From Clostridiaceae bacterium (lineage in GTDB: Bacteria > Bacillota > Clostridia > Christensenellales > CAG-917), in NCBI GenBank assembly GCA_031289315.1, contig JAITPR010000051.1, positions 6,426 to 70,425 on the forward strand: a stretch of DNA of 64,000 nucleotides, given 5' to 3'. Both the position numbers and the translations under genes were made by a program. How positions within the stretch are numbered: position 1 is the stretch's first letter; every line of letters starts with the position of its first letter. The notes under the pieces are model-generated. The model was given only the letters and a program-made list of their open reading frames with translations, searched no databases and was not told where the DNA came from. Positions 1-64,000 of this stretch are shown here, one piece after another.

Positions 1-90
1 AAGCTTTTTAAACAGTTCGTGCCGCCTTGGAGATTTAGACGCCAACACCACTCTCATACGTTTAAACACACGCGGAAAACCCGCCGGCTG

Positions 91-1608
91 TTACAGAATT
101 TCAAGGTTTTTCCCGTAGGAGCGCCGGAAATCCGAAGCGCAAGTCAACGCGTCCTTGATTTCAAGAGAGCAATCCCCTTCTGTTTCCGTTTTCATTATAA
201 CGCTGTCGCCCAAAACGTCGCAGTTAAGCCCGGTGATAAGACCGCACATACTTCTGTCGAAGCTTTCGGCTATGCGCAGTATCACGGACAGCTTCTTGAT
301 AGCGTCGATATCCTCCGGAGTAAACATCTCGCGGTAACGCAGTAAATCGCCGGAGGAAAAGCTTGCCTTGCGATGCCCCGCCGCGACGAACGCCGCCATA
401 ACCAAATCTTTATGAGAAATACCGTAGAGGTTGCTGTTCAATATGATGTAACTGGAATGGTACTGGTGGTCGTAATATTTGATTCGCATGCCGCTGTCGT
501 GCAAAAGCGACGCCACGCGCAACACCTTGACGCAAGCGCGCGGAAGCTTGTGCAGCACCTTCAACTGCTTATACAACTGCATGGAGAGATAGTACACGTG
601 TTCGGCGTGCTGAACGTTGATGTCAAAGTAGTTCATCAACGTCATTATGCTGTGTCCCAACACGTCCGAAAGAGGCTTCTCCACGGTGGTCGGCACCGCG
701 TAACGGAACATGGCGCCTTCACGCAGTCCGCAACCGGAGATAATCACCTTGTCAAACTTCATGTAATTGAAAACCGAATTGATTGCGGCAAGCGCACTGG
801 GGAAAATATCCGCGCGCCCGCTTGAAAGCCCCTTGATTTTCATGGTCTTGTCAAGGTCGTAGGTCTTTATAGTGTCGTAAATGCCGGTCTTAAACTCGTC
901 CTCCGGAACGACGTAGTTGTGCGACATGTCGAACGGATAGCGGCGGTACATTTTAGAAATACGCCCTAAGTTCCTGAATGTGCCGCCTACGCCGACAAAC
1001 TGTGTGTCGGGTTCAACCTGCGGCAACCAACTTATTTTCTGTAGATTTTCCGTTATGAACGCTTCAATTTTTTCGGCGCGCACGGTGGGGTCGTCGCTGT
1101 CGTTTTTGAAGAGGTCGGTAAGCGTAATGGAACCGAACGGCAACGTTTCGTAATTTATGAGGTTGCGGCGGTTATAATAAATAAATTGCGTACTTCCGCC
1201 GCCTATGTCCATGATAAAGCCTTTGGGTACGTCCAACGAGTTTATGGCACCCTGATATACAAGTGTAGCCTGTTCCTCTTTGGTGAGTACCTTTATTTTG
1301 ATGCCGCAGTTAGCCGCTACCTCATCAAGAAAGCTCTTCTGATTTTTAGCGCGGCGAACCGCCGACGTCGCGTAGGCAAATATTTTGCTTATGCCGTTCG
1401 CGTCACAAAGCCGCTTAAACATCTTAAGGGTTTTTATCGTCTGTGCTATGCGGGGCGGTTTTAAAAAGCCGTCAAGCTCCATATCTTGCCCCAAGCGTAC
1501 GGTCTCTTTTAACTCGTCGAAGACGACAAAATATCCGCCTTCCATGATGTTGACCAGTACCAGTCTCGCGCTGTTTGAACCTAAGTCTATAATTGCAATC
1601 TTTTCCAT
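91..1608 (-). CDS. ppx: Ppx/GppA exopolyphosphatase with C-terminal HD domain
   Basis: ASKHA motifs IIDLGSNSARL, ATSAVR, DIGGGSTQ, GLREG; C-terminal LLHDSG HD domain. Confidence 0.92.
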   Translation of the reverse strand: MEKIAIIDLGSNSARLVLVNIMEGGYFVVFDELKETVRLGQDMELDGFLKPPRIAQTIKTLKMFKRLCDANGISKIFAYATSAVRRAKNQKSFLDEVAANCGIKIKVLTKEEQATLVYQGAINSLDVPKGFIMDIGGGSTQFIYYNRRNLINYETLPFGSITLTDLFKNDSDDPTVRAEKIEAFITENLQKISWLPQVEPDTQFVGVGGTFRNLGRISKMYRRYPFDMSHNYVVPEDEFKTGIYDTIKTYDLDKTMKIKGLSSGRADIFPSALAAINSVFNYMKFDKVIISGCGLREGAMFRYAVPTTVEKPLSDVLGHSIMTLMNYFDINVQHAEHVYYLSMQLYKQLKVLHKLPRACVKVLRVASLLHDSGMRIKYYDHQYHSSYIILNSNLYGISHKDLVMAAFVAAGHRKASFSSGDLLRYREMFTPEDIDAIKKLSVILRIAESFDRSMCGLITGLNCDVLGDSVIMKTETEGDCSLEIKDALTCASDFRRSYGKNLEIL

Positions 1609-1751
1609 TTCTCCTCACAACTCCCGCTACTGCGCCGAAAGCTTTTGCTTAAGGCTTTGCCGCTATTTTCATTCGTCCCCGACAAATGCGAAAAAGCCGA
1701 CCTCCGCCGCAATTTCGCGCCGCCATCTATCGTAATTTTATGTTTTGATTA

Positions 1752-1780
1752 ATTATATCACATACCGTTTGCACTTTCAA
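1752..1780 (-). promoter_or_regulatory. sigmaA-like promoter for ppx
   Basis: Minus strand TTGAAA-17 bp-TATAAT with TG extension. Confidence 0.6.
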
Positions 1781-1925
1781 GAGGGAATTACGATTAATTA
1801 TAAAAACTTGCAATTATATTTAGTAAATGCGAAAAATATACATACGCCAAGCGGCTATCGGCGAAAAAATTCCGTTTTTCGCCCGATTTATCAACTCTTT
1901 TTGAGTTTTCCCCTTCTAATAAGCT

Positions 1926-2270
1926 CTATTTCCGTCCTTTTGGCGGTGTGGTTAAATCATAACTCAACGCAATCAGCTTTTCCACTTCCGCGTCCGGGAC
2001 GTCGCCGCCCGTGATCACGGTGTTCCAGTGTTCCTTGTTCATGTGATAGCCGGGAATCACGTCACGGTAAGCTCCGCGTAACAAAACGGCTAATTCCGGC
2101 ATGCACTTTAGGTTCAAGCACACCCGCCCGTTCGCCTCGTAAATAAATGCAAAGGTTTTTCTGCCGTCCGTGTGCCGCATAACCGTCCAGTTCGGGTCGT
2201 GAAACGGATAGTCCTCAAACACGCCGGAAAGAGTCTTGCAAAACGCAATCAGGCTTGCGCGCGTCATCAT
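1926..2270 (-). CDS. MmcQ/YjbR family DNA-binding protein
   Basis: EDYPF, KTFA, NLKC, PGYHMNKEHWNT, SYDLT family motifs. Confidence 0.9.
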   Translation of the reverse strand: MMTRASLIAFCKTLSGVFEDYPFHDPNWTVMRHTDGRKTFAFIYEANGRVCLNLKCMPELAVLLRGAYRDVIPGYHMNKEHWNTVITGGDVPDAEVEKLIALSYDLTTPPKGRK

Positions 2271-2277
2271 AATACAA

Positions 2278-3102
2278 TCACCTCACGGCTATGCGCGTGC
2301 GCGGCGCAGTGCCGTTCAACACATCCTTCATCGGGTACGCGGAGTTGGCTATGATAATCTCCGTGCCGTTTGACGCCGGCGCCTTTATGTACTCTAGCTT
2401 AGCACGCGCTCCACCCGCTCCCTCTCTGCTGCTCCCGGAACAAAACTCCTGACAACGGCTTATGTTCTCCAACAACTCGTGCGCGTTCTTGCCAGATATT
2501 TCCTTAACCAGCGTTTTCGGGTCGCGTACGTCGGTATAGATGCCGTCTACGGACGTCAAAATCAAAAGCCGCTTGCTTTTGACGAGAAACGCCACTTGCG
2601 CCGCCGTTTCGTCGTTGTCGACGCATTCGTGTACGTCTTCGCGTTCGCGCTTCAACGCGGCAAACTCCATTTTTCGGTTTTCCTCGCTGTTCACCGTATC
2701 ATTATAGTTGATTATCGGTATTGCTTTCTGCCCCGGACACCGCAGTATGGCGTCGCGTAAATGCCGGCTCTTTTCCGCATCGTTAAAATGCTGATGCTCA
2801 ACAAGTATCTGCCGCACGCTGTAACGGCTGTCTATGTACTGTCGGTACGTCTGCATAAGTATGGACTGCCCCTGCGCGGCATAGTCCGTCTTATTATTCT
2901 CCGGCGTACCGTCTAACTCCTCGTCATTCCTCCGCACATAATCTAAGCGTCCTATCTCCACCGCGCCGCTGGTAACCCACGCCATGCCCGGCGCAAGCTC
3001 ACGCGAAAGCCTCGCGATCACATTGTAGTTTAAATCGCGATAATCCTTGTTTATAAGCGCCATTGAGCCTATCTTTCCCACAAGTTCGATATCGAATTTC
3101 AT
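2278..3102 (-). CDS. Glutamate 5-kinase-like amino-acid kinase (no PUA domain)
   Basis: VGKIGS, VTSGAV, AAQGQ, PIINYND, DNDE, LTSVDGIY; start moved to ATG 3102, preceded by AGAGGA RBS. Confidence 0.75.
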   Translation of the reverse strand: MKFDIELVGKIGSMALINKDYRDLNYNVIARLSRELAPGMAWVTSGAVEIGRLDYVRRNDEELDGTPENNKTDYAAQGQSILMQTYRQYIDSRYSVRQILVEHQHFNDAEKSRHLRDAILRCPGQKAIPIINYNDTVNSEENRKMEFAALKREREDVHECVDNDETAAQVAFLVKSKRLLILTSVDGIYTDVRDPKTLVKEISGKNAHELLENISRCQEFCSGSSREGAGGARAKLEYIKAPASNGTEIIIANSAYPMKDVLNGTAPRTRIAVR

Positions 3103-3427
3103 AATCCTCTCCGAAACAATTTCGTTTGTACCCGAATTATAACACCAAATTGCCGAAAAGAAAAGTGAATTTTTGTTCTTTTCCTCTCTCTTGTTCTTTT
3201 TGCTACGCGGCATTCTGCTGTCAAGGACAAACGGAAGGGAATATACCCCACCCGTCCCAAAAAAAGACTGGCTCAAATTAAGACTTGCAGTTCTACGCAC
3301 GACTAAACCACAACCGCACACCACAAAGAAGACCGGCTCAAATTAGAATCAGTTCAGCATAAAATTAATTTAATTTGTGTTATCGACTACTGTTGACTAT
3401 ATGCGTGTTTGCGGTTAGAATATAAGC

Positions 3428-5002
3428 ATGGCAACAATTTTAAACGCACCCCTATACGACGCGGTAAGAGGCTACGTAGCAAAAACGCGCTTCCATATGC
3501 CGGGCCACGGAGGAAACAACCTTGACGGAGGGTTGTATCTCTCCGCGCCTTTCGACATAACGGAGCTACCCTTTTGTGACAACCTCAAAAATCCGTCCGG
3601 CGTCATACGTGATGCGGAAATTTTGTTGGCGGAAGCATACCTTTCCGAGGACGCGCTCATGTTTGCAACCGGCGCGACCGCCGCAGTGCAATCCGCCCTC
3701 TACGCCGCACGCGAACGCTATGGCAAAAATGCCGTGATAGCGGATAACTGTCACTGCTCCGTGCATTCCGCATTGCGCCTTTTGGGCATGTCCGCAACCG
3801 TAACCGGCGGCGAACACAAGGGTTACGTAATCTCTCCCGAGGACGCGGCGGCGGCTTTGGACAAGTCCTCCGCGAAAATTCTCGTCATTACCACGCCCGA
3901 CTACTACGGGCGCACTCTAGACACGGCTAAATTCAAAGCGATTGCGGCGGAACGCGGCGCGTGCCTTATAGCGGACTCCGCTCACGGTGCGCACTTCGCT
4001 TTTTCTCCGCTCTTCCCGCCGCCGGCTTCTCAGTATGCCGACCTCACCGTGTACGGAGCGCACAAAACCCTCCCCGTGTTTACCGGCGGCGCCATCCTCT
4101 GCGGAAATACGATTTTAATAGCAAAAGCGCGCGTTTATAGAAGCGAATACGCCACCACAAGCCCGAACTACATCATTTTGGCTTCATTGGATTATGCACG
4201 GGCGTACCTTTCTATAAACGGACGCACAGCTTATGAAAGGGTGTTCGCCGATATACGCGCCTTTAAGAGAAGCCTTCCTCAATTTTCTTTTTTAGATAAT
4301 TCCGACTTCACTAAGCTTTATTTTAACTGTCCCTCCGCCGCGCTTGAAGCCGCCGGCGTGTATCCCGAAATGTACGACGGAAACGGTTCGCTTCTGATTG
4401 TGACGCCCTTCAATTCGCGCGCGCTTAAACCGCTTGTGGAAAAGTTGAAGTCCGTAACGCCGTTGAAATCCGTGATACCCGTTGCCTCAATCAACAAACG
4501 CGACCGCCGCGAAAATACCGACGGCGTTAAAATCCGTTTGGAAATCTGCGACGAAGCCCCGTCCGAAACTGAAGCAAAATCCGCAACTACCGCCACGTCA
4601 AAATCGGACGCTACACCTATGTCCGCCGCGACCGCCGCCCTCCCCAAATCGGAAGTCAAAACTGCAACTACCGCGCCACATAAAACGGAAACAACCTCCT
4701 CAGCCGTAACAAAAATCGCACCTCCTAAAAAGACTGCAAAATCTACGGAAAAGGACGTAAAACCTATGGGAAAGCCTTCCGCCAAAACAAAGTCACACAA
4801 GGGAAAAAGCCTTAAATCCGTTCTCGTGGAAATCGACGACGCTAAGGGATATATATCGGAATTCGACATCGGTTTATATCCTCCGGGTGTTCCACGCATT
4901 CTTGCCGGCAACGTAATAACAGCCGACGATATTATTTTCATGAAAAAAAATAAAAATACGCTTTTTAATCTTGTTAACGGCAAGGTTTGTGTTATAATAT
5001 AA
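3428..5002 (+). CDS. Orn/Lys/Arg decarboxylase family PLP enzyme with low-complexity insertion
   Basis: FHMPGH, DITEL, DSAHGAH, AHKTLP, TTSPNY, C-terminal YPPGVP; usual position upstream of tmk. Confidence 0.85.
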   Translation: MATILNAPLYDAVRGYVAKTRFHMPGHGGNNLDGGLYLSAPFDITELPFCDNLKNPSGVIRDAEILLAEAYLSEDALMFATGATAAVQSALYAARERYGKNAVIADNCHCSVHSALRLLGMSATVTGGEHKGYVISPEDAAAALDKSSAKILVITTPDYYGRTLDTAKFKAIAAERGACLIADSAHGAHFAFSPLFPPPASQYADLTVYGAHKTLPVFTGGAILCGNTILIAKARVYRSEYATTSPNYIILASLDYARAYLSINGRTAYERVFADIRAFKRSLPQFSFLDNSDFTKLYFNCPSAALEAAGVYPEMYDGNGSLLIVTPFNSRALKPLVEKLKSVTPLKSVIPVASINKRDRRENTDGVKIRLEICDEAPSETEAKSATTATSKSDATPMSAATAALPKSEVKTATTAPHKTETTSSAVTKIAPPKKTAKSTEKDVKPMGKPSAKTKSHKGKSLKSVLVEIDDAKGYISEFDIGLYPPGVPRILAGNVITADDIIFMKKNKNTLFNLVNGKVCVII

Positions 5003-5042
5003 AGTGATTATGTATGCGGAAAGACCGTCCGCACAAAATAAA

Positions 5043-5114
5043 GGGGCGTGGACAATTCGTGATGACAAAAGATTTTCTTAGCAGGCAAGTCGTCACCAAA
5101 GGATTGTCCGCCCC
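5043..5114. repeat. Palindromic dispersed repeat (REP/MITE-like), full copy
   Basis: Ends GGGGCGTGGACAAT / ATTGTCCGCCCC; related copies at 14907-14970, 41012-41046, 56172-56348. Confidence 0.65.
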
Positions 5115-5135
5115 AAAATAAAGCAGAGTAAAGTT

Positions 5136-5774
5136 ATGGACAAAAGAAAAGGGATTTTCATCACCTTGGAAGGTTGTGAGGGCGTGGGCAAATCTACGCA
5201 ACTCAAGCTTTTAAAGGAATATCTCGCCTCCACCGGACAGGAAGCCGTTTTCACGCGCGAACCGGGCGGAAGCGTAATATCGGAGCAAATACGCGCGGTA
5301 CTGCTCTCCCCCGAAAACTCCGCGATGAATCCCGTCACGGAAGCTTTGCTCTACGCGGCGGCGCGGGCGCAGAACGTAAGAGAAGTTATTCAGCCGGCAA
5401 TCAACGCCGGTAAGTTGGTTATATGCGACAGGTTTTTGGACTCGTCGCTTGCCTATCAGGGCTATGCGCGCAAGCTAGGCTTTGAACGCATATACGACAT
5501 AAACCGCTACGCGCTGGACGGGTTAATGCCGGACTACACGGTGTTTATCGACTTATCTCCGGCGGCGGCGTTCCGCTCAAAGGCTAAGTCAGAAAGCTTG
5601 AACGACCGTATCGAACACGAATCGGCGGAATTTCACGAGGCGGTTTACCGCGGCTACGGAAAGCTGGCGGACACCTCCCCCGACCGCTTTATACGCATAA
5701 TTCCGCAAAGCGAAAAAACTAAAACGGCGGAGTCAATTGTCGAAGCCCTGAAAAGCCGCGGTGTGATAAAATAA
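5136..5774 (+). CDS. tmk: Thymidylate kinase
   Basis: FITLEGCEGVGKST P-loop, TREPGG, CDRFLDSSLAYQG. Confidence 0.97.
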   Translation: MDKRKGIFITLEGCEGVGKSTQLKLLKEYLASTGQEAVFTREPGGSVISEQIRAVLLSPENSAMNPVTEALLYAAARAQNVREVIQPAINAGKLVICDRFLDSSLAYQGYARKLGFERIYDINRYALDGLMPDYTVFIDLSPAAAFRSKAKSESLNDRIEHESAEFHEAVYRGYGKLADTSPDRFIRIIPQSEKTKTAESIVEALKSRGVIK

Positions 5775-5924
5775 CCGCGTTAGCAAAAATAACCTCCGGC
5801 GCAACAAGGTGACCGGCGTGGGTAAAATAAACTGCGACGCTTTAAACCCGCGCGGGCGGCGTACCGTAAGGTGCAACAAAACGGCGCGGCTTATCGACGT
5901 CCGTCGGGCGGTATCCGTGATAAA

Positions 5925-6902
5925 ATGGATTTAAACGAACTATATAACGGAATATTAAAAGACAGCCGCGCCTTTGAACAACTCAAAGCCGATTTTTCGT
6001 TCGGGCGGCAAGGACACGCCTATATCGTCGTTTCCGAAGACTCGGAAGCCGTAAAAAGGCTTCTGCCGCTTGCCGTCGCCGCCGCCTTCTGTCTAGAACA
6101 CGGCTGTTTCGAGTGCGACGAGTGCATGCGGGTTTTGCACGGAAACAACCCAGACGTATATTTTGTCAACTATGCCGGCGACCGAATAAATAAGGATAAA
6201 ATCGCCGAAATAACCGGCGAGGCGAACTTAAAGTCGTTTTCCGGCGGAAAGAGATTTTTCTTGATTTTCCGCGCCGACCTCATGAACGAAACGGCGCAAA
6301 ACAAGCTTTTGAAAACGCTTGAGGAACCGCCGCCGGAGGTCACATTTATTTTGGGAGCGGCGACGGACTCATTACTGCTTCCCACAATCAAATCACGCGT
6401 GCGGAAGCTGTATTTGGACTCGTTTCCGGAGGATGTATTGGCAACGGCTCTAAGAAATAACGGCATAGGCGAAAGCCGGGCGTTGCTTGCCGCCGCTTGT
6501 TCGTCGGGACACATCACACGTGCCTTAGAGATAGCGCTTAACGAAAACTTTAACGCGGCACATCTAAAGGCTTTGCGCGTTTTAAATTCGTTGCGGCGCC
6601 CCGGCGACGTTGCGGAATTTATCTTTGATAAAGGCTTTACCGCCGACACGGGTGAATTTTTAAACGCGCTTGCCGTTCTTATGCGTGATATTATGCTGTA
6701 CGACACCGGCAAGGAGCTTATTGCCTTGAAATCTGATATGCAGGACATCGCAAGGTTAAGCAAGCTTTACACGCCGGACGCATGCGCAATAGTCTTACGC
6801 GCCGTCAACACGGCAAAGGAAAAGCTGTTCTTCAACGTGTCTGCAGCGGCGGTTTTGGAGATACTTTTCTTTGAGATTGTCAAACGACGCCGTACCGCAT
6901 AG
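5925..6902 (+). CDS. holB: DNA polymerase III delta' subunit
   Basis: HAYI, Cys zinc cluster, AQNKLLKTLEEPP, LLPTIKSR; tmk-holB-yaaT synteny; start placed at ATG 5925. Confidence 0.88.
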   Translation: MDLNELYNGILKDSRAFEQLKADFSFGRQGHAYIVVSEDSEAVKRLLPLAVAAAFCLEHGCFECDECMRVLHGNNPDVYFVNYAGDRINKDKIAEITGEANLKSFSGGKRFFLIFRADLMNETAQNKLLKTLEEPPPEVTFILGAATDSLLLPTIKSRVRKLYLDSFPEDVLATALRNNGIGESRALLAAACSSGHITRALEIALNENFNAAHLKALRVLNSLRRPGDVAEFIFDKGFTADTGEFLNALAVLMRDIMLYDTGKELIALKSDMQDIARLSKLYTPDACAIVLRAVNTAKEKLFFNVSAAAVLEILFFEIVKRRRTA

Positions 6903-7095
6903 GCAAAAACCGGCGCTAAATGCGGTTAAATCCGCCGCAACTAGGACGAACAGCTTAACCCTAAGCCGTCCTCGCGGATTGTCCGTACTAGAGAAATTTA
7001 ATCGCAGTCGAAAATCTCATTAAGATTTTTGTCCGCTCACCAAAAGCCGTAAAACGGCTTTAAGCAATATAAACGAGGAGTTAAAATCGATATAA

Positions 7096-7938
7096 ATGTT
7101 AGTTATAGGCATAAAGTTTAAAAGTAGCAACAAGGTCTACTGGTTCAACCCGGCAGGTGCTGATTTCGTAGAGGGCGACGGAGTAATAGTTGAGACCGCT
7201 CGCGGCATCGAATACGGCAAATGCGTTTCCCCTAATAAGGACGTGCCGGACAAGGACGTGGTTCAGCCATTAAAGGACGTCCTACGCAAGGCGACGCGTG
7301 AAGACGAGGAACAAATAGAAAAAAATATCCGCATGCGTTCGGAGGCATTGCCCAAAATCAACGAGGTTGTAAGGCGCCATAGGTTGGACATGAAGGTAGT
7401 CGATTGTGAGTACACCTTCGACCGCGCCAAGCTGATATGCTACTTCACGGCAGATGGACGCGTGGACTTCCGCGACCTTGTCAAGGAGCTTGCGTCGGTG
7501 TTCCGCGCACGCATAGAATTGCGCCAAATTTATGAGCGTGACGATACTAAAATGCGCGGCGCACTTGCCTCTTGCGGGCGTGAATGTTGTTGCTCCGCTC
7601 ACCTCCCGGACTTTGAAAAGGTTTCCATTAAAATGGCAAAGCTTCAAGGGCTTTCCTTAAATCCTCAAAAAATCAGCGGCGTTTGCGGCAGACTTATGTG
7701 TTGCTTGAAATACGAAAACGACTATTACGCAAAAGTTTTTAAAACCATGCCGAAGCTACGCTCCTCCGTGAGAACTCCGGACGGCGAAGGCATTGTGGAG
7801 TCAAACGACATCATAAAACAAACCACGCGCGTTAAAGTGCTGTTAAAGGACGGCTCGTACGACATTCGCACCTATCCTTTGGCGGACCTTAAAATTAAAT
7901 CCAAACAAGAGGAACCCTCCGACACCGCCGACGATTAA
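7096..7938 (+). CDS. ricT: PSP1-domain stage 0 sporulation protein YaaT/RicT
   Basis: VIVETARGIEYG, YFTADGRVDFRDLVKELA, CGRECCC, KISGVCGRLMCCLKYE. Confidence 0.93.
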   Translation: MLVIGIKFKSSNKVYWFNPAGADFVEGDGVIVETARGIEYGKCVSPNKDVPDKDVVQPLKDVLRKATREDEEQIEKNIRMRSEALPKINEVVRRHRLDMKVVDCEYTFDRAKLICYFTADGRVDFRDLVKELASVFRARIELRQIYERDDTKMRGALASCGRECCCSAHLPDFEKVSIKMAKLQGLSLNPQKISGVCGRLMCCLKYENDYYAKVFKTMPKLRSSVRTPDGEGIVESNDIIKQTTRVKVLLKDGSYDIRTYPLADLKIKSKQEEPSDTADD

Positions 7939-8079
7939 GTTCGCGCGCCGCGGCATTTCCGTTAAGCTTATACGCGTGCCGGCGTTTCGTTAAAGCGTTC
8001 GGGCTTGACTAACGCATAAGCTGTATTTGTTATAACTGCTCTCAGTGCCGCTTATACCAAAAACAAATCGTAAAAACCC

Positions 8080-8109
8080 AAAAAACGACGGAAAAATTCC
8101 GTCGTTTTT
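8080..8109. terminator. Bidirectional intrinsic terminator at the left end of the accessory locus
   Basis: AAAAAACGACGGAA-AAA-TTCCGTCGTTTTT between convergent genes. Confidence 0.8.
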
Positions 8110-8198
8110 GTTTGTCGTTTTTGTTCGCGGCTCATTGTATGTCACCGTATATTGTCCATACCCTTTTGCGTAAGCCAATCTTTCAGCGGCGAACCGGC

Positions 8199-9554
8199 TT
8201 ACCCTTCCAGTGATGCAATGACCGTGTTTAGGAGTTCTCTCACGTGTACGTAGTTCTCCATTGCGCTTTCAAGCGGGCGACTCTCGTCCACCTCCGCCAT
8301 AGACGTGCCAAAACACAGCATATTCGTCTTTATCCTGACAAAAAGTTGCAGACTGTAGGATTTTCCGATGTTAGTGTTTATCGCCATGAGGTTCATAAAC
8401 ATCTTCTTCCCGAACAGTTCTCTATATTCGTGTATGAGCGGTCTCATTTCGGTAGTCGCAGACACCGGATAGCCCTCGGCGTTTTCTTTTATGTAGTCGT
8501 TAATCTTAGCCACATCTGCGGAATTTTGCGCCAAGCGGCAAAGCTCTTCCTCAAGCTCGGCTATAAAGGTTTCCGAAGACTCACCGTAGTCGAACATAGT
8601 AACCACCTCAAAACCGCCCGCTTCCCTTTTCGTAGCAAAAGCGTATGGACATGGTATATTTTCGCTACTTAAAATAGCAAAGTCTTTATAGTATTTCGGT
8701 TTAATAAGCATCCACCTGTCCGGCTTATCGAACCTAAAATCCGGCACCTTGTCTTCACCGTTCCGGTTGCTTAATCCTTCCGCGCCGTCCTCCGCCCCAT
8801 CTTTCTCATCGTCCCCGCCGTTACCCTTTAATTTAAATTCTTTGCCGTCGTAGAGCTCCGAAAAATCCATGTCCATGTAAGCGCAGTTTTCCAGTTCCGA
8901 TTTTTTGTGTTCCGCAAGGTCGCAGAGCTCCGAAAAAGCCATGTCCATGTAAGCGTCTAAATCAAATTCATCAGCCTCTTCCATCTCTTCCTCTTCTTCG
9001 TTCTCCTCCTCCGCTATAAACTCGTTTTCGTCCTCCTCCGCTATAAACTCGTTGAAAAACAGAAACATATCCCGCATTTGAGCCATACAATCGTACAGCG
9101 ATAGAAGACAGTCCATACCGTCGGCGGGGTCATCAATTTTTTTGATAAGCTCAGTCCAATCGTCATGCCGTATGCTATGTATCCCGTGATACTGCATTAT
9201 ACTCTCAATACGCGATTGTACCTCGTATGACTCACCGTCATATCTTTCGTTTACGAAATCGTAAGTGGAACCGTTATCGGAAAAGTATTTCGTCCCGTCG
9301 TCATCAATAATCGCAATAAGAATTCTTTCATCTCCGCGCATGAACATCAGTTTGTCATCACGGATCTTAAAATTATTTCCTATCATGCTACGCATATTAT
9401 ACTCCGGCACACTCTTAGCCACGCGCTCCGGCCCACTATTAGCCGCACTATTCACAGTACTCTCCGGCACACTATTGACCGCACTGTTTGCAGTACTCTC
9501 CGGCACGCTCTCCGGCAGAACCGGTTTATTTGATTTTTCTTTATCGTCTTTCAT
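8199..9554 (-). CDS. Acidic hypothetical protein with internal short repeats
   Basis: 451-aa ORF with GGGA RBS; repeats VPES-x-NSA, NEFIAEE x2, AYMDMxFSELxD x2; FSDNGST segment weakly recalls DUF1828. Confidence 0.75.
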   Translation of the reverse strand: MKDDKEKSNKPVLPESVPESTANSAVNSVPESTVNSAANSGPERVAKSVPEYNMRSMIGNNFKIRDDKLMFMRGDERILIAIIDDDGTKYFSDNGSTYDFVNERYDGESYEVQSRIESIMQYHGIHSIRHDDWTELIKKIDDPADGMDCLLSLYDCMAQMRDMFLFFNEFIAEEDENEFIAEEENEEEEEMEEADEFDLDAYMDMAFSELCDLAEHKKSELENCAYMDMDFSELYDGKEFKLKGNGGDDEKDGAEDGAEGLSNRNGEDKVPDFRFDKPDRWMLIKPKYYKDFAILSSENIPCPYAFATKREAGGFEVVTMFDYGESSETFIAELEEELCRLAQNSADVAKINDYIKENAEGYPVSATTEMRPLIHEYRELFGKKMFMNLMAINTNIGKSYSLQLFVRIKTNMLCFGTSMAEVDESRPLESAMENYVHVRELLNTVIASLEG

Positions 9555-9674
9555 TTCATTCCTCCTTATATTTATGTTATTTACGGGTGTGTTAGACCCT
9601 TACAACACCACCTGCGAAGCCACGCGTGCAGTGTGTGGTTGGTGCCGTTTGTGTGGCGCGTAGACTTACGCGCC

Positions 9675-11495
9675 TCAATCAAAAAAATCGTCTATACGCT
9701 TCCTCTTTCTACTTTTAAAGTCGAACGTATAGCGCGGCGCGTCGAATGACTCCGTACAAAACGGAGTTTCTTCCGTCAAGCCTCTTCCGTCGAGGAAGTT
9801 TTTAAACATTCCCATTCCCGCCGCCAAATAACTCCTGACATAGGCGGAACGGAATACCGGCATATAAATCCGCTTTATATACATTTCTCCGGGGCGTATC
9901 AGATCCAATTTACTCACCGGAATAAGCAGCACCTCCGAAAGTGTGTGGTCGTCGTCGTTCATCTGCGCTGAAAGCGTCGGCACAAAGCGTTTCCCGCACT
10001 CTGCGGAGAAGTTTTCCTTTGTCGCGCGGTTTTGCGCGCCTAAAAATATTTGAGAGTTGCAGTTATCTCTTATCACCACAGCTCTGTCTGCTCCGTACAC
10101 TATGTCCAACTGTTTGTGTGATTGCACCACTAAGTGAAACCATATGTTTCTAGAGCGCGCCGTGGAAATTTTGTTTTCAAGGTCGCGTATCTCCGGAATG
10201 TTACCAAACTCGTCAAGCAAGAAGTGTAGCGCGCGTTGCGGACCCTTTTTTTCCACCTTTTCCAACATCATTCTGTAAACCCAGTCTATAAACAAACCCG
10301 CAACTATAAAATCACTCTTCTCATAATCACGCGTTATATTGAATATCGCGAACGGGTTTTCGTCGTCGGAATCTAAATCAATGGTATTGCCGCTAGTAAG
10401 CGCGAATATGTGACCTTGCAGCCAGTCCTTAATGGCGGTGTCGAAAACGCCGCAATAGCTACGCATCGTAGTCGGTGCGTTTCCTAATGCGGTTGCCATC
10501 AGGGCTAGTGTCTTTTCACTTTTATCACGCAATACGGGGTGATTATATAAGGTGGTATTGTTATTCTCTGCCAAAATAGGCACTTTTAGCTCCAAATAAT
10601 AGCGTTGAAGTGTACGTAACGTCATCATATCACTGGTAAAGTCATCCTTTCTACGTGTGGCTTCCTCCAACATACAGTTTAGAAGTCCCTTTAAAAGGTC
10701 TTGTGCGCCGTACTCCCACGTCGGGTCTTTGCTACTCTGAACCTTGATCATCATGTGCGCCATCTGGCTGATTTTTGAGTCGATTTGCGCGGACAGCGTA
10801 CATCTCTCAAACGCGACATATGCGTCACAAGCGACTTCGTTTGCAAAAGCCCGTCCGGCATACTCCCAATATCCGGTGTCCATATACGCCTCATACGGCG
10901 GTGCCGTAATAAGTCCCTTTTTGACCTTGCCGGCGTGGAACTTAACGTCCTGTCCTGTCTCGGATAGCTTCATTGCATCCGTGTAAAGCTCAAAAAACGG
11001 GTTCCACCTGTCGGAGCGCATCGGCTCCTTAAAATTAAGCACAAAGATTTTATATCCCTGTTCCTTCAAATGCTTTACGTTTCTGTCAAACAGCTCTCCT
11101 TTCGGATCCGTAAGAAATAAATTCGGCTTATTTTTCTGCGAAGAAATTGCCCTCAACTGCGGTTCTACGCAGCCGGTCGTCTTACCGCTCCCCGTCGTAC
11201 CGACATAAAGCTCGTGGTGATAGGGCAAATAATGGAAGCGTAATTTGCACTCCTTTTTCTTTGCCGCCGATAAATTTTTATAATCCTCAGCAGAATATAC
11301 ATTGCCGTCCTTATCCGCTAAATCGCTTGCCACCGGATAGCCTTCTATTTCGGTTTTATTTAAATCCTCATAGTATACGGTTTTTAGTCCGTCGGCGGCG
11401 CTTAAATCTGTATAAAGTATTTCTCTGGAGTTCTCCAGATACTCCGCTATGTATGCGGCGCTTATTCTTGCCGCGAATGAATCGTCATTTTTCAT
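9675..11495 (-). CDS. VirD4/TraG-like (T4SS coupling protein family) ATPase lacking an obvious membrane anchor
   Basis: Walker A GTTGSGKT, TDPKGEL, WNPF, Walker B LLDEFGN, ARSRNI...VVQSHKQL..VYG, IRDNC. Confidence 0.85.
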   Translation of the reverse strand: MKNDDSFAARISAAYIAEYLENSREILYTDLSAADGLKTVYYEDLNKTEIEGYPVASDLADKDGNVYSAEDYKNLSAAKKKECKLRFHYLPYHHELYVGTTGSGKTTGCVEPQLRAISSQKNKPNLFLTDPKGELFDRNVKHLKEQGYKIFVLNFKEPMRSDRWNPFFELYTDAMKLSETGQDVKFHAGKVKKGLITAPPYEAYMDTGYWEYAGRAFANEVACDAYVAFERCTLSAQIDSKISQMAHMMIKVQSSKDPTWEYGAQDLLKGLLNCMLEEATRRKDDFTSDMMTLRTLQRYYLELKVPILAENNNTTLYNHPVLRDKSEKTLALMATALGNAPTTMRSYCGVFDTAIKDWLQGHIFALTSGNTIDLDSDDENPFAIFNITRDYEKSDFIVAGLFIDWVYRMMLEKVEKKGPQRALHFLLDEFGNIPEIRDLENKISTARSRNIWFHLVVQSHKQLDIVYGADRAVVIRDNCNSQIFLGAQNRATKENFSAECGKRFVPTLSAQMNDDDHTLSEVLLIPVSKLDLIRPGEMYIKRIYMPVFRSAYVRSYLAAGMGMFKNFLDGRGLTEETPFCTESFDAPRYTFDFKSRKRKRIDDFFD

Positions 11496-11509
11496 TTGCT
11501 ATTCTCCTT

Positions 11510-13174
11510 TTATGCCTTTCCCTTGTTGTTGAGCGTGCCGCCGAACCCAAACGGCGCGCCGTTGTCGGCGAACCTGTTCACGATAGCTTTAACCGCGACC
11601 TCCGTCACACCGTCCGCCTTTCCGGACAGCCGCTTTGCCTTGGCGTGGCAGGCGATATCGGCAACGACATCTTGAATATCGGAAGCGTTGCTATCGCAGA
11701 CAATCCTTTTCATTTCATCGGTCAAGAGGATATCTTCCCCATATTTGATTCGCCATTCGTTGAGGGCTTCTTCCAAAATAATGCCCTTTTCCTCATCGCG
11801 TGCGCTCCCCAACCTCACCGCGTCGCATGCGTTTACAAGCTGTGCGCCCGGCATCTCCTCCGCCGTAAGCACGATAAGCATGTCCGAAAAATCAAAGGTG
11901 ATGCCTAAGTCGTGTATTTTAAACTTCCGCATATACTCGTTGGATAGCATGTTAACAAGCCCGTCGACTACGTTAGTGGAAAGCTTGTCCGTTACGTCGA
12001 AGACAAACACAGTGGCGTTTTTTGATTCGATAACCCTTTGAACGACGACGTTGTCCCTATTCGGCTCCACGTTTTTCTCCGTCAGTCCTCCGGCGTCGAT
12101 GTTTTCCACGACCGCTCCGGCAAAGGCTTCCGCAACGGCATCCCTATACATGTCAAGAATAAACCTGTCGCGACATACCAAAAGCAAGGGACGGAACCCG
12201 GGTCTTGCCGCCGCGCCGTAGCCGCATACCTTAGTCCAAACCCTATCGGCTTCATTTTCGCGTTTTAGCCGCATGCCGTCAAAAGGCGCGTAGGACGGCT
12301 CAACGTTTTTATTGTTTACGTTCATATCCAGCGGCAGTTCGTTCACGGAGGAAAGCACTTCCTTGTTCGCGGAAAACAGCACCTTTTGTTTATCGGTGCG
12401 CGACAGCCGTGCGGAATAAGCCACGCGCGCCGCTTGAGGATTATAAATTTGCTTGTTGTAGCGCTCCTTGCCCTCGACGCACGCCGCAAAGCATTTCAAC
12501 ACTAACTCTGCATCGCGGTTTTCCTCCGTATTGTCAATTCCCGGGTATGCCGTATGTATGGATTTATAAAGCTCCTCGTGTAAATCGCATTTAAGCAACA
12601 CGTTTACGAACGTGAAGTGCTTTTTAATGTTTTTCTTGTCGTAGCGCAACAAGAGAAGCGCACAATCTAAATTGCCCCACTCCTCACCTTTGGTCAGCGT
12701 CTTTACCGCTTGAGGCAAATTTCTTGCTGCGCCTATGCCGTTTGCCAGCATAAAACCTAAGACGGTAAGAGCGGTAATGTCCCCATTTCTAGCGGCATCT
12801 TCCATCAACCGCACGGACTCCGCGCTGTCCGTTTCATGTTCGGACAAAAGCTTTGCTTCCGCCGCACGCCGTATACCGCTCCCCTTGCACAGGAATGCCC
12901 ATCTTTCGGTGTCCGTAAAGCCGGACTCAATGCCCGACTTGCCGCATTGATGCAACAACTTCTCCGTGCGCTCAAACCGCACTACGGTGTCGGCAACGGC
13001 TATTTGATGCTTTTTCGTCAACGCGTAAAGCGCCGAAATGTCTTTTTTGTCCGTCAAACCATACGCCGCGGCAAGCTCGCCGAAGACGCTCTCCGTATCC
13101 GCACCGAACTGCTTCAGTATGCCCTCAGCCGTAAAATAGACATTTAAAATTCTGCTGTTTGTTTCGTTTTTCAT
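11510..13174 (-). CDS. Sel1-like repeat protein with degenerate Lon-type AAA+ domain
   Basis: Sel1 motif AARNGDITALTVLGFMLANGIGAARN; C-half VFVFDVTDKL...FKIHDLGITFDFSDMLIVLTA...DEEKGII parallels the Lon AAA core. Confidence 0.65.
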   Translation of the reverse strand: MKNETNSRILNVYFTAEGILKQFGADTESVFGELAAAYGLTDKKDISALYALTKKHQIAVADTVVRFERTEKLLHQCGKSGIESGFTDTERWAFLCKGSGIRRAAEAKLLSEHETDSAESVRLMEDAARNGDITALTVLGFMLANGIGAARNLPQAVKTLTKGEEWGNLDCALLLLRYDKKNIKKHFTFVNVLLKCDLHEELYKSIHTAYPGIDNTEENRDAELVLKCFAACVEGKERYNKQIYNPQAARVAYSARLSRTDKQKVLFSANKEVLSSVNELPLDMNVNNKNVEPSYAPFDGMRLKRENEADRVWTKVCGYGAAARPGFRPLLLVCRDRFILDMYRDAVAEAFAGAVVENIDAGGLTEKNVEPNRDNVVVQRVIESKNATVFVFDVTDKLSTNVVDGLVNMLSNEYMRKFKIHDLGITFDFSDMLIVLTAEEMPGAQLVNACDAVRLGSARDEEKGIILEEALNEWRIKYGEDILLTDEMKRIVCDSNASDIQDVVADIACHAKAKRLSGKADGVTEVAVKAIVNRFADNGAPFGFGGTLNNKGKA

Positions 13175-13179
13175 AGCTC

Positions 13180-14157
13180 TTACCTTCTAACCCTTTTGTT
13201 TTGCAACGGATTCATTCCGTGCGCGCTTAACAGCCTTTCATAGCGGTTTTGCTCTCTGTCCACCGCTTTTGCGTCGGTTATAACCTTTGATACCTCGGCG
13301 TAGAAATCGTCCCCGTGTCCCGATACCTTGAAGTGCGCAAATTCATGACAAATCACATATTCGACAATATGCTTTGGAAATATTACGATTTCCACATTGA
13401 GCATTATTCTGCGTTCCTTTGGGAAACACCGTCCCCATGCGCTTAATCTATCTTCAAAGCCGATTCTTATGTCGGCATACTCCGCGCCGTAAAGCTCCCG
13501 TATTTCCGTAAAAAGCCGCCTTACCTCATTTAGAGTTAAGCAGACCTCCGGTGGTTTTTCCGTTGCTTGCAGCTCCGCGGCAGTCGCTAGACGCACTTCC
13601 AACCACTTCACCGATTTTTTGACGGCGGCTTCCGCCTCCGACTCAACTTGCTCCTGATTTTTGCCCGCGAACGGCGCGGTAACGACAACCTTTCCGCCTA
13701 TAACGCGTAATTTCATCTCACGGTAACGGGCTTCGCGGACTATCGTATATTCGACTCCCGCCACGGTGTGCACCTTTTCGGACGACTTGAGCCGCAAGCG
13801 GAACTCGTCCTTATCGCCCTGAAATTCGCCTTCGCGACATTTCGATGCTACCTCGGCTTCCTCTTTTTGACGGTTGCGTTCGGCTTCCTGATTTTCTTTT
13901 TCGATTTGTTTAATTGCTTCTTCTTGCGCTTTCCCGTCGATTGCGTCTTTCTCCGCGCGGCTTACAGCGGATAAAAAATCCTTGTCATCCGTTTTCAAGT
14001 ATCCGTCGCTGAACGCTTGCGGGAAAGGAAACTTTCTCACGTCGCCTGCCGAAAAATCAACGGTGATATGCTTATTTTTCTTGTCAAATTCGGCTATGTG
14101 TCCGCGTCCGTATTTACCGTGAGTGACCGTAGCGCCGATTATTTTTTCGTCATTCAT
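13180..14157 (-). CDS. YgjP/DUF45 (M48-like) zinc metalloprotein with N-terminal SH3/Tudor-like segment
   Basis: SAWGRC, EYVICHEFAH, HGDDFY; N-terminal VTHGKYGRGHI...VDF; ATGA overlap with clpP stop. Confidence 0.8.
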   Translation of the reverse strand: MNDEKIIGATVTHGKYGRGHIAEFDKKNKHITVDFSAGDVRKFPFPQAFSDGYLKTDDKDFLSAVSRAEKDAIDGKAQEEAIKQIEKENQEAERNRQKEEAEVASKCREGEFQGDKDEFRLRLKSSEKVHTVAGVEYTIVREARYREMKLRVIGGKVVVTAPFAGKNQEQVESEAEAAVKKSVKWLEVRLATAAELQATEKPPEVCLTLNEVRRLFTEIRELYGAEYADIRIGFEDRLSAWGRCFPKERRIMLNVEIVIFPKHIVEYVICHEFAHFKVSGHGDDFYAEVSKVITDAKAVDREQNRYERLLSAHGMNPLQNKRVRR

Positions 14158-14759
14158 GCTTCGTTTCCTCCCGCCGCCTTTACCGCGGTTTTAATTACCT
14201 CGTCGATAATTCCGTATGCCTTTGCCTCCTCCGCAGTCATGATGTAGTCGCGGTCGGTATCGCGGCGTATTTTTTTAAGCGGCTGACCCGTATGCAAAGC
14301 AAGCATCTCGTTTAAATCCTTACGGATACGCTTTATGTGTTCGGCGGCAATTATGACGTCCGACGCTTGTCCGCTAGCTCCCCCTAAAGGTTGGTGAATG
14401 AGAATTTCGCTGTGCGGCAAAGCCTTGCGCAAGCCTCTCGTCCCCGCCGAAAGCAGAAACGCCCCCATGCTAGCCGCCATACCAACGGCAATAGTGCAAA
14501 TCTTAGCCTTTGCGTAGTTCATCGTATCGTAAATACCAAGCCCCGCCGATACGCTTCCGCCCGGGCTGTTGATTTGCAGAATGATTATCCGCTTCTCCTC
14601 CGGCACCTTGTTTTCGATGAACCGATAATCAAGGTACTGTATTTGCGCTATAATGCTACGCGCCGTTACGTCGTCAATCTCACCGTACAAGTCGATAATG
14701 TTTTGATCGAGCAAAAAATTGCTTGATAGCTCTGCTATCGTATTCTGTTTCCCAGACAT
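14154..14759 (-). CDS. clpP: ATP-dependent Clp protease proteolytic subunit (accessory paralog)
   Basis: INSPGGSV, GMAASMGAFLL (Ser), IHQPLGG (His), DRDY (Asp), AKAYGIID. Confidence 0.93.
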   Translation of the reverse strand: MSGKQNTIAELSSNFLLDQNIIDLYGEIDDVTARSIIAQIQYLDYRFIENKVPEEKRIIILQINSPGGSVSAGLGIYDTMNYAKAKICTIAVGMAASMGAFLLSAGTRGLRKALPHSEILIHQPLGGASGQASDVIIAAEHIKRIRKDLNEMLALHTGQPLKKIRRDTDRDYIMTAEEAKAYGIIDEVIKTAVKAAGGNEA

Positions 14760-14790
14760 GTCTATACCTCTCCACTGTTTAATAATCTGA

Positions 14791-15026
14791 ATTATACAAC
14801 TTCCTAAAACCTATGTCCGTCAATTGTGAATTGACAAATTTATTTCCTCCGACACATGGTTTCCGGGTGACATATATCTATCTAATTGTCAATAGCCTCA
14901 TTTCATAGGGTGTGGACAACCCACGGTGACGACTTGCTACTTGAGAAAATATTTATCACCGCAAATTATCAATAGCTTCATTATATAACGTCCTAAAAAC
15001 TGTGTACGCAATTGCGAATTGACAAA
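14791..15026 (-). promoter_or_regulatory. Duplicated ~47-bp promoter/operator unit upstream of clpP
   Basis: 14791-14838 and 14980-15026 share ATTATAyAACkTCCTAAAA..TrTGT.CG.CAATTGyGAATTGACAAA, including TATAAT on the minus strand. Confidence 0.6.
14907..14970. repeat. Inverted copy of the 5043-5114 dispersed repeat
   Basis: AGGGTGTGGACAACCCACGGTGACGACTTGC; flanked by near-direct repeats ATTrTCAATAGCyTCATT. Confidence 0.6.
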
Positions 15027-15030
15027 AAAT

Positions 15031-15068
15031 AAAAAAAACGCACGGGAACTTGAATTCTTCCCGCACGT
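15031..15068 (-). terminator. Intrinsic terminator inside the accessory locus
   Basis: Minus strand ACGTGCGGGAA-9 nt-TTCCCGTGCGT followed by a T run; G-U pairs fit the minus strand. Confidence 0.75.
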
Positions 15069-15155
15069 CTTTTTGTAGCTGTTGATTAAATTTTTCCGCC
15101 TTAACTTAAGCTATATCCACCTTAAGTTTTGTTTCTCCGGTTCCATTGCTCCTAC

Positions 15156-16406
15156 TTATTTTTCCTGATCTGTTTTATTCGGATCTATTTGGCTTCTTTC
15201 GGTTAAAGAATAGAAGACTAAATCTTTGTTAAGTTTCTTTTGCGTACCAAGAAAATCCTGCGCATATTCAACCGCAGACTTATAAATGCCACCTACAATT
15301 CCGCCTTTCTCATATGTCCCTTTCTCCATATAAATCGCGATATAACTTTCCGTATCATCGTACGGAAAAGAATGACCCCAAAACGCAAATAACCTTGTTG
15401 TTTTTTCCACGTCCAAATGAAATCCAATGGCAAGTTTAAGCAAACTACGCCTATTAGGAGTAGCTTTTCCTCCGATATAGTTACTGTACAACTGTTTGTC
15501 CAAGCAGGCAGCTTTATATACCTCGGGACTTTTTATTGCGTTTTTCCTTTCCAAATCAATCAACAAATCTCTAAATGTATTGAACGGGAAAGACTTAGCT
15601 CGTTGTTTTTCTTTTTTTTGGGCGGCGAATTGGTCGATTTCGGCTTGCGATACAATTTTGTATTGCTTTTCATTTTCGGCATGCAGTTCGTCTTGCTGTA
15701 ACTTCTGACGCTTTTGCTCTGCGGCGTTATCGTCGGCTGTTTTAGATGAGCAAAGACTCTCCTCTTTTTGTCTTTGGGCGGTGCGTCCGATTTTTTCAAT
15801 CTTCTCGCGGAGGTCGTCATCTTGCCGGTTTGTACTTTTTTCTCCGGACCCGGTATCCACCGACCGGAGTTTTTGTTTTTCGACGTCATCGGCAGGTCTT
15901 TTAGGTGGTTCTGAGGCGTATAAGCAACAAATATCCTTCTCTCTTTCCCGGCGCGCCTCTTCTCTCTGTTCTTTTTCCGCTTCTTCCCGACGTTCGTTTT
16001 CTTTCCATGGGTATGCCGATTCTTCATCCCCATCTTTCTTATAGAGTCCGAAGAACACACCCCCTAAGTCTTGACGCGACTTTAAGAACCGTGATTGTCT
16101 TTTATCTGCGTACAGCTGTTTAAAATAACCCTCCAATTTAAAGCGGCGCCACGACAAAAGCTTTTCCGCAATCGTCAGCAGTTCTTCCATGCCGCGCGCG
16201 GAAAAAAACTTATGTAAATCAGAACGGTCGCCTTCTCCGCAACCGTACTTTAAATAATATAGGAATTCCGCAGTCGTAGCTAGCTCGTCGCGAACCTCGT
16301 CGCACCGGTGCCACAGCCTTTGCGGTATCTCTTTTGCATAATCCAGCTCTTGCCGAAGCGTTTTCTCTAACGCCTTTTCCAACTTTCTTTTATTTAACTC
16401 TTCCAT
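15156..16406 (-). CDS. Hypothetical protein with C-terminal XRE-like HTH domain
   Basis: FRDLLIDL..K....PEVYKAACLDKQLYSNY....TPNRRSLLKLAIGFHLD; similar to 59917-60537; start placed at ATG 16406 (upstream alternative 16439). Confidence 0.65.
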   Translation of the reverse strand: MEELNKRKLEKALEKTLRQELDYAKEIPQRLWHRCDEVRDELATTAEFLYYLKYGCGEGDRSDLHKFFSARGMEELLTIAEKLLSWRRFKLEGYFKQLYADKRQSRFLKSRQDLGGVFFGLYKKDGDEESAYPWKENERREEAEKEQREEARREREKDICCLYASEPPKRPADDVEKQKLRSVDTGSGEKSTNRQDDDLREKIEKIGRTAQRQKEESLCSSKTADDNAAEQKRQKLQQDELHAENEKQYKIVSQAEIDQFAAQKKEKQRAKSFPFNTFRDLLIDLERKNAIKSPEVYKAACLDKQLYSNYIGGKATPNRRSLLKLAIGFHLDVEKTTRLFAFWGHSFPYDDTESYIAIYMEKGTYEKGGIVGGIYKSAVEYAQDFLGTQKKLNKDLVFYSLTERSQIDPNKTDQEK

Positions 16407-16467
16407 TCTCCCAAACACGCCTCCCGCATTTTCCGGCATCGCTTATGAGTAAACGACACCGCTCCAT

Positions 16468-19044
16468 CTATCGCCGAATTTCCTTATAATAGTCCCATTC
16501 GAATTCCCGCAATCGCTTTTTAAACTCCTCTACCTCTTGCCCCGAACCGCCTTTCATCTCGTAATGCTCACGGAACGACGCCAGCCTAGAAGCGTTATAA
16601 CACGCATCTAGCACCGAAGTTTCATTGTATTTTTCGGCAAAAGCCTTGACTATACCTTCAATGTATTTGGGCTTATTTTTCAGTTCCTTATGCAAGAAAT
16701 CGATGACTTTATATCTATTTATATCTTTTTTTGCGATAGCGCGTGCTTTACTTAACCGTTCGCGCCAGTCATTAATATCAAAAATGATCTCTACGGTATT
16801 TCCCTGCGTCGCGTTTCCGGACGCGGGATTTGCCCCCCGTGGATTTGTCGGCGACGCGTTTCCAGCATTGCCCGCTACCGCCCATGGATTACCCTCTTGC
16901 GGTTCGTTTTTCTTATCTTGCTCGCTTGCAGGGCTACCGCTGCTCTTATCTAAAGAAGCCGCCATTTCCCTTAAGTTGGTCCCTTTTAGGAATTTCTCTT
17001 TGAATATGAAGTGAGGATGTTGTATCCATTCCTCCGCATGCTCTAGAAAAGTCTTTATTTCTTGCTGATACGAGGTTTTATCTAAGCTTAACCACCTTTT
17101 TACTTTTTGGTTGTCGCAGGCTTTTGTATATTTTTTGGTTAACTCTTTAATCTCTTTAACATATTCATATATTCCTTCTTTGTTCAAATAAGACAGGTAT
17201 TTTTCATTTTTAGTCAAGTCCCAATCACTCAGTTTGTTCTTCAAACTTTCTAATGCTTCTACTTTGTTTTGCGTGTCTTTCTTTGAATTAGGATTTCTAT
17301 GCTTCTGCACTATGTCGGAAAAATGCTTGATTTCATATTCCAAATCATCTAACAATTCGTCTTTTTCTTTTTCTAGCGGCAACAACTCTTCATCATACGC
17401 CTTTTTATCTCTCCTATGCTCGAAAAACTCTTGAGCAAACTTACGCAGTTGAGAAATGACGATTTCCAAGCCGGGGGTTGCAGCGTTGTCTTTAAATACC
17501 TCGTCACTTACCTCGTCGCAATGCTCCAACAAGTATTCCGATACCATTTCCTTTATATCTTCAATCTTTTCTTTTCTTTCGGCTTCGGCTCTTTTCTTTT
17601 CCGCTTTTTCGGCTGCGTTTTTAACCGTGTCGTTAGCCATGGTTCTTCTATTGCCGTTATTTCCGTATGGTTCGCGATACCGGTCGGAATTGCCCGAATT
17701 ATATCCGCCAAAATTGCCCGCGTCGTATCCGCCGGGATTACCCGTTTTATCACCGCTCCCATTGCTCGAACCGTAATAACCGCTTCCATGTCCGCCCTTA
17801 GTCGGCACAGGTGGCTGCACCGGGGGCGGCGTAACGGCGGCTTCCGTACGCGATTTCGTCTTTTCTGTTATCCAGTCAACCAACCTCTTAACTATTTCGG
17901 GCGTAAGAGCTATATCGTCCTTCTTGCCCTCCTCTCCCGCAACGAAAGCGTCTACCAGCTTCGCGGCGACGGTATCAAGCTTATCGTAGGTTCGCGACTT
18001 GACATACCCGGTAATCTCCTCCGGGTTGTCGGCAATCTTTTCGGTAATCTCAATTTTTTTTCTAAGGCGGCAATACTCATCGTACATGGCGGTCGCCCGC
18101 AGGGTTCTGCTTTTAAAACGCCTTTTCATGTCGCCGTAATCCTTAAACCCGAACGCCACGAAAGCCATGGTCGCGTCGTCGGCGCCAACCTCGTCATAAT
18201 GATTTTTCAGGTTTTTGCACAAATCCTCGGAGGAATCAGTCGCTTGAAGTTCTCTAAGAATAGTCGCTTCCACGCCCAAATTATCGTGCGGCGAATACGG
18301 GTCAAAAACACCGTCGCTAACACCCATTAATATAAACGGCTTTTTTATATTGGGATACACCTTGTAATGCAATATGGGGTCTTCCGTGCCGCCCACGTAG
18401 AAATGGTTGGTAATCAACTCCGAAGCGTCCTCGTCGTCCTCCGTAAGCTGTCTAAGTCCGTTTTCATCGATAATATAACACCGCGAATCTCCCGCCCAAA
18501 CCGCCTCGACGGTCACGGTGTCGTTTTTGTTTTCACGATAAAGCAAGCTGGCAAGCGTAGTTGGCAACAATCTTTGTCCGGCGTTTTTTTCGGCGGTAAA
18601 ATCGAATCCCTTGACGGCGTTTTCCAAACCTTCTAGAATGTATTTAACAAGTTTTTGGCGTTCTTTTTCGTCTTCAAGGCAATTTATTTTTTCGTCGTAT
18701 ATTCCCAATATGTAGCGAGCAATGACGATACGCGAAGCCCATTTTGCCGAAGTATCGGCTTCTTCGTCCGTAAGCGGAGAAAACCAAGCGTCTATATACG
18801 GAATTAACCACGCGTGCTGGTACTTGTCGTATTCCAACAAGGTACACTTCAAAATATCTGCTAGTCTTTCGCGGCGCCGTTTCTCGTCGGACAAAGCGTA
18901 ACGTGTCGATATAGCCTTATGAACCGACGCCCCGGAACCACCCAATCCGTCCGCGACAACAAGCATTTTCCCATCAAAATACGGGTCCGCGTCCTCGTCC
19001 TTAAGACGGGAATAAAATTTAAAAGATAAGTCCTTATTGATCAT
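16468..19044 (-). CDS. PP2C-like protein phosphatase with long coiled-coil and low-complexity C-terminus
   Basis: LVVADGLGGSG, PTTLA, WAGDSRCY, ITN, VSDGVFD, DDATMAFVAFG; start ATG 19044 or GTG 19050. Confidence 0.82.
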   Translation of the reverse strand: MINKDLSFKFYSRLKDEDADPYFDGKMLVVADGLGGSGASVHKAISTRYALSDEKRRRERLADILKCTLLEYDKYQHAWLIPYIDAWFSPLTDEEADTSAKWASRIVIARYILGIYDEKINCLEDEKERQKLVKYILEGLENAVKGFDFTAEKNAGQRLLPTTLASLLYRENKNDTVTVEAVWAGDSRCYIIDENGLRQLTEDDEDASELITNHFYVGGTEDPILHYKVYPNIKKPFILMGVSDGVFDPYSPHDNLGVEATILRELQATDSSEDLCKNLKNHYDEVGADDATMAFVAFGFKDYGDMKRRFKSRTLRATAMYDEYCRLRKKIEITEKIADNPEEITGYVKSRTYDKLDTVAAKLVDAFVAGEEGKKDDIALTPEIVKRLVDWITEKTKSRTEAAVTPPPVQPPVPTKGGHGSGYYGSSNGSGDKTGNPGGYDAGNFGGYNSGNSDRYREPYGNNGNRRTMANDTVKNAAEKAEKKRAEAERKEKIEDIKEMVSEYLLEHCDEVSDEVFKDNAATPGLEIVISQLRKFAQEFFEHRRDKKAYDEELLPLEKEKDELLDDLEYEIKHFSDIVQKHRNPNSKKDTQNKVEALESLKNKLSDWDLTKNEKYLSYLNKEGIYEYVKEIKELTKKYTKACDNQKVKRWLSLDKTSYQQEIKTFLEHAEEWIQHPHFIFKEKFLKGTNLREMAASLDKSSGSPASEQDKKNEPQEGNPWAVAGNAGNASPTNPRGANPASGNATQGNTVEIIFDINDWRERLSKARAIAKKDINRYKVIDFLHKELKNKPKYIEGIVKAFAEKYNETSVLDACYNASRLASFREHYEMKGGSGQEVEEFKKRLREFEWDYYKEIRR

Positions 19045-19211
19045 TTGCACGCTCCGTTTAGCCTGATAATTTTTTTGCTTGCACTTTTTACACTTGCCGT
19101 TGCCGCACTCAAATAACGCGCCGATTACAATTTCAACGCGGAACGGCATTAGTATTCCTTATGTCCGCTTGCAATTGGCGTGTTACACATCGTCACACAC
19201 TCTCAACTTAC

Positions 19212-19240
19212 ATTATATCCTATTTATTAACTATGTGCAA
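19212..19240 (-). promoter_or_regulatory. Internal sigmaA-like promoter for the second PP2C gene
   Basis: Minus strand TTGCAC-17 bp-TATAAT. Confidence 0.6.
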
Positions 19241-19524
19241 TAGCTTTTTTAATTTTTATTAACACATATGGTGTTAATTTTTATCAACACGATAGCTTTT
19301 TAAGTTTTTATTGCAAGTCGGCAAGGCACATATCATAAGTCGGCAAGAGCATCCGCGGATTATCCACTAAATCTTGCTTCAAATTTCCGCACCTTTGAGA
19401 GATAATCCGCTTGAAAGATGACTTTACCCACGTAAGGCGCATTCCTCAAGGTATGCAGGGATATGCGTTATACCCGTATAAGGCACCTGTAGGTATGCTC
19501 GAATTATCCGCTAAATTTTGCAGC

Positions 19525-20514
19525 TTAAACCTCTTTACACCTTCGAGAGATGAATTTGCCGATGTAAAGCGCTATTTCGCGCGGCATTGGGTTGCTACGG
19601 TATTCGGCAAACGCCTCCGCGATAAACTCCCGCATGTTATGGGTCGCATATTCGGACAAGCCGCTTTTTATCTGCCCCTCTGTAAGACGGTTGTAATACC
19701 TCAATATTTCAGGGGCTTCCGAAAGTTCGAACATGAAGTCGAGAAGATGCCCTATCTCGTGATAAAATACCGAATCCGCCGAATTGCACCCGCGCGGCCA
19801 AAACCCACGTTCCTCGCAATCCCTAAAGGTGCTGATAAGCTTGATGTAATTGAAGTCCTTGAATTTCCCTTCGTCAAGAATTATGGCGTCAAAAAGACCG
19901 AACACGGAACGCGCGGAGGCAATCCCTACCCCGTCATGTTGGGTCAACATCTCCAAGATTAAGCTTCCGAACTCCTTCGCGACGTCTTGTGTCAATATGT
20001 AATGCAAGCCCAGTTGCTTCAACGCAGACTCGACGCCGCTGCACAATGACATTGCCATGTTTCTATATCCGAACTCCGAACCGATATAGCAAACGTTGCC
20101 GCGCAATTTAGGAAAATCAAATAAGATTTCGGCAATTACGCACAACATGTGTTTCGCCGCGTTGAGGTTTATCTCTTGAAAGTCGCAATAATCGCATAGA
20201 CCGTATCTTCTAGCAACCTTGTGCAAATCCGCAAGACTTTTTACTTCGTTTATCCGCTCCGTAAGAGTTTCGAGAGTGCAAAGACGCAAAAATGTTCTCG
20301 TACGCCTATGCATGTATAATTGGACTTGCGCGGCGCTCAACTCCAAAATAATAGAGGACGAACCGGCGCCTTGAAGCGACAAGATATACTTCGCGTCGTC
20401 CCTATCCGCCAGCTCCGAATGGCTTGTCAAAATGTCCCTGCAAGCAAACCTTGCCATGTTGCCGTTGTCGGAAACCTCGACAAACGGCTTCTTGTTGTTC
20501 TTTTGTATTGCCAT
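19525..20514 (-). CDS. Zincin-like (HExxH) metallopeptidase domain protein
   Basis: YHEIGHLLD ... LSEYATHNMREFIAEAFAEY; GGAGGAGG RBS. Confidence 0.7.
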   Translation of the reverse strand: MAIQKNNKKPFVEVSDNGNMARFACRDILTSHSELADRDDAKYILSLQGAGSSSIILELSAAQVQLYMHRRTRTFLRLCTLETLTERINEVKSLADLHKVARRYGLCDYCDFQEINLNAAKHMLCVIAEILFDFPKLRGNVCYIGSEFGYRNMAMSLCSGVESALKQLGLHYILTQDVAKEFGSLILEMLTQHDGVGIASARSVFGLFDAIILDEGKFKDFNYIKLISTFRDCEERGFWPRGCNSADSVFYHEIGHLLDFMFELSEAPEILRYYNRLTEGQIKSGLSEYATHNMREFIAEAFAEYRSNPMPREIALYIGKFISRRCKEV

Positions 20515-20551
20515 AATACTGTCCTCCTCCGTGTTAGCCTATTGGTAACCC
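20461..20551. repeat. 91-bp perfect direct repeat, copy 1 (RBS and first 18 codons of the zincin gene)
   Basis: Identical to 25537-25627 by base-by-base reading. Confidence 0.93.
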
Positions 20552-20720
20552 TATCCAGTTAACCATATATCAACCTTCGTATGGCTAACCCTATCTCGTC
20601 AACCCCAATCATGTTAACCTTGCAATGATAACCTACACTACTAAGCATTTATTGTCAACATTTTCTCGTTAGCCCTATTATGCTAACTTTGCAATGGTAA
20701 CTCTATCCTATTAACCCTTC
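20533..20720. repeat. Degenerate tandem array of about 14 GyyAAC-like units
   Basis: gttagcc, gtaacc, gttaacc, atcaacc, gctaacc, gtcaacc, gttaacc, gataacc ... spaced about 11-15 bp. Confidence 0.6.
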
Positions 20721-20864
20721 CTTGTTGAAATGATACCACATTTTACAAATAAGTCAATCCCTTGCCGTATATATTCGCGAATTGACAAAATAAATAAAAG
20801 ATGCCGCCTTGCTAGACAAACAACGCAACATCTTTTTATGTATATAAATGCGTTTTATGTGAGG

Positions 20865-22097
20865 TTATATGTCGCTTGACCATCTCACGACTTTATCATT
20901 AAGAACTGTTAAAATGGGTTCATTCCCTTTCAGCTTTTTTATCTTCTCTTTATTAAAATAATATAACACATCATAATTTAGGTCTTTTTCTTTCTCTACG
21001 AAGTTCTTTTTAAGTTCGATTATGACATAGGCATCTTTGCCGTATTGATGTATATATTTTCCTTTTTTTTCAAACTTTTTTCTTTTACTCTTCAGAAAAT
21101 AACTCTTATTTTCCGACTCATATTCAAATATTTTATTAGGAAGTTCCCTCAAGTCTTTCACTTTATTTGCCAAGTCTCTTTTTTCTACTGCCTCCAACCT
21201 TTTCCATTGATTGTCCTTATAATATTCTATTGATCCTCTCATTATCGATTCCCGATATTTTATTATCTCTTTAAGTCTATCTTCTTCTTTATCTTTAGAG
21301 AACTCCTCCGTCAAAGTATCATAACCATAATTGACTGCCATAAAAATATCTGTATCTCGACCCGTACCACCACTCTCAACGGCTTTTAAATCATTCTCCC
21401 CAGTTTTCCCGCATTTATTAATTATAATATTAATGAGTTGCCTCAAACCGTTATTTAAAGGAATATTCGCGGACTGCTCTATAGGAAGAGACGCGACGTA
21501 TATAAGTTGCCCTAACCAAGCGGACATATAAAGTCTACTTTTGGGTTTAGTTTTGTCATCATACAAATTCTTCCTGAAATTATTTAAATTGTCTATAACA
21601 AGTGTCTTCATGATAGTTGTTAAAAAAGGACAATATAGCCCTACAATAACCTCATAATTCGGTGTGTCTACTATCTTTTGTAGCACTCCGCTCGCTACCG
21701 CCGATTGATAGGACACCATAGAACCCTCAACTTCACACAAAGGGCTTTTTGCATCAATTAGCGTTTTAATCTTTACAAGCTCCCGTTTAATGGACATGAG
21801 CGTCATAGTTTTATCTTTCTTCTCTTTTAACCCATCCAAATAATTGTCGGATTGAAACGCTAGCAAAAGACCGGCCGCTATAGCAAACACTTCAATAATA
21901 ATTTCGCCTAACACATTCGTTTCATAATCAATAAATCCTTTTTCTGTTCTGCCTTTAATGCTATTATCCTCATCTTCATTGAACTGGATGTTCGCGGAAA
22001 AGAGTGTTGTTGCCATAGCAACTATTATAATTATTGCGGAAATTATTATAGTTAACAAAATCCATTTTTTAGACTTTTCTTCTGTAAAACGTTTCAT
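20865..22097 (-). CDS. AT-rich hypothetical membrane protein (two N-terminal hydrophobic segments)
   Basis: 410-aa ORF, AAGGAG RBS; WILLTIIISAIIIIVAM and IIIEVFAIAAGLLLAF helices. Confidence 0.75.
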   Translation of the reverse strand: MKRFTEEKSKKWILLTIIISAIIIIVAMATTLFSANIQFNEDEDNSIKGRTEKGFIDYETNVLGEIIIEVFAIAAGLLLAFQSDNYLDGLKEKKDKTMTLMSIKRELVKIKTLIDAKSPLCEVEGSMVSYQSAVASGVLQKIVDTPNYEVIVGLYCPFLTTIMKTLVIDNLNNFRKNLYDDKTKPKSRLYMSAWLGQLIYVASLPIEQSANIPLNNGLRQLINIIINKCGKTGENDLKAVESGGTGRDTDIFMAVNYGYDTLTEEFSKDKEEDRLKEIIKYRESIMRGSIEYYKDNQWKRLEAVEKRDLANKVKDLRELPNKIFEYESENKSYFLKSKRKKFEKKGKYIHQYGKDAYVIIELKKNFVEKEKDLNYDVLYYFNKEKIKKLKGNEPILTVLNDKVVRWSSDI

Positions 22098-22119
22098 GTG
22101 TTCTCCTTCGTAGAAAATT

Positions 22120-22755
22120 TTATTCTTCGTTTTTTTTGGGGCGGTCGCTCACTGGTTCCGCATTATATTCTAACATGCCAAGTTTTTCATATAAGTGTTT
22201 AGTATCAAAAACGCATAGTACATCAGTGGTATAATGTTTATCCTTTAGTCCGCACTCTTTTGCAAATTTTTCAACATACGCCGCCTCATTAGTAAAATTT
22301 TTAATCAAAGCACTTGCTTCTTTATAATCCGTCCACAACTTCTCAAAATCTTTGTATTCGTTAAAGTCGCGCGGTATCTTGGGCGATACTTGTCCTTCTT
22401 CCACATTTTCCACTGGCATTGCTTGTATCTCCCATGGGCAACTTTCTGTAAACCGATACTTGTATGAAGCAATTTCTTTCCAAGGCGTTTTTCTACATTC
22501 ATCACATTTTGAATTCTCAGCTTGACATTTTTTAGGTACGGTTATCATGTGCGCAACAATTTTTTCTCTAGCGATATTGATTATCATATCTACTTCTGCC
22601 TCCTGCGGATTTTTATATTTTTTAGGATCATGACAATATTTCCCTTCACTATCGATTAACCAATTATTTTCATCGTCAACCAAATAACACCAGTCTTCTC
22701 GGTCTTTTTTATTGAAAAAGAACTTGAATTGATATTTTTTATTGGAACCACTCAT
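22120..22755 (-). CDS. AT-rich hypothetical protein
   Basis: ATG 22755 overlaps the stop of the upstream NACHT gene (ATGA), AGGAGG RBS; several Cys residues. Confidence 0.72.
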   Translation of the reverse strand: MSGSNKKYQFKFFFNKKDREDWCYLVDDENNWLIDSEGKYCHDPKKYKNPQEAEVDMIINIAREKIVAHMITVPKKCQAENSKCDECRKTPWKEIASYKYRFTESCPWEIQAMPVENVEEGQVSPKIPRDFNEYKDFEKLWTDYKEASALIKNFTNEAAYVEKFAKECGLKDKHYTTDVLCVFDTKHLYEKLGMLEYNAEPVSDRPKKNEE

Positions 22756-25421
22756 CTGTTTTCCTCCTTTTCCATGCAAATACGAAATCCTATGTCGACG
22801 TTTCTTTGAAAAGCACTACTCTGTCCCTTGTACAAATTGCCTTTATCATCAACAAGTAGTTCCTTTGGTTGAAGAAAACTGCCGCCTAGACATATACGGT
22901 GTTTAATGAGTTCGACGTACGCATCTTCTAAATTATCATATTTAATATCCCAACGTTCATCGCCAATCATTTCAAAAATATTACCCGCTAAATCATAACC
23001 GTCAGTTGAACGTAGGGACACTGTTTCCAACACATGCTTATCACCGTCACTTTTAATATTAATCTTATTTAATGACAGTGCGCTATCCGTACTGTATAGA
23101 TTATCATGTAGACTAGGATAAGTTTCTTTATAGAAATTCTCCCATTCCGCAGCGTTCAACAGTCTGAATTTCCAAATCCCCTTTTCCGTAACAACTTTGT
23201 TGAGCCAATTACAATAAGCACACGCTTCAAAATAGTTAACGCCAACAATCGGAAAATTAGGGTTATTATAATCTGGATCCTTCCATTTAAGCGGACGTAC
23301 CATGCTAGAGAGAGAATACCTATCCCGTAAAATCGTTTCAATTTCACTCATGTATTGATCATCACAAAAATAGTATAGTTGTAACTTCGAAAACGAAGAT
23401 GTTTGTAGGCGTAAAACCTCTTCATATTTAGCTGACTTTAATTTCGCATGAATCATTTTCCACTTTGTTACAGCGCAGTCTGCTAACTCTTTATGAATCA
23501 TCTCCAATTTTGCTTTTATATCACTATCTTTGCGATCGCATTCATCCCCATTGGGCTTGAATTTTCTCCCGCCTATCTCTTCGTACGCATAGACAATTTC
23601 TTTCCTATAATCGCAATGATTTACAAATTTTTTATATTCGACAACAGTTACCGGACAAACTGCTATTTTAAGGTTTTCTGAAAAATCCTTAAATTGGGGA
23701 ATCAAATACTCTCTTGTTTTCTCTAATTCACGTTCTCTCAAGGTGTTTAAATGCCCTCTATCCCCTAACAATCCAAGTAATTCACCATATTCGGCACGGA
23801 CACTTTTATCCAAATCTGAACCTACATTTGTCTTCAGTTTTTTTATAAGTTCATCTTTATATTCCCCATAATCATCAATCGCAAGCATGCATCTTGCCAA
23901 TATGGCAGACTTGTCTTCTAACATCTGCTTTAAAAATGCGCGACTTCCATTGTTTTCTTTAGAGTTTTTAATGTCTGCTAAACAAGAGGCTATAAGAAAA
24001 CTGCCGGATGTGTCGGCGTTCATTTGATTAACTTGTTTGTTTCGTAATTTTTTATCGTTCGGACATATGAATGTATTAAACCGATGCCTCGCCCAAAAAA
24101 AAGCGAAGATAAATTTATCTCTAAATTCAGTATGCCCGCCGTTGCTCCTTAAAATCCCCTGTTCACAATCGATATCGCAAATATCTTTTACTTCCTTAAG
24201 AACATTTGAATTTTTAGCTGTTAGGCTATTGGTATATATTAAATGCGCTATTTTTTCTAATTGTTCCTCCTGCAATCTACTCAGTTCAAGTGCCTTTATT
24301 TTAGCTTCTATAACAATCCTCATGACTTCAAACATATTTGATGGAAATTCAATATCTCCCTCGTTTTTGGATTTAATAAATCTTTTAAGAATTTCCGTAC
24401 TGGATTTATTAAAGACATTTAAGAAGTATGGCAATCTTAAATATACCGGGATTGACTTTTCTAAGTGGTCAAGAGAAATTTGTGTTACTTTAACTTCTTC
24501 CTTTTCATGAAGACACTGCGCCACATTTTTCTCATGCATCCGATGCTTATTAATTGTGCCAATCTTAACTATGCCATAATTATTACCTGATACGATTTTC
24601 TCGCGCACACGGTCGTCACTTGTTGTGATAACAACATTTAGTGTACCATACTGTTTTTCTTTAATTTGTTTTTTAATCCACTCGTAAACTTCCATATCAG
24701 AGTGGTGAAATCCATCAAAAATATATAATCTATTAACAAAATTATTGACATCATACTCTGTTTCCGCCGAACTTGCAAGCTTGCAGATAACATCATCGAT
24801 TTCCGTATCTGTGTAATTCGATTTTTTGTTTTCGTTGACACGCAACTCATTATGAAGTCTATTGCAGTGGATATAAATCGGTATAATTTTTACCGATTTA
24901 TTTTGCCGAGTTTTTTCTAATGCCATATTAAAAATTTGGGAGATGACAGTTGAGTTTCCTATTCCATGTTCGCCGAAGAGCAGTATAATATCATTTTCTG
25001 CCTTATTCCCAAATATATATTGCCAAACCTCTTCCGCTGTTAAATTGTCGATATAAGCGGTTGACATCTGCGAATACGGTGGGCAATATCGCGCCGGCTG
25101 TAACCAAGAATTATCCGCGGATTTTGCTATAATCATGTCTGTTTTTTCACTTAAATATTTCTCCCAATCTGAACTTCTTTTATCTTTGGGAAGGTCGTAA
25201 GGGGGAGTTTCGCCAATAGGAGTTTTGGGGGAGAAATCATCGCCTAAGTTGGGGCGTTCGGGTTGTATATCCACTGGAACATTTGCTTTTATTGGAGTAA
25301 TCGTTTCCACGCCTGTATGTAGCAACGTTCCAGAATCCATTTCTTTATTCTTGATTTTCGGCTTTTTCTTTTTGTTTGCATCCAAATCTTTATTTTTCTT
25401 CCCAGCCATCTTCCTATTCAC
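22752..25421 (-). CDS. Degenerate NACHT/STAND-like NTPase fused to an FGE-sulfatase (SUMF1) domain
   Basis: LLFGEHGIGNST (Walker A K>N), LYIFDGFHH, VVITTS, EFRDKFIFAFF; FGE motifs PVTVVEYKKFV, PIVGVNYFEACAYCNWL, FRL...EWE, YDLAGNIFE, GGSF, IGFRI. Confidence 0.78.
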   Translation of the reverse strand: MNRKMAGKKNKDLDANKKKKPKIKNKEMDSGTLLHTGVETITPIKANVPVDIQPERPNLGDDFSPKTPIGETPPYDLPKDKRSSDWEKYLSEKTDMIIAKSADNSWLQPARYCPPYSQMSTAYIDNLTAEEVWQYIFGNKAENDIILLFGEHGIGNSTVISQIFNMALEKTRQNKSVKIIPIYIHCNRLHNELRVNENKKSNYTDTEIDDVICKLASSAETEYDVNNFVNRLYIFDGFHHSDMEVYEWIKKQIKEKQYGTLNVVITTSDDRVREKIVSGNNYGIVKIGTINKHRMHEKNVAQCLHEKEEVKVTQISLDHLEKSIPVYLRLPYFLNVFNKSSTEILKRFIKSKNEGDIEFPSNMFEVMRIVIEAKIKALELSRLQEEQLEKIAHLIYTNSLTAKNSNVLKEVKDICDIDCEQGILRSNGGHTEFRDKFIFAFFWARHRFNTFICPNDKKLRNKQVNQMNADTSGSFLIASCLADIKNSKENNGSRAFLKQMLEDKSAILARCMLAIDDYGEYKDELIKKLKTNVGSDLDKSVRAEYGELLGLLGDRGHLNTLRERELEKTREYLIPQFKDFSENLKIAVCPVTVVEYKKFVNHCDYRKEIVYAYEEIGGRKFKPNGDECDRKDSDIKAKLEMIHKELADCAVTKWKMIHAKLKSAKYEEVLRLQTSSFSKLQLYYFCDDQYMSEIETILRDRYSLSSMVRPLKWKDPDYNNPNFPIVGVNYFEACAYCNWLNKVVTEKGIWKFRLLNAAEWENFYKETYPSLHDNLYSTDSALSLNKINIKSDGDKHVLETVSLRSTDGYDLAGNIFEMIGDERWDIKYDNLEDAYVELIKHRICLGGSFLQPKELLVDDKGNLYKGQSSAFQRNVDIGFRICMEKEENR

Positions 25422-25533
25422 TCCTCAATCTTGTTTTTCTTATGCTTATTTTTCTAACATCGTATAACCCGCACCCGACTTTTGCCGGGCGCCGTTGTTA
25501 GCTGTTTTGCAAGCTTCCGGTGAGAAGCCACCA

Positions 25534-25590
25534 TTAGCCGTTGTCGGAAACCTCGACAAACGGCTTCTTGTTGTTCTTTTGTATTGCCAT
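25534..25590 (-). pseudogene. Truncated duplicate of the zincin 5' end (MAIQKNNKKPFVEVSDNG*)
   Basis: Repeat copy 2 carries the RBS and 18 codons, followed immediately by TAA. Confidence 0.75.
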
Positions 25591-25627
25591 AATACTGTCC
25601 TCCTCCGTGTTAGCCTATTGGTAACCC
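25537..25627. repeat. 91-bp perfect direct repeat, copy 2
   Basis: Identical to 20461-20551. Confidence 0.93.
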
Positions 25628-25709
25628 CTCGCCACCTTACGGCGCGTTTAGACGCCGTTGCTATAAAACCCTATACCCATCGGTGCTGTGCATTTAGGCG
25701 TGCCTTTGG

Positions 25710-28700
25710 TTAGTCGTTTATAAGTTCCTCGTATGCCGATTCGAATTCGTCCAGTTCTTTCTTGAATTGGTTCACCGTATCGCTCTCGTCAAGCCGCTGT
25801 TTATAATACTCACGGAATTCCCTCATCCGTGCGGCATTATAACCGCTGTTGTCTATGACGGACGACGTTTTCGAGTAGTTAGTCGCAAGCGCCTCAATAA
25901 GTTTTTCCACGTATTTCCCGTCGCTTTTAAATGCGTCAATCAAGGCTCTTCCGCATTCGTCAATTGCGTTGCCGTCTTCCGCTAGCTTAAACACCGCGGA
26001 AAGCTCACCCAACTTATAAGTAGCCGAAAACGGCTTCTTGAAAAGTTTGTCGTAAGTTTTATCTTCAAGTATAGGTAAAGCCATAAACCCTGTAACGGCG
26101 CTCTCAAATGCGACTTTTGCGGTATCCCGTTCTTTCTTCGCGCCTTTAATATCTGAAAAGACTTCAACGGCTTTTGCGAACTCGGCTTCCGCTTTATTCG
26201 GTTCTTTCTTAGCGCCTTTAATATCTGAAAAGACCTCAATGGCTTTCTCGAATGCGGCTTTCGCTTTATTCGGTTCATTTTCCGCGCCGGAGATCTTCCC
26301 CGCGTTCGGTTCTTTCTTCGCGCCTTTAATATCTGAAAAGACTTCAACGGCTTTCTCAAATGCGGCTTTCGCGGCATTCCGCTCTTCCTCTGCGCCGGGG
26401 AGGTCTGTTTTTGCCGCATTCAGCGCTTTGTGCGCGGCTTTTAGCTCGTTTAACTCGGTTTTACACGTTTCAAGCGTCTGGGTTAGATTGGCTTCAAACG
26501 CTTCTGTTTTTTGCGGCAGACTTAGTTGAACGAATTTCTTTTTTCCCACGCCTATGGGCTTAGGGCTTGAACCGCTCTTTTCGCCGCCCCATATAGTTTC
26601 AATGTCCGCTACTTCCGTTTCGTTCGCTTTTTGTATATCGAATATTTTTTTCAACGCCGCGTCGCCCGCTAAGGAAGCGTCCAGTATCCTTTGGTTGATA
26701 CCTTTAACTTTCCCTTCACTGTCGACATATTTTTGCGTGGTACTCTCCAAAGCTTCGACGGCATTCCGCAAGGCGATATATTTTTGCGCGGTATCTTTCA
26801 AGGCTTCAAAGGGCTTTTGCTGTTTTTTGTCCGCAAATTCTATTTTGTCCTTTAAAATATCCTTCTCCACTTTTTCCGCGTTGCTAAGGATATACGCCTT
26901 GATGTCTTGCGCCGCGTTTTCCTTTTTTTGTTTTATGCGCCCGTCGAAAGCGCCCTTTTGGTTTTTGACGACGCCGTCTATAACGCCCTTAATACCGTCC
27001 GTAAAGGCGAAGTCATATTGCTTCGGCTTATCAGGGCTTTCGGGCTTATCATACGTATTCGCATAGACCTCCACAAACTTACTTGCAACCGTCTCTATTT
27101 TGGTGAGCGTCCTCTCGCGGACATATTTGTCGAACTCTTCTTTCGGCTTGCCGAATATTTCCAACCCGTTTATATTTTCACGGTATTTTTTGTCCTTTTT
27201 CAGAACCTCCGTTCTTCTTTTCGCGAACTTTGACACCATATCCTTGTAGTCTTTAAACCCTAAAGCGACAAACGCCACGGTTGTGTCGTCCGCCTTTATC
27301 TTGTCAAAATGCTCTTCTAGGCTGTTTTTCAGCTTTTCTATCGACGCGCCGTCCGTATCCGATTGGCTGTTTTTTATCGTTTCTAGCATGACGGCTTCGA
27401 CGCCCAAATTGTCGTGCGGCTCGTAAGGGTCAAATACCCCGTCGCTTACCGCCATTAAAATAATCGGCGTATCGAAAGTAAACCGCTTATGATTTAATTT
27501 CGTATTGATAATCTTTTCATTCGGCTGTTGAACGTAGAACAAATTAGTTATGGCTTTTGACGAGTCCTCGTCGTCTTTGGATAGCAGCTTCATTCCGTCC
27601 GGCTTCAACACGTAGCAACGTGAATCCCCCGCCCATACGACGTCGCAAGTTACCTTTTTGCCGTCGCTCTTGTTCTTAACCGCCGTGTCACCGTCTATTT
27701 TTTTGTCGTCGAAAATGTCGTCGTCGCCCACCTTATACTTAATCGCCGCAAGCGTTGTCGGCAATAACAGGTAGGACTGCGGTGTTTTCAGTTTGTATTG
27801 TGACGCGGTTTTGTCCAACCCTTTGCGTATGAATTTTACCAACTCTTTCCGCGTTGTCGCATCCGTTAAGTCATCGAATTTAGCGCTTTCTTCCCGCAGT
27901 GCAAATATAAACCGCGATATAACGACGCGCGATGCCCAAAGTGCGGAAGTATCTTCTTTATCATCCACCATGGGTGCCAGCCATTTTTCAAGGTAGTCGG
28001 CAAAATCCGGGTCGCTGTGTTTCTTTTTGTTGTATTCGTCAAGCACATATTTAATGAGTTCTTCCTGCGACAATTTTCTTTTGTCTTCAAAGTTTAATGG
28101 ATGCACGTATGACCCGGAACCGCCTAAACCGTCCGCAACCACAAGCAATCCGCCGTCCTCGTCGCTGTATAGGAACGGATCTGCGTCCTCGTTTTTGAGT
28201 ACCGAATAAAATTTAAACGCTAAATCTGCCTCTTTTTTAGGCGGTTTTTTATCCGATTGAAGCGGTTTTGGCGGTGTGTGTCGCACCGGTGATTTTTTTA
28301 CGCTTTCCGCTCCCGTAGGCGCTTTTTCGGTTTGCTCGGTTTCGGACGCTCCCGTTTTAGGCGCTTTCACCGCAATTTCCACCGCGTTGGTATCGGAGGC
28401 ACCGCTATCTACGTCCGCCGGTTTAGATTTGGCTTTGGTTTCTTTTGAGGCAGTCTTTTTTTCGGTCGATTTTGTTTCGGTCGTTTCCTTTTCGGTCGGT
28501 TCTGCTTTGGGTTTGTCAGGCGCTTTTTCCGTAGTCGCTTTAACGGGCAGTTCATTCCCTCCGTCCAACTTTCTTACTCCGTTGCTCCACTCCTCGTACT
28601 CACCATCATAAAAACTCCCACGCCGCTTCGCCGTGTTTGCCGGCGGATTCGCATCGCCGGTTGCCGTAGCTTGTACAACCTCCGGTTTAGATTGCGGCGA

Positions 28701-29510
28701 ATTATCCGTGTTTTGTATGTCAATAAACGGCTTTTCCGCACTGTTTATTTTAGGGTTCTTATTAGTTTTTGCGCTCCCCACCCCAGTGGTTTTTGGAAGT
28801 GTAGGCTTTGACGTATCTTCCCGCTTTTCTGTAAAGTGCGCCAAACCTTCGTTTACTAACCATTTGTAATCTTTAGTTAATCCTACCCCGTCTGCCCTAA
28901 TAATAAAGTACTTTTGAGCAGACGATATCCTGATCTGTTTTATTTCGACATACCCGTTTTTGAGTATTTTGTCGAGGGGCTCAAATTCAATCGGGTGTTC
29001 TGCCCATGGTAGGCATTTTATTTTCTTTTCTTCCGGTGCATTTCTCTCCTCGGCATAATGTGCTAATCCGCAAGCCCTAAGCTCTTCACAATCCATAGTA
29101 TCAAAAGTGCCGTCCGTTTCTTTGATGAGCTTATACTTGAAAACGCCGTTTGCCTCCGTCCTTTTTATCGCGACATATCCTTTTGCCGCTATCACTTCGG
29201 AAGACTCAAATTCAATCTGATCCCCTTTCCACGGTGAGTCGATTTCCATAGGCTTGCGATTTACATAGCCTTCGTCGATGAGTTTTTTGATGGAAACATA
29301 CTTTTTTTCTTTTTTGTCGTCGCCAACCATTGCTAATTCATAATCAAATTTGTCTCCGCGTTGCACCGGCCAAAGCTTGTCCACTTTCATTGCCATCAAT
29401 TCCAACGGGGTGAGCCGAGTAAAATAAGGTTCATGAACTTTATGAAGCTCACGGATATTTTTATTAAGGTCGCCGTCCGCCGGCGTAACGTCGTTATTTT
29501 TCGTGTCCAT
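25710..29510 (-). CDS. Large PP2C-like phosphatase: three N-terminal ~60-aa repeats, disordered linker, PP2C core, coiled-coil repeats
   Basis: LVVADGLGGSG, PTTLAA, WAGDSRCY, VSDGVFD, DDTTVAFVALG; TAATG coupling with the kinase stop; repeats like KAAFEKAVEVFSDIKGAKKE. Confidence 0.85.
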   Translation of the reverse strand: MDTKNNDVTPADGDLNKNIRELHKVHEPYFTRLTPLELMAMKVDKLWPVQRGDKFDYELAMVGDDKKEKKYVSIKKLIDEGYVNRKPMEIDSPWKGDQIEFESSEVIAAKGYVAIKRTEANGVFKYKLIKETDGTFDTMDCEELRACGLAHYAEERNAPEEKKIKCLPWAEHPIEFEPLDKILKNGYVEIKQIRISSAQKYFIIRADGVGLTKDYKWLVNEGLAHFTEKREDTSKPTLPKTTGVGSAKTNKNPKINSAEKPFIDIQNTDNSPQSKPEVVQATATGDANPPANTAKRRGSFYDGEYEEWSNGVRKLDGGNELPVKATTEKAPDKPKAEPTEKETTETKSTEKKTASKETKAKSKPADVDSGASDTNAVEIAVKAPKTGASETEQTEKAPTGAESVKKSPVRHTPPKPLQSDKKPPKKEADLAFKFYSVLKNEDADPFLYSDEDGGLLVVADGLGGSGSYVHPLNFEDKRKLSQEELIKYVLDEYNKKKHSDPDFADYLEKWLAPMVDDKEDTSALWASRVVISRFIFALREESAKFDDLTDATTRKELVKFIRKGLDKTASQYKLKTPQSYLLLPTTLAAIKYKVGDDDIFDDKKIDGDTAVKNKSDGKKVTCDVVWAGDSRCYVLKPDGMKLLSKDDEDSSKAITNLFYVQQPNEKIINTKLNHKRFTFDTPIILMAVSDGVFDPYEPHDNLGVEAVMLETIKNSQSDTDGASIEKLKNSLEEHFDKIKADDTTVAFVALGFKDYKDMVSKFAKRRTEVLKKDKKYRENINGLEIFGKPKEEFDKYVRERTLTKIETVASKFVEVYANTYDKPESPDKPKQYDFAFTDGIKGVIDGVVKNQKGAFDGRIKQKKENAAQDIKAYILSNAEKVEKDILKDKIEFADKKQQKPFEALKDTAQKYIALRNAVEALESTTQKYVDSEGKVKGINQRILDASLAGDAALKKIFDIQKANETEVADIETIWGGEKSGSSPKPIGVGKKKFVQLSLPQKTEAFEANLTQTLETCKTELNELKAAHKALNAAKTDLPGAEEERNAAKAAFEKAVEVFSDIKGAKKEPNAGKISGAENEPNKAKAAFEKAIEVFSDIKGAKKEPNKAEAEFAKAVEVFSDIKGAKKERDTAKVAFESAVTGFMALPILEDKTYDKLFKKPFSATYKLGELSAVFKLAEDGNAIDECGRALIDAFKSDGKYVEKLIEALATNYSKTSSVIDNSGYNAARMREFREYYKQRLDESDTVNQFKKELDEFESAYEELIND

Positions 29511-31084
29511 TATTTGATGTACCTCAAAATTTTCATATTGTTTACTTTTATTGCGTCGTTTACGTGTCCGTCCGTAAAGGTTATTCTATAGCGGTGTTCG
29601 CCGTCATACTCCACTCGCGCAATGCTCTTCACCTTGCGCTCCGTTAGGTAGGCGGAGTCGGCATACGCGGTACCGTGTTCCGGCCAAGGCGTGTCTACGT
29701 CCATTTTAAAGCTTTTGGGATGTGCCAAGCCCTCTTCTATCAACCACCTGTAGCCTTTGTCGAAGCTACGCCCGCCTATCTGGGTGATAGTATAGCGCCT
29801 TCCGTAGAGGGCATCTAAGCGGTCTATCGCGATATAACCCGCTTCGGTTATCGTTTCAAGGGGCTCAAATTCAATCAGGTGTTCTTCCCACGGTTCACAC
29901 ATTTTGGCATTCTCGCGCTTTGCGTAGCCTTCGCGGCATATTTCGTCAATGGATAGCCTAACTTCCTTATCACCGACCAGAACCAAATATTTCAAATAGC
30001 CGCCGTCGTTGATACGTTTGAACATCCTGACGCCTTTCTTCTTAAGGGTTTCAACGGTATAAAGGTGGGCGACCAGCTTATGGTCACCCCACAGCTCCGT
30101 ATCGAACGGTTTCACGTCGCTGCCCTTGTGGAAAGCCGCCGGCACGCTTAAAGTATCGGATAAAACATCTATGACGTTTCCCGCTGTGGGGCGATCCGCC
30201 GGGTCTTTGGCAAGCATCCAGTTAATCAGGGACATAAGCGTCGCGCCGCATTTATCGCCGATTATGCAGTCGAACTTCTTGTCGATAAAAATGTTTCCGT
30301 CGCTGTAAACCGCTTCGCCGATTGAAGCGTCGCCTATGTCGGTCGCGGGGAACATTCTATGCCCCGCACCGTCCTTTGTCCACAAGAGATGGAAAATAAG
30401 ACCCAATGAAAAGATGTCCGTCGCTATCGTAACCGTTTCCGGTGCCGACGCACCCTCTTCGCTTGTGTATAGCGCAATCTCCGGGCTTTCGTAGCCGGGC
30501 GACCCTCCTATGCTGCTTTCATATTTGGCAATGCTCTTAGCCGGATACGACGAGTCAAAATCTATGATGTACGGGACGTATTTCCCGCTCTCGTCGGCAA
30601 TGAGGATGTTGCTCTCCTTTAAGTCGCCGTGGATAATGCCGCGCTCATGAAGGAGCTTTATAGGTTCCACCATGTCACAGCAAAGCTTTATAAAGGATTT
30701 CCTATCAAGCGTTGAAAAGTCGAAGTCCTTGTCCACTTTGTTGTCTATGTACAAGGTAACCGTGACGAACTGACACGATATGGGGGCGGTGTCCCAAAAG
30801 TTGTATTCCTCCACCACAACGCGGTCCTTTCTTGAGTCCAACCCCTTCATCAAAACTTTTAGCTCTTTTTGTTTGCTGTTCACGCGTTCCTGCGTGGCTA
30901 ACTTGATTTTACGCACGGTGTCGCTGTCGCCCTTGGACGGACAACGTGCGTGCATATCTCTCTTGATAAAGTATTTTTCGCCGCCCTTGCGCGCGATAAC
31001 GGTTTCACCGTTTCCGGTGTTCACCCATTTTATTATTTCGCCGTCTATAAAGGCGCTATCAACTTCATAACCCCAGTAGTCCAT
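29510..31084 (-). CDS. Hanks-type Ser/Thr protein kinase with three C-terminal repeats
   Basis: YFIKR, IIHGDLKESNILI, IIDFD, GSPGYESPE, DIFSLG, MLAKDPADRPT. Confidence 0.9.
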   Translation of the reverse strand: MDYWGYEVDSAFIDGEIIKWVNTGNGETVIARKGGEKYFIKRDMHARCPSKGDSDTVRKIKLATQERVNSKQKELKVLMKGLDSRKDRVVVEEYNFWDTAPISCQFVTVTLYIDNKVDKDFDFSTLDRKSFIKLCCDMVEPIKLLHERGIIHGDLKESNILIADESGKYVPYIIDFDSSYPAKSIAKYESSIGGSPGYESPEIALYTSEEGASAPETVTIATDIFSLGLIFHLLWTKDGAGHRMFPATDIGDASIGEAVYSDGNIFIDKKFDCIIGDKCGATLMSLINWMLAKDPADRPTAGNVIDVLSDTLSVPAAFHKGSDVKPFDTELWGDHKLVAHLYTVETLKKKGVRMFKRINDGGYLKYLVLVGDKEVRLSIDEICREGYAKRENAKMCEPWEEHLIEFEPLETITEAGYIAIDRLDALYGRRYTITQIGGRSFDKGYRWLIEEGLAHPKSFKMDVDTPWPEHGTAYADSAYLTERKVKSIARVEYDGEHRYRITFTDGHVNDAIKVNNMKILRYIK

Positions 31085-31142
31085 TTTCTATCACACTCCA
31101 CTAATTATAGTTTATTTTTTATGTTGCGCTTGTTTTGCTACG

Positions 31143-31868
31143 TTACGAGTTCGAACTTGCCGAAGCCGCCAAAATTTTGATTATGCCTTCGAAGTCAATC
31201 TCGGCAAGTCCCTTGCTTATTGCCACAGGTTCAAACACGCTCCGGTTAAGCTTAGCTTTCCACTTTTCATACCTTGTGCCGGACGGTGCAAAGATGACAA
31301 GCCGCTTGTTTTTCTCACGCAGCTTAACGGCGGGGTCTTGACTTTTACAGAACCACGCGTCTTCGAACGCCACATCGTCCACCATGCCTTCAGGGTATCC
31401 CTGACAGCCCGCCCGTTTCAGTAGCGGAAGCGTGTCCGTATCCGCAAACAATACTATAACCTGCCTATCGTGAGGTCCCATCACAAAATCGGATTTCATG
31501 GCTAGATATAACGCTTCCAGTCCGTTTGCGTCCTGTCCGACGCCGCCCGCCGCCCTTATCTCGGACAAGCGTTTTTCAAAATCGGCGGTGTCGTCGGGCA
31601 ACTCATACCAGCTATCGTCAACCTCCATTGCGTCGACGGATTTCTTAATAGCTTCATTTCCCGGTTTATAGTCGCGGAAGACGATAGTTTTTACGCGCAG
31701 CGCGTCGATGTCATCTCCCTTTTCAGTCATTTCCTTGACAAAATCCTCATAGAAATGCTTGATGTTGGTCTTGACATTTTCTATGCACGGAGCCATACTA
31801 CGTGTACCGTCCATACAAAACACTATGTCAATCTTTCTCTTTTTTTTAAGTCGATTTTCGTTAGGCAC
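31143..31868 (-). CDS. vWA domain protein
   Basis: IDIVFCMDGTRSM (MIDAS), VFRDY, GGVGQDANGLEAL, VLFAD; GTG start with GGAGG; ends AASASSNS. Confidence 0.88.
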   Translation of the reverse strand: MPNENRLKKKRKIDIVFCMDGTRSMAPCIENVKTNIKHFYEDFVKEMTEKGDDIDALRVKTIVFRDYKPGNEAIKKSVDAMEVDDSWYELPDDTADFEKRLSEIRAAGGVGQDANGLEALYLAMKSDFVMGPHDRQVIVLFADTDTLPLLKRAGCQGYPEGMVDDVAFEDAWFCKSQDPAVKLREKNKRLVIFAPSGTRYEKWKAKLNRSVFEPVAISKGLAEIDFEGIIKILAASASSNS

Positions 31869-32117
31869 AGACTTGAACCCTCCTTTTGCCTTAACGCGGC
31901 AATACCGCGTCTATTTTAGCATTGCGCACCGCACCGTAGCACGACAAAAATCTAGCAGTATTAACCACACCTATAACCGTCGCGCAACGGTGTTGTCCCG
32001 GGTTAACACCCGTGATTTCGCAACCTTATAATAAATTAGCTAGGTTTTCACCTCCTACCAAATCGGGGCAATTTTACATTGAATCCGAACTAATCAACCG
32101 TCGTCACGTATTAGTCG

Positions 32118-33593
32118 TCACACATCTTCTTCCAATATTTGTAAAACACTATAAAAGTCTATGTCACCCAAGCCGTTTCCCATTTCAACAGGTTCAAACA
32201 CGCTTCTGTCGAGTTTGGCTCTTAAATTTTCATACTTCGTGCCGGAGGGGGCAAAGAGGACGAGGCGCTTGTTTCTCCCACGAAGATGGCTTTCGGGGTC
32301 TTGATTGTTACCCATCCATGTGTCTATAAGACCTTTCTCACCAACCATATCCACTGGATACGCACCCGCTCCCTTTCTTTCACCCAACTCCAAATAATCG
32401 GCGTTAGTAAACAAAACGATAATTTGCCTATCAGTTTTGGACACTCCCATGAAATCAGATTTCATGGCAAAATACAGCGCTTCAAGTCCGTTTTCCGGAG
32501 CGTCTCCGCCGCCGTGCGCCGTAACACCGGTCAAGTAGTTGGCAAAGTCGCTGTCGTCGTCGGGCAACTCAAACCACTGGCTGATTTTCATTGCCTCGTC
32601 GCCGTCGAACCCGTAGTCTCTAAAGACGATAATCTTTACGCGCAAACTATCGATATCGTAGCGGCGTTGCTCAAGCTCCTCGCAGTACTCAATACGAAAA
32701 CGTTTTATGTTGTTCTTTACGCTCTCAATGTGAGGCGCCATGTCTCCTGTACCGTCGATACAGAACACCATATCAACTGCGCTCTTTTTTTTGCTGATGT
32801 CTTTCTTTACGCTCTCAATGTGAGGCGCCGTGTCTCCTGGACCTTCGTGCACCACGTCGTCAATGCTTTCTTCTATCAGCCTTCTTCTATCTTCGGGCGC
32901 CGCCACGGCGGGACACATTATTTTTATAATATCGTCGAAGTTGATATCTCCCAAGCCTTTTCCCATTGCCACCGGCTCAAACACGCTCCTGTTAAGGTTG
33001 GCTTTTAAATTTTCATACTTCGTGCCAGAGGGGGCAAAGAGGACGAGGCGCTTGTTTCTCTCACGAAGCTTGCTATCTAGGTCTTGACTTCTACAAAGCC
33101 ACATATCCTGTAAGCCTTCTCCGTTAACCATGTCTTCCGGATACGAACCCTTTCCCTTCCTTTCACCCAACTCTAGACAATCGGCATTGGTGAACAGCAC
33201 GATAACCTGTCTGTCGTTGCGTCCGGTCATGAAATCTTGCTTCATGGCAAAATACAGCGCTTCAAGTCCGTTTTCCGGAGCGTCTCCGCCGCCGTGCGCT
33301 TCGATGTCTCTTAAATAGTTACTCAATTCTTCATCATCTTCGGGCAAATCAAACCAATTGCTGATTTTCATTGCCTCGTCACCGTCGCACCCATAGTCTC
33401 TAAAGACGATAATCTTTACGCGCATTGAATCTATGTAGCTGTATTGTTTGGTCATTTCCTCTGCAAAATCAAGGTAAAACCGTTTCACGTTGTTCTTTAC
33501 GCTCTCAATGTGAGGAGCCATGTCTCCTGTACCGTCGATACAGAACACCATATCAATTTTGCTATGTATCACTAATATATTGTCATAATTCAT
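32118..33593 (-). CDS. Tandem double-vWA protein with altered MIDAS
   Basis: Two copies of DMVFCIDGTGDM...FRDY...GGGDAPENGLEAL...LFTNAD. Confidence 0.88.
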   Translation of the reverse strand: MNYDNILVIHSKIDMVFCIDGTGDMAPHIESVKNNVKRFYLDFAEEMTKQYSYIDSMRVKIIVFRDYGCDGDEAMKISNWFDLPEDDEELSNYLRDIEAHGGGDAPENGLEALYFAMKQDFMTGRNDRQVIVLFTNADCLELGERKGKGSYPEDMVNGEGLQDMWLCRSQDLDSKLRERNKRLVLFAPSGTKYENLKANLNRSVFEPVAMGKGLGDINFDDIIKIMCPAVAAPEDRRRLIEESIDDVVHEGPGDTAPHIESVKKDISKKKSAVDMVFCIDGTGDMAPHIESVKNNIKRFRIEYCEELEQRRYDIDSLRVKIIVFRDYGFDGDEAMKISQWFELPDDDSDFANYLTGVTAHGGGDAPENGLEALYFAMKSDFMGVSKTDRQIIVLFTNADYLELGERKGAGAYPVDMVGEKGLIDTWMGNNQDPESHLRGRNKRLVLFAPSGTKYENLRAKLDRSVFEPVEMGNGLGDIDFYSVLQILEEDV

Positions 33594-33884
33594 AACTTTC
33601 TCCTTGTAGAAAATCCCCCGCGCTTATTAGTAGGCGTTTAAAAACGCACCACTGCCGTACTTTTTTTAAAATCCTATTACGTAAAATCCGCACCGCATCT
33701 ATCGCGCGTAGAATGTCCCGCCAAAACACGGTCACCTCGCTTGCTTATAAATCCGGTACGGATTGTGTAATTATTGGGGGTGCGTTGACACTGCGGCAGG
33801 TTTGATAAGCTGCGGGCGTGTCCAACATACCCTAGCTTATTTCACGTTTTTTTGTTGCGTTTTTTGCTGAGTCCTTTTGTCACG

Positions 33885-34586
33885 TTATGAGTTTGAGCTT
33901 GCCGACGCCGCTATTATTTTTATAATACCGTCGAAGTTGATATCTCTCAAGCCTTTTTCCATTGCTACCGGCTCAAACACGCTCCTGTTAAGGTTGGCTT
34001 TTAAATTTTCATACTTCGTGCCGGAGGGGGCAAAGAGGACGAGGCGCTTGTTTCTGTCACGAAGCTTGCTATCGGGGTCTTGACTTCTACAAAACCACAT
34101 ATCCTGTAAGCCTTCTCCGTTAACCATGTCTTCCGGATACGAACCCTTTCCCTTCCTTTCACCCAACTCCAAGTAATCGGTATCGGTGAACAGCACGATA
34201 ACCTGTCTGTCGTTGCTTCCGGTTAAGAAATCTTGTTTTATCGCAAAATACAGCGCCTCCAGTCCGTTTTCCGGAGCGTCCCCGCCGCCGTTAGCCGTAA
34301 CACCGGTCAAGTAGTTGGCAAATTCGCTGTCGTCGACGGGCAACTCAAACCAGTTGCTGATTTGCATGGAATCGTCGCCGTCGAACCCGTAATCTCTGAA
34401 TACGATAACCTTTACGCGCATTGAATCTATGTCGCTGTTTTGTCTGGTCATTTCCTCTGAAAAATCAAGGTAAAACCGTTTCGCGTTGTTCTTAACGCTC
34501 TCTATACAAGGAGCCATGCTCCCCGTTCCGTCGATACAAAACACCACATCGATGTTTCTCTTCTTTTTTAAAACATTGCCAGCCAT
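33885..34586 (-). CDS. vWA domain protein
   Basis: IDVVFCIDGTGSM, GGGDAPENGLEAL, LFTDTD; ATG 34586 with AGGAGG; ends AASASSNS. Confidence 0.88.
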   Translation of the reverse strand: MAGNVLKKKRNIDVVFCIDGTGSMAPCIESVKNNAKRFYLDFSEEMTRQNSDIDSMRVKVIVFRDYGFDGDDSMQISNWFELPVDDSEFANYLTGVTANGGGDAPENGLEALYFAIKQDFLTGSNDRQVIVLFTDTDYLELGERKGKGSYPEDMVNGEGLQDMWFCRSQDPDSKLRDRNKRLVLFAPSGTKYENLKANLNRSVFEPVAMEKGLRDINFDGIIKIIAASASSNS

Positions 34587-34669
34587 AATTGAATTCCTCC
34601 TGAAAATTCTCTTTTTGTTAGTTCTTTTGCTTTTGTGCGCGGATACAAGCCGCACAACTACGTTGTTTA

Positions 34670-35485
34670 TTACTCATTCGTAGGCTTCGCCGTTATAACC
34701 GGCTCTTCGCTTTCGAAGCTTTCTGTCGCAAGCCCCAACGAAATCTGCTCTTCCGCTTGCAAGCTTTCGTCCGTGGGTATTTTGTATTTCTCTTGGTTGC
34801 CTATTTGATTTTCTCCAACCGAATTGTCCGGTTCGGTACATGCGGCGGCAAACTCTGTTTTCCCCGATTTTTCTAAAACCGCCGCTTCGTCTTCCGACAT
34901 TTTCGCGATGATTTCAAGCGGAACTCTCACATAAACTTTTTCACCCATAAACTCCAACTCCAACCGCGCCTCGCGGTTGTGGCGATTGACTTTTTTTATA
35001 AGGCTTTCGTGACCCTTGAGCGCCCCGTCTATTATGATAATCTTATCGCCGACTACATAACCTATTGACCTCCCTAACTGCTTACTATCCTTGAATAACA
35101 GCTCTAGAATCTTTTTTTCTTCTTGCACTACGGCACTTTTTTGCGAATCGCCGTACTTCAAAATACGTATCATGTTGCTTGAACTGCGAATAAATTCCGC
35201 GGTTTCTATCGCGAACTTATCCTCCGGCATTGTGGTTTCTATGAACACATAGCCCGGCATCATCGGCACGTACTTATAAGAACTTTCCGACCGCCCGGAC
35301 TCCTTGTTCTTCCTGCGGAAAAACTTTTCTTCATGCGGCACAAACGGTGTAATCTCATGGTGTATGCCGTCGGTTTTTTCACATCGCTTTTTGACGTGCT
35401 CAAAAAACTTATCAAGAGCTTCCACCACCGGCAACTCTTGCCCAGCCACTATGAACATGACATAAAGATAACACCCTTCTTTCAT
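34670..35485 (-). CDS. loaP: LoaP-like NusG paralog (transcription antiterminator)
   Basis: NGN motif MMPGYVFIET, IRILKY; KOW segment SIGYVVGDKIIIIDGALKGHESLIKKVNRHNREARLELEFMG; start ATG 35485 or GTG 35569. Confidence 0.8.
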   Translation of the reverse strand: MKEGCYLYVMFIVAGQELPVVEALDKFFEHVKKRCEKTDGIHHEITPFVPHEEKFFRRKNKESGRSESSYKYVPMMPGYVFIETTMPEDKFAIETAEFIRSSSNMIRILKYGDSQKSAVVQEEKKILELLFKDSKQLGRSIGYVVGDKIIIIDGALKGHESLIKKVNRHNREARLELEFMGEKVYVRVPLEIIAKMSEDEAAVLEKSGKTEFAAACTEPDNSVGENQIGNQEKYKIPTDESLQAEEQISLGLATESFESEEPVITAKPTNE

Positions 35486-35612
35486 TTTTTTCTCAACTGA
35501 CAAATGACAAAATTTTCCCTTGTCACCCGCTTCGTAATTTCCGCGCGCTACGGCAAATTCTACGTCCACCGCCGCACCTACCGAGACCCATACCTACGAG
35601 CAAATGCAAACG

Positions 35613-35746
35613 GCTTCACAGACTGATTTCTTCAGCCCCCTCACAAGGCGGAGCGACCTATTCTTTCGAATAAACAAAATCCGCTTCACAGACTGATTTC
35701 TTCGCCCCCTCACAGGGCGGAGCGACCTATTCTTTCGAATAAACAA
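35613..35746 (-). ncRNA. Tandemly duplicated structured 5' leader (two ~65-nt units)
   Basis: Copies 35613-35677 and 35683-35746; each reads UAUUC-GAAA-GAAUA, GGUCGCUC, CGCCyU-GUGA-GGGGGC on the minus strand. Confidence 0.65.
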
Positions 35747-35761
35747 TCTGACTTCTTATAT

Positions 35762-35790
35762 ATAATAACACAACTCATTTAGGATTGCAA
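35762..35790 (-). promoter_or_regulatory. sigmaA-like promoter heading the accessory locus
   Basis: Minus strand TTGCAA-17 bp-TATTAT with TG extension. Confidence 0.65.
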
Positions 35791-36023
35791 TACCTTATTC
35801 GACAAAATCTTTATGCAATTGCGAATTTTTTCCCGTTTCAACATTTGTATGACGCACATATTTATTTTGCGCTGAATTCTAAGTGCATTTTGTCACTGTT
35901 TTCATGTTTTTTCTGTTTTAACATACGTATTGCACGCATGTTTTTTTATCCGGCGGTTATACAACGCCTTTTTTCCTTTTGCGCACTTCTTATTCGATAG
36001 CCGCCTATAATCCTGATGAAAAT

Positions 36024-36050
36024 AAAAAAGCACCTCGTTTTAAGGTGCTT
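36024..36050 (-). terminator. Intrinsic terminator downstream of luxS
   Basis: Minus strand AAGCACCT-loop-AGGTGCTTTTTT. Confidence 0.7.
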
Positions 36051-36072
36051 CCATATTGAAAAAAGCGGTGCT

Positions 36073-36198
36073 GACGTTAATTCCGCCAACGGAGTTAATT
36101 TCAAGACCGGGTTCGATTTTCATGCCGGAGTTGATTGCGGTACCGACATTAATTCCGTAAACAGCGTTGATTGAGAAGGCGGAGCTAATTTCAGGTCG
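36073..36198. repeat. Degenerate 18-bp tandem repeat, seven units
   Basis: GTTAATT-like cores at 36076, 36094, 36112, 36130, 36148, 36166, 36184. Confidence 0.65.
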
Positions 36199-36207
36199 AA
36201 GTCCGTT

Positions 36208-36636
36208 TTACGGCTTTTTAATAATTTCTAAATAGGAGCGGATTTCCTGTTGGGCAAGCGACAGGTTATGCGAACGGTAATTGCCGCATTCTATTTTTTT
36301 GTTGCCGGGAACGGTATCCGCAAGCAAACATTTTTCGAAGGCTTCGATTGTCATGGGCAAAGCTTGCTCCATAGGAATGTTCCGCATAATCAACGCAAAG
36401 CCGGTGCGGCAACCGTACGGACCAAAATATATCACTTTGTCCTTTAGGGCGTTGTCGCGGATTGCCGTGGCGAATAGGTGTTCTATAGTGTGCATTGCCG
36501 AAACAGAGAGATAATCCCCATTATTCGGAGTTTTAAAACGCAAGTCGTATTCATGCAAGTCATCCATTATGGCGGTATAATAAAAGCCCGGCTGCATTGT
36601 ATTGTGGTTTTTCTTAAACGAACCTATCTTTTCCAT
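36208..36636 (-). CDS. luxS: S-ribosylhomocysteine lyase
   Basis: SFKKNH, YDLRFKTPN, HTIEHLFA, GPYGCRTGF, CGNYRSH. Confidence 0.95.
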   Translation of the reverse strand: MEKIGSFKKNHNTMQPGFYYTAIMDDLHEYDLRFKTPNNGDYLSVSAMHTIEHLFATAIRDNALKDKVIYFGPYGCRTGFALIMRNIPMEQALPMTIEAFEKCLLADTVPGNKKIECGNYRSHNLSLAQQEIRSYLEIIKKP

Positions 36637-36854
36637 GGTATATCCTTAACTGGTATCCGTACGAACGGATACGCACGTGTTTTGGGTTTTAAGACGTTTG
36701 ATATGCGGCTAATATGCGTACGGACTTGTGCGGCTCCGTATTACGCCCTGCGCCGTTTATGGGTAGCAAAATACTACTAATACGAGGCAGTCTGTTTCCG
36801 TATTGTGCGGCTCCGTACCGCCGTAGCTTGGGCTACAACACTTCCACGGCTTGG

Positions 36855-37544
36855 CTACAGCGCTTCCACGATGTTGCGCACGATACGTTTGTAGTGGTAA
36901 ATACCGGTTTCGGTGGACTTTTCGTAATCGTTCACCGCGTTGTCGTCCGCGTTGTCCGAAACCACCTTGATAACCAATGCGGGAATTCCGTTTGCCTCGG
37001 CAATTATCGCGATTGCCGCGCTTTCCATGTCACAGATTTCTGCGCCGAAGTTCTTCACAAGGTCGGACTTGCTTTTCTTGTCCGATATGAACTTATCTCC
37101 GGACGCGATTACAACCTCCGGCAACCGCTCCGGCAACACGGCTTGAACGCCTTCTCTAAGTCCTTCGGACAACTGCCAAAATTCCGATTCCCTGCCCTGA
37201 TACTGCCCGCGTGCGGACGCGCCTATGTCGCGTATGTCGTATTGGTGATGTACCACGCTTTTGCCGACCACCAAATCCCCTATCGAAAACTTTGGGCTCA
37301 ACGACCCGGCAAAGCCGAAGTTTAAAATGATCTCCGCGCGGTATTTCACGGCAAGAAGCTCAGTAGCCGCCGCCGCGTATATCTCGCCTATGCCGGAAGT
37401 CGCGACGTAAAAAATCTTGTCCTTGTCGACGTAGTGATAAATCACTCCGTTGAAAAACTCTTCGCTGCCGACCAGTGCGCCCAACTGGTTGTAAATCGGC
37501 AACATTTCCTTTGTAAGCGCGGTAATAATTCCTATTGTCTTCAT
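36855..37544 (-). CDS. mtnN: 5'-methylthioadenosine/S-adenosylhomocysteine nucleosidase
   Basis: IGIITAL..E, SGIG, NFGFAGS, IASGDKFI, DMESAAIA, VSDNAD; adjacent to luxS. Confidence 0.92.
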   Translation of the reverse strand: MKTIGIITALTKEMLPIYNQLGALVGSEEFFNGVIYHYVDKDKIFYVATSGIGEIYAAAATELLAVKYRAEIILNFGFAGSLSPKFSIGDLVVGKSVVHHQYDIRDIGASARGQYQGRESEFWQLSEGLREGVQAVLPERLPEVVIASGDKFISDKKSKSDLVKNFGAEICDMESAAIAIIAEANGIPALVIKVVSDNADDNAVNDYEKSTETGIYHYKRIVRNIVEAL

Positions 37545-37664
37545 GCCTAAATTGTATCACATGTAACGCCGGGTACGCAACAATATTAATTCTTTTCTAA
37601 GACTTTTTTATTGCGACCTGCCGAAACTATGTTATAATATAAAAAAATGTGAGGGCAAACCAAC

Positions 37665-38354
37665 TTGCAATATCTCTGCGACGAAGCGGCAAAAATCGGG
37701 ATTACGTTGAGCGAAAAACAGCTTGCGGATTTTCTTAAATACTATGAAGCCGTAGTTGAATATAATAAATCGGTAAATTTAACCGCCATTACGGAAAAAA
37801 TCGAGTTCACGGAAAAGCATTTTTTGGACAGTCTGGCGGGCGCGGAGTTCCTACCGCAAGGCGCGAAGTTTATAGACATAGGGAGCGGCGCCGGATTCCC
37901 CGCGATTCCACTAAAGCTTGTGCGCCCCGACCTGAAAATGACGCTTCTAGACTCCCTAAACAAGCGTGTCGCGTTTTTGCGTCAAGCGACGGCACTCCTT
38001 AAACTAACCGATATAACGGCTCTTCACGTACGTGCCGAGGACGCGGCGCATACCACCTTGCGTGAAAGCTTCAATGTCTGCGCGGCGCGCGCCGTCGCCG
38101 CCCTGCCCGTTCTTTTAGAGTACGCCTCACCGTTCGTTAAGCCCGGCGGAATTTTTATCGCCTACAAAACCGACGAGGTCGAACTCACCGCCGCGGAAAA
38201 CGCCGCCGCAGAACTTAAAATGCAACTGCTCACGGTTAAAAAGTATTCCCTGCCCGCCGGCAACGTACGCGCTCTTTTCGTCTTCGAAAAAACCGCTCCC
38301 CTCCCCGCCAAATACCCGCGCCCACAAGCCCAAATCAAAAAACACCCGCTTTAA
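37665..38354 (+). CDS. rsmG: 16S rRNA m7G527 methyltransferase
   Basis: NLTAIT, KHFLDSL, DIGSGAGFP, LLDSLNKR, RAED, ARAVA, KYPR. Confidence 0.95.
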   Translation: MQYLCDEAAKIGITLSEKQLADFLKYYEAVVEYNKSVNLTAITEKIEFTEKHFLDSLAGAEFLPQGAKFIDIGSGAGFPAIPLKLVRPDLKMTLLDSLNKRVAFLRQATALLKLTDITALHVRAEDAAHTTLRESFNVCAARAVAALPVLLEYASPFVKPGGIFIAYKTDEVELTAAENAAAELKMQLLTVKKYSLPAGNVRALFVFEKTAPLPAKYPRPQAQIKKHPL

Positions 38355-38465
38355 TGGTGTTGGAGTAATGTTCTTTCTTGCCGGTAAAAAATAACGCCCT
38401 TGTTCCTTTTGGGCGCCCAAAAGGAACCGAAAAGCCGCAAGCTTGAAGCTTGACACTGATAACCC

Positions 38466-38511
38466 TAAAGGCGCGGAATGCAGTAAAATTTACTTGCATT
38501 CCGCGCCTTTA
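38466..38511. terminator. Strong inverted repeat, probable terminator downstream of rsmG
   Basis: TAAAGGCGCGGAATGCA ... TGCATTCCGCGCCTTTA (17-bp arms). Confidence 0.7.
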
Positions 38512-38604
38512 AATTTATTAGTGTTAATTTTCCCGTTTTCGTATTTTCTTTTTCTTCTCTCCTAATGGAGCCGGGTATTTTTACATCTACGGCAATGCCC
38601 CCCT

Positions 38605-38892
38605 CTTTATGCGCATTGCACGGAGGCATAGTTTGGACTTCCGATATTCGGGATAGTCTGTATAGGATTGCTTTATGTGCGTTGTACGGGAGGCGTAGGC
38701 TTGTCATATGATACAATAAAGAAAACACTAGATTGCTTTATGCGCGTTGTACGGGGGGGCGTAGGCTTGTCACGCTGTCGGGTATTTTTCCGGATTGCTT
38801 TATGCGCGTTGTACAGGGGGGCGTAGTTAAGCTGTTCGGCACTTTCAAGCATTTCAATGATTGCTTTATGCGCGTTGTACGGGGGGGCGTAG
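38605..38892. CRISPR. CRISPR-like array: four 33-34-bp repeats plus one degenerate copy, 28-34-bp spacers, no cas genes in window
   Basis: GATTGCTTTATGCGCGTTGTACGGGGGGGCGTAG-type repeats at 38666, 38731, 38793, 38859; degenerate copy 38605-38631. Confidence 0.4.
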
Positions 38893-39074
38893 CGTAAAGG
38901 TGACAGTCTGAAATATCCGTTTACATTTGAATGGGCGGAGATAAAGACATCAAAGGACGATAAGAATGGAAATTTATACTAATAAATTTAAAAACGCGGT
39001 TGACAGACAAGGTATCTGGGCTATCAACCGCGTTTTTCAAGTAATCAGCGTCAAGCGTCACACTTGCGGCTTTT

Positions 39075-39106
39075 TTGTTCTTTTTGCCGTGCGGCAAAAA
39101 GAACAA
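39075..39106. repeat. Palindrome of a second dispersed REP-like family; likely terminator of 39117-39620
   Basis: TTGTTCTTTTTGCCG-TG-CGGCAAAAAGAACAA; relatives at 3191, 38402, 46414, 53111. Confidence 0.6.
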
Positions 39107-39116
39107 CGCCTCCCGA

Positions 39117-39620
39117 TTATTCGGGGGTTTCCGTGGATTTTTTGGTTGAGGTACGCTTTTTGATTTTAACGCCTTGCTCCGCGAGGAGTTTCTCGACCGA
39201 CGCGGTAGCGACGATAGTGATAAGCTCGGGACCGTCGGCAGCGGGTTTAGCGGCGGCTTTCTTAGCTGCGGGCTTTTTCGCGGGCGCGACTTCGGCGGCG
39301 GCTTCGGACGTAGCTTCGGCAGGTGCGGGCTTGGCGGCGGTTTTCTTAGCCGCGGGCTTTTTGGCGGGCGCGACTTCGGCGGCTTCTACGGGCGCGGCTT
39401 CGACGGGTTTTTCCTCGGCGGTCTTTGCCGGGGATTTAGTTTTTTGCGCGGCGGTCTTCTTGTCATAGGTTTTCCCGTACGCTTTGGCGCAAGGGTTTTC
39501 TAATTCCTTGTCGCATTTTATGCAGTACTCATACGTGCCGCACGTGTCGCCGTCTATCGCTTCGCTTTCAATCCACTTAACGGTATCAAGTCTTTGTTGC
39601 AGTTCCTTTTCAGTTTCCAT
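39117..39620 (-). CDS. Small Cys-motif protein with Ala/Lys/Pro-rich histone-H1-like tail
   Basis: DTCGTYEYCIKCDKELENPCAKAY then AAEVAPAKKPAAKK x2; AGGAG RBS. Confidence 0.8.
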   Translation of the reverse strand: METEKELQQRLDTVKWIESEAIDGDTCGTYEYCIKCDKELENPCAKAYGKTYDKKTAAQKTKSPAKTAEEKPVEAAPVEAAEVAPAKKPAAKKTAAKPAPAEATSEAAAEVAPAKKPAAKKAAAKPAADGPELITIVATASVEKLLAEQGVKIKKRTSTKKSTETPE

Positions 39621-40053
39621 CTTTAATCTCCTTTATTTTTATGTCTGTAAATATTTTATAAGTACGGACAAATTTTTTTTGACGTCCGAACCCTTTTTTA
39701 GCGCGGACGCGTTTTCAACCGTCGTATAAACAACAGTTTTGCGTGATTTTTACTCATTCATTGCGCAAACGACATAAAAATTAACATTTTTATACTATCA
39801 TTTTTGCTTCTACCTCAAATTTACTACGTAAACGTTTAATTGTCAACTTTTTAAAAGCATATGTTTAAAATGTTTCACAAAAATGTTTCATATGTGTTAT
39901 AATTAATTTAAGGGAATCGGGACGGTAACGCGCTACACTTAAAGTAAGCATAGATGCGACCTTTCCACAAGAGAATGCCTTCACCGCAAGCCGGCGGTTA
40001 GCGGTTATGCGGTTTGGCTTATCCAAACCCCAAACATAAAGGGAGTAAAAACT

Positions 40054-40902
40054 ATGAAAGACACGGCAAAAGGATTGCAAGATTTTATAAGGATGCAACA
40101 CGGCGAGGGTGCGGTGGTTCTACCGATAGACAAGGTTGAGCCGAACCCCGACCAACCGCGTAAATCCTTTAACGACGAAAGCTTAAGGGAGCTTTCCTCA
40201 TCTATAACTAAGGTGGGCGTAATACAGCCTATCATCGTATATCCTAACGGCGACAAGTACATCATTATTGCGGGCGAACGGCGGTACCGTGCGGCAAGGC
40301 TTGCAGGCTTGAAGGAAATTCCCGTCGTGATACGTCCGAATATGCCCGCGGAAAATCAGCAAATCGCGCTTATAGAGAACCTGCAACGCGAAGACTTAAA
40401 TCCGATAGAATCGGCGGAGGCTATAAGCGACTTAATCGAAAACTACAAGCTGACGCAAGAGGAGGTGGCTTCCGCGCTTGGCAAAAGCCGTCCCGTAGTC
40501 ACCAACCTCTTAAGGCTTTTGGTGTTGCCGACGGAGGTAATGCAGATGGTCCGCGACGGACAACTGTCCTCTAGTCACGCGCGTTGCCTCGTGGTAATCG
40601 ACGATAAGGAAATCTTGACGCAGTTCGCCAAACACGCGGTGGAAAACAAGCTGTCCGTACATGATCTTGAGGTAAGCGTAAAGATGTTTTTCGCGCGCAA
40701 GAAAGCCGCCGCCGTCGAACGTCCTAAAAATATACAAAGCCGTGAGCTTAAGGACCTCGTAGCGGATATGAAGCGCATATTCGCCACAAAGGTGCGCGTG
40801 GTAGGCAACGACCGCAAGGGACGTATTTATATAGACTACTTCACGCAAGACGACTTGCAACGGATATTTGAGCTAATGGAAATACTGAAAGTACGGCGCT
40901 AG
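40054..40902 (+). CDS. parB: ParB/Spo0J chromosome partitioning protein
   Basis: PNPDQPRKSF, GVIQPI, IIAGERRYRAA, ALIENLQREDLNPIE, HTH LTQEEVA..LGKSR. Confidence 0.93.
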   Translation: MKDTAKGLQDFIRMQHGEGAVVLPIDKVEPNPDQPRKSFNDESLRELSSSITKVGVIQPIIVYPNGDKYIIIAGERRYRAARLAGLKEIPVVIRPNMPAENQQIALIENLQREDLNPIESAEAISDLIENYKLTQEEVASALGKSRPVVTNLLRLLVLPTEVMQMVRDGQLSSSHARCLVVIDDKEILTQFAKHAVENKLSVHDLEVSVKMFFARKKAAAVERPKNIQSRELKDLVADMKRIFATKVRVVGNDRKGRIYIDYFTQDDLQRIFELMEILKVRR

Positions 40903-41065
40903 AACGCGGTTAATGTTCAAGAAGAACAACCCTTTTCTTTGCCGTTAACGGGAAACCGCACCGGGGCGTATTGACCTCCATATGGCTTTCAACGAGAGGG
41001 CAACGCTGTCCAAAAAGATTTTGTCACCGCGAATTGTCCACACTCTAGAGGTATAACAAATCATT

Positions 41066-42493
41066 ATGTTTAATCTTGATTTTGCGCAGTTTAATATAAT
41101 CGGAAAGACGCTTGCGCTTGCCGTAAGTGGAGGGCGCGACTCCATGTCGCTCCTGCATAGCTTTATAAAAAACCGCGTGCAACCGGCGACGGTAGCACCG
41201 AAAAACTTTTTTGTCGTCACCGTGGAACACGGCATTCGCGGCGAAGCGTCGGTTAAGGACGCGGAATTTGTTTCGGCGTACGCACGCAAGCACGGCGTCG
41301 ACTGCAAGCTTTTTTCCGCGAACGTACCGGCGGAAGCGGCAAAAACCGGCGAAACCGTGGAAGAATGCGCTCGGCGCATGCGTTACGAAATATTCCGCTC
41401 TCTAGCGGAAAGCGGCGAATGCGACGCGGTGGTGCTGGCGCACAACGCCGACGACCAAGCCGAAACGGTATTCATGCGTATACTGCGCGGTACCGGTATC
41501 AAGGGTCTTGCGGGCATGTATGCCGTACGCGACGGTATTTTCTTGCGTCCGTTACTGGGCGTGACGCGTGCGGAAATAGATTCATATGTAAAGGATGAGG
41601 GCGTGCCTTACGTTGAGGACGGAACCAATTCGGACACGCGCTATATGCGGAACTTTATCCGCGGCGAAATTTTCCCCCTTATCGGCACGCGCTACCCCGA
41701 CTTCAAAAAAAGCTTATTGCGTCTGTCCGCGACTGCGGCGGCGGCAACGGCGTATGCGGAGGGCGCGGCACGACGTTTCGAATATGACGGCGAAAGCGTT
41801 TATCTGCCTTTGGAAACGTTCTCCGGCGACGAATTTTTAAGCAAAGTCGCCGTCGCGCGGACGCTCCTTGCGGCGGGCGCGGCAAAGGACGTGGAAGACG
41901 TCCATCTAACCGCCGTCGTGAAACTGGCGTTCGCCGCAAACGGAAGCCGTTTGGATTTGCCATTCGGAATAAAAGCATACAAGGAATACGACCGCATAGT
42001 ATTTGCCAAAGAAACACCTGTTAACCAAGCCGAAATACCCATATTAACAAACGGTTCGAAAAATATATCCAAGCTTACCGCCTTTTCTCTGAACCGCGTC
42101 TACGGCTTTAAAATGGTGGACACTGACAGTTACCACTCGGCGACGGCTAAAAAAACGCACTCCCCCGCAACGGTGCGCGGCGGTTCGTTTATAAAAGACA
42201 CGCTTTTTTTCGACGCCGACAAGCTCCCCGACGACGCCGTGATACGCGGACGGCGGACGGGCGACCGCATCACCAAATTAGGCGGCGGCACCAAAAGCCT
42301 TTCCGACTTTTTAACCGATAAAAAAATTCCACTCCGCTTGCGTGATACATTGGCGGTCATAGCTTCAAACGGCGACGTACTTGCCGTGCCGGGAGTGGAC
42401 ATCGGCGATAAACTGAAAATTACGGACGAAACCCAAAAAATTGTCCGCATATACCTAAAGCAAGCACAAAACGAAAATGGGGATAAGCCGTAA
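41066..42493 (+). CDS. tilS: tRNA(Ile)-lysidine synthase
   Basis: AVSGGRDS, EECARRMRY, AHNADDQAET, RPLL, RNFIR; tilS-hpt synteny. Confidence 0.95.
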   Translation: MFNLDFAQFNIIGKTLALAVSGGRDSMSLLHSFIKNRVQPATVAPKNFFVVTVEHGIRGEASVKDAEFVSAYARKHGVDCKLFSANVPAEAAKTGETVEECARRMRYEIFRSLAESGECDAVVLAHNADDQAETVFMRILRGTGIKGLAGMYAVRDGIFLRPLLGVTRAEIDSYVKDEGVPYVEDGTNSDTRYMRNFIRGEIFPLIGTRYPDFKKSLLRLSATAAAATAYAEGAARRFEYDGESVYLPLETFSGDEFLSKVAVARTLLAAGAAKDVEDVHLTAVVKLAFAANGSRLDLPFGIKAYKEYDRIVFAKETPVNQAEIPILTNGSKNISKLTAFSLNRVYGFKMVDTDSYHSATAKKTHSPATVRGGSFIKDTLFFDADKLPDDAVIRGRRTGDRITKLGGGTKSLSDFLTDKKIPLRLRDTLAVIASNGDVLAVPGVDIGDKLKITDETQKIVRIYLKQAQNENGDKP

Positions 42494-43032
42494 TGAAACA
42501 CGAAGCCTACAAAGTTTTATTTGCAAGAGAAGAAATTGCCGCGCGCGTAAAAGCCGTTGCCGGCGAAATAACCCGCGACTACACCGGCAAAAAGCTTTTG
42601 GCGGTTTGCATACTAAGGGGTGCGGTTATTTTTACCGCCGACCTCATACGTGAACTTGATTTGGACGTATCTCTCGACTTCATATCCGTGTCTAGCTACG
42701 GCGCGGGAACGACGTCAAGCGGAGAGGTGCGCGTACTCCACGATTTAAAGGAACCGATAGAGGGACGCGACGTTCTTATTATCGAAGACATAATCGACAC
42801 CGGCTTAACGCTTTCCTACTTGCGTGAAATTCTGCTTGCCCGAAAACCGGCTTCTTTAAAAATAGCCGCACTTTTAGACAAACCGGACCGCCGTCGCACC
42901 GATATAAACGCGGATTACATAGGCTTTTGTATACCCGACGACTTTGTTGTGGGCTATGGGCTTGACTTTGACCAACGCTTCAGGCATCTGCCGGACATCT
43001 GCGTACCGCTAAACGCGGAAAAGAAAAAATAA
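42493..43032 (+). CDS. hpt: Hypoxanthine phosphoribosyltransferase
   Basis: ILRGAVIFTADL, VSSYG, VLIIEDIIDTGLTL, FVVGYGLD. Confidence 0.96.
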   Translation: MKHEAYKVLFAREEIAARVKAVAGEITRDYTGKKLLAVCILRGAVIFTADLIRELDLDVSLDFISVSSYGAGTTSSGEVRVLHDLKEPIEGRDVLIIEDIIDTGLTLSYLREILLARKPASLKIAALLDKPDRRRTDINADYIGFCIPDDFVVGYGLDFDQRFRHLPDICVPLNAEKKK

Positions 43033-43220
43033 ATCGGCAACCGCAAACTCCCGCCAACTATCGCCGTCCGTGAAAGCTGAAACTGTAACACTGCTAGCCG
43101 TCGTCATCTGTGAAAGCGAATGCGGCTAACGCAGCTATCCACCGTCCGCGAAAGCGAATGCGAAAACCAATAAACTCCGCAACCGTCACTGTGTGTGAAA
43201 GAGAATGCTGCAACCGCAAT
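43030..43220. repeat. Degenerate intergenic tandem repeat (TGAAAGCGAATGC-like core, about four units)
   Basis: ccgtccgtgaaagctgaa, ctgtgaaagcgaatgc, ccgcgaaagcgaatgc, gtgtgaaagagaatgc. Confidence 0.5.
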
Positions 43221-43241
43221 TTCCACACCCTAAAATAACCT

Positions 43242-44849
43242 ATGAACATATTTATTCCTACCGATCTCAAACGCCTTGCCGCGCTTTTTCCCTCCGATAA
43301 GCCTCTGTATCTTGTCGGCGGTTACGTGCGCAATTGGCTCTTAGGCGTAAATGGCGGAGATTTTGACGTCGCTTCCGCGCTTTCGGTCGAAGCTTTGCAC
43401 GCTGTCGCGGCGGAGCATGGCTTTTCAATAATACCCGTCAACCCTAAAATCGGTTCCGTTCTGATAAAAAACAAGACCTTCGCCGCCGAATACACGTCGT
43501 TTCGGGTAGACAGCTACCCTATCGGAAGCGGCGCACATTCGCCCACGGAGGTACGCTTCACCGATGACATCGAGGAGGACGCAAGACGGCGTGATTTTAC
43601 GGCTAACGCAATCTACTACGACATACGGAAAGAAGCTCTCGTCGACGTTTTAAACGGCGCGGAGGACGTCAAAAACGGAGTTCTGCGCACGACGGACAAC
43701 CCCGAACGCGTACTTTCCGAGGACGGCTTGCGGATTATGCGAATGGTGCGACTTGCCGCCGAAACAGGCTTTGCAATAGACCGAGACACCTTCGAAACCG
43801 CACGGCGTTTAAGCCCGCGTCTAAAGGATATTTCCGCAGAACGGATACGCGTAGAGCTGGAAAAAACTCTTGTCGCGGATTTAAAATATCCCCGATTACA
43901 CGCGGCAAAAAATCAAAAAACCGATACCGGTGAAAATGCAACCGCCGGCAGCGGTGAGAATTTATATTCCGGCATAGGCGGATGCGACGGTGAGAATTTG
44001 TACCCCGGCGGCGGTGAGAATTTGCATGCCGGCGCGGGCAGATATCGCGACGACGTATTCCCAGAAACCGGAGCTTTCTTCGAAGACTTAGCAAATGACG
44101 AATACCCCTCTCTGCACGAACGCGGAGTGCGGCTCCTTTGCGCGGTCGGCGCGATAGAATACGTCATTCCCCGTTTGACGGATGGGCGCGGCGTAATTCA
44201 AAATCAAAAATATCACAATTATGATGTTTACGGACACACTATGCGCGCATTAAGATATGCTCCTGCAGAAATACGCCTTGCGGCGCTGTTGCACGATATT
44301 GCAAAGCCCATCTGCGTACAAAAGTACGGCACCATGCTAGCTCACCCGGAGGTAGGTGCGGAAATCACCGAAACAATCTTATCCGCACTCAAGTTTCCGA
44401 AAGCCGTAATAAAGGAAACCGTGCGCCTTGTGCGTCTGCACATGTACGATTTAGAGGGGAATACCGGCACAAATAAGTTGCGTATTTTTGTGCTTGAAAA
44501 TAACGATATTTTAGACAAGCTTATCCTCCTCAAAATCGCCGATGCAAAGGCTTCCTCCGGCGCGCGCTCCGTATCTGCGGAAAGACTTATTGCCGTGCGG
44601 CAAAAAATGTTAGACGAAAAAACACCTTTTTCGCTTAAAGACCTATTAATCGACGGCGACGATTTGAGCGCGGCGGCGGTATCACCGCAATTGAGAAGCA
44701 CCGTCCTTGCCAGACTGCTCCGCTTGGCGTTGAACGACGCCTCCCTACGCACGCGGGAAGCACAATTAAACCGCATCAAAAGCCTTGCCGCAGAAGCGGA
44801 AAAGGAAATGAACAATGCCCCGCGACCCGGCGACAAGCCGCCCGTTTAA
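43242..44849 (+). CDS. cca: CCA tRNA nucleotidyltransferase with HD domain
   Basis: LVGGYVR, DFDVA, DARRRDFTANA, EDGLRIMR, ISAERI, LLHDIAKP. Confidence 0.88.
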   Translation: MNIFIPTDLKRLAALFPSDKPLYLVGGYVRNWLLGVNGGDFDVASALSVEALHAVAAEHGFSIIPVNPKIGSVLIKNKTFAAEYTSFRVDSYPIGSGAHSPTEVRFTDDIEEDARRRDFTANAIYYDIRKEALVDVLNGAEDVKNGVLRTTDNPERVLSEDGLRIMRMVRLAAETGFAIDRDTFETARRLSPRLKDISAERIRVELEKTLVADLKYPRLHAAKNQKTDTGENATAGSGENLYSGIGGCDGENLYPGGGENLHAGAGRYRDDVFPETGAFFEDLANDEYPSLHERGVRLLCAVGAIEYVIPRLTDGRGVIQNQKYHNYDVYGHTMRALRYAPAEIRLAALLHDIAKPICVQKYGTMLAHPEVGAEITETILSALKFPKAVIKETVRLVRLHMYDLEGNTGTNKLRIFVLENNDILDKLILLKIADAKASSGARSVSAERLIAVRQKMLDEKTPFSLKDLLIDGDDLSAAAVSPQLRSTVLARLLRLALNDASLRTREAQLNRIKSLAAEAEKEMNNAPRPGDKPPV

Positions 44850-44989
44850 CCGCATTTTAGGTGGCAACTTCAATTGTGCGACAACCGCATTTTAGGCGAC
44901 AACCCTAAGATTTACGGCAACCGCGATAAATCCAAACAGCTGTGAACGGGAAGTATCTTTTCCACTCACCCGAAGACGGAGTTTTAATT

Positions 44990-46402
44990 ATGGAAATCGA
45001 AACTATTTTACTGATTGCAATACTTGCCGTCACCGTTATAATTCTTATAGCGACGGTGATAGCTTTTAACCGCGGCAAAAAATCCGCGGCAACGGGCGGC
45101 TACGTAGACGGCATATCTCCTGACGAGCTTCGAGAAGAGGCCTCCCGCATAGTAAACGAAATCGACAGACGCGTACGCGCCTCCTCCGATGCCGTTACCC
45201 AAAATATCGGGCATAATTTGACCGTCGGCAATTCCGCCGTTCAAACGGGGATTTCCTCTCAATTTCAGGCGCTTGAAAGCAGTGTGCGCAAGGTATCCGA
45301 CGACGAACGCACATTGGCGGAACGCATGCATACTTTGTTCGGCGCGCTGTCCCAACAAACGGAAGTGCGGCTAGACAAAATACGCGATGAGATGACGCGC
45401 AATTTAAAGGAGATACGCGGCGAAAATAGCGTTAATTTGGAAGCCCTACGCACAAGTAGCGCCGCAGACCTTAAGGCAATGCGTGAAATCGTCGACGAAA
45501 AGCTTTCCTCCACGCTTGAAAGCCGCTTCAAAACCTCTTTTTCCATGATTTCCGAGCGGCTGGAAGAAATCAACAAAAGTTTTTCGGAAATACAAAATCT
45601 TCAAACCGGCGTACGTGATTTGAACCGCTATTTCGGCAATGTAAAGACGCGCGGCACATGGGGCGAGGTTTCTTTGGAAAATCTGCTTTCGCAAATACTG
45701 GAAGCCAATCAGTACGAAACTCAAAAAAGCTTCGGCAGGAGCGCCACAAAGGTCGATTTTGCCGTCAAACTCCCCGGGCGCGGCACCGAAGAGGTTTTCC
45801 TCCCAATCGACGCGAAGTTCCCCACCGAAAGCTATCAGCGCCTCGTCGAAGCATCCGAAAGCGGTAGCCGTGAAGCTACGGAAGCTATGTCAAAGGAGTT
45901 CCTTGCGGCAATAGACAAGCAGGCGCGCAGTGTCCGCGACAAGTACATAATGCAACCCTACACCACCGACTTTGCCATTATCTACCTGCCCGTAGAAGGC
46001 ATGTTCGCCGAGGTCGTCAAGGCACCCGGCGTGCAAGAACGCCTACAAGAACAGTATCGCATAGTCGTGGCGGGTCCCACTACCATAGCCGCCCTTCTGA
46101 ACAGCCTACAAATGGGCTTCCGCACCGTCGCCCTCGAAAAACGCAACGCCGAAATACGTAAGCTGTTCGAAGGCTTCAAAAAGGATTTCGGAAAATTCAG
46201 CGACCTACTGGGTAAAACCCTTAAGCAACTGGGTACCATCACCAAAAGTATCGAAGAAGCCGATAAACGCACCGAGCTGATACGCCAAAAGCTGAACCGC
46301 GTGGGCGCAATTCCCGTCCCCGGCGAGGAACCTCTCATAAGTGCCGATGAAATCGATTTCACCCTCGACTCCGCCGACGACCCCGACGAAATTCCCGATT
46401 AA
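44990..46402 (+). CDS. rmuC: DNA recombination protein RmuC
   Basis: N-terminal TM helix, KTRGTWGE..LE, VDFAVKLPG, LPIDAKFP, TTDFAI.YLPVEG, GPTT.AALLNSLQMGF. Confidence 0.93.
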   Translation: MEIETILLIAILAVTVIILIATVIAFNRGKKSAATGGYVDGISPDELREEASRIVNEIDRRVRASSDAVTQNIGHNLTVGNSAVQTGISSQFQALESSVRKVSDDERTLAERMHTLFGALSQQTEVRLDKIRDEMTRNLKEIRGENSVNLEALRTSSAADLKAMREIVDEKLSSTLESRFKTSFSMISERLEEINKSFSEIQNLQTGVRDLNRYFGNVKTRGTWGEVSLENLLSQILEANQYETQKSFGRSATKVDFAVKLPGRGTEEVFLPIDAKFPTESYQRLVEASESGSREATEAMSKEFLAAIDKQARSVRDKYIMQPYTTDFAIIYLPVEGMFAEVVKAPGVQERLQEQYRIVVAGPTTIAALLNSLQMGFRTVALEKRNAEIRKLFEGFKKDFGKFSDLLGKTLKQLGTITKSIEEADKRTELIRQKLNRVGAIPVPGEEPLISADEIDFTLDSADDPDEIPD

Positions 46403-46488
46403 TCGGGAGCCCCTGTTCTTTTTGCTACGCCAAAGAGTGACGTTGCATATCATAAATCTCATTAACATATAGCTTCGAGAGAATTGTC

Positions 46489-46810
46489 TTAGGGGACTTC
46501 TTCTCTATCTTTGTAGATCTTGATATTATCTATAATACTACGGCGCATCGCTTCCTTAAAGTTGATATTTTTCTTATAAAACCTATCTCCACAATCCGAA
46601 AGAGCGCCACCTAATTCAATAGAGGCGCTTTCTTGAATTTCTATGAAATTTAAGGACTCCTTTAACTATGTTATCTCTCCTATGAAGTTGTCAATCTCTA
46701 GTTCCTTCTTGATCAAGACCATATCGGAAAAGGCGCTTGTGAGTTTTCTTTTGTCGCCTTTCTTTGCCTCACGCGCAAAGAAAAGTAAAAGTTGCGCTTT
46801 CGCGAACAGT
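46489..46810 (-). pseudogene. Possible AT-rich gene remnant with internal stop
   Basis: About 105 minus-strand codons with one in-frame TAG at 46666-46668; no recognisable family. Confidence 0.25.
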
Positions 46811-46881
46811 GGAGTGCCTCTTCCAAAACTAGGCACGGAAATTCTTATATTTTTCGGCGTTATTTTTGCAAACTAAATTAT

Positions 46882-48312
46882 ATGAATGTTCCCGTAACAC
46901 CCAAAAATCAAAAGGCTTTTTCAAAATGGCTTAATACAAGGACGGCACCGTTTTTTCTTGCGGCGGCGCTTTTTCTTTGCACGGTTTTGACGGTACTCAC
47001 GCTAACTCTTTCATGTACGCCGGAGTACGGTTGCAATTTAAAAAAACCCGTTGCGGACGCCGCGGAGTACGGCTTTCGTTCGGAACAAACTACTTTCGCC
47101 GCCGCTTACCCTGTTACGGAAGAAACCGCTTTCACCGCCGCTTACTCCATTGCGGAACAATCCGCCCATATCGCGGACGACGCGGAACGTGACGGACTTT
47201 CGGTAGATTTTATCATACGCATAGACGGCACCGAAGCGGCAAGAAAAAAATACCGACTTAACCCTAAAGTCACGGATTACATGCACCGACTGTCGCTATC
47301 CCGTCCGTCCCAAGTATTCGACACGCTATTGACGTTGGAACTATCTCCGGGTGATGCCGTCACATTTCTGTTGCCGGAAGCCAAAGCCGACATTGAAGCG
47401 TTGCTTTTAGCGCGTGAACACCCGGTTATTGACGCGGAAATGTTTTTCGACGCGTCCAAAATTCCCTGCTTTACCTACGTTGACGGGAGCGACGGCGCAC
47501 GCTTCGACCGCGACAAGATTTACAAGGCGATTGCCGCCGCCGTGGACAGACCGCAATCGGTAATAATAATCCGCTCCGAAAAAATACGGGCGGTAAAAGT
47601 CGGAGAGCTGAAACGGAAAACCGCCAAAATAAGTCTGTTTTCCACAAATTACACCGCAAGTGCCGACGCGCGTAAAAGCAATATCGCGCTTGCCGCGTCT
47701 TTTATTAACGGTACGGTAGTGCCGCCGGGCGGAGAATTTTCGTTTAACGCCGTGGTTGGAAAACGCACTGCGGAACGCGGCTTTCGCGACGCTCCGATAA
47801 TTTTGGACGGTAAATTCACCGAGGGCGTAGGTGGCGGCGTCTGTCAAGTATCCACCACCGTATACAACGCCGGCTTGCTTGCGGGGCTTAATGCCATGAG
47901 CGTAGCGCGGCACACCTTGCCCGTACGTTATGTGCCGCCGTCGTTTGACGCTATGGTGTCCTCCGCAACGGACCTGAAAATGCGCAACGACTCCGACGAC
48001 AATATATATATAACCGCGCGCGCCGACGGGTCCAGCCTCACCGTGACGATGTACGGCAAACGCCCGGAATTCGAAATACGGACGCGCAGCGTGACTTTGA
48101 AAACCACGCCCCACGAAACCGAATACGTCTTAAATCCGGAACTCTTATCCGACGAGTCGGTCATAGCTAAGGGTGCAGACGGATTGGAAAGCGAAGGCTA
48201 TATAGAATATTTAAAAAACGGAGAAATTATCTCCGTAAAAAAAATAAGACGCGACGTCTACGCCCCTCAAAAACGTATAGTCGAAGTTAAGGAATTGCCG
48301 CCGCCGGAATAA
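46882..48312 (+). CDS. VanW family protein with C-terminal G5-like region
   Basis: FSTNY, RKSNIALAA, FSFNAVVG.RT, GGGVCQVSTT.YNA, DLKMRN; N-terminal TM helix. Confidence 0.88.
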   Translation: MNVPVTPKNQKAFSKWLNTRTAPFFLAAALFLCTVLTVLTLTLSCTPEYGCNLKKPVADAAEYGFRSEQTTFAAAYPVTEETAFTAAYSIAEQSAHIADDAERDGLSVDFIIRIDGTEAARKKYRLNPKVTDYMHRLSLSRPSQVFDTLLTLELSPGDAVTFLLPEAKADIEALLLAREHPVIDAEMFFDASKIPCFTYVDGSDGARFDRDKIYKAIAAAVDRPQSVIIIRSEKIRAVKVGELKRKTAKISLFSTNYTASADARKSNIALAASFINGTVVPPGGEFSFNAVVGKRTAERGFRDAPIILDGKFTEGVGGGVCQVSTTVYNAGLLAGLNAMSVARHTLPVRYVPPSFDAMVSSATDLKMRNDSDDNIYITARADGSSLTVTMYGKRPEFEIRTRSVTLKTTPHETEYVLNPELLSDESVIAKGADGLESEGYIEYLKNGEIISVKKIRRDVYAPQKRIVEVKELPPPE

Positions 48313-48352
48313 ATTTTATTTAAGGACGGTGCGGGAGGAGAATAAAATACTC

Positions 48353-48559
48353 TCATAAAAAATATTTTTTATTCGATTGCCTAGATAAAAAAACGATTGC
48401 GACGCTTCGCGATATTAAAGCCGTATACTCTTTTAAGGGTCGCGCCGCCGCGGTACTTAAGCCGCGTACACTTAGAAGGGTTGCGCCTCTTTCGCAAAAC
48501 TGATACTCAACCGCGTTGAATGACAAAGCGTCTATGTCTATAATTGCGACGCGCGGCAC
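48353..48559 (-). CDS. Small hypothetical protein
   Basis: 68-aa GTG-start ORF 30 bp downstream of the PHP gene on the same strand; no motif. Confidence 0.3.
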   Translation of the reverse strand: MPRVAIIDIDALSFNAVEYQFCERGATLLSVRGLSTAAARPLKEYTALISRSVAIVFLSRQSNKKYFL

Positions 48560-48588
48560 TTAAGCCCGCTACTCTTTAGGTTGTTATC

Positions 48589-49383
48589 CTAAAGCTTTAT
48601 GCCGTCCGGACGCCCCTCTTTATACACAAACAAATACCGGAACCCTAAGCTTTTTAAAAGCTCCGTCGCAAGGGATAGCTTTTCTCCCACGCGCCCTACC
48701 GTGTGAGCGTCCGAGCCGAACGTAACAAGCTCTCCTCCGGACGCGCGGTACTCTTTAAATATTTCCACGGACGGCAAAACATCATATGCGCCGGCGTGGG
48801 AGTTTATCTCCAACGCCTTTCCCTTATCTACAATCGTTTCCAGTATGTCTTTAATTAAATCGCGCGAATCGCCCGGCACCAACGCGGGTTCGCGGTACGG
48901 CGCCTTCCTTGCAACATAGCCTAAATGCCCCACCGTATCGAAACGGTACGGGACATCCAAGCTTTCGCGCACCGCCTTAAGATAGGCGGCATACGCCTGC
49001 TTTCTAGTACGCGCGGCGAAAAAATCCGGCGAATATAAGTCCTCGCCCTCCGTAAGGTGTACGGAATTTATCACTGTGTCAGGGTTGTATGCTGTAATAA
49101 AGTCTGCGTAATCCCCATTCGCCTCTTTGAGATAGCCGAATTCCACTCCGCGTGCCAAATACAGCTTGCCGCGGTATTTTTCTTGAAGCGCTGTCAACCC
49201 TGCGTACCATGCGGGCGCGTCCAACGGCTTTGACCATGCGAAACCGCCCAACCGCGCGCAATCAAAATCGCAATGGTCGGTAATAGCAAGATAACCATAA
49301 CCTAGCGTGAGTGCGCGTTCGGCAAGCTCCGCCGCGGTGTTTTTGCCGTCATAAGAATAAGTGCTGTGAGTGTGTCCGTCCAT
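48589..49383 (-). CDS. HisJ/HisK family PHP histidinol-phosphatase
   Basis: DGHTHSTYSYDG, AITDH, GVE, NSVH, GHL, LEINS, TFGSDAH. Confidence 0.88.
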   Translation of the reverse strand: MDGHTHSTYSYDGKNTAAELAERALTLGYGYLAITDHCDFDCARLGGFAWSKPLDAPAWYAGLTALQEKYRGKLYLARGVEFGYLKEANGDYADFITAYNPDTVINSVHLTEGEDLYSPDFFAARTRKQAYAAYLKAVRESLDVPYRFDTVGHLGYVARKAPYREPALVPGDSRDLIKDILETIVDKGKALEINSHAGAYDVLPSVEIFKEYRASGGELVTFGSDAHTVGRVGEKLSLATELLKSLGFRYLFVYKEGRPDGIKL

Positions 49384-49574
49384 ATCGGATATATTACACC
49401 ATATGTGCCGTAAAATCAAGCGCGGCGGCGTAGGTTATTTTTTAAGTCGGTGCATATTATTTTACCGTCGCGGCAAACCGAGCAAAAAAATTTCAAACAC
49501 TCCGATTTTTTTTATGAGAATTTGTTAAACATGTGCCTTATTGCCGCATAAAATGTTGCGACGGAGATGCATAC

Positions 49575-50084
49575 ATGGACGACTTCTTAATCCTACCCGA
49601 CGACAAGACGATTGAAAATTTGGCGCGCGAATACGCCAAGTTAAAAAAAACCGCCCCCATGGTGTCGGCACAAGCGTTTGAAAGACCGCATCCGCCCAAA
49701 AATCCTTCCCGCGCTAAAGCCTTGCTTGCCAAGTGCCGCCGTCTTGCGGAAAAAATTCTAACCATGCTAAAACTTAGCTCCGTATCCGTACAGGAATCCG
49801 ACTTAAATCCGGCAATGCGAAAAATACTATCCAAAAAAGAGGATTTATTAAAACAAATAGAAACATTAAATGTGCGTATCGCGGATTACGACGAAAATTC
49901 CACTGAAACGCCCAAACGCAAAGCCGTCAAAAATAGAATGCAAGCGCCGCCGCGCGAGCTGCTACTGCTTTCCGCGGACCTTCTGTTGTGCCTCGACGAG
50001 CTTTCCGACGAATGGAATATTCCCGAAATAGCCGCTATACTGCACGGCGAAACGCTTTGTTTCACTCTGCTGAACGCAATGTAA
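49575..50084 (+). CDS. Hypothetical protein
   Basis: ORF with GGAG RBS before ATG 49575; helical, no motif. Confidence 0.6.
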   Translation: MDDFLILPDDKTIENLAREYAKLKKTAPMVSAQAFERPHPPKNPSRAKALLAKCRRLAEKILTMLKLSSVSVQESDLNPAMRKILSKKEDLLKQIETLNVRIADYDENSTETPKRKAVKNRMQAPPRELLLLSADLLLCLDELSDEWNIPEIAAILHGETLCFTLLNAM

Positions 50085-50170
50085 AAGTTCGCGTAAAGCT
50101 TTAAACAAAAAAATCCAACGGTAAAATTTTACCGCCGGATTAAACTCCCGCGCTTGCCGCGCGGCTTTAT

Positions 50171-50521
50171 TTACCTTAAAGCGTTGTGCTTTTGCATGTC
50201 CACCTTACCGTCTTCAAAGGTAACCCCTTCCGCCTCCAGTCTGGCGCGGTGCTCCGCTTCGCCGCCGAACGCAAACCCCGTGCTTATGCTTCCGTCTTTA
50301 AATACGGCGCGGTGGCATGGTATTGTTTCGGGGTCCGGGTTAACGTGCAACGCCCAACCCACTCCGCGCGCCGCATGCGGCTTCCCCGCAAGCGCGGCAA
50401 TCTGACCGTAGCTTAATACTTGTCCGTACGGAATGCCCCTTACAACTGTATACACGCTTTCAAAAAACGACGGCTCTTTGGTTAATTCTTTATTTTGTTT
50501 ATCCACGTCACTCTCGTGCAT
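50171..50521 (-). CDS. MGMT/Atl family alkylated-DNA binding protein
   Basis: IPYGQVLSYGQIA, ARGVGWAL, IPCHRAV, LEAEGV. Confidence 0.9.
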   Translation of the reverse strand: MHESDVDKQNKELTKEPSFFESVYTVVRGIPYGQVLSYGQIAALAGKPHAARGVGWALHVNPDPETIPCHRAVFKDGSISTGFAFGGEAEHRARLEAEGVTFEDGKVDMQKHNALR

Positions 50522-50670
50522 AGGTTTTTTCTCCGCTCAACAAGACTTCTCCAAAGGCAAGCCTATCCCCGTCGCTTTCATTCATATTTTTTATCCTGTC
50601 AACAAGAACTTTTCCGGAGGTAAGTCTATTCTTATCACTCCCACTCATAGTCATCATTCTCTGCTCCGCA

Positions 50671-51825
50671 TTAGGCGCGATATCTTACGTTGATACCGGG
50701 CGCGTCAGTCGCGCTCATTTTAGATGGATTAAAATCCTTATTAGACCTCACGTCTATGTTGTTGTTTTTCATGTCGCGGATTATGTTATCGTACTCGGTC
50801 GTGTCAAAATTCTTGAACCGCCACGTATCCTTAGGAATACCTATTGCGCCGTCGATTGCCGCGCCCAAAGCGGTCACTACCTTGCCGCCGGGGAAGTCGC
50901 TTTCATAGCGGATTTTAAGCATATATTTAATTGCCGGCTTAACGCCCTTTATCGCGGACGTCAAAATATCTTGTGAAGCGCCGCTTCTATCCGTATCGGA
51001 CGCAATAACGATTTTTTTAAGTGCCGGCGAGTTTGCCGCGTTATATTCCGAAGCTGCCGCCGCTACGCTCTCGTACAGCGTCCCGCCCGCCGCGAAAATC
51101 AGATCCGTCGGCTCCGACGAATCCCGGAACCAATCTCCCGCCTTTGCCTTTATATCCGCCGCAAGCGCGTAAATACCGGCATAACTGTACTTTATATTAA
51201 CCGCACCAGCCACGTCCTTTGGAAGCTTAAGCTCCGTTGCCGCCGCGTTGGCGCCTTGCACAAAGCCCCACCCGTACAGCGACACCGACGAACCGCTACC
51301 GCTACCTATGAAGCCCAAATTGCGATAGCCCTCCTTCACGGCGGCGTAACCTGCAATATAGCCCGCTTGCTCCGAGCGGAAAGGTACCGCGGCTATGTTC
51401 ATGACGGCGGGAGTCAAATCCTCGTCTATTACTATAAATTTAACATTGGGGTTCGACCCGGCGGGGTCCGCTAAAATCGCCGTGAAATCCGGTCCGTAAC
51501 ATATAACCGTATCCGCACCGCCGGACAACGCCGCGTTAATCGCGGCAAGCTTTTGGCTGTCGGACGCGCCTGTGGGCATGTATGTTTTATACGTTTTGCC
51601 TGATGCCGCGGCGTAATCCTTAACGCCGTCCAAAGCGGGCGCGTTGAAGATTGGGTCGCCTTCGGAAACGGGAGAGTATACAAGAGCCATGCCGGACTTC
51701 TTTGTATTAGTTCCGCCGGTATCGCTGTCGCCGCTGCTGCCGCCCAAAAAACCGCAAGCGGAAAGCAGGAACATGCATAAAATCATTGACGCACATATTA
51801 CTGTTAGCTTTACGGTTCTGGTCAT
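50671..51825 (-). CDS. BMP family ABC transporter substrate-binding lipoprotein
   Basis: Lipobox LSAC; FN...DGV, NPNVKFIVID, FRSEQAGYIAGYAA, ILTSAIK. Confidence 0.85.
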   Translation of the reverse strand: MTRTVKLTVICASMILCMFLLSACGFLGGSSGDSDTGGTNTKKSGMALVYSPVSEGDPIFNAPALDGVKDYAAASGKTYKTYMPTGASDSQKLAAINAALSGGADTVICYGPDFTAILADPAGSNPNVKFIVIDEDLTPAVMNIAAVPFRSEQAGYIAGYAAVKEGYRNLGFIGSGSGSSVSLYGWGFVQGANAAATELKLPKDVAGAVNIKYSYAGIYALAADIKAKAGDWFRDSSEPTDLIFAAGGTLYESVAAAASEYNAANSPALKKIVIASDTDRSGASQDILTSAIKGVKPAIKYMLKIRYESDFPGGKVVTALGAAIDGAIGIPKDTWRFKNFDTTEYDNIIRDMKNNNIDVRSNKDFNPSKMSATDAPGINVRYRA

Positions 51826-51866
51826 TTGCCTCTTTCCCCCTTTGAAGAAATTAGGGTGTGTTGACG

Positions 51867-52009
51867 CTAACGGTTTTGAGCGAATTTCAGATTATTTCCG
51901 CGCATGTTAGGCAATTTCAATACCGCGCATTATAAATACACGGGAAAAATTAACGCAAACAGACGTTAAAAAACTTAGATTTTCCTAACTTACCTTGAGC
52001 TGTCAACAC
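51867..52009. repeat. ~140-bp diverged direct repeat, copy 1
   Basis: Shares GAATTTyAGATTATTTC and AAATTAACGCAAACAGACGTTAAAAAA with 54407-54552. Confidence 0.8.
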
Positions 52010-52516
52010 AGCCTCGTCCCGGTTACGCGGTCTCGCGCACCCTCCGGTAGATTTGTTTTCACCGTAGGGCGGGTTCACCGCGGATATTCCGCAACAAAAT
52101 GCATGTGTATCCCCGTTGACGGCGCACGTGCTTGAGGGTGTTTGCCCCTCATCACCAAAGCTTGAAAAGCCCGTGAAAACCGCGTGTCCGTACTGTTTTG
52201 TGCTTGTTTTTGTTTACCCGATAACCAATCCTCTTTGCCGCCGCAACAAAATCCTCTGCCTTCTGCCTTAGCGTTATTTCTTTTAATTATATATATATTA
52301 ACACGAGCAAGCGTCCGCGTCAAGACCGATTTTTATAAATGCGCTATTTATTTTTTATAATACGCGACCTTTCAATTTATTTGGGTGATTTTAGGCGGCG
52401 GTATGGCGCAAGTCTTGTTCGTAAAAAGCACTATATTTCAATATTATTGGGACTATTTTAGGTCGTAGCATAGCTGAGATAAGTGCAGAGAGGCAAAAAA
52501 ACGTCGGAACACGGGA

Positions 52517-52603
52517 GATTTATCCCATATAGCGACATAGTTTGGCGGTCTGCACTGCATACATTACACTCCACCGATTTATCCCATATGGCGATATAGT
52601 TTG
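52517..52603. repeat. Two 28-bp direct repeats separated by 31 bp
   Basis: GATTTATCCCATATrGCGAyATAGTTTG at 52517 and 52576. Confidence 0.7.
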
Positions 52604-52675
52604 TTCCCCTCCAACTAGAGAAAACGCAATTAATGCGTTTTCCCCCGATAGACTGCGGATATTTTTCTCAAACAC

Positions 52676-52704
52676 TTGTATTCCTAACTTTCTTTTGTTA
52701 TAAT
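52676..52704 (+). promoter_or_regulatory. sigmaA-like promoter for the zinc-ribbon gene
   Basis: TTGTAT-17 bp-TATAAT with TG extension. Confidence 0.5.
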
Positions 52705-52833
52705 AAATATAGGATGAAAATTCCGCGTTAGGCGTATATTCTACAACCGTCTAAGCACCCTAAAGCCGCAAAGCCTGCCCCCGCTTGCTTATATGCGGCG
52801 TAAAACTTTGTAATTTGTGAGGAAATAAAGCGT

Positions 52834-53091
52834 ATGAAAGCTCCGTGTCCCGTGTGTAAATACGAAATAACCATACCGGAAGGCATAAAAAAAGGCAAGC
52901 TCTTTTGTCCCAAATGCGCGCACATGCTTAAGCTTAGCACGCCGCCCAATTTTATAATTGCGGAATGTCCTTATTGTAGGGTGCAGTTTGAGGTATTGGA
53001 AACCGTATCCGAGGACGTAGTATGCCCGGCTTGCGGCGCCTTCCTTTCCTCCGAACCCTTACAAGGTAGAAAAGGAAAGCACATCCTTTAA
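52834..53091 (+). CDS. Small double zinc-ribbon protein
   Basis: Four CPxC pairs (CPVC, CPKC, CPYC, CPAC); GAGGA RBS. Confidence 0.8.
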   Translation: MKAPCPVCKYEITIPEGIKKGKLFCPKCAHMLKLSTPPNFIIAECPYCRVQFEVLETVSEDVVCPACGAFLSSEPLQGRKGKHIL

Positions 53092-53180
53092 TTTAAGATT
53101 TTTTTAATACGGTTCCTTTTTGCCGCGCGGCAAAAGACCCGTGAGTTTTCATGTAAAACTGGGAAAAATTAGACGATGCA

Positions 53181-53208
53181 AAAAGGCGGAGCTTCAAGCT
53201 TCGCCTTT
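53181..53208 (-). terminator. Intrinsic terminator between convergent genes
   Basis: AAAAGGCGGAGCTT-C-AAGCTTCGCCTTT hairpin. Confidence 0.6.
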
Positions 53209-53362
53209 ATACGTCGACTGAATTTCTAACCTTCCGCCGTTTTAATTCCCGATGTCCCGCGGGTTTATTTCCAACCTTCAATTGATTTCATTTCTGATTT
53301 TCCACCGGTGCTTACCGCCGCTTTTATTTCCGACCTTCCGCCGACACAACCGCGCGCGACCT

Positions 53363-54244
53363 TTACCGTGATTTTCCCAAAAAGAACAGCGCCATAACGC
53401 CGGAACCGACGTGCGCGCCTATTACGGGACCGATATGGTCTATGATTATATTATCGGTTCTGCCGGTCAAGTTTCCGACCTTTTGCGCTAAAAGGAGCGC
53501 ATCCGCATAGCGGTTGCCGTAGCCTATAAAAACACGGTCGTTTTTAAAGCCTTCTTTTTTATCCGCCATTTTATTTATCATCATTTGCAGACCTAGCTTA
53601 CGCCCAAGCATGCGATTGGTAATCTCCAGACGCCCGGAATCGGATACGTGTAACACGGGTTTAAGCTGCATGGCCTCGCCCAGTACCGCCGCGCTTTTAG
53701 ATATTCTGCCGCCGCGGTAAAGGTGAAAGAGGTCGTCGACTAAAAACACCTGCACGATGTTCTTTTTCAAGTCCTCCGCATAAGCCACAATTTCCTCGTA
53801 GGAAGCGCCCTCTTGGCGTTTTTCCAACACGTAGTAATTCAGAAGTCCCTCACCGGCGGAAGCGGCAAGCGAATCTATGACGGTAATTTTTCTTTCTGGG
53901 TATTGCTTTTTAAGCTCCTCAGCGGCGCGCAAAACGGCGGCGCATGTGCCGGATAGCGCAGAGGAAAAGCTTATATGAATTACGTCGAAGCCCTTGTCTA
54001 AAAGGTCGCTAAAGAACTCCGCCGCAGTTTCCGTGGTAATCAAAGCGGTTTGAGGCATCGCCCCGCCCTCCATTTCGCGGTAAAAATCCATCGGATCCAT
54101 GAACGGCGTATTAACTCCGTCATAAAGCGTATTGCCCATGAAATAGGTCATCGGTATAATTTTAAACCGCTCATAACTACCCCTCAACTGCTTCGGAAAG
54201 TCCGAAGTAGCGTCCGTGGTAATGTATATTTTATCGTTCATCAT
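53363..54244 (-). CDS. DegV family fatty-acid-binding protein
   Basis: ITTDATSD, PQTA, FSSALSGT, VIDSLAASAGEG, HLYRGGRIS, LKPVL, IGPVIGAHVG. Confidence 0.93.
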   Translation of the reverse strand: MMNDKIYITTDATSDFPKQLRGSYERFKIIPMTYFMGNTLYDGVNTPFMDPMDFYREMEGGAMPQTALITTETAAEFFSDLLDKGFDVIHISFSSALSGTCAAVLRAAEELKKQYPERKITVIDSLAASAGEGLLNYYVLEKRQEGASYEEIVAYAEDLKKNIVQVFLVDDLFHLYRGGRISKSAAVLGEAMQLKPVLHVSDSGRLEITNRMLGRKLGLQMMINKMADKKEGFKNDRVFIGYGNRYADALLLAQKVGNLTGRTDNIIIDHIGPVIGAHVGSGVMALFFLGKSR

Positions 54245-54406
54245 AGGCTTTTCCCTCCATCGCGGCAAAACCGATTGGCGTGTTTTTGAGCCGCTTTTAT
54301 GCAAGCACCCATGCTAAAACGCGTTTATCAAAGAGTCTATTTCTCTATCGCGGGCGATGGGCGTTCGCGTCCCGACATATATAAAGCGGTTCGCATAAGG
54401 GGGACT

Positions 54407-54552
54407 CTGACGGTTTCGGGGGAATTTTAGATTATTTCAGCGTACGTTAAGGCAATTCCGACGGTGTGTATTATAGATACACGAGAAGAAATTAACGCAA
54501 ACAGACGTTAAAAAAACTTAAATTCACCAAACTTGCCGCGAGTTTTCCACAC
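54407..54552. repeat. ~140-bp diverged direct repeat, copy 2
   Basis: See 51867-52009. Confidence 0.8.
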
Positions 54553-54756
54553 CCTGATTACTATTATATAATAAGTTCGGCATAAAAGCAAAATAAAATT
54601 TCGGCGCGCCCGCAAACTCTATAATTTGCAGACGCGCCGAAAAAATCAAAACGCCGTTGTCACCGTTCTATTTCGCCGCCGTGCAAAGCGTCGTAGCTAC
54701 ACAAAGAGCGCTCCCAATGCTTGCAAAACGTCGGGACAATCCGTACGAGGAATTTA

Positions 54757-56100
54757 CTACATCAACAGCATACCCTCTCCGGTGTCGACGACATAAAGAA
54801 TATTTATTTCCTTACCAGTCATGGCATCGATGTATATTAGATACATGCCTTCCATTTCGCCCTCGAATTCGTACGCCAATTTCTCACTACCGTCGTTACG
54901 CGGAATGAGCGTCAGGCGTCCGTCCTTAGGCGAAAGTTCCTTATCTACGCGCGCCTTAGCCTCGTCGTGAGTTAACGTCGGCTCATCTAATTGCCGTTCG
55001 ACATGGTTAAAAGCGTAGTTTCGTGAGTCTAAACCGATTATTTTGAGATTTTCGCCGGACACTTTAACCTTTACTAAATCCGGATAATACACTATTCCGT
55101 CAACGACGGGCGCAAGATTGCAATATACCGTGCCGTTAGAATCGGATACCCATACGGTTTCCATGTTCTCAAAGCCCAACTGTGTCGCAAACTCCTCTGC
55201 CGCCGCCGAACAGGCGTCCGTATCCGCGCTATCGGCGTTGACGGAAACGTCCGCAGAATACTGAATAAGACTGCCGCCCTTTTTTGCAAGCTGGGCGGAT
55301 ACGTTTACACCGTCCACCGTAAGCGAAAAATTCAAGGTGTCTATATCCGTATTCCACTCCCCGTCAAATTTTATATTTTCAAGCGCGGCGCCCTCGAAGT
55401 ACTGCGCAAGCAGTTCACGCCCACGCGTCTCGTCTATGTCGTCGCCCTTAAGCCCTTTTACCTCTTTATCCGTAAGCGAATCGCTGAACGGTCCGTCATA
55501 AATCATCTGCGGATACTCGACGCTGTTTTCGTTAAGCCCGGAGAACACCTCGCTTAAAACTCCGCCGCCGTCAAAATCCATAAACAGGTAACCGCCTTGC
55601 AACTCGTCGTGTATGCGTTGCAGTTCGCCGCGTAGGCTCTTATACATGTCGCGCATTTTGCGCAATGTTTCCTTTTCGCCGGTTGCCAATGTAACATCTA
55701 CGCCAATCTTCTTGGCAAGGAAAAAACAATAATCGCCCGTTTGATTTACAAACCTCATGGTTTCGCTTATAGACGTTTCGCGTGAGGATAGGTGCGACAA
55801 GGCGGTCGCGGCGGACTCCGTTCCCTTCCAAACCTCGTATAGAAGCTCCTCTTGCATTTCCGCGCCGGAGCTTGCCAAAAGCTTCGTCAAATTTACGTCT
55901 ATTGTTTCCACCTCGGCGACAAGTCCGTAATACGAGTTTTGATATTCGTTTTCCAACAAATTTTTATAGTTTTCCGCGTCCGCGCTTCCCCCGTACGTAA
56001 CGCCCAACGCAATGCTCAACCCTACCACCGCTAGTGACAGAACAATGAGCGAAGTGATAATTAATGATTTTTTTACGGGGGTTTTAACACTGTCCCTCAT
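54757..56100 (-). CDS. ypeB: Spore germination protein YpeB
   Basis: LENEYQNSYY.L, F.NQ.GDY, YPQMIYDGPFSD, YPDLVKVKV, YEF..YIDAMTG.E; downstream of sleB. Confidence 0.88.
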   Translation of the reverse strand: MRDSVKTPVKKSLIITSLIVLSLAVVGLSIALGVTYGGSADAENYKNLLENEYQNSYYGLVAEVETIDVNLTKLLASSGAEMQEELLYEVWKGTESAATALSHLSSRETSISETMRFVNQTGDYCFFLAKKIGVDVTLATGEKETLRKMRDMYKSLRGELQRIHDELQGGYLFMDFDGGGVLSEVFSGLNENSVEYPQMIYDGPFSDSLTDKEVKGLKGDDIDETRGRELLAQYFEGAALENIKFDGEWNTDIDTLNFSLTVDGVNVSAQLAKKGGSLIQYSADVSVNADSADTDACSAAAEEFATQLGFENMETVWVSDSNGTVYCNLAPVVDGIVYYPDLVKVKVSGENLKIIGLDSRNYAFNHVERQLDEPTLTHDEAKARVDKELSPKDGRLTLIPRNDGSEKLAYEFEGEMEGMYLIYIDAMTGKEINILYVVDTGEGMLLM

Positions 56101-56171
56101 AATATACTCCTTATAATTTTAAGCGGTTTTAACCGCCCGTTAAAGAATGCTCGTCTAGCGTGCTTTCGTCA

Positions 56172-56348
56172 TGGGAGAGGACAATTCGCGGCGACAAAAT
56201 ATTTTCGGGCTATTTTTAAGGATAAAATTGTCTAAAAGCGCCGTCCGTAGCACCGCTACGTACAAGCATTTCAGACGGGTTTCGACCCATAAGAGCTGAA
56301 ATGATTTTATTGGCAGGCAAGTCGTCACTGCGGATTGTCCACACCCTT
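56172..56348. repeat. Copy of the 5043-5114 element split by about 100 bp of extra sequence
   Basis: Left arm GGACAATTCGCGGCGACAAAATATTTTC; right arm GATTTTATTGGCAGGCAAGTCGTCACTGCGGATTGTCCACACCC. Confidence 0.55.
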
Positions 56349-56350
56349 CG

Positions 56351-57097
56351 TCACACGCAGAACTTGTGGGAACCGATTTCCAGCTTGACGGTTCTGGACA
56401 TTATCCATGCGTTTGAGGTCTTTGCCGCGTTATAGAAGTAAAGACAACCGTTTGTGGGGTCCCAACCGTTCATGGCGTCCTTAGCGGCTTTGAGCGCACT
56501 TTCGCCGGGAGCAAGGTTTATTTGCCCGTCTAAAACGGAACTGAACGCATATTGCTGATAGATTACGCCGGAAATACTGTTGGGAAATAGACTGCTTCTC
56601 ACGCGGTTAAGCACCACCGCTGCAACCGCCACTTGACCCAAATAGGGTTCGCCGCGCGCCTCTCCGTGGATACACCGCGCCAAAAGGTTTACGTCCGCGG
56701 CGCTGTATCCTCCCGTACCGGTGCCGCTACTGCTTCCCGATGACGAACTGCCGGATAGCGTTATGCCCATTGCCGCCGCCGTCTTAGCGCCGACGACGCC
56801 GTCTGCGGTAAGCTTATTGCTGCGTTGAAAATACTTTACCGCCGCTTCAGTTTGCGAACCGAAAACACCGTCCACCACGCCGGTATAATACCCCCAATTT
56901 TTCAGCTTAGTTTGTACGGCTTTTACGTCCGCGCCGCTGCTGCCTTTTTTGATGACGGTAGCTGCGGACGCCGTATCGGACACGCCCATCGTGCCGCCTA
57001 CATTGACAAACACCAATGCAACGGACAGGACAAGCATAACCGCAAGCGCGGTTAATACCGCATGATTTTCGGTAAACTTACGCTTTTTTTCTTGCAT
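56351..57097 (-). CDS. sleB: Spore cortex-lytic enzyme
   Basis: PG-binding domain (VQTKLKNWGYY..DG.FG..T), Hydrolase_2 EARGEPY.GQVAVAAVVLNR, NGWDPT.G.LYFYN. Confidence 0.95.
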   Translation of the reverse strand: MQEKKRKFTENHAVLTALAVMLVLSVALVFVNVGGTMGVSDTASAATVIKKGSSGADVKAVQTKLKNWGYYTGVVDGVFGSQTEAAVKYFQRSNKLTADGVVGAKTAAAMGITLSGSSSSGSSSGTGTGGYSAADVNLLARCIHGEARGEPYLGQVAVAAVVLNRVRSSLFPNSISGVIYQQYAFSSVLDGQINLAPGESALKAAKDAMNGWDPTNGCLYFYNAAKTSNAWIMSRTVKLEIGSHKFCV

Positions 57098-57169
57098 ATT
57101 TCTTCCTCCTACATATGTAAAGGGGGGGAATATAATCTTTAGAATACAGAGTTAAATTCTGTGACCGGC

Positions 57170-57428
57170 ACATTAAAGCCGCCGCGCAACCGGATGTGCA
57201 TTCTTCCGCTTAACCGAACCGTCCTCCGCGCAACCGGACAACGGCTTAGCTGGCTTCCGGAACCGTCTTCCACGCAACCGGATATGCATTCTTCCGTTTA
57301 ACCGAACCGTCGCCGCGCACTCACACTGCCGGTTCATTGATATTTCTAACGACGGCGGTTCATTAATATTTGGAGTCCGTGTAACGGCGGCAGTTTATTC
57401 GATACTTGGGCCGCACATAACGGCGGAG
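57170..57428. repeat. Degenerate intergenic repeats between spoIIR and sleB
   Basis: CGCAACCGGATrTGCATTCTTCCGyTTAACCGAACCGTC x2, plus CGGTTCATTrATATTT x2. Confidence 0.55.
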
Positions 57429-57429
57429 T

Positions 57430-57972
57430 TTATTCGCCGTCGCCGAAATATTTATCTATGAGTTCCTTTATTTTGGACTTGTAAACGACGTCGCCGCCGC
57501 TTCCGTCACCTACGAAGCACAGAGGGGGAAACGCCACACACCACCAATTGTCACCTTTGCCGATTCCCAATTCCACGATTAACGCGTCATAAAAGCCACT
57601 TTCAAATGTGTATTCAAGATATTCGCGCTTAGGAAATTCCTCGCGGGCAAGCCTCACGGACGCGGTATATCCAAAGCCGTTCTCTTTAAGCGCCGCATCG
57701 GCGGCAAACGCTATCCCGTCAAGCGACGCGGATATTACCGCAAGCGCTCCGTCACGGTCCTTGCACTCGACAAGTAGCGGAGTCAAAAACGAAACCACCG
57801 CGTCGCGCACTTTCAGCTTTACGTCCTGATCGGTTTTTTCGTTGCTGTTTGCGCGGATATGTATTCTTACGGCATCGCCGTACGGATTTTCTTTTTCTCC
57901 GCAACCGGCAAGCGCCAACGTGAATATCACCGACAGTGCCGCCGTCAATATTATTATTGTCTTTCTTTTCAT
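57430..57972 (-). CDS. spoIIR: Stage II sporulation protein R
   Basis: RIHIRANSN...DQ.VKLKVRD, FPKREY, G.YDAL...LG...G.NWWCVAFPPLCF. Confidence 0.93.
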   Translation of the reverse strand: MKRKTIIILTAALSVIFTLALAGCGEKENPYGDAVRIHIRANSNEKTDQDVKLKVRDAVVSFLTPLLVECKDRDGALAVISASLDGIAFAADAALKENGFGYTASVRLAREEFPKREYLEYTFESGFYDALIVELGIGKGDNWWCVAFPPLCFVGDGSGGDVVYKSKIKELIDKYFGDGE

Positions 57973-58344
57973 GCTTCATTCTCCCTATGCGGTAAATTAA
58001 GTCAAAACGGCTTATTTTATCCGCGTACGTCAATTATTCCCACTCTCCCGCCAATTTAAACCGCCCCGACACCTTTCCAAATCCTCTTACCGCTTTTCCC
58101 TTATAAGGGGCAAGTAATAAAATAAGTTTGCCCCAGTCAATATGCTATTAGTCAATCGGTTTTTGGCGGATTGAATTTTTATATTTCCACTCAAAATGCA
58201 TCTGAACAAGAGAATTTTTTAGTAATTTCATAATTCCGTATTTATAGAACCGCGGCAAAGTGTTTGCCAAAATTGCGGCTATGCTTTATAATTCTCTAAG
58301 TTACAAGTTAACGACAAAAATAGACTATACGGCAAAACACACAC

Positions 58345-59892
58345 ATGAGCATTTTGACTATCAATAATTTAACGCACACGTTTGACGGCAACGTAATTTT
58401 CGAAGGAGCGTGCTTGAGCGTCAACAACGGGGAACATACCGGTATTGTGGGGCTTAACGGCGCGGGCAAGAGTACATTCATGAACATTCTCACCGGGCGG
58501 CTAATTCAGGACGACGGCGAGGTTAAGTGGCTTAACGGTATCAAGCGCGGCTATTTGGATCAGCACGCCGACATCGACCGCAACCAAACCGTTATGGAAT
58601 ACCTGCAAAGCTCGTTCAAACAGCTTTACGCGCTCAACGACCGCCTGGAACAGGTATACACCTCCATGGAAACGGAAAGGGACGCAGACGCTTTGGACGC
58701 CTTGATTTCGCGTTCCGCTTCCATGTTGGACGAGCTCACAAAAGAGGGCTTTTTTGAGCTAGATAGCGAGATTAAAAAGGTAGGCAACGGGTTGGGTATC
58801 GGCGCGATTGGATACGATACGCCCATAGCGATTTTGAGCGGCGGGCAGCGCGCCAAGGTAATGTTGGCAAGCTTGTTGCTTTCCGATTACGACATTCTGC
58901 TGTTGGATGAGCCGACGAACTTCCTTGATGTCGAACACATAAAGTGGTTGACCGACTATATAAATACGTATAAAAGCACGGTATTGGTGATTTCACACGA
59001 TACGGATTTTTTGAATAGCGTTTCACGCAACATTATAAGCGTGGAGGGACATGGCATAAAGAAGTATTCCGGCGATTACAATAGATTTTTGGCGGCTAGC
59101 GAAATCAACGCTAAACAGCATGAGGAAAGCTTTGAGCGTCAGCAACAGCAAATAAAAAAGCTGGAGGAGTTTATCTCAAAAAACAAAGCGCGCGCCGCGA
59201 CCGCCGGGATGGCGAATTCCCGAAAGAAACAACTAGATAAGTTGGAAATAATATCCAAACCCACGGTAATTTACCCTGCTGTTTTTCGCTTTCCTTACGT
59301 CAATACGCACTCCAATGAAATTTTGGAGGTTAAGGATTTGGTTATCGGCTACAACAATAAGCCGCTGTTGCCGCCCATAAGCTTCAAGATGAGCAGTGAA
59401 ACTAAGTTGCTTATCCGTGGCACAAACGGTATCGGTAAAAGCACTCTACTTAAAACATTGTTGCGCCGAATTCCGGCGATTTCCGGTTTCGGCAGTTTTC
59501 ACATCAATGCCAAAACTCTCTATTTGGAGCAAGATTTGGAGTTTTATAACGAAGAGGAGAGTGCGGTGGCGTATATCACGCGTTGTTATCCGCGCTTAGA
59601 TTCAAAGGCGGTACGCACGCAACTGGGCGGCGTAGGAATAAAAAACGACCTTGCCACAAAGCCGATTTGTAATCTTAGCGGAGGGGAGCAGGTAAAGGTG
59701 AAGCTGTGCGCGCTCATGCAAAAGGAAAGTAATTTTCTGTTGCTGGACGAGCCGACGAACCACTTAGACATAAAGGCTAAGGAAAGCCTTGCGGAAGCGC
59801 TTATTGGCTATGGCGGCGCCGTAATTTTAGTTACGCACGAACGCGCTTTCGCCGACAAGGTTTGCAACGACGTCCTTGACTGGGGCTGCTGA
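58345..59892 (+). CDS. ABC-F family ATP-binding protein
   Basis: Two ABC cassettes (GLNGAGKST, LSGGQ, LLLDEPTN; GTNGIGKST, LSGGE), no TM segments. Confidence 0.93.
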   Translation: MSILTINNLTHTFDGNVIFEGACLSVNNGEHTGIVGLNGAGKSTFMNILTGRLIQDDGEVKWLNGIKRGYLDQHADIDRNQTVMEYLQSSFKQLYALNDRLEQVYTSMETERDADALDALISRSASMLDELTKEGFFELDSEIKKVGNGLGIGAIGYDTPIAILSGGQRAKVMLASLLLSDYDILLLDEPTNFLDVEHIKWLTDYINTYKSTVLVISHDTDFLNSVSRNIISVEGHGIKKYSGDYNRFLAASEINAKQHEESFERQQQQIKKLEEFISKNKARAATAGMANSRKKQLDKLEIISKPTVIYPAVFRFPYVNTHSNEILEVKDLVIGYNNKPLLPPISFKMSSETKLLIRGTNGIGKSTLLKTLLRRIPAISGFGSFHINAKTLYLEQDLEFYNEEESAVAYITRCYPRLDSKAVRTQLGGVGIKNDLATKPICNLSGGEQVKVKLCALMQKESNFLLLDEPTNHLDIKAKESLAEALIGYGGAVILVTHERAFADKVCNDVLDWGC

Positions 59893-59916
59893 ATAGATAC
59901 ACGGGAGGATAATAAA

Positions 59917-60537
59917 ATGTCAAAATTATACGATAAGAACAAGGACCAATTACTTGTATATATGGAAAGCAATGGACACAAGCCGGGCGAAAAAGAAGCC
60001 GCCCTAGACACTGTAGCTAATCCTAGTATGGACTATGACCCGTCGGATAAGGACAAGTTAGCGAAGATGATACATAACGGCAATCGTCCCTTTGGCGGAA
60101 AATCCAAGGGAGTCGTGTTTACGGAGTTTGCCAACCGTTGCGTGTTTCACGATGGCAAGACCGCCAAGGATGCGGACATTTTTGCCGACGCGGGACTATT
60201 GCATGAAACGGGGAGGAGTGCAGTATATTCCCTTAATAAAAAACCGGAGGTTGGAACGGTTTTGCGTATAGGCATAGCATTAAGGCTGTCTACAACAGAA
60301 ATGGAAGATTGGGCGGAGCTGTTTGACAAGTCCTTTACATATGACCCGCTGGACTGTGTTTTGCGTGTATTTATGGAGCAAGAAGCGTACACGAAGCAGC
60401 TTTCATGGGGGCATAAAGATTATGTTCGCGGTAAAATATGGTATAAGCTCTACGAGTTTGCGGAAGCCGCACAAGTCGATTTTCCCACCGTAAATTCGCA
60501 ACTGTTGCTTACCCGGAACGAGAGGAAAGATACTTAG
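59917..60537 (+). CDS. Hypothetical XRE-like HTH protein, similar to the C-terminus of 15156-16406
   Basis: KKPEVGTVLRIGIALRLS...KSFTYDPLD.VLRVFMEQEAY; GGGAGG RBS. Confidence 0.65.
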   Translation: MSKLYDKNKDQLLVYMESNGHKPGEKEAALDTVANPSMDYDPSDKDKLAKMIHNGNRPFGGKSKGVVFTEFANRCVFHDGKTAKDADIFADAGLLHETGRSAVYSLNKKPEVGTVLRIGIALRLSTTEMEDWAELFDKSFTYDPLDCVLRVFMEQEAYTKQLSWGHKDYVRGKIWYKLYEFAEAAQVDFPTVNSQLLLTRNERKDT

Positions 60538-60567
60538 AAACCAAACGAAAGGGAGATACTTAGAAAC

Positions 60568-60622
60568 CGAATTAAAAAGCGGGGGTGTGTAAAATTTTTG
60601 CACACCCCCGCTTTTTAATTCG
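60568..60622. terminator. Bidirectional terminator (22-bp perfect inverted repeat)
   Basis: CGAATTAAAAAGCGGGGGTGTG ... CACACCCCCGCTTTTTAATTCG between convergent genes. Confidence 0.85.
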
Positions 60623-60708
60623 CAGGAGCAAAACTATAGTTGTTAAAGGTTTATTGCCGAAGCAACATCTATAATTGTGAAAGGTTTGTCATCGTGGCGA
60701 GGCCGGAA

Positions 60709-61812
60709 TTAGGCAATTTCGTACATGGACGGGATTGCGTAATTGAAGCTCATCGCCATTAAGCTAACGTATTCGTTTTTCAGTTCGGGCTTAACCGTTC
60801 CCTTAATCGCGTTGAGGAGGAGCGCACGTCCGGGCTGTACGTAGTCGTACGTAATCATATCAAAGCCGAAACCCGCTATGTTGTTTAGGAGCGCGGGGTT
60901 TTCTTCAAGGTAGCGCATGAAAGTTTCGAAGCTCTCTCTGTCGTACAGCATATATTCAAGCGGAGTGATTTTTTTAATGCCTGAGCCTTCGCCGGTACTG
61001 CGTCCGAAACCCGGTAACAGGTGTGCGCCAACGTCGGGAGAGCCTACCAAATCGTGTAAATATTGGTACATTGCCGGTCCGTCTTCAAGGTGGGGAAAAT
61101 CAGCGCCGCCCATCGTGCCGTTTCGGGGGGAGCGTCCAGAGTTATACGCGGGGTCGCACCAGTCGCTACTTATCATGAAATTCTTGCCGGATTCGCGCAT
61201 TTCTTTCATGGTTATTGTCTCTAAGTCGGTGCCTGCCGGAAAAGCGTATTTTTCCGGCTCCAAATATGTATTGATTTTGCTTTTTACGTATTCGACATCT
61301 TCCTCCGACAGATAGGTTTCGGATCTGCTTTCCCATACTAAGTCTATTTCGATGAATTCCGACGGGTGTTCGTCGCGGAATTGCCGCATATCCCGTAAAG
61401 CGCTCTCAAGAGAAATTTCGGATATTCCAACCCCGTGCGCGAAGTAAATCACTCCGTCACCCTTTCCGGTATAGCTAGAGCGCGCCACTCTAAGGTCGAA
61501 GCTGCGAACTCCGTAGTTGAGTTGTGTGTAAATGGGATCCTTCTGGCAATCCAAAAACGTCGTTTTCAAAGCCATGACATGAGAATTTACTATGCCCGCG
61601 TCGTGTGAGTGCAGTTTAATTGTATCCACATAACGCACGTCGTCGCGAAGATACGACATATACTCCGAATAAATTGACGGTCCTTCTTCTTCTTCTTTCT
61701 TTTCGATGTGACTTATAAAAACTATGGAAAGACCGAGGGTCAGCGCCAACAATATCACGATTAACGCAATCGGAACTACGCGTCTTAAAACAATATCTTT
61801 TTCTCGTTTCAT
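60709..61812 (-). CDS. Membrane-anchored PI-PLC X-domain (PLC-like phosphodiesterase) protein
   Basis: N-terminal TM helix; SHDAG, CQ...IYTQLNYGVRSFDLR, AHG, F..EHPSEFI. Confidence 0.8.
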   Translation of the reverse strand: MKREKDIVLRRVVPIALIVILLALTLGLSIVFISHIEKKEEEEGPSIYSEYMSYLRDDVRYVDTIKLHSHDAGIVNSHVMALKTTFLDCQKDPIYTQLNYGVRSFDLRVARSSYTGKGDGVIYFAHGVGISEISLESALRDMRQFRDEHPSEFIEIDLVWESRSETYLSEEDVEYVKSKINTYLEPEKYAFPAGTDLETITMKEMRESGKNFMISSDWCDPAYNSGRSPRNGTMGGADFPHLEDGPAMYQYLHDLVGSPDVGAHLLPGFGRSTGEGSGIKKITPLEYMLYDRESFETFMRYLEENPALLNNIAGFGFDMITYDYVQPGRALLLNAIKGTVKPELKNEYVSLMAMSFNYAIPSMYEIA

Positions 61813-62005
61813 AATGATATACCTCTATATAACCTTATAAAGTAAAATGTCGAAAAATGCAAAATTTTACCTTACGCAGATTTTCTCCGCTTGCATTAAA
61901 TTATAACTGAAAATGTCAATGAATGCAATATGAAACATGAAAAAAAATAAAAATACAATAAATGCGTTACGATTTACGTGTTATTTTTAGATTGAAAGGC
62001 GTAAA

Positions 62006-62530
62006 TTAGTCCTTTAGACACATCAGCAACAGAATAATCGATTTTGCGTCGCGGAGTTTGCCGGATTTTATCATGGCAAGCGCTTCGCTTACGGGTAATT
62101 TTATTATGTTTAAGAACTCGTCGTCGTCGGGGTGAACCGGAGCTTCCGACAGCCCCTCCGCACGGAAAAGGTACAGCTTTTCGTTGTTATAACCGGGAGT
62201 GGGGTACACCGTCGTGACAAGCTCCGCCCGTTCGGCTTTAAGACCGACCTCCTCCGTAAGCTCCCGCAGTGCCGCGTGTTCCGGATTTTCTCCGTATTCA
62301 AGCTTACCCGCGGGAAGCTCTAAAAGCGTTTCGCCGTAGGGATAGCGGAACTGCTCCACAAAATAAACCAGTCCGTCCTTAACCGCAAGGATACAGGCTC
62401 CCCCCGGATGCTCAACCAGTTCGCGCACGGCGGTATTTCCGTTGGGTAGCAGTACATCGTCGCGGCGTAAATTTATTATCTTACCGCTGTAAACGGTGTT
62501 CTTTTTTATGGTTTTCTCTTCAAGTCGCAT
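62006..62530 (-). CDS. nudF: NUDIX hydrolase, ADP-ribose pyrophosphatase-like
   Basis: Nudix box GKLEYGENPEHAALRELTEEVG; REL.EHPGG, QFRYP, TPG, DDDEFL, DAKS. Confidence 0.85.
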   Translation of the reverse strand: MRLEEKTIKKNTVYSGKIINLRRDDVLLPNGNTAVRELVEHPGGACILAVKDGLVYFVEQFRYPYGETLLELPAGKLEYGENPEHAALRELTEEVGLKAERAELVTTVYPTPGYNNEKLYLFRAEGLSEAPVHPDDDEFLNIIKLPVSEALAMIKSGKLRDAKSIILLLMCLKD

Positions 62531-62660
62531 AGGTTAATAGTTTTTTAAAACGCGTAGGTGTTGCCACGAAAGGCAATAAGATATTTTTTGCTAAAGGTTT
62601 GCGGTGTTTACTCTAAAAGGCATTCGGTGTTTCTACCGCAAGGCAATAGGTATCTCTGTT

Positions 62661-63530
62661 TTACCTTTTTTTGCCGAAGAAGCCAATTCTATCATAAGCT
62701 TGATATTTTTTACGTATCACTTCCGCATAATCCGGTTCTATTTGCGCCAGATAGGAAAAGCGCCCCTTTATTACCGATTTATCACCTTCGTCCTTAAGTA
62801 ACAGCTTATAGATGTCGCCCTTCAGCGTCTTCTTATAAGTCGTACCCACGGACAGCTTTCCTTTATCGGTAATTATAATTCCGGTGACTTGCTTTCGTGA
62901 GGACATGCAATAGGTTTTATTCGGATTAAGAGAAAAGCCCGCCGCTTTGACCGCCGCTTCGGCTTGCGATATGAAAACCTTCTGTATGTAGCGACGCGAC
63001 GAGAAAATCATATCGTCCGCGTAGCGCGTGTATTTGACGAAAAACGACAGCGAACCCAACTTTTTATCTAGCCCGTACAGGACGCGGTTGGCTACGAACG
63101 GCGAAGCCGGAGAACCTATAGGTAGACCGTCGTTAAAGGATATTATATTCCAAACCATGTCCAAATCCGCTGCGGCAAAAACTTTTTTATAGGTTTCCAT
63201 GAACATGCGCCTGCTTACGGAAGGGAAAAAATCCTTGATGTCCAAATGCAACAAATGTTTTCCGCGCGCGTGTTTTTGGGCGTTTCGTTTTACCGAACAG
63301 CCTTTTTCGTACGCCGCGACATACTTCCCGGCGGGTATGCGTTGGAGATACGGCAAGACAATCCTTATTGCGCTTAGCAATTGCGGACGCGGCTTGCAGA
63401 TTTCGCGGGAGCCGCCGCTTTGCTTCTTAATGTAATAAACGTCGTAGAAAGCCCGTGAATTAACTAAAATACTCTCCAGGGTTTCCGCCCCTAAAACGTT
63501 TTCCAGCGTGCGCCGTAACTCGGTTGCCAT
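62661..63530 (-). CDS. Retron-type reverse transcriptase
   Basis: KKQSGGSREICKP, NAQKH (NAxxH), LDIKDFFPS, GLPIGSPASP, YTRYADD, LNPNKT, QVTG; GAGGGGGAG RBS. Confidence 0.9.
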   Translation of the reverse strand: MATELRRTLENVLGAETLESILVNSRAFYDVYYIKKQSGGSREICKPRPQLLSAIRIVLPYLQRIPAGKYVAAYEKGCSVKRNAQKHARGKHLLHLDIKDFFPSVSRRMFMETYKKVFAAADLDMVWNIISFNDGLPIGSPASPFVANRVLYGLDKKLGSLSFFVKYTRYADDMIFSSRRYIQKVFISQAEAAVKAAGFSLNPNKTYCMSSRKQVTGIIITDKGKLSVGTTYKKTLKGDIYKLLLKDEGDKSVIKGRFSYLAQIEPDYAEVIRKKYQAYDRIGFFGKKR

Positions 63531-63648
63531 AAGTTGATCTCCCCCTCTGCGGACGGATTATATAAAAAAACGCTTGCCGGTCTGCCGTTTTGAGCATGAT
63601 AACCGCCCACGCAACAGAACAGCGAAGCGTCCCGTAAAAGACAAAAAA

Positions 63649-63761
63649 GGATTTCCGCAAATGGGAAAACCGCATTTATGCGGTTTTCTTATTTCACTGA
63701 CCGTCTATACTGTCCTTGCTTACACAAGGCTTGCCCGATTAAGGGTAGTTTCCGGAAATCC
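63649..63761 (-). ncRNA. Retron msr-msd non-coding RNA
   Basis: Inverted repeats GGATTTCCG (63649-63657) / CGGAAATCC (63753-63761); unpaired G at 63752; two small msr hairpins; 17-bp msd stem 63659-63694. Confidence 0.8.
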
Positions 63762-63767
63762 ATATTC

Positions 63768-63796
63768 ATTATACAACGGCTCGGTGGAAATTGCAA
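63768..63796 (-). promoter_or_regulatory. sigmaA-like promoter of the retron
   Basis: Minus strand TTGCAA-17 bp-TATAAT, ending 6 bp before the first inverted repeat. Confidence 0.8.
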
Positions 63797-63866
63797 TAGT
63801 TTTTTATAAAAACTTAAATTGAGCCGTACAATGTAGCCGTAAACGGATTTATTAATAAGACCCGGC

Positions 63867-64000
63867 TTATTTAGGAATATAGCCGAACCTTTCGCAGTTA
63901 GCCAACCACCCCGCCGCATTTACAACGTATCTATCAGTACCGGCGCTGTCCCAGTCGTAGAATAATCTAGTAAACCCTCCGTCTATCAAGCAACGCCTGC
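63867..64000 (-). CDS. 3' end of a CDS running off the window (unknown, possibly GATase-like fold)
   Basis: Hand translation RRCLIDGGFTRLFYDWDSAGTDRYVVNAAGWLANCERFGYIPK*; not in the ORF track because the start lies outside the window. Confidence 0.6.
   Translation of the reverse strand, partial: RRCLIDGGFTRLFYDWDSAGTDRYVVNAAGWLANCERFGYIPK

Follow-up and report, generated by a model that had tools for sequence, protein, structure and literature searches.

The 27-kb stretch analysed here lies in a window of 64,000 nucleotides (the whole stretch of DNA under study) and, judging from its gene content and from the distribution of its genes across genomes, is best read as a patchwork genomic island of four layers rather than as one new 17-gene system. 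Seventeen minus-strand ORFs fill positions 8199-35569 in the ORF listing of the window, and the island is inserted with the housekeeping genes tmk-holB-yaaT(PSP1) on one side and luxS on the other. An earlier sequence-only reading described co-oriented genes, a promoter-like site and a terminator that closes the locus, all of which were found (Table 1). Nearly all of its domain calls hold in profile searches, motifs and models; the catalytic motifs of the kinase, the two PP2C proteins, the zincin, ClpP, the YgjP-like protein and the VirD4-like ATPase are intact. However, the view of the locus as one conserved 17-gene system did not survive the comparison of genomes. The LoaP-like gene, the NACHT-FGE gene, g08, g09, g12, the YgjP-like gene and g17 were each found in 0/26 close loci and 0/80 VirD4-anchored loci, and the ClpP triad can be found where the core is absent. 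The island is absent from kin: the g11 protein gave one weak match only among 40 relatives, while holB-PSP1 is kept in 24/24.

Table 1. Features of the locus, with positions counted in the window.
Feature	Position	Strand	Basis or remark
Sigma-70-like promoter, TTGCAA / 17-nt spacer / TATTAT with extended TG	35762..35790	-	9/12 matches plus TG
5' leader, two tandem ~70 nt units, each with two small predicted hairpins	35585..35745	-	repeat D20
g01, LoaP-like NusG paralog	34670..35569	-	Pfam NusG, NCBIfam LoaP, PHROG antiterminator family E 5.7e-15
g02, vWA protein, MIDAS-like motif DGTGS	33885..34655	-	domain search, motif
g03, tandem vWA-vWA	32118..33593	-	repeats D1-D5, up to 95% nucleotide identity to g02
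g04, divergent vWA	31143..31868	-	sub-threshold; repeats D1, D3, D4; tblastn to related-locus vWA genes
g05, Hanks-type Ser/Thr kinase with three C-terminal ~60 aa repeats	29510..31084	-	Pfam, AlphaFold2
g06, PP2C-like protein, 1266 aa	25710..29510	-	blastp, repeats D6, D7, D9
Upstream 91-nt repeat copy	25537..25627	-	repeat D12; perfect identity confirmed
g07, STAND-like NTPase fused to FGE-sulfatase (FGS) domain	22752..25421	-	domain search; GC 36.0%
g08, cassette protein, 219 aa	22120..22779	-	no family match
g09, cassette protein, 410 aa	20865..22097	-	transmembrane segment at residues 13-31, Kyte-Doolittle 2.75
Intrinsic-terminator-like hairpin and U-run, cassette 3' end	20787..20836	-	-22.1 kcal/mol, z -2.84
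Downstream 91-nt repeat copy, real 5' end of zincin gene	20461..20551	-	repeat and identity check
g10, zincin metallopeptidase, conserved core member	19525..20514	-	invariant H252, E253, H256, E300; in 22/26 close loci
g11, PP2C with coiled coil, 893 aa	16468..19149	-	NCBIfam Stp1 PP2C E 1.5e-7
g12, charged protein, 427 aa	15156..16439	-	no family match
g13, accessory ClpP	14154..14759	-	219 bits; intact catalytic triad
g14, YgjP-like zincin, HEFAH motif	13180..14157	-	Pfam, motif; 0/26 close loci
g15, Sel1-like helical repeats, Lon-like AAA+ fold, disordered FGFGG tail	11510..13174	-	sequence, model, Foldseek
g16, soluble VirD4/TraG-like P-loop ATPase	9675..11495	-	Walker A and B intact; no N-terminal membrane anchor
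g17, acidic protein, 451 aa	8199..9554	-	pI 4.35, 22% Asp+Glu
Bidirectional intrinsic terminator closing the locus	8081..8109	.	13-bp, -18.8 kcal/mol, z -3.39

By comparison with related loci, the vWA genes, the Ser/Thr kinase, the coiled-coil-tailed PP2C and the zincin form a conserved core that we assign, as a subtype, to the TerY-P triad already described, in agreement with the earlier TerY-P call. In this subtype the number of vWA proteins ranges from one to three. This core recurs with a fixed gene order in 26 gut Bacillota species genomes (the close loci, counted in one-genome-per-species contigs), where vWA genes were found in 23, the kinase in 24, the PP2C in 25 and the zincin in 22 loci, together with a small Zn-Cys/Xre HTH gene in 13. 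A further 54 distant loci carry vWA (50), kinase (46) and PP2C (54) genes and no zincin (0), and we class them by gene content as plain TerY-P-like triads. In the window, the vWA and PP2C genes are duplicated, and the four vWA domains called across three genes are supported by Pfam and by the DNA repeats D1-D5. The kinase call was upheld by a Pfam match (E 1.3e-19) and an AlphaFold2 model with a Hanks-kinase fold (pLDDT 90.6); the C-terminal repeats of the protein have no Pfam or PDB sequence match and belong to no known family, and we regard this repeat domain as novel. The N-terminus of g06 duplicates it (blastp E 9e-19); beyond it lie a low-complexity linker, the PP2C domain and a coiled coil that contains 24-aa repeats, and the C-terminal end of the protein is conserved. 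With its repeat domain acquired by g06, the kinase and a phosphatase would be recruited to a common partner. The two PP2C proteins are paralogous (39% identity over ~440 residues) and both keep the motifs DGLGG, GDSRCY, SDGVFDP and DD(A/T)T, g11 being the nearer of the two to a ~680-aa PP2C family of other genomes. Neither the giant g06 nor g11 reaches a Pfam threshold, and their assignment, which sides with the earlier PP2C calls, is based on the motifs, a sub-threshold NCBIfam match and precomputed PF13672 on 5/120 relatives among the matches listed, i.e. it stands without a curated threshold. The zincin call holds, with an HExxH motif and a downstream Glu that are invariant in 20/20 homologs, and the protein weakly resembles the ATLF/lethal-factor-type zincin fold.

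ClpP, the Sel1/pseudo-Lon-AAA+ protein g15 and the soluble VirD4-like ATPase g16 appear to constitute a previously undescribed module, and their genes are adjacent in four other loci (L146, L147, L203, L204). The clpP call is borne out by the profile score and by Ser97, His122 and Asp171, which are invariant in 5/5 sequences; g13 is the second ClpP copy in the genome, the other copy, located elsewhere, scoring higher. The Sel1 and AAA parts read earlier in g15 both stand (Lon-like AAA+ fold in the model, Foldseek E 4.8e-8, with a disordered tail), though Walker A and B are absent from the protein and Walker A was found in 0/145 full-length representatives of its family. This family, with no fewer than 246 clusters at 50% identity (E<=1e-30), has a near-invariant (Y/F/I)GFGG tail at its C-terminal end, a hydrophobic residue followed by G-F lying within the last 20 residues of 134/145 full-length representatives. 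Clp ATPases dock on ClpP through an IGF/IGL loop, which the flexible tail of g15 resembles, and by this analogy we consider the tail a candidate ClpP-docking motif. While the encoding of a ClpP with intact catalytic triad beside a Lon-like AAA+ fold recalls the Clp/Lon proteases (ClpXP, ClpAP, Lon), the AAA+ module here has lost Walker A and B, the candidate docking motif is C-terminal and not in a loop, and the only active ATPase of the three proteins belongs to the VirD4/FtsK-HerA class. The VirD4-like call for g16 is supported by Pfam T4SS-DNA_transf, TraG-D_C and TrwB_AAD_bind, all above thresholds. A membrane role for this proposed translocase is doubtful, however, because an N-terminal hydrophobic anchor was found in none of 24 VirD4-like family members (Kyte-Doolittle maximum 1.09 in the first 150 residues). 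Among the nearest VirD4-like relatives (44-63% identity), most lack a complete g15 gene and a co-oriented ClpP gene beside their own.

The NACHT-FGE cassette (20552-25536, ~5 kb), which had already been set apart as a separate unit, is a recent foreign insertion that split the PP2C-zincin junction, as indicated by a perfect 91-nt direct repeat at its flanks, an 18-aa zincin stub and a GC content of 35.5% vs 46.3 and 46.7% (~46.5%) in the rest of the locus. The upstream repeat copy contains the ribosome-binding site and first 18 codons of the zincin gene and yields only the stub ORF. In g07, the FGE-sulfatase domain is clear (E 1.8e-15), but the NACHT part of the call is weak (16.5 bits vs a cut-off of 26.7), with a P-loop reading GIGNST in which the Walker A Lys is Asn; no g07 homologs were found at E<=1e-10 in 400 other genomes of the phylum sample. 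The g08 protein has no match in Pfam, PADLOC, NCBIfam or PHROGs, and g09, in which Kyte-Doolittle values reveal a transmembrane segment that is clear in no other protein of the locus, has no family and no PDB match.

Among the compared loci, four further genes, those for the LoaP-like protein, g12, the YgjP-like protein and g17, were seen at the window locus only, and the same applies to the position of the YgjP gene inside the triad. The HTH read in g12, which would be C-terminal, found no backing (no Pfam match, best PDB match E 0.49). For g14, the YgjP half of the former YgjP/M48 call stands with its HEFAH motif but the M48 half does not, Pfam giving YgjP-like, SprT and WLM. The last protein, g17, is as acidic as described and has no family match and no significant PDB match (best E 0.69), the Atlas giving leads only. 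The LoaP call holds for a LoaP-like NusG paralog, with Pfam NusG passing its cut-off (32.9 bits, cut-off 22.2) and NCBIfam LoaP staying under it (112.5 bits, cut-off 125); the true start of g01 is likely the ATG at 35485, giving 271 aa. The leader, which occurs once in the organism's own genome and matches no Rfam family, is possibly the target of this protein, although its folds are no better than shuffles (z -1.0 to -1.5).

Such a factor could help to carry transcription from a single strong upstream promoter past internal terminators. Upstream of the island, luxS has its own terminator at 36052-36026. Internal promoter-like sites do exist at 20757-20730, behind the hairpin at the cassette end, and at 19239-19212 and 14819-14791, but sites of this kind are not enriched over shuffled sequence (27 vs 22.4+-5.4; 32 vs 22.8+-4.7). 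Given that three of the six intergenic gaps of 250-400 nt contain promoter-like sites and that a terminator lies inside the locus, the layout fits with several transcription units.

The TerY-P triad was reportedly delineated by Anantharaman, Iyer and Aravind in 2012. According to the available parts of two sources (PMC11090510, PMC7699616), this described triad has reported activity against T7-like phages, and Gao et al. 2020 tested it for defence. What the present locus shares with it is a variable island in which genes for a vWA (TerY-like) protein, a Ser/Thr kinase and a PP2C lie side by side. It differs in a kinase that ends in three unassigned repeats, whereas the described forms end in an OB-fold or zinc ribbon, in a PP2C bearing a ~300-aa coiled coil and a conserved C-terminus, in the zincin and Zn-Cys/Xre HTH genes of the close loci and, in the window, in the number of vWA domains and PP2C proteins. 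PADLOC matched no named-system model except for weak mad6 and mad8 and generic kinase matches, and no TerY-P-named family was among its matches. The kinase (mad6, E 1.9e-22) and the P-loop protein (mad8, E 2.4e-9) resemble MADS, as outlined in the available part of its preprint (bioRxiv 10.1101/2023.03.30.534895), at the domain level only: NCBIfam MAD6 scored 44.9 bits vs a cut-off of 460, and the other mad models, including methylase, specificity subunit, MAD3, MAD4 and MAD7, gave no match. In McrBC/CoCoNuT systems, TerY-P with duplicated vWA genes and FtsK/VirB4-superfamily or AAA+ ATPases likewise occur as add-on cassettes; here, in contrast, the ATPase is VirD4-like, paired with ClpP and a pseudo-AAA+ protein and not flanked by vWA genes, and the 17 proteins gave no match to the McrBC/CoCoNuT core in Pfam, NCBIfam or PADLOC. 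According to the available part of Kaur et al. 2020 (PMC7159879), NACHT occurs together with other domains and FGS serves as an effector domain; a trio of vWA, kinase and PP2C is mentioned beside GAP1-N2 GTPase systems. The NTP-dependent conflict systems treated there are similar in their vWA components and variable effectors (FGS, TIR, SLATT, peptidases), but no MoxR, iSTAND or GAP1 core was detected at the window locus, and that part of the text describes no ClpP or VirD4-like component, the paper having 0 occurrences of 'ClpP' and of 'VirD4'.

We give an even chance to a reading of the locus as a composite conflict island of defence type, in which a phospho-switch is linked to interchangeable effector modules, several proteases among them. 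In 4/26 loci (L014, L018, L021, L025), g15 and VirD4-like genes are found no more than 10 kb from the core; three of these loci also have ClpP, and L021 ends before the expected ClpP place; an FtsH-like AAA-M41 protease stands beside the core in 3/26 loci. The proteolytic link proposed earlier is thus recurrent in related loci, where TIR-LRR, DUF4231/SLATT, MACPF and radical SAM genes are further effector-type neighbours. It is possible, with a lower probability, that the TerY-P-like cassette, the NACHT-FGS STAND sensor, the ClpP-pseudoAAA-VirD4-like triad and assorted single genes amount to three or four independent systems, which only share an integration hotspot and do not signal to each other. 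The triad occurs without a core within 10 kb in the four loci where its genes are adjacent, as do the g15 and VirD4-like genes in L190 and L152, the core occurs without the triad in 22/26 loci, and the triad was seen near a core in only 4/26 core-anchored and 1/80 VirD4-anchored loci, many of these loci being short; the link may therefore be mere co-residence in variable islands. The neighbouring gene content is highly variable, the zincin, g11 and ClpP genes each have a promoter-like site ahead, and VirD4-like modules adjoin holB-PSP1 in two distant organisms (L130, L152; PSP1 42-44% identical to that of the window), which suggests a hotspot. Against independence, g15 is near the core in 4/26 loci although its family was found in only 1/401 genomes of the phylum sample, the window's own, and the VirD4-like gene directly abuts the core in L131 (short g15-like gene, VirD4-like, zincin, vWA, kinase, PP2C). 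Moreover, two unrelated protease forms, ClpP-based and FtsH-like, recur beside the core, sometimes after the same small DUF1292-like gene.

That all 17 genes form one new system on a single LoaP-antiterminated transcript, as the sequence-only reading held, now seems improbable. All the genes point the same way, with a single good promoter-like site ahead of them and a single strong terminator behind, the LoaP-like gene comes first behind a structured, duplicated leader, and the hairpin after g09 would need read-through; yet seven of the 17 genes, LoaP included, lack counterparts in the compared loci and the NACHT-FGE cassette was recently inserted. LoaP-like genes were found in 3/200 other genomes of the order, none beside a vWA, kinase and PP2C cassette, and the closest such gene outside this locus (38% identity, in G462) is the first gene of a polysaccharide operon; we place the LoaP-like factor, as a local addition, outside the definition of the system. 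Very unlikely is a decayed conjugative or mobilisable element with g16 as a leftover coupling protein and no defence function of the locus. The three Pfam matches of g16, its similarity to the NCBIfam 'VirD4-like conjugal transfer protein, CD1115 family' and the integrase and FtsK-gamma genes of some related loci would fit, but the CD1115 match (214 bits) is below its cut-off of 250, the 24 family members lack the anchor, the association of g16 with ClpP and g15 is conserved, and no relaxase, VirB4 or integrase match was obtained in the 17 genes and 10 flanking ORFs scanned. Furthermore, 72,556 plasmid records and 50,697 phage records gave no match to g15, and the core PP2C has a distant plasmid match only and no relative in the IMG/VR scan.

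If the locus is a composite conflict island, the vWA proteins would bind, or assemble on, an invader trigger, and the balance of kinase and PP2C would turn this trigger into a phosphorylation state that licenses the proteolytic effectors, namely the zincin and a ClpP machine. In the latter, a VirD4-like hexamer would perform the ATP-driven work and the pseudo-AAA+ protein would dock it onto ClpP in a physical complex, and the destruction of invader or host proteins would result in immunity or abortive infection. This explanation is weakened by the lack of ATPase motifs in g15, and ClpP is not known to work with FtsK/VirD4-type motors. While the kinase, phosphatase and vWA switch is of a known type, the ClpP triad would be new as a module.

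All 17 open reading frames (ORFs) of the locus, here g01 to g17 in the order of transcription, are carried by the minus strand. The arrangement described in the sequence-only reading, a promoter-like site followed by 17 co-oriented genes and a closing terminator, is present, and its gene labels were mostly borne out by scans against Pfam, NCBIfam, PADLOC and PHROGs. Its interpretation of the locus as one new LoaP-antiterminated vWA-kinase-PP2C system with proteolysis and translocase modules was upheld with respect to a TerY-P-like switch with recurrent protease neighbours, but not with respect to a single 17-gene system, as seven of the genes were found in none of the 26 close loci. Our best reading is that of a layered, composite island: a TerY-P-like phospho-switch, expanded and equipped with a zincin of its own; a STAND-FGS cassette that was inserted recently; a module of ClpP, pseudo-AAA+ and VirD4-like proteins as a recurrent yet facultative partner; and a locally recruited LoaP-like regulator together with g12, a YgjP-like protein and g17, which were seen here alone.

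Positions of the mapped features in the window
Feature	Position	Strand	Detail
ORFs g01 to g17	8199-35569	-	
Promoter-like site of the locus	35790-35762	-	TTGCAA, 17-nt spacer, TATTAT with TG
Likely start codon of g01	35485		ATG
Bidirectional terminator	8081-8109		13 bp; closes the locus
Terminator of luxS	36052-36026		luxS is the gene upstream of the locus
Direct repeat around the cassette	20461-20551; 25537-25627		91 nt, perfect
Promoter-like site after the cassette	20757-20730		
Inner cassette ends	20552-20760; 25490-25536		several short, mutually similar motifs; TTGCAA, then TAAC or TAGC a few bases on
Repeats in the g06 coiled coil	26085-26408		tandem, 72 nt (24 aa), direct repeat families D6 and D7
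Stretch of raised contig depth in g12	15542-15576		34 nt
Dispersed intergenic element	14905-14967; 56317-56347; 5068-5097		~30 nt; first copy in the 396-nt gap ahead of the ClpP gene
Repeats like a small orphan CRISPR array	38600-38892		4, possibly 5, copies of a 34-nt repeat; unique ~30-nt spacers
Tandem duplication	39241-39408		84 nt, within ORF 39117-39620
Intergenic repeats	57182-57311		three, 44 nt each

Housekeeping genes border the locus, with tmk, holB and yaaT/PSP1 at one end and luxS, pfs and rsmG at the opposite end, and the GC content of the island (46.3-46.7%) is lower than that of the remainder of the window (48.6%). While holB-PSP1 was kept in 24/24 relatives, the 893-aa protein g11 had one weak match only among 40, which marks the region as an accessory island within a source genome of 2.18 Mb in 63 contigs. 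In the relatives, luxS was not found within 1.5 kb of holB-PSP1, and an empty site is thus undefinable there. In two distant organisms whose PSP1 is 42-44% identical to that of the window, g15-like and VirD4-like genes are located downstream of holB-PSP1-rsmI, at a distance of a few kb (L130, 2997-9755; L152, 1-12007), and the region next to this housekeeping cluster may be a shared integration hotspot. Among the repeats listed in the table, the 34-nt unit of the CRISPR-like array has no further copy in the genome. The dispersed element of approximately 30 nt corresponds to the inverted-repeat pairs I4 and I8, and several contigs of the sequencing run X1 branch there, so that it is probably a REP/MITE-like genome repeat.

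The 893-aa protein is a member of an unnamed family of approximately 680 aa, for which a word-based search returned 126 proteins at E≤0.001, mostly from gut metagenomes. A scan with one genome per species yielded 212 relatives, the best 80 of which were used as 26 close and 54 distant loci and mapped by HMM and tblastn. The close loci, several of them short contigs, stem from gut metagenome-assembled genomes of Clostridia and Bacilli and have a fixed gene order; the distant loci belong to Actinomycetes, Cytophagales, Thermoplasmata and others.

Occurrence of core genes in loci anchored on relatives of the PP2C protein
Gene	Close loci	Distant loci
vWA	23/26	50/54
Kinase	24/26	46/54
PP2C	25/26	54/54
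Zincin	22/26	0/54
Zn-Cys/Xre HTH (~110 aa)	13/26	0/54

These counts identify the heart of the locus as a TerY-P triad of a subtype that has a zincin and a coiled-coil PP2C. The HExxH motif and the Glu of the zincin g10 were invariant in 20/20 homologs, and the small Zn-Cys/Xre HTH gene is absent from the window. In the loci L005-L030, the vWA and kinase genes are overlapped by long antisense ORFs (up to 708 aa), which are spurious products of a strong purine bias of the coding strand and misled gene calling by longest ORF.

The three vWA genes g02, g03 and g04 are tandem paralogs with four vWA domains together and up to 95% nucleotide identity; VWA_4, VWA_2 and VWA exceeded the Pfam cut-offs in g02 and g03, while g04 stayed under threshold. 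The protein g05 is a Hanks kinase (Pkinase, E 1.3e-19) in which the catalytic motifs HGD, K, N and DFD are all present, and its AlphaFold2 model (pLDDT 90.6) had only kinases as top Foldseek matches. C-terminal to the kinase domain follow three units of approximately 60 aa, modelled as three beta-alpha repeat units, and these C-terminal 200 aa had no Pfam match at E≤1 and no PDB sequence match at E≤10. PDB sequence searches with g06, g09, g12 and g17 likewise gave no significant match, and Atlas searches with the g05 C-terminus and g17 gave sub-threshold leads only. The paralogs g06 (1266 aa) and g11 both keep the PP2C metal-binding motifs, which were invariant across an 18-sequence alignment. 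Neither reached the Pfam PP2C threshold or any other curated one, and their designation as putative PP2C phosphatases is drawn from these motifs, a match to NCBIfam Stp1 below its cut-off (E 1.5e-7) and PF13672 precomputed on 5 among the 120 relatives listed. Residues 1-235 of g06 are a copy of the C-terminal repeat domain of g05 (blastp E 9e-19; DNA repeat D9), and the kinase and this phosphatase therefore have a probable targeting domain in common. The coiled coil of g06 consists in part of tandem repeats of its own (table of positions).

TerY-P is a vWA/PP2C/kinase switch and a reported defence system with anti-phage activity, for which the passages available from the two papers describe no mechanism (PMC11090510, PMC7699616). 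The adjacency of vWA, Ser/Thr kinase and PP2C genes in the TerY-P triad is found in the locus, but of the C-terminal fusions of the TerY-P kinase given in the available part of the source, an OB-fold in the defence form or a zinc ribbon in the CoCoNuT form, neither was recognised in g05. None of the 17 proteins matched a family named TerY-P in PADLOC (PADLOC-DB 2.0.0, which may hold no such model). This PADLOC search, which had been proposed beforehand, returned matches at the level of domains only: the kinase matched mad6, MkoA and PD-T4-6, and g16 matched mad8. MADS, as far as the available part of its description goes, requires MAD6, MAD7 and MAD8 together with methylase and specificity components, a set that the locus does not contain; the score for the NCBIfam MAD6 model was 44.9 against 460 bits, and no mad model beyond mad6 and mad8 was matched. 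The nearest published theme is the TerY-P triad as found in Type III-A CoCoNuT extensions (PMC11090510), in association with AAA+ ATPases and those of the FtsK/VirB4 class that lie amid duplicated vWA genes. The conflict systems of Kaur et al. (PMC7159879) have the use of vWA, FGS, TIR and SLATT in common with the present loci, and that paper mentions neither ClpP nor VirD4. The literature searched, which comprised neither the 2012 founding paper of TerY-P nor the supplementary material of the CoCoNuT, Kaur and Gao papers (which may list the subfamily or its neighbours), describes neither the ClpP/g15/VirD4-like triad nor the subtype with the zincin. Searches of IMG/VR and of collections of plasmids and phages showed the core PP2C and g15 to be essentially absent there.

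A perfect 91-nt direct repeat, comprising the ribosome-binding site and the first 18 codons of the zincin, encloses the genes g07, g08 and g09 (GC 35.5%), and its upstream copy has a coding capacity for an 18-aa stub only. Since the zincin directly follows the PP2C gene in every related locus with both genes on one side, the cassette is a recent insertion at the PP2C-zincin junction. The FGE-sulfatase/FGS domain of g07 is strong and above threshold (57.7 bits), whereas NACHT remained at 16.5 bits against a cut-off of 26.7, with Asn replacing Lys in the P-loop GIGNST; no homolog of g07 was found at E≤1e-10 in 400 other genomes sampled from the phylum. The protein g09 has the sole clear transmembrane segment of the locus. 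At the end of the cassette, a hairpin resembling a terminator (-22.1 kcal/mol, z -2.84) is followed by a promoter-like site. Contigs of the runs X1, probably the source sample, and X2, which belong to two different studies, both include the cassette and its junction with g06, and such short-word contigs are also compatible with an excised circle plus an empty site. The depth of the 91-nt node was twice that of the neighbouring nodes, as expected from two copies. The short motifs at both inner ends of the cassette may be recombination or operator sites. A diversity-generating retroelement acting on the FGS domain of g07 was considered and rejected: the repeat search of the window gave no partner for the 3' end of g07. 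A reverse transcriptase had no match in the 27 ORFs scanned, a set that leaves out most of those beyond 39.7 kb.

The LoaP-like gene, g07, g08, g09, g12, g14 and g17 were each found in 0/26 close loci and in none of 80 further metagenome loci anchored on the VirD4-like protein; g14 had one weak match among the 54 distant loci. The acidic protein g17 (pI 4.35) has no assignable family. The HTH assigned to g12 beforehand was not verified, as neither family scans nor the PDB search supported it. A short stretch of g12 had a contig depth of 132.8 and 59.3 in the two runs compared to approximately 25 and 2, and is probably common to other sequences in the samples. The first gene of the long run, g01, lies behind a leader and encodes a NusG paralog with LoaP as the best-scoring NusG subfamily. 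The LoaP label can be kept in this sense of nearest relative, but the cut-off of NF033641 was missed (112.5 against 125 bits); the NGN domain exceeded its cut-off (32.9 against 22.2 bits), while KOW (17.2 bits) did not. The leader contains two tandem units of approximately 70 nt with small hairpins that fold no better than shuffles (z -1.5), matches no Rfam family and occurs once in its own genome. LoaP-like genes were present in 3/200 other genomes of the order, and the closest one (38% identity) heads a polysaccharide operon. Another, with two stop codons, lies upstream of a weak kinase-like gene and a radical SAM gene (L213, G480:C17, 1373-4591) in what looks like a peptide-modification cluster. 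The predicted terminator after g09 makes antitermination plausible in the locus; antitermination is, however, not a property of the system family.

In the triad of ClpP (g13), g15 and the VirD4-like protein (g16), g13 matched CLP_protease with 219.4 bits and has the invariant residues S97, H122 and D171; it did not reach the NCBIfam equivalog cut-off (216.7 against 308.6) and is the second ClpP of the genome. The N-terminus of g15 consists of Sel1-like repeats (PDB match of the profile, E 3e-6). Its model (pLDDT 88.3; Foldseek to the Lon AAA+ module, E 4.8e-8, probability 1.0) and the profile comparison with Lon (E 3e-4) both give a Lon-like AAA+ fold. Its nucleotide-binding motifs are lost: among the 145 full-length sequences in the best 150 of the g15 search, GxxGxGK[ST] was found in none, and the consensus lacks both GKT and hhhhDE. 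An exhaustive profile search returned 3880 proteins at E≤0.001 and at least 246 clusters (50% identity) at E≤1e-30, nearly all of approximately 535 aa. A hydrophobic residue followed by GF, usually as (Y/F/I)GFGG, occurs within the last 20 residues of 134 of the same 145 sequences, in a tail that is disordered in the model. The IGF/IGL tripeptide is the ClpP-docking element of Clp ATPases, and the similar g15 tail is, by analogy, a candidate docking motif that we regard as a lead. The protein g16 matched T4SS-DNA_transf with 120.1 bits and NCBIfam CD1115 with 214 against a cut-off of 250, and GSGKT (Walker A) and LLDEFG (Walker B) were kept in 5/5 sequences. It thus agrees with type IV coupling proteins in P-loop family and Walker motifs, but not in membrane anchor and relaxase/T4SS context: neither g16 nor any of the 24 VirD4-like family members examined has a hydrophobic segment within residues 1-150, and neither relaxase nor VirB4 was matched in the locus or its scanned flanks.

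Whether this triad belongs to the core was judged from its neighbourhoods. ClpP, g15 and VirD4-like genes are adjacent beside the core in three loci (L014, L018, L025), and in L021 the last two are, the locus ending where ClpP would be. Four of the 80 VirD4-anchored loci (L146, L147, L203, L204) have the adjacent triad but lack a core within 10 kb. A shorter gene with weak likeness to g15 lies in front of the closest VirD4-like relatives (44-63% identity); in one of these loci, L131, the order is short g15-like, VirD4-like, zincin, vWA, kinase and PP2C. Given that the g15 family occurred in 1/401 genomes sampled across the phylum, this one being the source genome itself, versus 4/26 core loci, the association with the core is real, yet not obligatory; the four loci are related and so not independent. 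The YgjP-like zincin g14 lies inside the triad in the window only. An FtsH-like AAA-AAA-M41 protease adjoins the core in 3/26 loci, and in four loci a small DUF1292-like gene (match below threshold) is found ahead of ClpP or of the FtsH-like protease. The proposed link of the TerY-P triad with proteolysis is therefore sustained for a vWA-kinase-PP2C core with recurrent ClpP/FtsH-like neighbours, the ClpP triad being a facultative partner (4/26). Further neighbours are an LRR family in six loci, whose scanned member also has a TIR domain, and, recurrently, YbjN-like, SpoVK-like AAA ATPase, radical SAM/SPASM, DUF4231/SLATT, metallophosphoesterase, FtsK-gamma, integrase and MACPF proteins. This pattern is that of a sensor/switch module with interchangeable effectors, and generic defence islands show it too. 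Another candidate effector is a 677-aa MACPF (perforin-like) protein, the gene for which follows directly on the zincin gene in a related core (L014, 12974-15007).

For a switch module of this kind we hypothesize that sensing by vWA would set the state of kinase and PP2C, which in turn would license proteolysis. The ClpP/g15/VirD4-like triad is the most novel element and may represent a ClpP machine of a new kind, in which an FtsK/VirD4-type hexamer would take over from the Clp/Hsp100 unfoldase and the catalytically dead Lon-like AAA+ scaffold g15 would dock the hexamer onto ClpP. That it represents a new class of ATP-dependent protease, switched on in such islands as an immune effector by a TerY-P-type kinase/phosphatase/vWA sensor, we consider rather unlikely. 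If true, it would widen the known range of ClpP partners, and the triad family is sizeable, with no function assigned. The perfect 91-nt repeat that brackets the NACHT-FGS cassette illustrates cleanly how modules are acquired by such islands. The subtype itself brings testable points, namely a conserved peptidase beside the vWA/kinase/PP2C triad and a probable targeting domain common to the kinase and one phosphatase, and the repeated pairing of its core with protease modules suggests that regulated proteolysis is one output.

Follow-up and report, generated by a model that had tools for sequence, protein, structure and literature searches.

The window analyzed here is a 64,000-nt stretch of contig JAITPR010000051.1 from a Clostridiaceae bacterium. 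On its minus strand, a promoter-like site is followed by two tandem units, a structured RNA, and a gene for a LoaP-like NusG paralog, in that order. The gene spans 34670-35485 and encodes a protein of 271 amino acids that carries an insertion in its NGN domain and a C-terminal tail of ∼75 amino acids. The reading frame stays open upstream to a GTG at 35569, and the protein held in databases (P0001) corresponds to this longer, 299-amino acid form. We favor the ATG at 35485 as the start codon because the amino terminus typical of the family (WYV..) aligns right after it, and because the GTG at 35569 falls inside helix P1 of the structured RNA described below. This choice is further supported by the structured RNA itself, which ends 19 nt before the ATG.

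An earlier reading of the DNA made from the sequence alone (hereafter the sequence-only reading) had named this gene as encoding a LoaP-type NusG paralog, and profile searches agree. The best of six NCBIfam families was antiterm_LoaP (NF033641) at 112.9 bits, which is below its cut-off of 125 and is to be read against the ∼90-103 bits that housekeeping NusG proteins of other genomes obtain on the same model. The nusG family gave only 41.7 bits, UpxY 29.5 bits, and RfaH 23.5 bits. Pfam recognized the NGN domain (NusG, E 7.4e-8) together with a weak, sub-threshold KOW match, and the closest solved structure was 8f5g_A (E 5e-13). A profile built from the nearest relatives of the protein gave it 208 bits. 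A word-indexed search of 5.8 billion proteins returned only its own cluster and one 33% match, and an exhaustive search recovered 755 proteins at E ≤1e-3, the best of which, apart from the protein itself, are 40%-47% identical. No homolog was present at E 1e-5 in the genomes of 60 relatives. By these searches, and by the NGN insertion and the tail that set it apart from its nearest relatives, the protein is an outlier.

Downstream from this gene, and on the same strand, lies a co-directional block of genes (19525-34655), annotated with Pfam and NCBIfam, that encodes signaling or defense-like proteins. Three genes encode vWA proteins (33885-34655; 32118-33593, with two vWA domains; and 31143-31868), and these are accompanied by a Ser/Thr kinase (29510-31084), a 1266-amino acid protein with a weak PP2C match (25710-29510), a protein with NACHT and FGE-sulfatase domains (22752-25421), and three further open reading frames. 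The 1266-amino acid protein contains the words ADGLGG and SDG, which we take to be PP2C motifs. PADLOC matched the kinase alone among 10 proteins. From the common strand and the spacing of the genes, we infer that the 16-kb LoaP/vWA/kinase/PP2C/NACHT block is one operon. A simple scan revealed no strong intrinsic terminator within it, only weak minus-strand sites, and the genome encodes Rho (549.9 bits, above the cut-off). The block looks acquired because its GC content is 43.3%, compared with 48.5% for the genome.

The promoter-like site (35790-35762, minus strand) is of the sigma-70 type and comprises TTGCAA and TATTAT separated by a 17-nt spacer, with a TG extension before the −10 box at 35767-35762, and it was recognized solely by its match to consensus. 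The terminator scan placed the terminator of the upstream luxS gene at 36052-36026 (minus strand). Between that terminator and the LoaP-like gene, the minus strand carries a single other candidate promoter, at 35905-35876, which is the weaker of the two. No terminator-like site was found by a simple scan from 35746 to the start codon.

The tandem units begin directly downstream from the promoter-like site. Tandem Repeats Finder (TRF) reported a repeat at 35613-35746 with a period of 69, 1.9 copies, 96% matches, and a score of 254. Unit 1 (35746-35678, minus strand) is 69 nt long and unit 2 (35677-35608, minus strand) is 70 nt long, and 66 of their 70 aligned columns are identical. Thus, the sequence-only reading was right that two near-identical units follow immediately after the promoter, although it had given their length as 64-65 nt. 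The four differences, written as unit 1/unit 2, are C/U in column 32, a gap/U in column 44, G/C in column 66, and A/U in column 68. The extra U of unit 2 comes directly after GGGGGC (GGGGGC-U-GAAG), and the changes in columns 66 and 68 lie near the 3′ end of the unit. One 26-mer of the unit is present at two places in the window but never appeared in 100 shuffles.

Short repeats are prone to mis-assembly, and such an artefact might have been suspected here because the contigs from a termite-gut DNA run (X1) break at the repeat. Read depth in that run speaks for two copies, however. The flanks have a depth of 27-32, whereas the 31-mer common to both units reaches 65. The junction of units 1 and 2, which can exist only if the copies stand in tandem, is bridged by a contig of 98 nt and depth 34.6. 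These observations rule out mis-assembly for practical purposes and leave an artefact as an explanation we scarcely credit. Because run X1 may be the source sample of the genome assembly, it does not count as evidence for an independent occurrence of the repeat. In a further run (X2), contigs cover 34600-34747 and 35742-35991, with a gap between them and no contig that joins the two. The tandem duplication is real, and the genome as a whole is rich in tandem repeats, with 313 TRF rows of period ≥30. The simplest account of the units is that a lineage-specific 5′ segment was recently duplicated by slippage.

Each unit had been described as a double-GNRA hairpin, and this description holds only in part. 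Hairpin 1 (35741-35728 in unit 1 and 35672-35659 in unit 2) reads UAUUC-GAAA-GAAUA as reported, with five A-U-rich pairs and a GAAA loop, though it is weak. Its stability is marginal at −0.8 kcal/mol for a 16-nt piece that was one base short of the fifth pair, and 22 of 200 shuffles equal this value. Hairpin 2 (35719-35703 in unit 1 and 35650-35633 in unit 2) does not have the GNRA tetraloop assigned to it, in that six pairs are possible only with a 5-nt GUGAG loop. The C/U difference in column 32 sits in the stem of this hairpin and does preserve pairing with G, as had been noted, but the 1-nt insertion in the second copy was overlooked. Because of this insertion and the C-to-U change, hairpin 2 is weakened in unit 2. 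Accordingly, the two copies differ in their predicted folds: unit 1 forms three hairpins at −22.4 kcal/mol (z −2.15; equaled by seven of 200 shuffles), whereas unit 2 reaches −15.0 kcal/mol (z +0.49; equaled by 127 of 200 shuffles), with a minimum-energy structure that lacks hairpin 2.

Searches for the units elsewhere uncovered no relatives. A permissive search with Rfam 15 over 34000-37000, a check that the sequence-only reading had proposed, matched no family credibly; the best result, Bp1_684, reached 16.2 bits (E 2.5) where the threshold is 44. There is no second copy of the unit in the 2.18-Mb genome. With up to three mismatches, the 17-mer of hairpin 2 has five matches in the genome, and with up to four mismatches the 20-mer of the unit tail has four; the pattern TATTC-N4-GAATA has six sites. 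In each of these cases, two of the matches are the units themselves. An exact 24-mer of the unit had 0 matches in a collection of species genomes, and blastn with the leader returned nothing from plasmids and phages. Against 107 genomes of the same family, blastn gave only matches of 27-37 nt, all at the end of the query that holds the luxS terminator. A protein-guided search of genome and viral contigs produced pattern matches and no relative. Finally, a covariance model built from the two units (R1) found nothing in 79 loci that contain LoaP relatives or carry the box described below, the best match (E 0.076) lying over a coding start. The units are unique in the collections searched.

A different picture emerged from the leaders of related genes. 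The collection of LoaP loci drew on 400 genomes from the same class, with a protein above the family cut-off in 57 of them, and a profile of the nearest relatives matched 19 of 399 genomes at E 1e-40, the window's own genome counted. A nearly invariant box (consensus GUGAAAGGGCGAAGCUAUG) precedes 16 of the 26 distinct proteins of this subfamily (profile ≥140 bits), beginning 32-79 nt before the start codon, and it precedes none of 27 more distant LoaP or NusG-like proteins in the loci gathered. The 16 carriers score 15-33 bits on a matrix of the box, values that are partly circular because the matrix was built from 14 of them; the alignment itself is not circular. In its family form (GGGCGAAGCUAUG), the box contains GCG-A-AGC, ends in UG, and has the pattern G.GAA..GGCG.AGC..T; it is similar to the core words given for RfaH ops and Bacteroides opsX in PMC11685472. 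A scan of metagenomes with a degenerate form of the box yielded 101 loci, at least 51 of which have a NusG-like open reading frame within the ≤1.2 kb available on each side.

From these collections we assembled an alignment (A4) of 25 leaders, 10 recovered through protein homology and 15 through the motif scan, the box being fixed by design in the latter. The resulting family RNA is ∼115 nt long and has three helices, P1, P2, and P3, upstream of the box, which follows P3. In the alignment, 88.8% of cells pair, compared with 28.6%-48.6% when the partners are slid by one to three columns. Both sides change at 15 of the 24 pairs, and the observed values were reached by 0 of 500 shuffles; the shuffle control is inflated by the relatedness of the sequences, whereas the slid control is unaffected by it. 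RNAalifold, run on raw MAFFT alignments, returned long-range pairing or almost nothing, and helices P1-P3 were derived by hand in place of its output. The long-range pairing includes a three-pair CAC/GUG helix with eight double changes at one pair, which is possibly a pseudoknot. In 17 of the 25 leaders, the conserved start is preceded, at a distance of 4-22 nt, by a −10-like hexamer, as judged by a scan too loose to define start sites.

In some loci (L038 and the L075/L089 group), the RNA is located 3′ of loaP and before the next gene. This arrangement indicates that the RNA marks the leader of the target operon rather than loaP as such. No Rfam 15 family covers the leader RNA in the 15 related loci scanned, and we found no description of the clostridial leader in the literature searched, whose coverage was incomplete enough that an earlier description is possible. 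With good though not complete confidence, we regard this leader RNA class as real and uncatalogued.

The window itself was compared with the relatives by means of R2, a covariance model built on the family RNA (114 positions, 24 pairs). With filters off and both strands of the 64 kb searched, R2 matched 35618-35505 (minus strand) over model positions 1-114 with 25.6 bits and E 1e-5. The next-best match in the window had 11.4 bits and E 0.19; all E-values from R2 are rough, having been derived from a shortened calibration. With default filters, R2 returned nothing from the window's own genome, not even the match at 35618-35505, which means that the filters matter. The nhmmer profiles of the family leader detected neither the units nor 35618-35505. 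For comparison, five members that had not been used to build R2 scored 76.9 (L070), 55.5 (L031), 51.1 (L056), 33.8 (L020), and 24.4 bits (L048).

We regard the match as a divergent member of the LoaP-subfamily leader RNA. Helix P1 (35614-35610 with 35572-35568) forms five of five pairs and helix P2 (35607-35597 with 35583-35574) forms 10 of 10, and these 15 pairs are made with letters that differ from the consensus. The P2 loop (35596-35584) keeps UCGU.GG..UGGGUC.CG, a GUAGC word is kept at 35551-35547, and helix P3 (35547-35543 with 35530-35526) forms four of five pairs. The word GTAG occurs four times within 62 nt, a clustering seen only 18 times in 4.36 million strand positions, and this is accounted for by its location inside the conserved RNA. 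Enforcing P1 and P2 gives 35618-35505 a fold of −34.4 kcal/mol, whereas its free minimum, at −36.8 kcal/mol, is a long hairpin of another kind.

The equivalent of the box (35526-35507, minus strand) is degenerate in the window copy. It reads GUGACAAGGGAAAAUUUUGU, scores 1.7 bits, and lacks the invariant 3′ box of the family, although it starts 41 nt before ATG 35485 and so falls within the range of relatives. Approximately 20 bits of the R2 scores of metagenome members are due to the box. Because the window copy has no such box, its score comes from the upstream helices. The member L056 also departs from the box, with a GGGGAAAAG-type sequence that scores 5.5 bits. Taken together, the R2 score, pairing, loop words, and position show 35618-35505 to be homologous to the family leader RNA. 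The sequence-only reading had proposed conservation upstream of loaP homologs as a test, and a conserved, covarying RNA does exist there, but it is situated at 35618-35505, beside the units and not in them.

The two features overlap slightly, the final 11 nt of unit 2 being also the first of 35618-35505. Two of the four differences between the units, those in columns 66 and 68, affect bases in the 5′ strand of P1. The letters of unit 2 pair at five of five positions of P1, whereas, by a by-eye reading, those of unit 1 would break two of the five. These two substitutions are consistent with P1 being under constraint only in the copy that abuts the conserved RNA.

The units themselves bear little resemblance to the family RNA. 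Against R2 they obtained 1.9 bits (E 0.33 in a 152-nt search), and they were not among whole-window matches at E ≤10. The profile of the invariant box (nhmmer) gave 0.9 bits and E 66, with ∼26 places in the window scoring better. With these values and no relatives found, the proposal that the units are the cis-acting RNA for this LoaP was not supported. Unit 1 carries a box-like word at 35713-35694 that includes GCGAAGA, and unit 2 reads GCUGAAGA at this place; the GCG..AGC core is found in neither.

We hold, with somewhat more confidence than doubt, that the units are a young, lineage-specific duplication within the leader, and that 35618-35505 is the shared element and the candidate LoaP site. 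A competing view is that each unit is a LoaP loading or pause module, acting through RNA hairpins or an ops-like word in the non-template strand and perhaps replacing the lost box. We consider this unlikely, but several observations lend it some appeal. The word of unit 1 (GUGAGGGGGCGAAG) scores 8.0 bits on the family box matrix, a value reached by eight of 1500 random 153-nt genome windows, compared with the 1.7 bits at the box position of the conserved RNA. A semi-global alignment of unit 1 with the next 83 nt scored 44, compared with 33.2 ± 4.6 for shuffles (21 of 1000 as good), which hints that the units could be shortened copies of the leader. The G-U pairs read from the sequence are possible on the transcribed-sense strand only, and the fold of unit 1 is better than that of most of its shuffles. 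The weight of evidence points in the other direction, beginning with the R2 and box-profile scores given above. A three-block matrix gave the unit 11.5 bits, a score reached at 451 of 4.35 million genome positions, compared with 38-61 bits for members of the family, and a local alignment of unit 1 with the following leader was ordinary (458 of 1000 shuffles as good). In unit 2, the extra nucleotide disrupts the word and makes hairpin 2 weaker, and even when intact the word is missing both the C of the GCG..AGC core and the terminal TG of the family box. In loop type, the hairpins (GAAA and GUGAG) differ from the described LoaP site, which is of the UNCG type. Moreover, L056 has its departing box without any units, which argues that a degenerate box needs no compensation.

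The TATTC-N4-GAATA repeats might instead be a DNA operator, at which a dimeric regulator would block or tune transcription of the island. The perfect 5+5 inverted repeat is present twice, 69 bp apart and at approximately +15 and +84 from the predicted start, and hairpin 1 seems too weak to act as RNA. Set against this, Pfam showed no regulator gene beside the site or in the island, the scarcity of the pattern elsewhere in the genome reveals no visible regulon, and the 69-bp spacing is simply the period of the duplication, which together make an operator improbable. Still less plausible is a small leader peptide encoded by the units. A 50-codon frame does run through them on the minus strand, from a TTG at 35746 to a TAG at 35594, and the 69-nt period equals 23 codons and stays in frame. 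However, a period divisible by three has a one in three chance of arising, the TTG start has no convincing ribosome-binding site upstream, and the peptide has no known homolog. The insertion in unit 2 also shifts the frame, so the copies differ in peptide beyond 13 residues.

Under the preferred reading, in which the units are a duplication beside the shared element, the transcript probably begins a few nucleotides downstream from the −10 box and would run through unit 1, unit 2, and the ∼114-nt RNA to the start codon at 35485. By analogy with Bacillus velezensis LoaP, 35618-35505 is the best candidate for the site at which the LoaP-like factor engages RNA polymerase, and the factor may then carry the polymerase through the 16-kb operon, with both binding and antitermination modeled on LoaP. 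The duplicated block would have taken in 58 nt of lineage-specific 5′ sequence together with 11 nt from the start of the conserved RNA, and only the copy abutting the RNA would keep the bases that pair in P1. Counting against this reading are the degenerate box of the window copy, the different hairpin at its free-energy minimum, and the scan of the operon, in which no strong intrinsic terminator appeared that an antiterminator would have to overcome. Most likely, the units have no conserved function, or at most an accessory one, such as extending the 5′ end or adding one more small hairpin.

To our knowledge, the way in which LoaP-type factors find their operons is known for only one Bacillus system, which uses a UNCG hairpin. 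For a clostridial LoaP subfamily, this locus points to a candidate recruitment site, a strongly covarying leader RNA of ∼115 nt whose ops-like box is invariant. The box alone also precedes NusG-like genes in GC-rich metagenome contigs. In the window, the LoaP family is attached to an island of signaling and defense-like genes. We think it quite unlikely that the locus combines a divergent member of an undescribed, widespread LoaP-linked RNA class with units that are shortened, duplicating modules derived from that RNA and supplying the lost loading word. If true, recruitment would here rest on a modular site that expands through tandem duplication, and such a site would drive a vWA/kinase/PP2C/NACHT island in place of a biosynthetic cluster. 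The locus also offers a caution: the tidy pair of hairpins beside a regulator gene proved not to be conserved, and the element that is conserved lay 1-110 nt further on.

Several known systems provide useful points of comparison. Comparative genomics has named ‘triad’ operons, which combine a vWA (TerY-like) protein, a PP2C phosphatase, and a Ser-Thr kinase. The block downstream from the LoaP-like gene resembles these in its combination of multiple vWA proteins with a protein kinase and a PP2C-like protein. It differs in having a NusG paralog at its head and a protein with NACHT and FGE-sulfatase domains at a later position. We know of no report of a ‘triad’ operon headed by a NusG paralog.

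The ops element, a short invariant word in the leader that halts polymerase and loads the NusG paralog RfaH, offers a second parallel. The window's conserved RNA contains words one mismatch from the ops core, which PMC11685472 gives as 5′-GCGGTAGC; an example is GCCGTAGC at 35554-35547. Words of this kind are common, with 154 exact and 3016 one-mismatch occurrences in the genome, so an ops-like word alone is no evidence and this candidate was set aside. In contrast to the situation studied here, the gene for RfaH does not adjoin its targets, and what RfaH reads is DNA rather than a folded RNA.

Similarities also exist with the UpxY/opsX system of Bacteroides fragilis capsule operons. As described in PMC11685472, opsX is a leader site of ∼40 nt composed of an upstream hairpin and a GCG-N-AGC box, and in class 1 the start codon is located ∼41 nt downstream from the site. 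The clostridial arrangement is similar in that the paralog gene comes first in the operon and the family box presents GCG-A-AGC after P3. The differences are that the organism belongs to another phylum and the protein to another paralog family, and that the clostridial RNA adds the covarying helices P1 and P2. In addition, the box is degenerate in the window copy, and the word of the units is GCGAAGA, not GCGAAGC.

The functional precedent for the preferred reading is LoaP of B. velezensis, which, according to PMC12691694, binds a hairpin in leader RNA and then suppresses NusA-stimulated termination. The LoaP site of the dfn and mln operons is described there as a single small hairpin, capped by a UNCG-type tetraloop and located upstream of the intrinsic terminator that LoaP overcomes (PMC12691694). 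Both settings have a LoaP-family NusG paralog encoded beside a long target operon and an RNA element in the 5′ leader, which LoaP requires for its action in B. velezensis and which in the clostridial family takes the form of an RNA with covarying helices. Compared with the dfn and mln site, the units carry other loops (GAAA and GUGAG), the family RNA is a multi-helix element of ∼115 nt, and our scan shows no terminator between leader and gene. The protein encoded here stands apart as well, scoring 112.9 bits where the NCBI LoaP cut-off is 125 and carrying the NGN insertion and long tail. Finally, whereas the dfn and mln operons encode polyketide enzymes, the operon at this locus encodes signaling and defense-like proteins.

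LoaP-subfamily genes in Clostridia are accompanied by a structured leader RNA of about 115 nt that is conserved either 5' of the gene or just 3' of it. Compensatory changes were found at 15 of the 24 base pairs that make up helices P1 through P3. The RNA is represented in two leader alignments, A2 and A4, whose members include L020, L023, L031, L033, L034, L036, L037, L039, L040, L041, L045, L048, L052 and L055, among other loci from genomes and metagenomes. The invariant box GYGAAAGGGCGAAGCUAUG forms the 3' end of the RNA. Scanning 15 of the loci against Rfam 15 gave no family that covers the ~115-nt RNA. At seven loci (L038, L075, L082, L089, L096, L106 and L108) the RNA resides downstream of the loaP-like gene and before the next gene, rather than 5' of it, as at positions 895-1003 (-) of L038.

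Additional structure may connect P2 with the box. Columns 34-36 of A4 (CAC or CGC), which close the hairpin-A loop of P2 on its 3' side and take in the adjoining stem base, were compared with columns 109-111 (GUG or GCG), where the box begins. One pair between these segments changes jointly in 8 of the 25 sequences. This covariation could reflect a pseudoknot, or it could be merely a signal of subfamily membership.

The box is also encountered in GC-rich metagenome contigs, where ORFs with a weak resemblance to NusG have CUGUAAG and then the box right at their start or shortly ahead of it (L061, L062, L086-L088, L099, L112 and L123 among them). These ORFs carry the N-terminal sequence WYAVHTR and score 20-50 bits on the subfamily profile. 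Because the box stands beside such ORFs, it seems to be common to distant NusG-paralog lineages, and given that the loci were chosen by the box itself, only its association with the ORFs is informative.

The member of the leader RNA family in the window spans positions 35505-35618 and lies 3' of tandem repeat units. Two further long, near-perfect tandem arrays are present elsewhere in the same genome, one on contig C56 (63436-64220; period 104, 7.6 copies, 96% identity) and the other on contig C62 (8875-9257; period 74, 5.2 copies, 97% identity).

The LoaP-like protein encoded at 34670-35485 (-) carries an insertion in its NGN domain (residues about 25-45 and 55-70) and an acidic C-terminal tail of ~75 residues that is missing in all 28 aligned relatives. 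Between the stop codon of its gene and the first vWA gene is a G+C-rich hairpin without a U tract (34633-34657 (-); -10.8 kcal/mol), whose energy is unremarkable because 37 of 200 shuffled sequences were equally good.

The low-GC block that this LoaP-type paralog heads (19525-34655 (-); GC content 43.3% versus 48.5% for the genome) codes for vWA proteins and a Ser/Thr kinase, together with a very large PP2C-like protein and one that has NACHT and FGE-sulfatase domains. Among PADLOC models, the kinase was the sole match in the block. Its last ORF, at 19525-20514 (-), contains the metalloprotease-like word HEIGH (HExxH). In Pfam it resembles a lethal-factor-type protease domain, but at 16.1 bits (E 0.0096) the match stays below the cut-off of 27.4. 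LoaP family members usually associate with polysaccharide or polyketide clusters, whereas the paralog in the window instead precedes vWA, kinase, PP2C-like and NACHT genes.

Follow-up and report, generated by a model that had tools for sequence, protein, structure and literature searches.

Type II-A1 retrons carry an NDT-like effector, and Ec86/Eco1 and St85/Sen2 are the experimentally studied members of type II-A; the type I-A retrons Ec78 and Ec83 have PtuA/PtuB as effectors. According to Mestre et al. 2020 (PMC7736814), who distinguish 13 retron types by their associated proteins, types I-A and II-A1 have one ncRNA-RT module in common. The same paper applies the term “orphan retrons” to branches of reverse transcriptase (RT) clades 2 and 11, such as Retron-Eco5/Ec107, and reports that most of their host genomes have no homologs of known retron-associated proteins, for which it leaves two options: effectors in trans that are not yet known, or a different mechanism (PMC7736814). 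As a kind, the effector-less retron is thus already known since 2020 from that account (PMC7736814). A 2026 survey describes the Ec107-like orphan lineage as abundant in gut Bacillota (93% Bacillota, 92% host-associated) and as having no dominant accessory module (PMC13712802). In the full-text literature, the phrase “orphan retron” was found in Mestre et al. 2020 alone.

The retron described here lies on the minus strand, with its promoter, ncRNA and RT gene, near the end of the window, by which we mean the whole stretch of 64,000 nucleotides analysed (positions 6426-70425 of contig C44, genome G000). We consider it likely to be a functional two-part retron from an effector-less sublineage that branched off NDT-carrying type II-A1, with the ncRNA and the RT kept by selection. 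It resembles type II-A1 in that its RT is nearest to the RT_II-A and St85-family models, and in that the ncRNA of an NDT-carrying sister retron, L219, follows the same plan of an a1/a2 stem, a G, two msr hairpins and a long msd hairpin. It differs from that type in having no NDT gene between ncRNA and RT or anywhere in the assembled genome, in the length of the RT (289 aa versus 310-330 aa in solved relatives) and in an RT score below the curated NCBIfam cut-off. With type I-A it has the RT lineage in common, the RTs of Ec78 and Ec83 being among its best solved-structure matches, but PtuA/PtuB neighbours are missing.

As in the orphan retrons of Mestre et al. 2020, the clade of this retron consists of ncRNA and RT with no specifically associated protein (six of six readable loci), and the genome is without homologs of the NDT models searched. 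The differences from those orphans are the RT lineage, which is I-A/II-A1 rather than Ec107-like or clade 11, and the very small size of the clade (13 matches). Because the RT lineage is another one, the locus looks like an independent case of the orphan state: HMM scores and two trees point to an additional orphan lineage of separate origin, derived from type II-A1.

All features of a preliminary description of this DNA, namely promoter, a1, G63752, hairpins, closing arm and RT, were found on the minus strand where that description had placed them, and its estimate of about 113 nt for the ncRNA agrees with the span from a1 to a2 (Table 1).

Table 1. Features of the retron locus, in window coordinates
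Feature	Position	Strand	Basis
Sigma-70-type promoter of the ncRNA, TTGCAA-17-TATAAT	63768..63796	-	10/12 consensus matches
Retron ncRNA (msr-msd); a1 to a2 span 113 nt	63649..63761	-	Fold, inverted repeats, 5 relatives with equal architecture
a1 arm GGATTTCCG	63753..63761	-	9-bp pairing with a2
Predicted branching (priming) G, first unpaired base past a1	63752	-	Putative role in priming
msr hairpin 1, CCC / TTAATC / GGG	63734..63745	-	Fold
msr hairpin 2, CCUUGU / GUAA / GCAAGG	63714..63729	-	Fold; sequence identical in L004 and L005
msd hairpin (16 bp as DNA), predicted to template the msDNA stem	63659..63694	-	Inverted repeat and fold
G opposite the branching G and next to a2 on its 5' side; predicted to be the first base copied	63658	-	Putative role as template
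a2 arm CGGAAATCC, then six T (63648-63643)	63649..63657	-	Pairs with a1
Retron RT of 289 aa without a fused domain	62661..63530	-	ORF, profile searches, motifs

The promoter ranks first among five promoter-like sites in 62300-64000 (shuffle mean 2.1), and its -10 box ends 7 nt upstream of a1. By eye, TTGACA/TATAAT-like boxes likewise precede a1 in the related loci L004 and L005. The ncRNA lies upstream of the RT gene with a gap of 118 nt. Folding of a 131-nt RNA gave -41.9 kcal/mol (z = -4.06), a value equalled by none of 200 shuffles. The last a1/a2 base pair is G-C in the window, A-U in L218 and, by eye, U-A in L217. Both G63752, which is unpaired, and the G63658 that it faces are located as had been claimed, and a G after a1 together with a G before a2 recurs in six of the six ncRNAs inspected (window, L004, L005, L217, L218 and L219).

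Two hairpins required correction in detail. The second msr hairpin, previously given as CCUUG-UGUAAG-CAAGG, is present at 63729-63714, but in the fold a further U.G pair forms and the loop is GUAA. The msd stem had been given as 17 bp; the arms of the inverted repeat (63659-63675 and 63678-63694) are indeed 17 nt each and 88% complementary, but with a feasible loop of 4 nt the stem has 16 bp. As DNA, the msd folds into a continuous 16-bp stem that includes two G.T pairs; as RNA, it gives 10 + 4 bp flanking a 2x2 A.C loop. The statement that G-T pairs of the DNA would be A-C mismatches in the RNA is literally true by these folds, but it carries little weight as an argument, because the msd stems of both folded relatives, L004 and L005, are Watson-Crick as DNA and as RNA, and because two positions in one sequence are concerned.

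Among the published criteria for retron ncRNAs are an inverted repeat (a1/a2) of more than 8 bp, several hairpins and a G for priming close to the start (PMC10849725). In the window the a1/a2 stem has 9 bp, a G occupies the predicted priming position, several hairpins are present and the RT gene is adjacent. A Rfam scan of 61000-64000 at E ≤ 10 matched no family at 63649-63761 and gave one chance match elsewhere (ceN22, E = 1.7). The GC content of the retron (0.44-0.48) is the same as that of its surroundings, and base composition thus gives no hint of a recent transfer. Flanking direct repeats were considered as insertion scars and set aside; the window has one 15-nt pair, possibly by chance, and none in a similar position was seen in L004, L005 or L217.

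The motifs NAxxH, YADD and VTG are defining for retron RTs. Here they are found as NAQKH (residues 83-87), YADD (170-173) and VTG (215-217), in agreement with the preliminary description, which had also reported the 289-aa length and the lack of a fused domain. Pfam recognizes RVT_1 alone. The best 25 of 76 PADLOC matches are all retron RT models, with RT_II-A PDLC02939 at the top (1.6e-56, 190 bits), and RT_III-A (183 bits), a second RT_II-A model (173 bits), RT_I-A (167 bits) and RT_Ec107-like (155 bits) also matching. The best NCBIfam matches are likewise retron models, of which retron_St85_RT (NF038233) scores highest with 212.4 bits, below its curated cut-off of 235. Among solved chains, the nearest by sequence are retron RTs, including those of Ec78 (3e-25), Ec83 (3.6e-21) and Ec86 (3.3e-20).

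For the phylogenetic placement, a labelled background was taken from metagenome and viral-contig scans with the RT alignment and generic patterns; among the matches listed, these scans gave distant retron RTs of at most 36% identity and no clade members. The tree rows comprised 187 RT frames from 188 matching loci, with 13 duplicate loci of the window and its relatives left out, and 10 proteins from a search of clustered proteins; removal of rows at least 65% identical to a kept row resulted in 156. Each row was labelled by its content within 2.5 kb, the neighbour clusters being named by PADLOC from one representative each (NDT_II-A, PRTase_III-A, PtuA/ATPase_I-A and PtuB/HNH_I-A). In the FastTree phylogeny of the 156 RTs, the window falls into a 10-row clade (SH-like 96) with L004, L005, L006, P0004-P0007, L217 and L218, none of which has a labelled effector. 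The sister of this clade is formed by P0008 and P0009 together with the NDT-linked L219 and L047, and both are nested in a 58-row clade (support 98) with 28 NDT-linked rows, 11 PtuAB-linked rows and 19 rows with a cut, unknown or unlabelled context. An IQ-TREE quick search (LG+C20+F+G4) over 78 rows, namely the 58-row clade and 20 outgroup rows, with nine long-branch rows excluded from the outgroup choice, gave the same 10-row clade (SH-aLRT 97) and a 14-row union with the NDT-linked sisters (97).

By these placements, as by the profile scores, the RT clusters inside the retrons, as expected if the locus is one, and the trees put it in the type I-A/II-A1 lineage. A membership in the orphan Ec107-like (clade 2) lineage is suggested by habitat and phylum, since that lineage is abundant in gut Bacillota and the source run is labelled as a termite gut metagenome. 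We regard such a membership as highly improbable: the RT_Ec107-like model scores 155 bits against 190 bits for RT_II-A, the nearest solved RTs are those of Ec78, Ec83 and Ec86, and both trees, which hold no clade 2 references, put the RT in the NDT/PtuAB-linked lineage (97-98). Instead, the 10-row clade appears on sequence comparison to be a rare Clostridia retron lineage that branched from NDT-carrying type II-A1. When III-A and fused RTs serve as the root of the tree, the simplest history would be a loss of NDT on the stem of this clade, and the choice between such a loss and an effector that was never acquired hinges on this rooting.

The lineage is sparsely represented. Among 5.8 billion clustered proteins, the RT has 13 matches at E ≤ 1e-20, with a close set of nine that includes the RT itself; P0002-P0007 are 47-55% identical to it and two further proteins 37-40%. 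With one genome per species, close RT loci are L004, L005 and L006 (46-55% identity), and the next best match is at 33%. In a sample of 401 genomes from the same order, 12 have an RT match at E ≤ 1e-20, the window genome counted. At this threshold the RT was found in none of the 20 genomes checked from its own family, and it is present in three of the six genomes of genus g31, which belongs to another family.

If the clade had a common partner, its gene should recur next to the RT. We compared the neighbours in the six of the ten clade members with readable context, where L006 has no upstream sequence and L005 only 990 nt upstream, and ncRNA and RT are all that is common to them. The ncRNA directly precedes the RT gene in five of the five orphan-clade loci with upstream sequence. 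In the sister retron L219 (genome G356), the order is ncRNA, NDT_II-A protein (4.4e-35, L219 5046-5939) and RT. The L004 retron is preceded by an ABC transporter and followed by an unnamed protein of 244 aa (by eye from the translation), and that of L005 is preceded by a repeat-rich surface-protein-like frame (by eye) and followed by a dCMP-deaminase-like protein (PADLOC dCTPase); L006 is next to an unnamed protein on the opposite strand, and the genes around the RT in L217 and L218 are unrelated. An all-against-all blastp of frames of at least 40 aa from the flanks of the window, C4 (the contig that continues the locus, see below), L004, L005, L006, L217 and L218 showed the RT as the sole full-length protein in common. 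The remaining matches were alternative frames of the RT and the ncRNA region and one generic ABC-ATPase match. Antisense and alternative-frame ORFs inside the RT gene, which match between loci, were rejected as genes; stops break them in the window, and the matches follow from nucleotide conservation. The preliminary description had asked whether homologs keep the NUDIX, the PI-PLC or the upstream gene of the window; by the blastp of flanking ORFs, none of them is kept in the relatives' loci.

Searches for known effectors gave a similar picture. PADLOC found no defence family among the neighbours except a weak PDC-S07 match of the Nudix protein and the dCTPase-model match of the L005 deaminase, and accordingly no NDT gene at the window locus. 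The NDT models PDLC02928 and PDLC02930 have no matches in the window genome G000 or in the relatives G087, G113 and G137, and in the positive control G356 they match at 1e-34 and 3e-31. The ORFs flanking the window retron are outside both the PtuA and the PtuB neighbour cluster, and no neighbour belongs to the PRTase cluster. Genome-wide, the ATPase_I-A model gave only short, generic P-loop matches in frames of SMC size, and it also gave hits in 11 of 14 control genomes. The PRTase model PDLC02931 matches in none of five genomes, a blank of little weight since the control genomes likewise gave none. With 63 contigs and a completeness of 89.6%, the assembly of the window genome may have missed an unlinked effector. 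The conclusion that stands is that of an ncRNA and an RT without an effector in cis or detectable in the assembled genome.

Could one of the immediate neighbours have taken over the role of the effector? A Nudix ORF begins 130 nt downstream of the RT gene on the same strand, as the preliminary description had noted for a NudF-like hydrolase, and no minus-strand terminator-like site lies between the two genes. Effectors of type II-A act on nucleotides or NAD, and the Nudix protein has a weak PADLOC match to the candidate PDC-S07 (1.9e-9); from this one might envisage a tripartite retron of a new type, with hydrolysis of ADP-ribose or nucleotides as its activity. Its distribution makes this reading most improbable. 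Nudix orthologs of 46-58% identity occur in 15 of 40 genomes of the same family, versus an RT in none of 20, and in two of the four relatives' loci that were fetched, the RT is absent and the Nudix gene sits beside homologs of the window genes 57430-57972, 56351-57097 and 54757-56100. Moreover, a Nudix neighbour is found in none of the five other orphan-clade loci. Judging from these comparisons, the Nudix gene is a vertically inherited neighbour.

On the other side of the retron, contig C44 ends 13 nt past the window and overlaps the end of contig C4 by 119 identical nt. Read through this overlap, the upstream gene encodes a ~293-aa protein that carries a zinc ribbon at its N-terminus; the gene is on the same strand as the retron and ends 72 nt before the retron promoter. 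Further along C4 follow a GNAT acetyltransferase (Pfam) and then six frames that by eye are rnfCDGEAB, so that, in line with the preliminary description, no known effector lies just past the window end. The zinc-ribbon protein has no Pfam, PADLOC or NCBIfam match. Recruitment of this protein by the retron as a novel effector would fit the position and strand of its gene and also its patchy occurrence, which is common for defence genes: it is found in none of 40 genomes of the same family and in four of 401 genomes of the order, G000 included. The other three carriers (G089, G178 and G243), however, are not among the 11 other genomes of the order with an RT match, and the gene is present in none of the six g31 genomes, three of which carry the RT. 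The family is also large, with 441 homologs at E ≤ 1e-3 against 13 RT matches at E ≤ 1e-20, and Atlas look-alikes suggest, as a lead only, a glutamine-amidotransferase-like/DUF4350-type fold. From its sporadic, accessory distribution and the lack of an RT in its other carriers, we conclude that the zinc-ribbon gene does not travel with the retron, and we deem its recruitment as effector very unlikely.

The two remaining parts, in comparison, are well preserved. In nine RTs with 36-55% identity to that of the window, 47 columns are invariant, including NAxxH, YADD and VTG. Between the window, L004 and L005, the RT genes have 55-66% nucleotide identity with third codon positions at 36-52%, i.e. 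saturated, while a1 plus msr is 77-97% identical and the msd 28-36%. A MAFFT alignment of five ncRNAs was unusable within the msd. The plan of a closing stem, a pair of msr hairpins and a single msd hairpin is nevertheless found in the window, L004, L005, L218, L217 and L219, with z values from -3.1 to -9.1. In a model-fitted alignment of four sequences, 68 of 68 cells are standard pairs and five of 17 pairs are changed on both sides, which two of 500 shuffles match; compensatory changes are present in all three helices. The conservation of the msr at 77-97% against saturated third positions, and an msd that is scrambled yet still forms a hairpin, indicate that the two-part module is under selection, and these alignments show purifying selection on the ncRNA-RT module. 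A covariance model of the three closest ncRNAs found L218 alone beyond its training rows (E = 0.0035) among 65 sources and missed L217, L219 and every I-A/II-A locus there; the link of the ncRNA to the IA/IIA1 ncRNA class therefore rests on its architecture as seen by eye.

The same data bear on the question of decay. A II-A retron that lost its toxin gene by deletion and now persists as a decaying relic without function would explain why the cognate effector is missing and why the distribution is patchy, with the RT in three of six g31 genomes and in none of 20 of its own family. A decaying gene, on the other hand, should not retain an intact 289-aa ORF with all catalytic motifs, nor the invariant RT columns, the conserved msr and the compensated helices just described, and the RT frame is intact in six or more orphan loci, with one frame truncated at its 5' side by the contig start. 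We therefore give this explanation little credence. Since the loss of NDT would be old enough, the retention of both ncRNA and RT implies selection.

For the preferred two-part retron, we infer msDNA synthesis, its priming site and any biological output as follows. Transcription from the promoter at 63796-63768 would start the ncRNA at a1, the a1/a2 stem would close the RNA, and the two conserved msr hairpins would be bound by the RT. The 2'-OH of G63752 may then prime copying of the msd, starting opposite G63658, which would yield a short, branched msDNA of ~40-55 nt with a 16-bp hairpin as its core. The module most likely serves as the sensor/antitoxin half retained from a II-A retron, and it might act with an unlinked partner or alone; when acting alone it could, for example, neutralise related incoming NDT toxins or be a decoy that draws off phage proteins directed against msDNA. 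We rank an unlinked partner or an antitoxin/decoy function first, a locally recruited neighbour second and decay last.

A more far-reaching proposal is that there are retrons without any protein effector, in which the RT-msDNA complex itself is the functional unit and is held by purifying selection past synonymous saturation. We consider this conceivable but rather unlikely. If the RT-msDNA complex does stand alone, it could be a neutraliser of NDT toxins of mobile elements, a decoy against msDNA-targeting phage proteins, or have a role outside defence.

The current picture of retrons is unchanged by the window retron. It does offer a clean case for the question, raised in 2020, of what effector-less retrons do, with sister retrons that still carry NDT. 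The small size of the system (113 nt of ncRNA, 289 aa of RT) makes it suitable for testing RT-msDNA function without a toxin, and a compact RT making a short hairpin msDNA may interest builders of retron-based editors. The sequence recurs in a run of a second study, which contains low-depth pieces of it; one of these, 308 nt long and within the RT gene, shows zero differences.

The ncRNA-RT cassette is bracketed by a 15-nt direct repeat, whose copies lie 1259 nt apart and agree at 14 of 15 positions; one overlaps the -35 box of the retron promoter, while the other is situated 6 nt before the start of the Nudix gene downstream of the RT. This arrangement could represent a target duplication, or it could have arisen by chance in an AT-rich spacer, and direct repeats placed alike were found in none of the relatives' retron loci L004, L005 and L217. 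A second repetitive feature lies within the 130-nt RT-Nudix spacer, namely a 12-nt motif in two copies (92% identity). Each copy is part of a longer imperfect repeat (about 24 nt), and the pair may have a regulatory role or constitute a repeat element. The positions of these and the other features are compiled in the table.

Features around the retron, at the contig junction and in the relative L005
Feature	Position	Description	Basis
15-nt direct repeat	window 62536-62550 and 63795-63809	flanks ncRNA-RT cassette	repeat search
12-nt motif, two copies	window 62567-62578 and 62637-62648	spacer from RT stop to Nudix start	
Three genes	window 58345-61812	between Nudix and the genes flanking Nudix in L237 and L238	
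Assembly break	window 63895-64000 and on to the C44 terminus; L003 11882-12000		identical contig ends
Zinc-ribbon gene	L003 11150-11998 plus window 63868-64000 (-)		read across C44-C4 overlap
Near-identical contig pieces in second-study run	window 62436-62650 and 62973-63280		
a2 arm and second inverted repeat	L005 690-960		
dCMP-deaminase-like neighbour of RT	L005 2488-2943	151 aa	PADLOC match

Beyond the Nudix gene, the window covers a variable region of the chromosome. Two relatives' loci, L237 and L238, carry the Nudix ortholog beside homologs of window genes and have no RT; relative to the genes that flank it there, the Nudix gene of the window is inverted. The three intervening genes encode an ABC-F-type ATPase (515 aa), an uncharacterised 206-aa protein and a protein of 367 aa that has a sub-threshold match to PI-PLC-X and an N-terminal membrane helix identified by eye.

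On the other side of the retron, the window end coincides with an assembly break. According to the contig comparison, the window's contig, C44, closes with 119 nt that recur without a difference at the end of C4, and the two contigs are likely to join. In the source run the shared 119-mer is a separate unitig with a depth of 42.9, compared to 26.8 for the retron contig, and a 216-nt contig carries 6 differences, diverging at 63863. From this depth and this divergent contig, a second, related copy of the 3' end of the zinc-ribbon gene seems to be present in the sample. The upstream gene encodes a product of about 293 aa. After a zinc ribbon at the N-terminus comes a second domain, for which Atlas look-alikes give a glutamine-amidotransferase-like/DUF4350/ThuA-type fold as a lead only. 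No Pfam model matched the protein, whose family comprises 441 sequences at a threshold of E <= 1e-3; the gene is patchily distributed (4 of 401 genomes of the order).

Contig pieces at about 3x depth with 0-1 differences from the window, part of the RT included, also occur in a run of another, independent study. Judged by this near-identity, the same strain, retron included, is present in more than one sample.

In L005, a second inverted repeat, rich in G+C and with a T run behind it, overlaps the a2 arm. The gap before the L005 RT measures 300 nt and is filled by three 37-nt tandem repeats; the corresponding gaps of the four remaining loci span 13-118 nt. The dCMP-deaminase-like neighbouring protein matched the deaminase part of the PADLOC dCTPase defence model (4e-36). 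Because its gene lies 600 nt from the RT and upstream of an rsmA-like gene (the latter identified by eye), it is probably a housekeeping gene.
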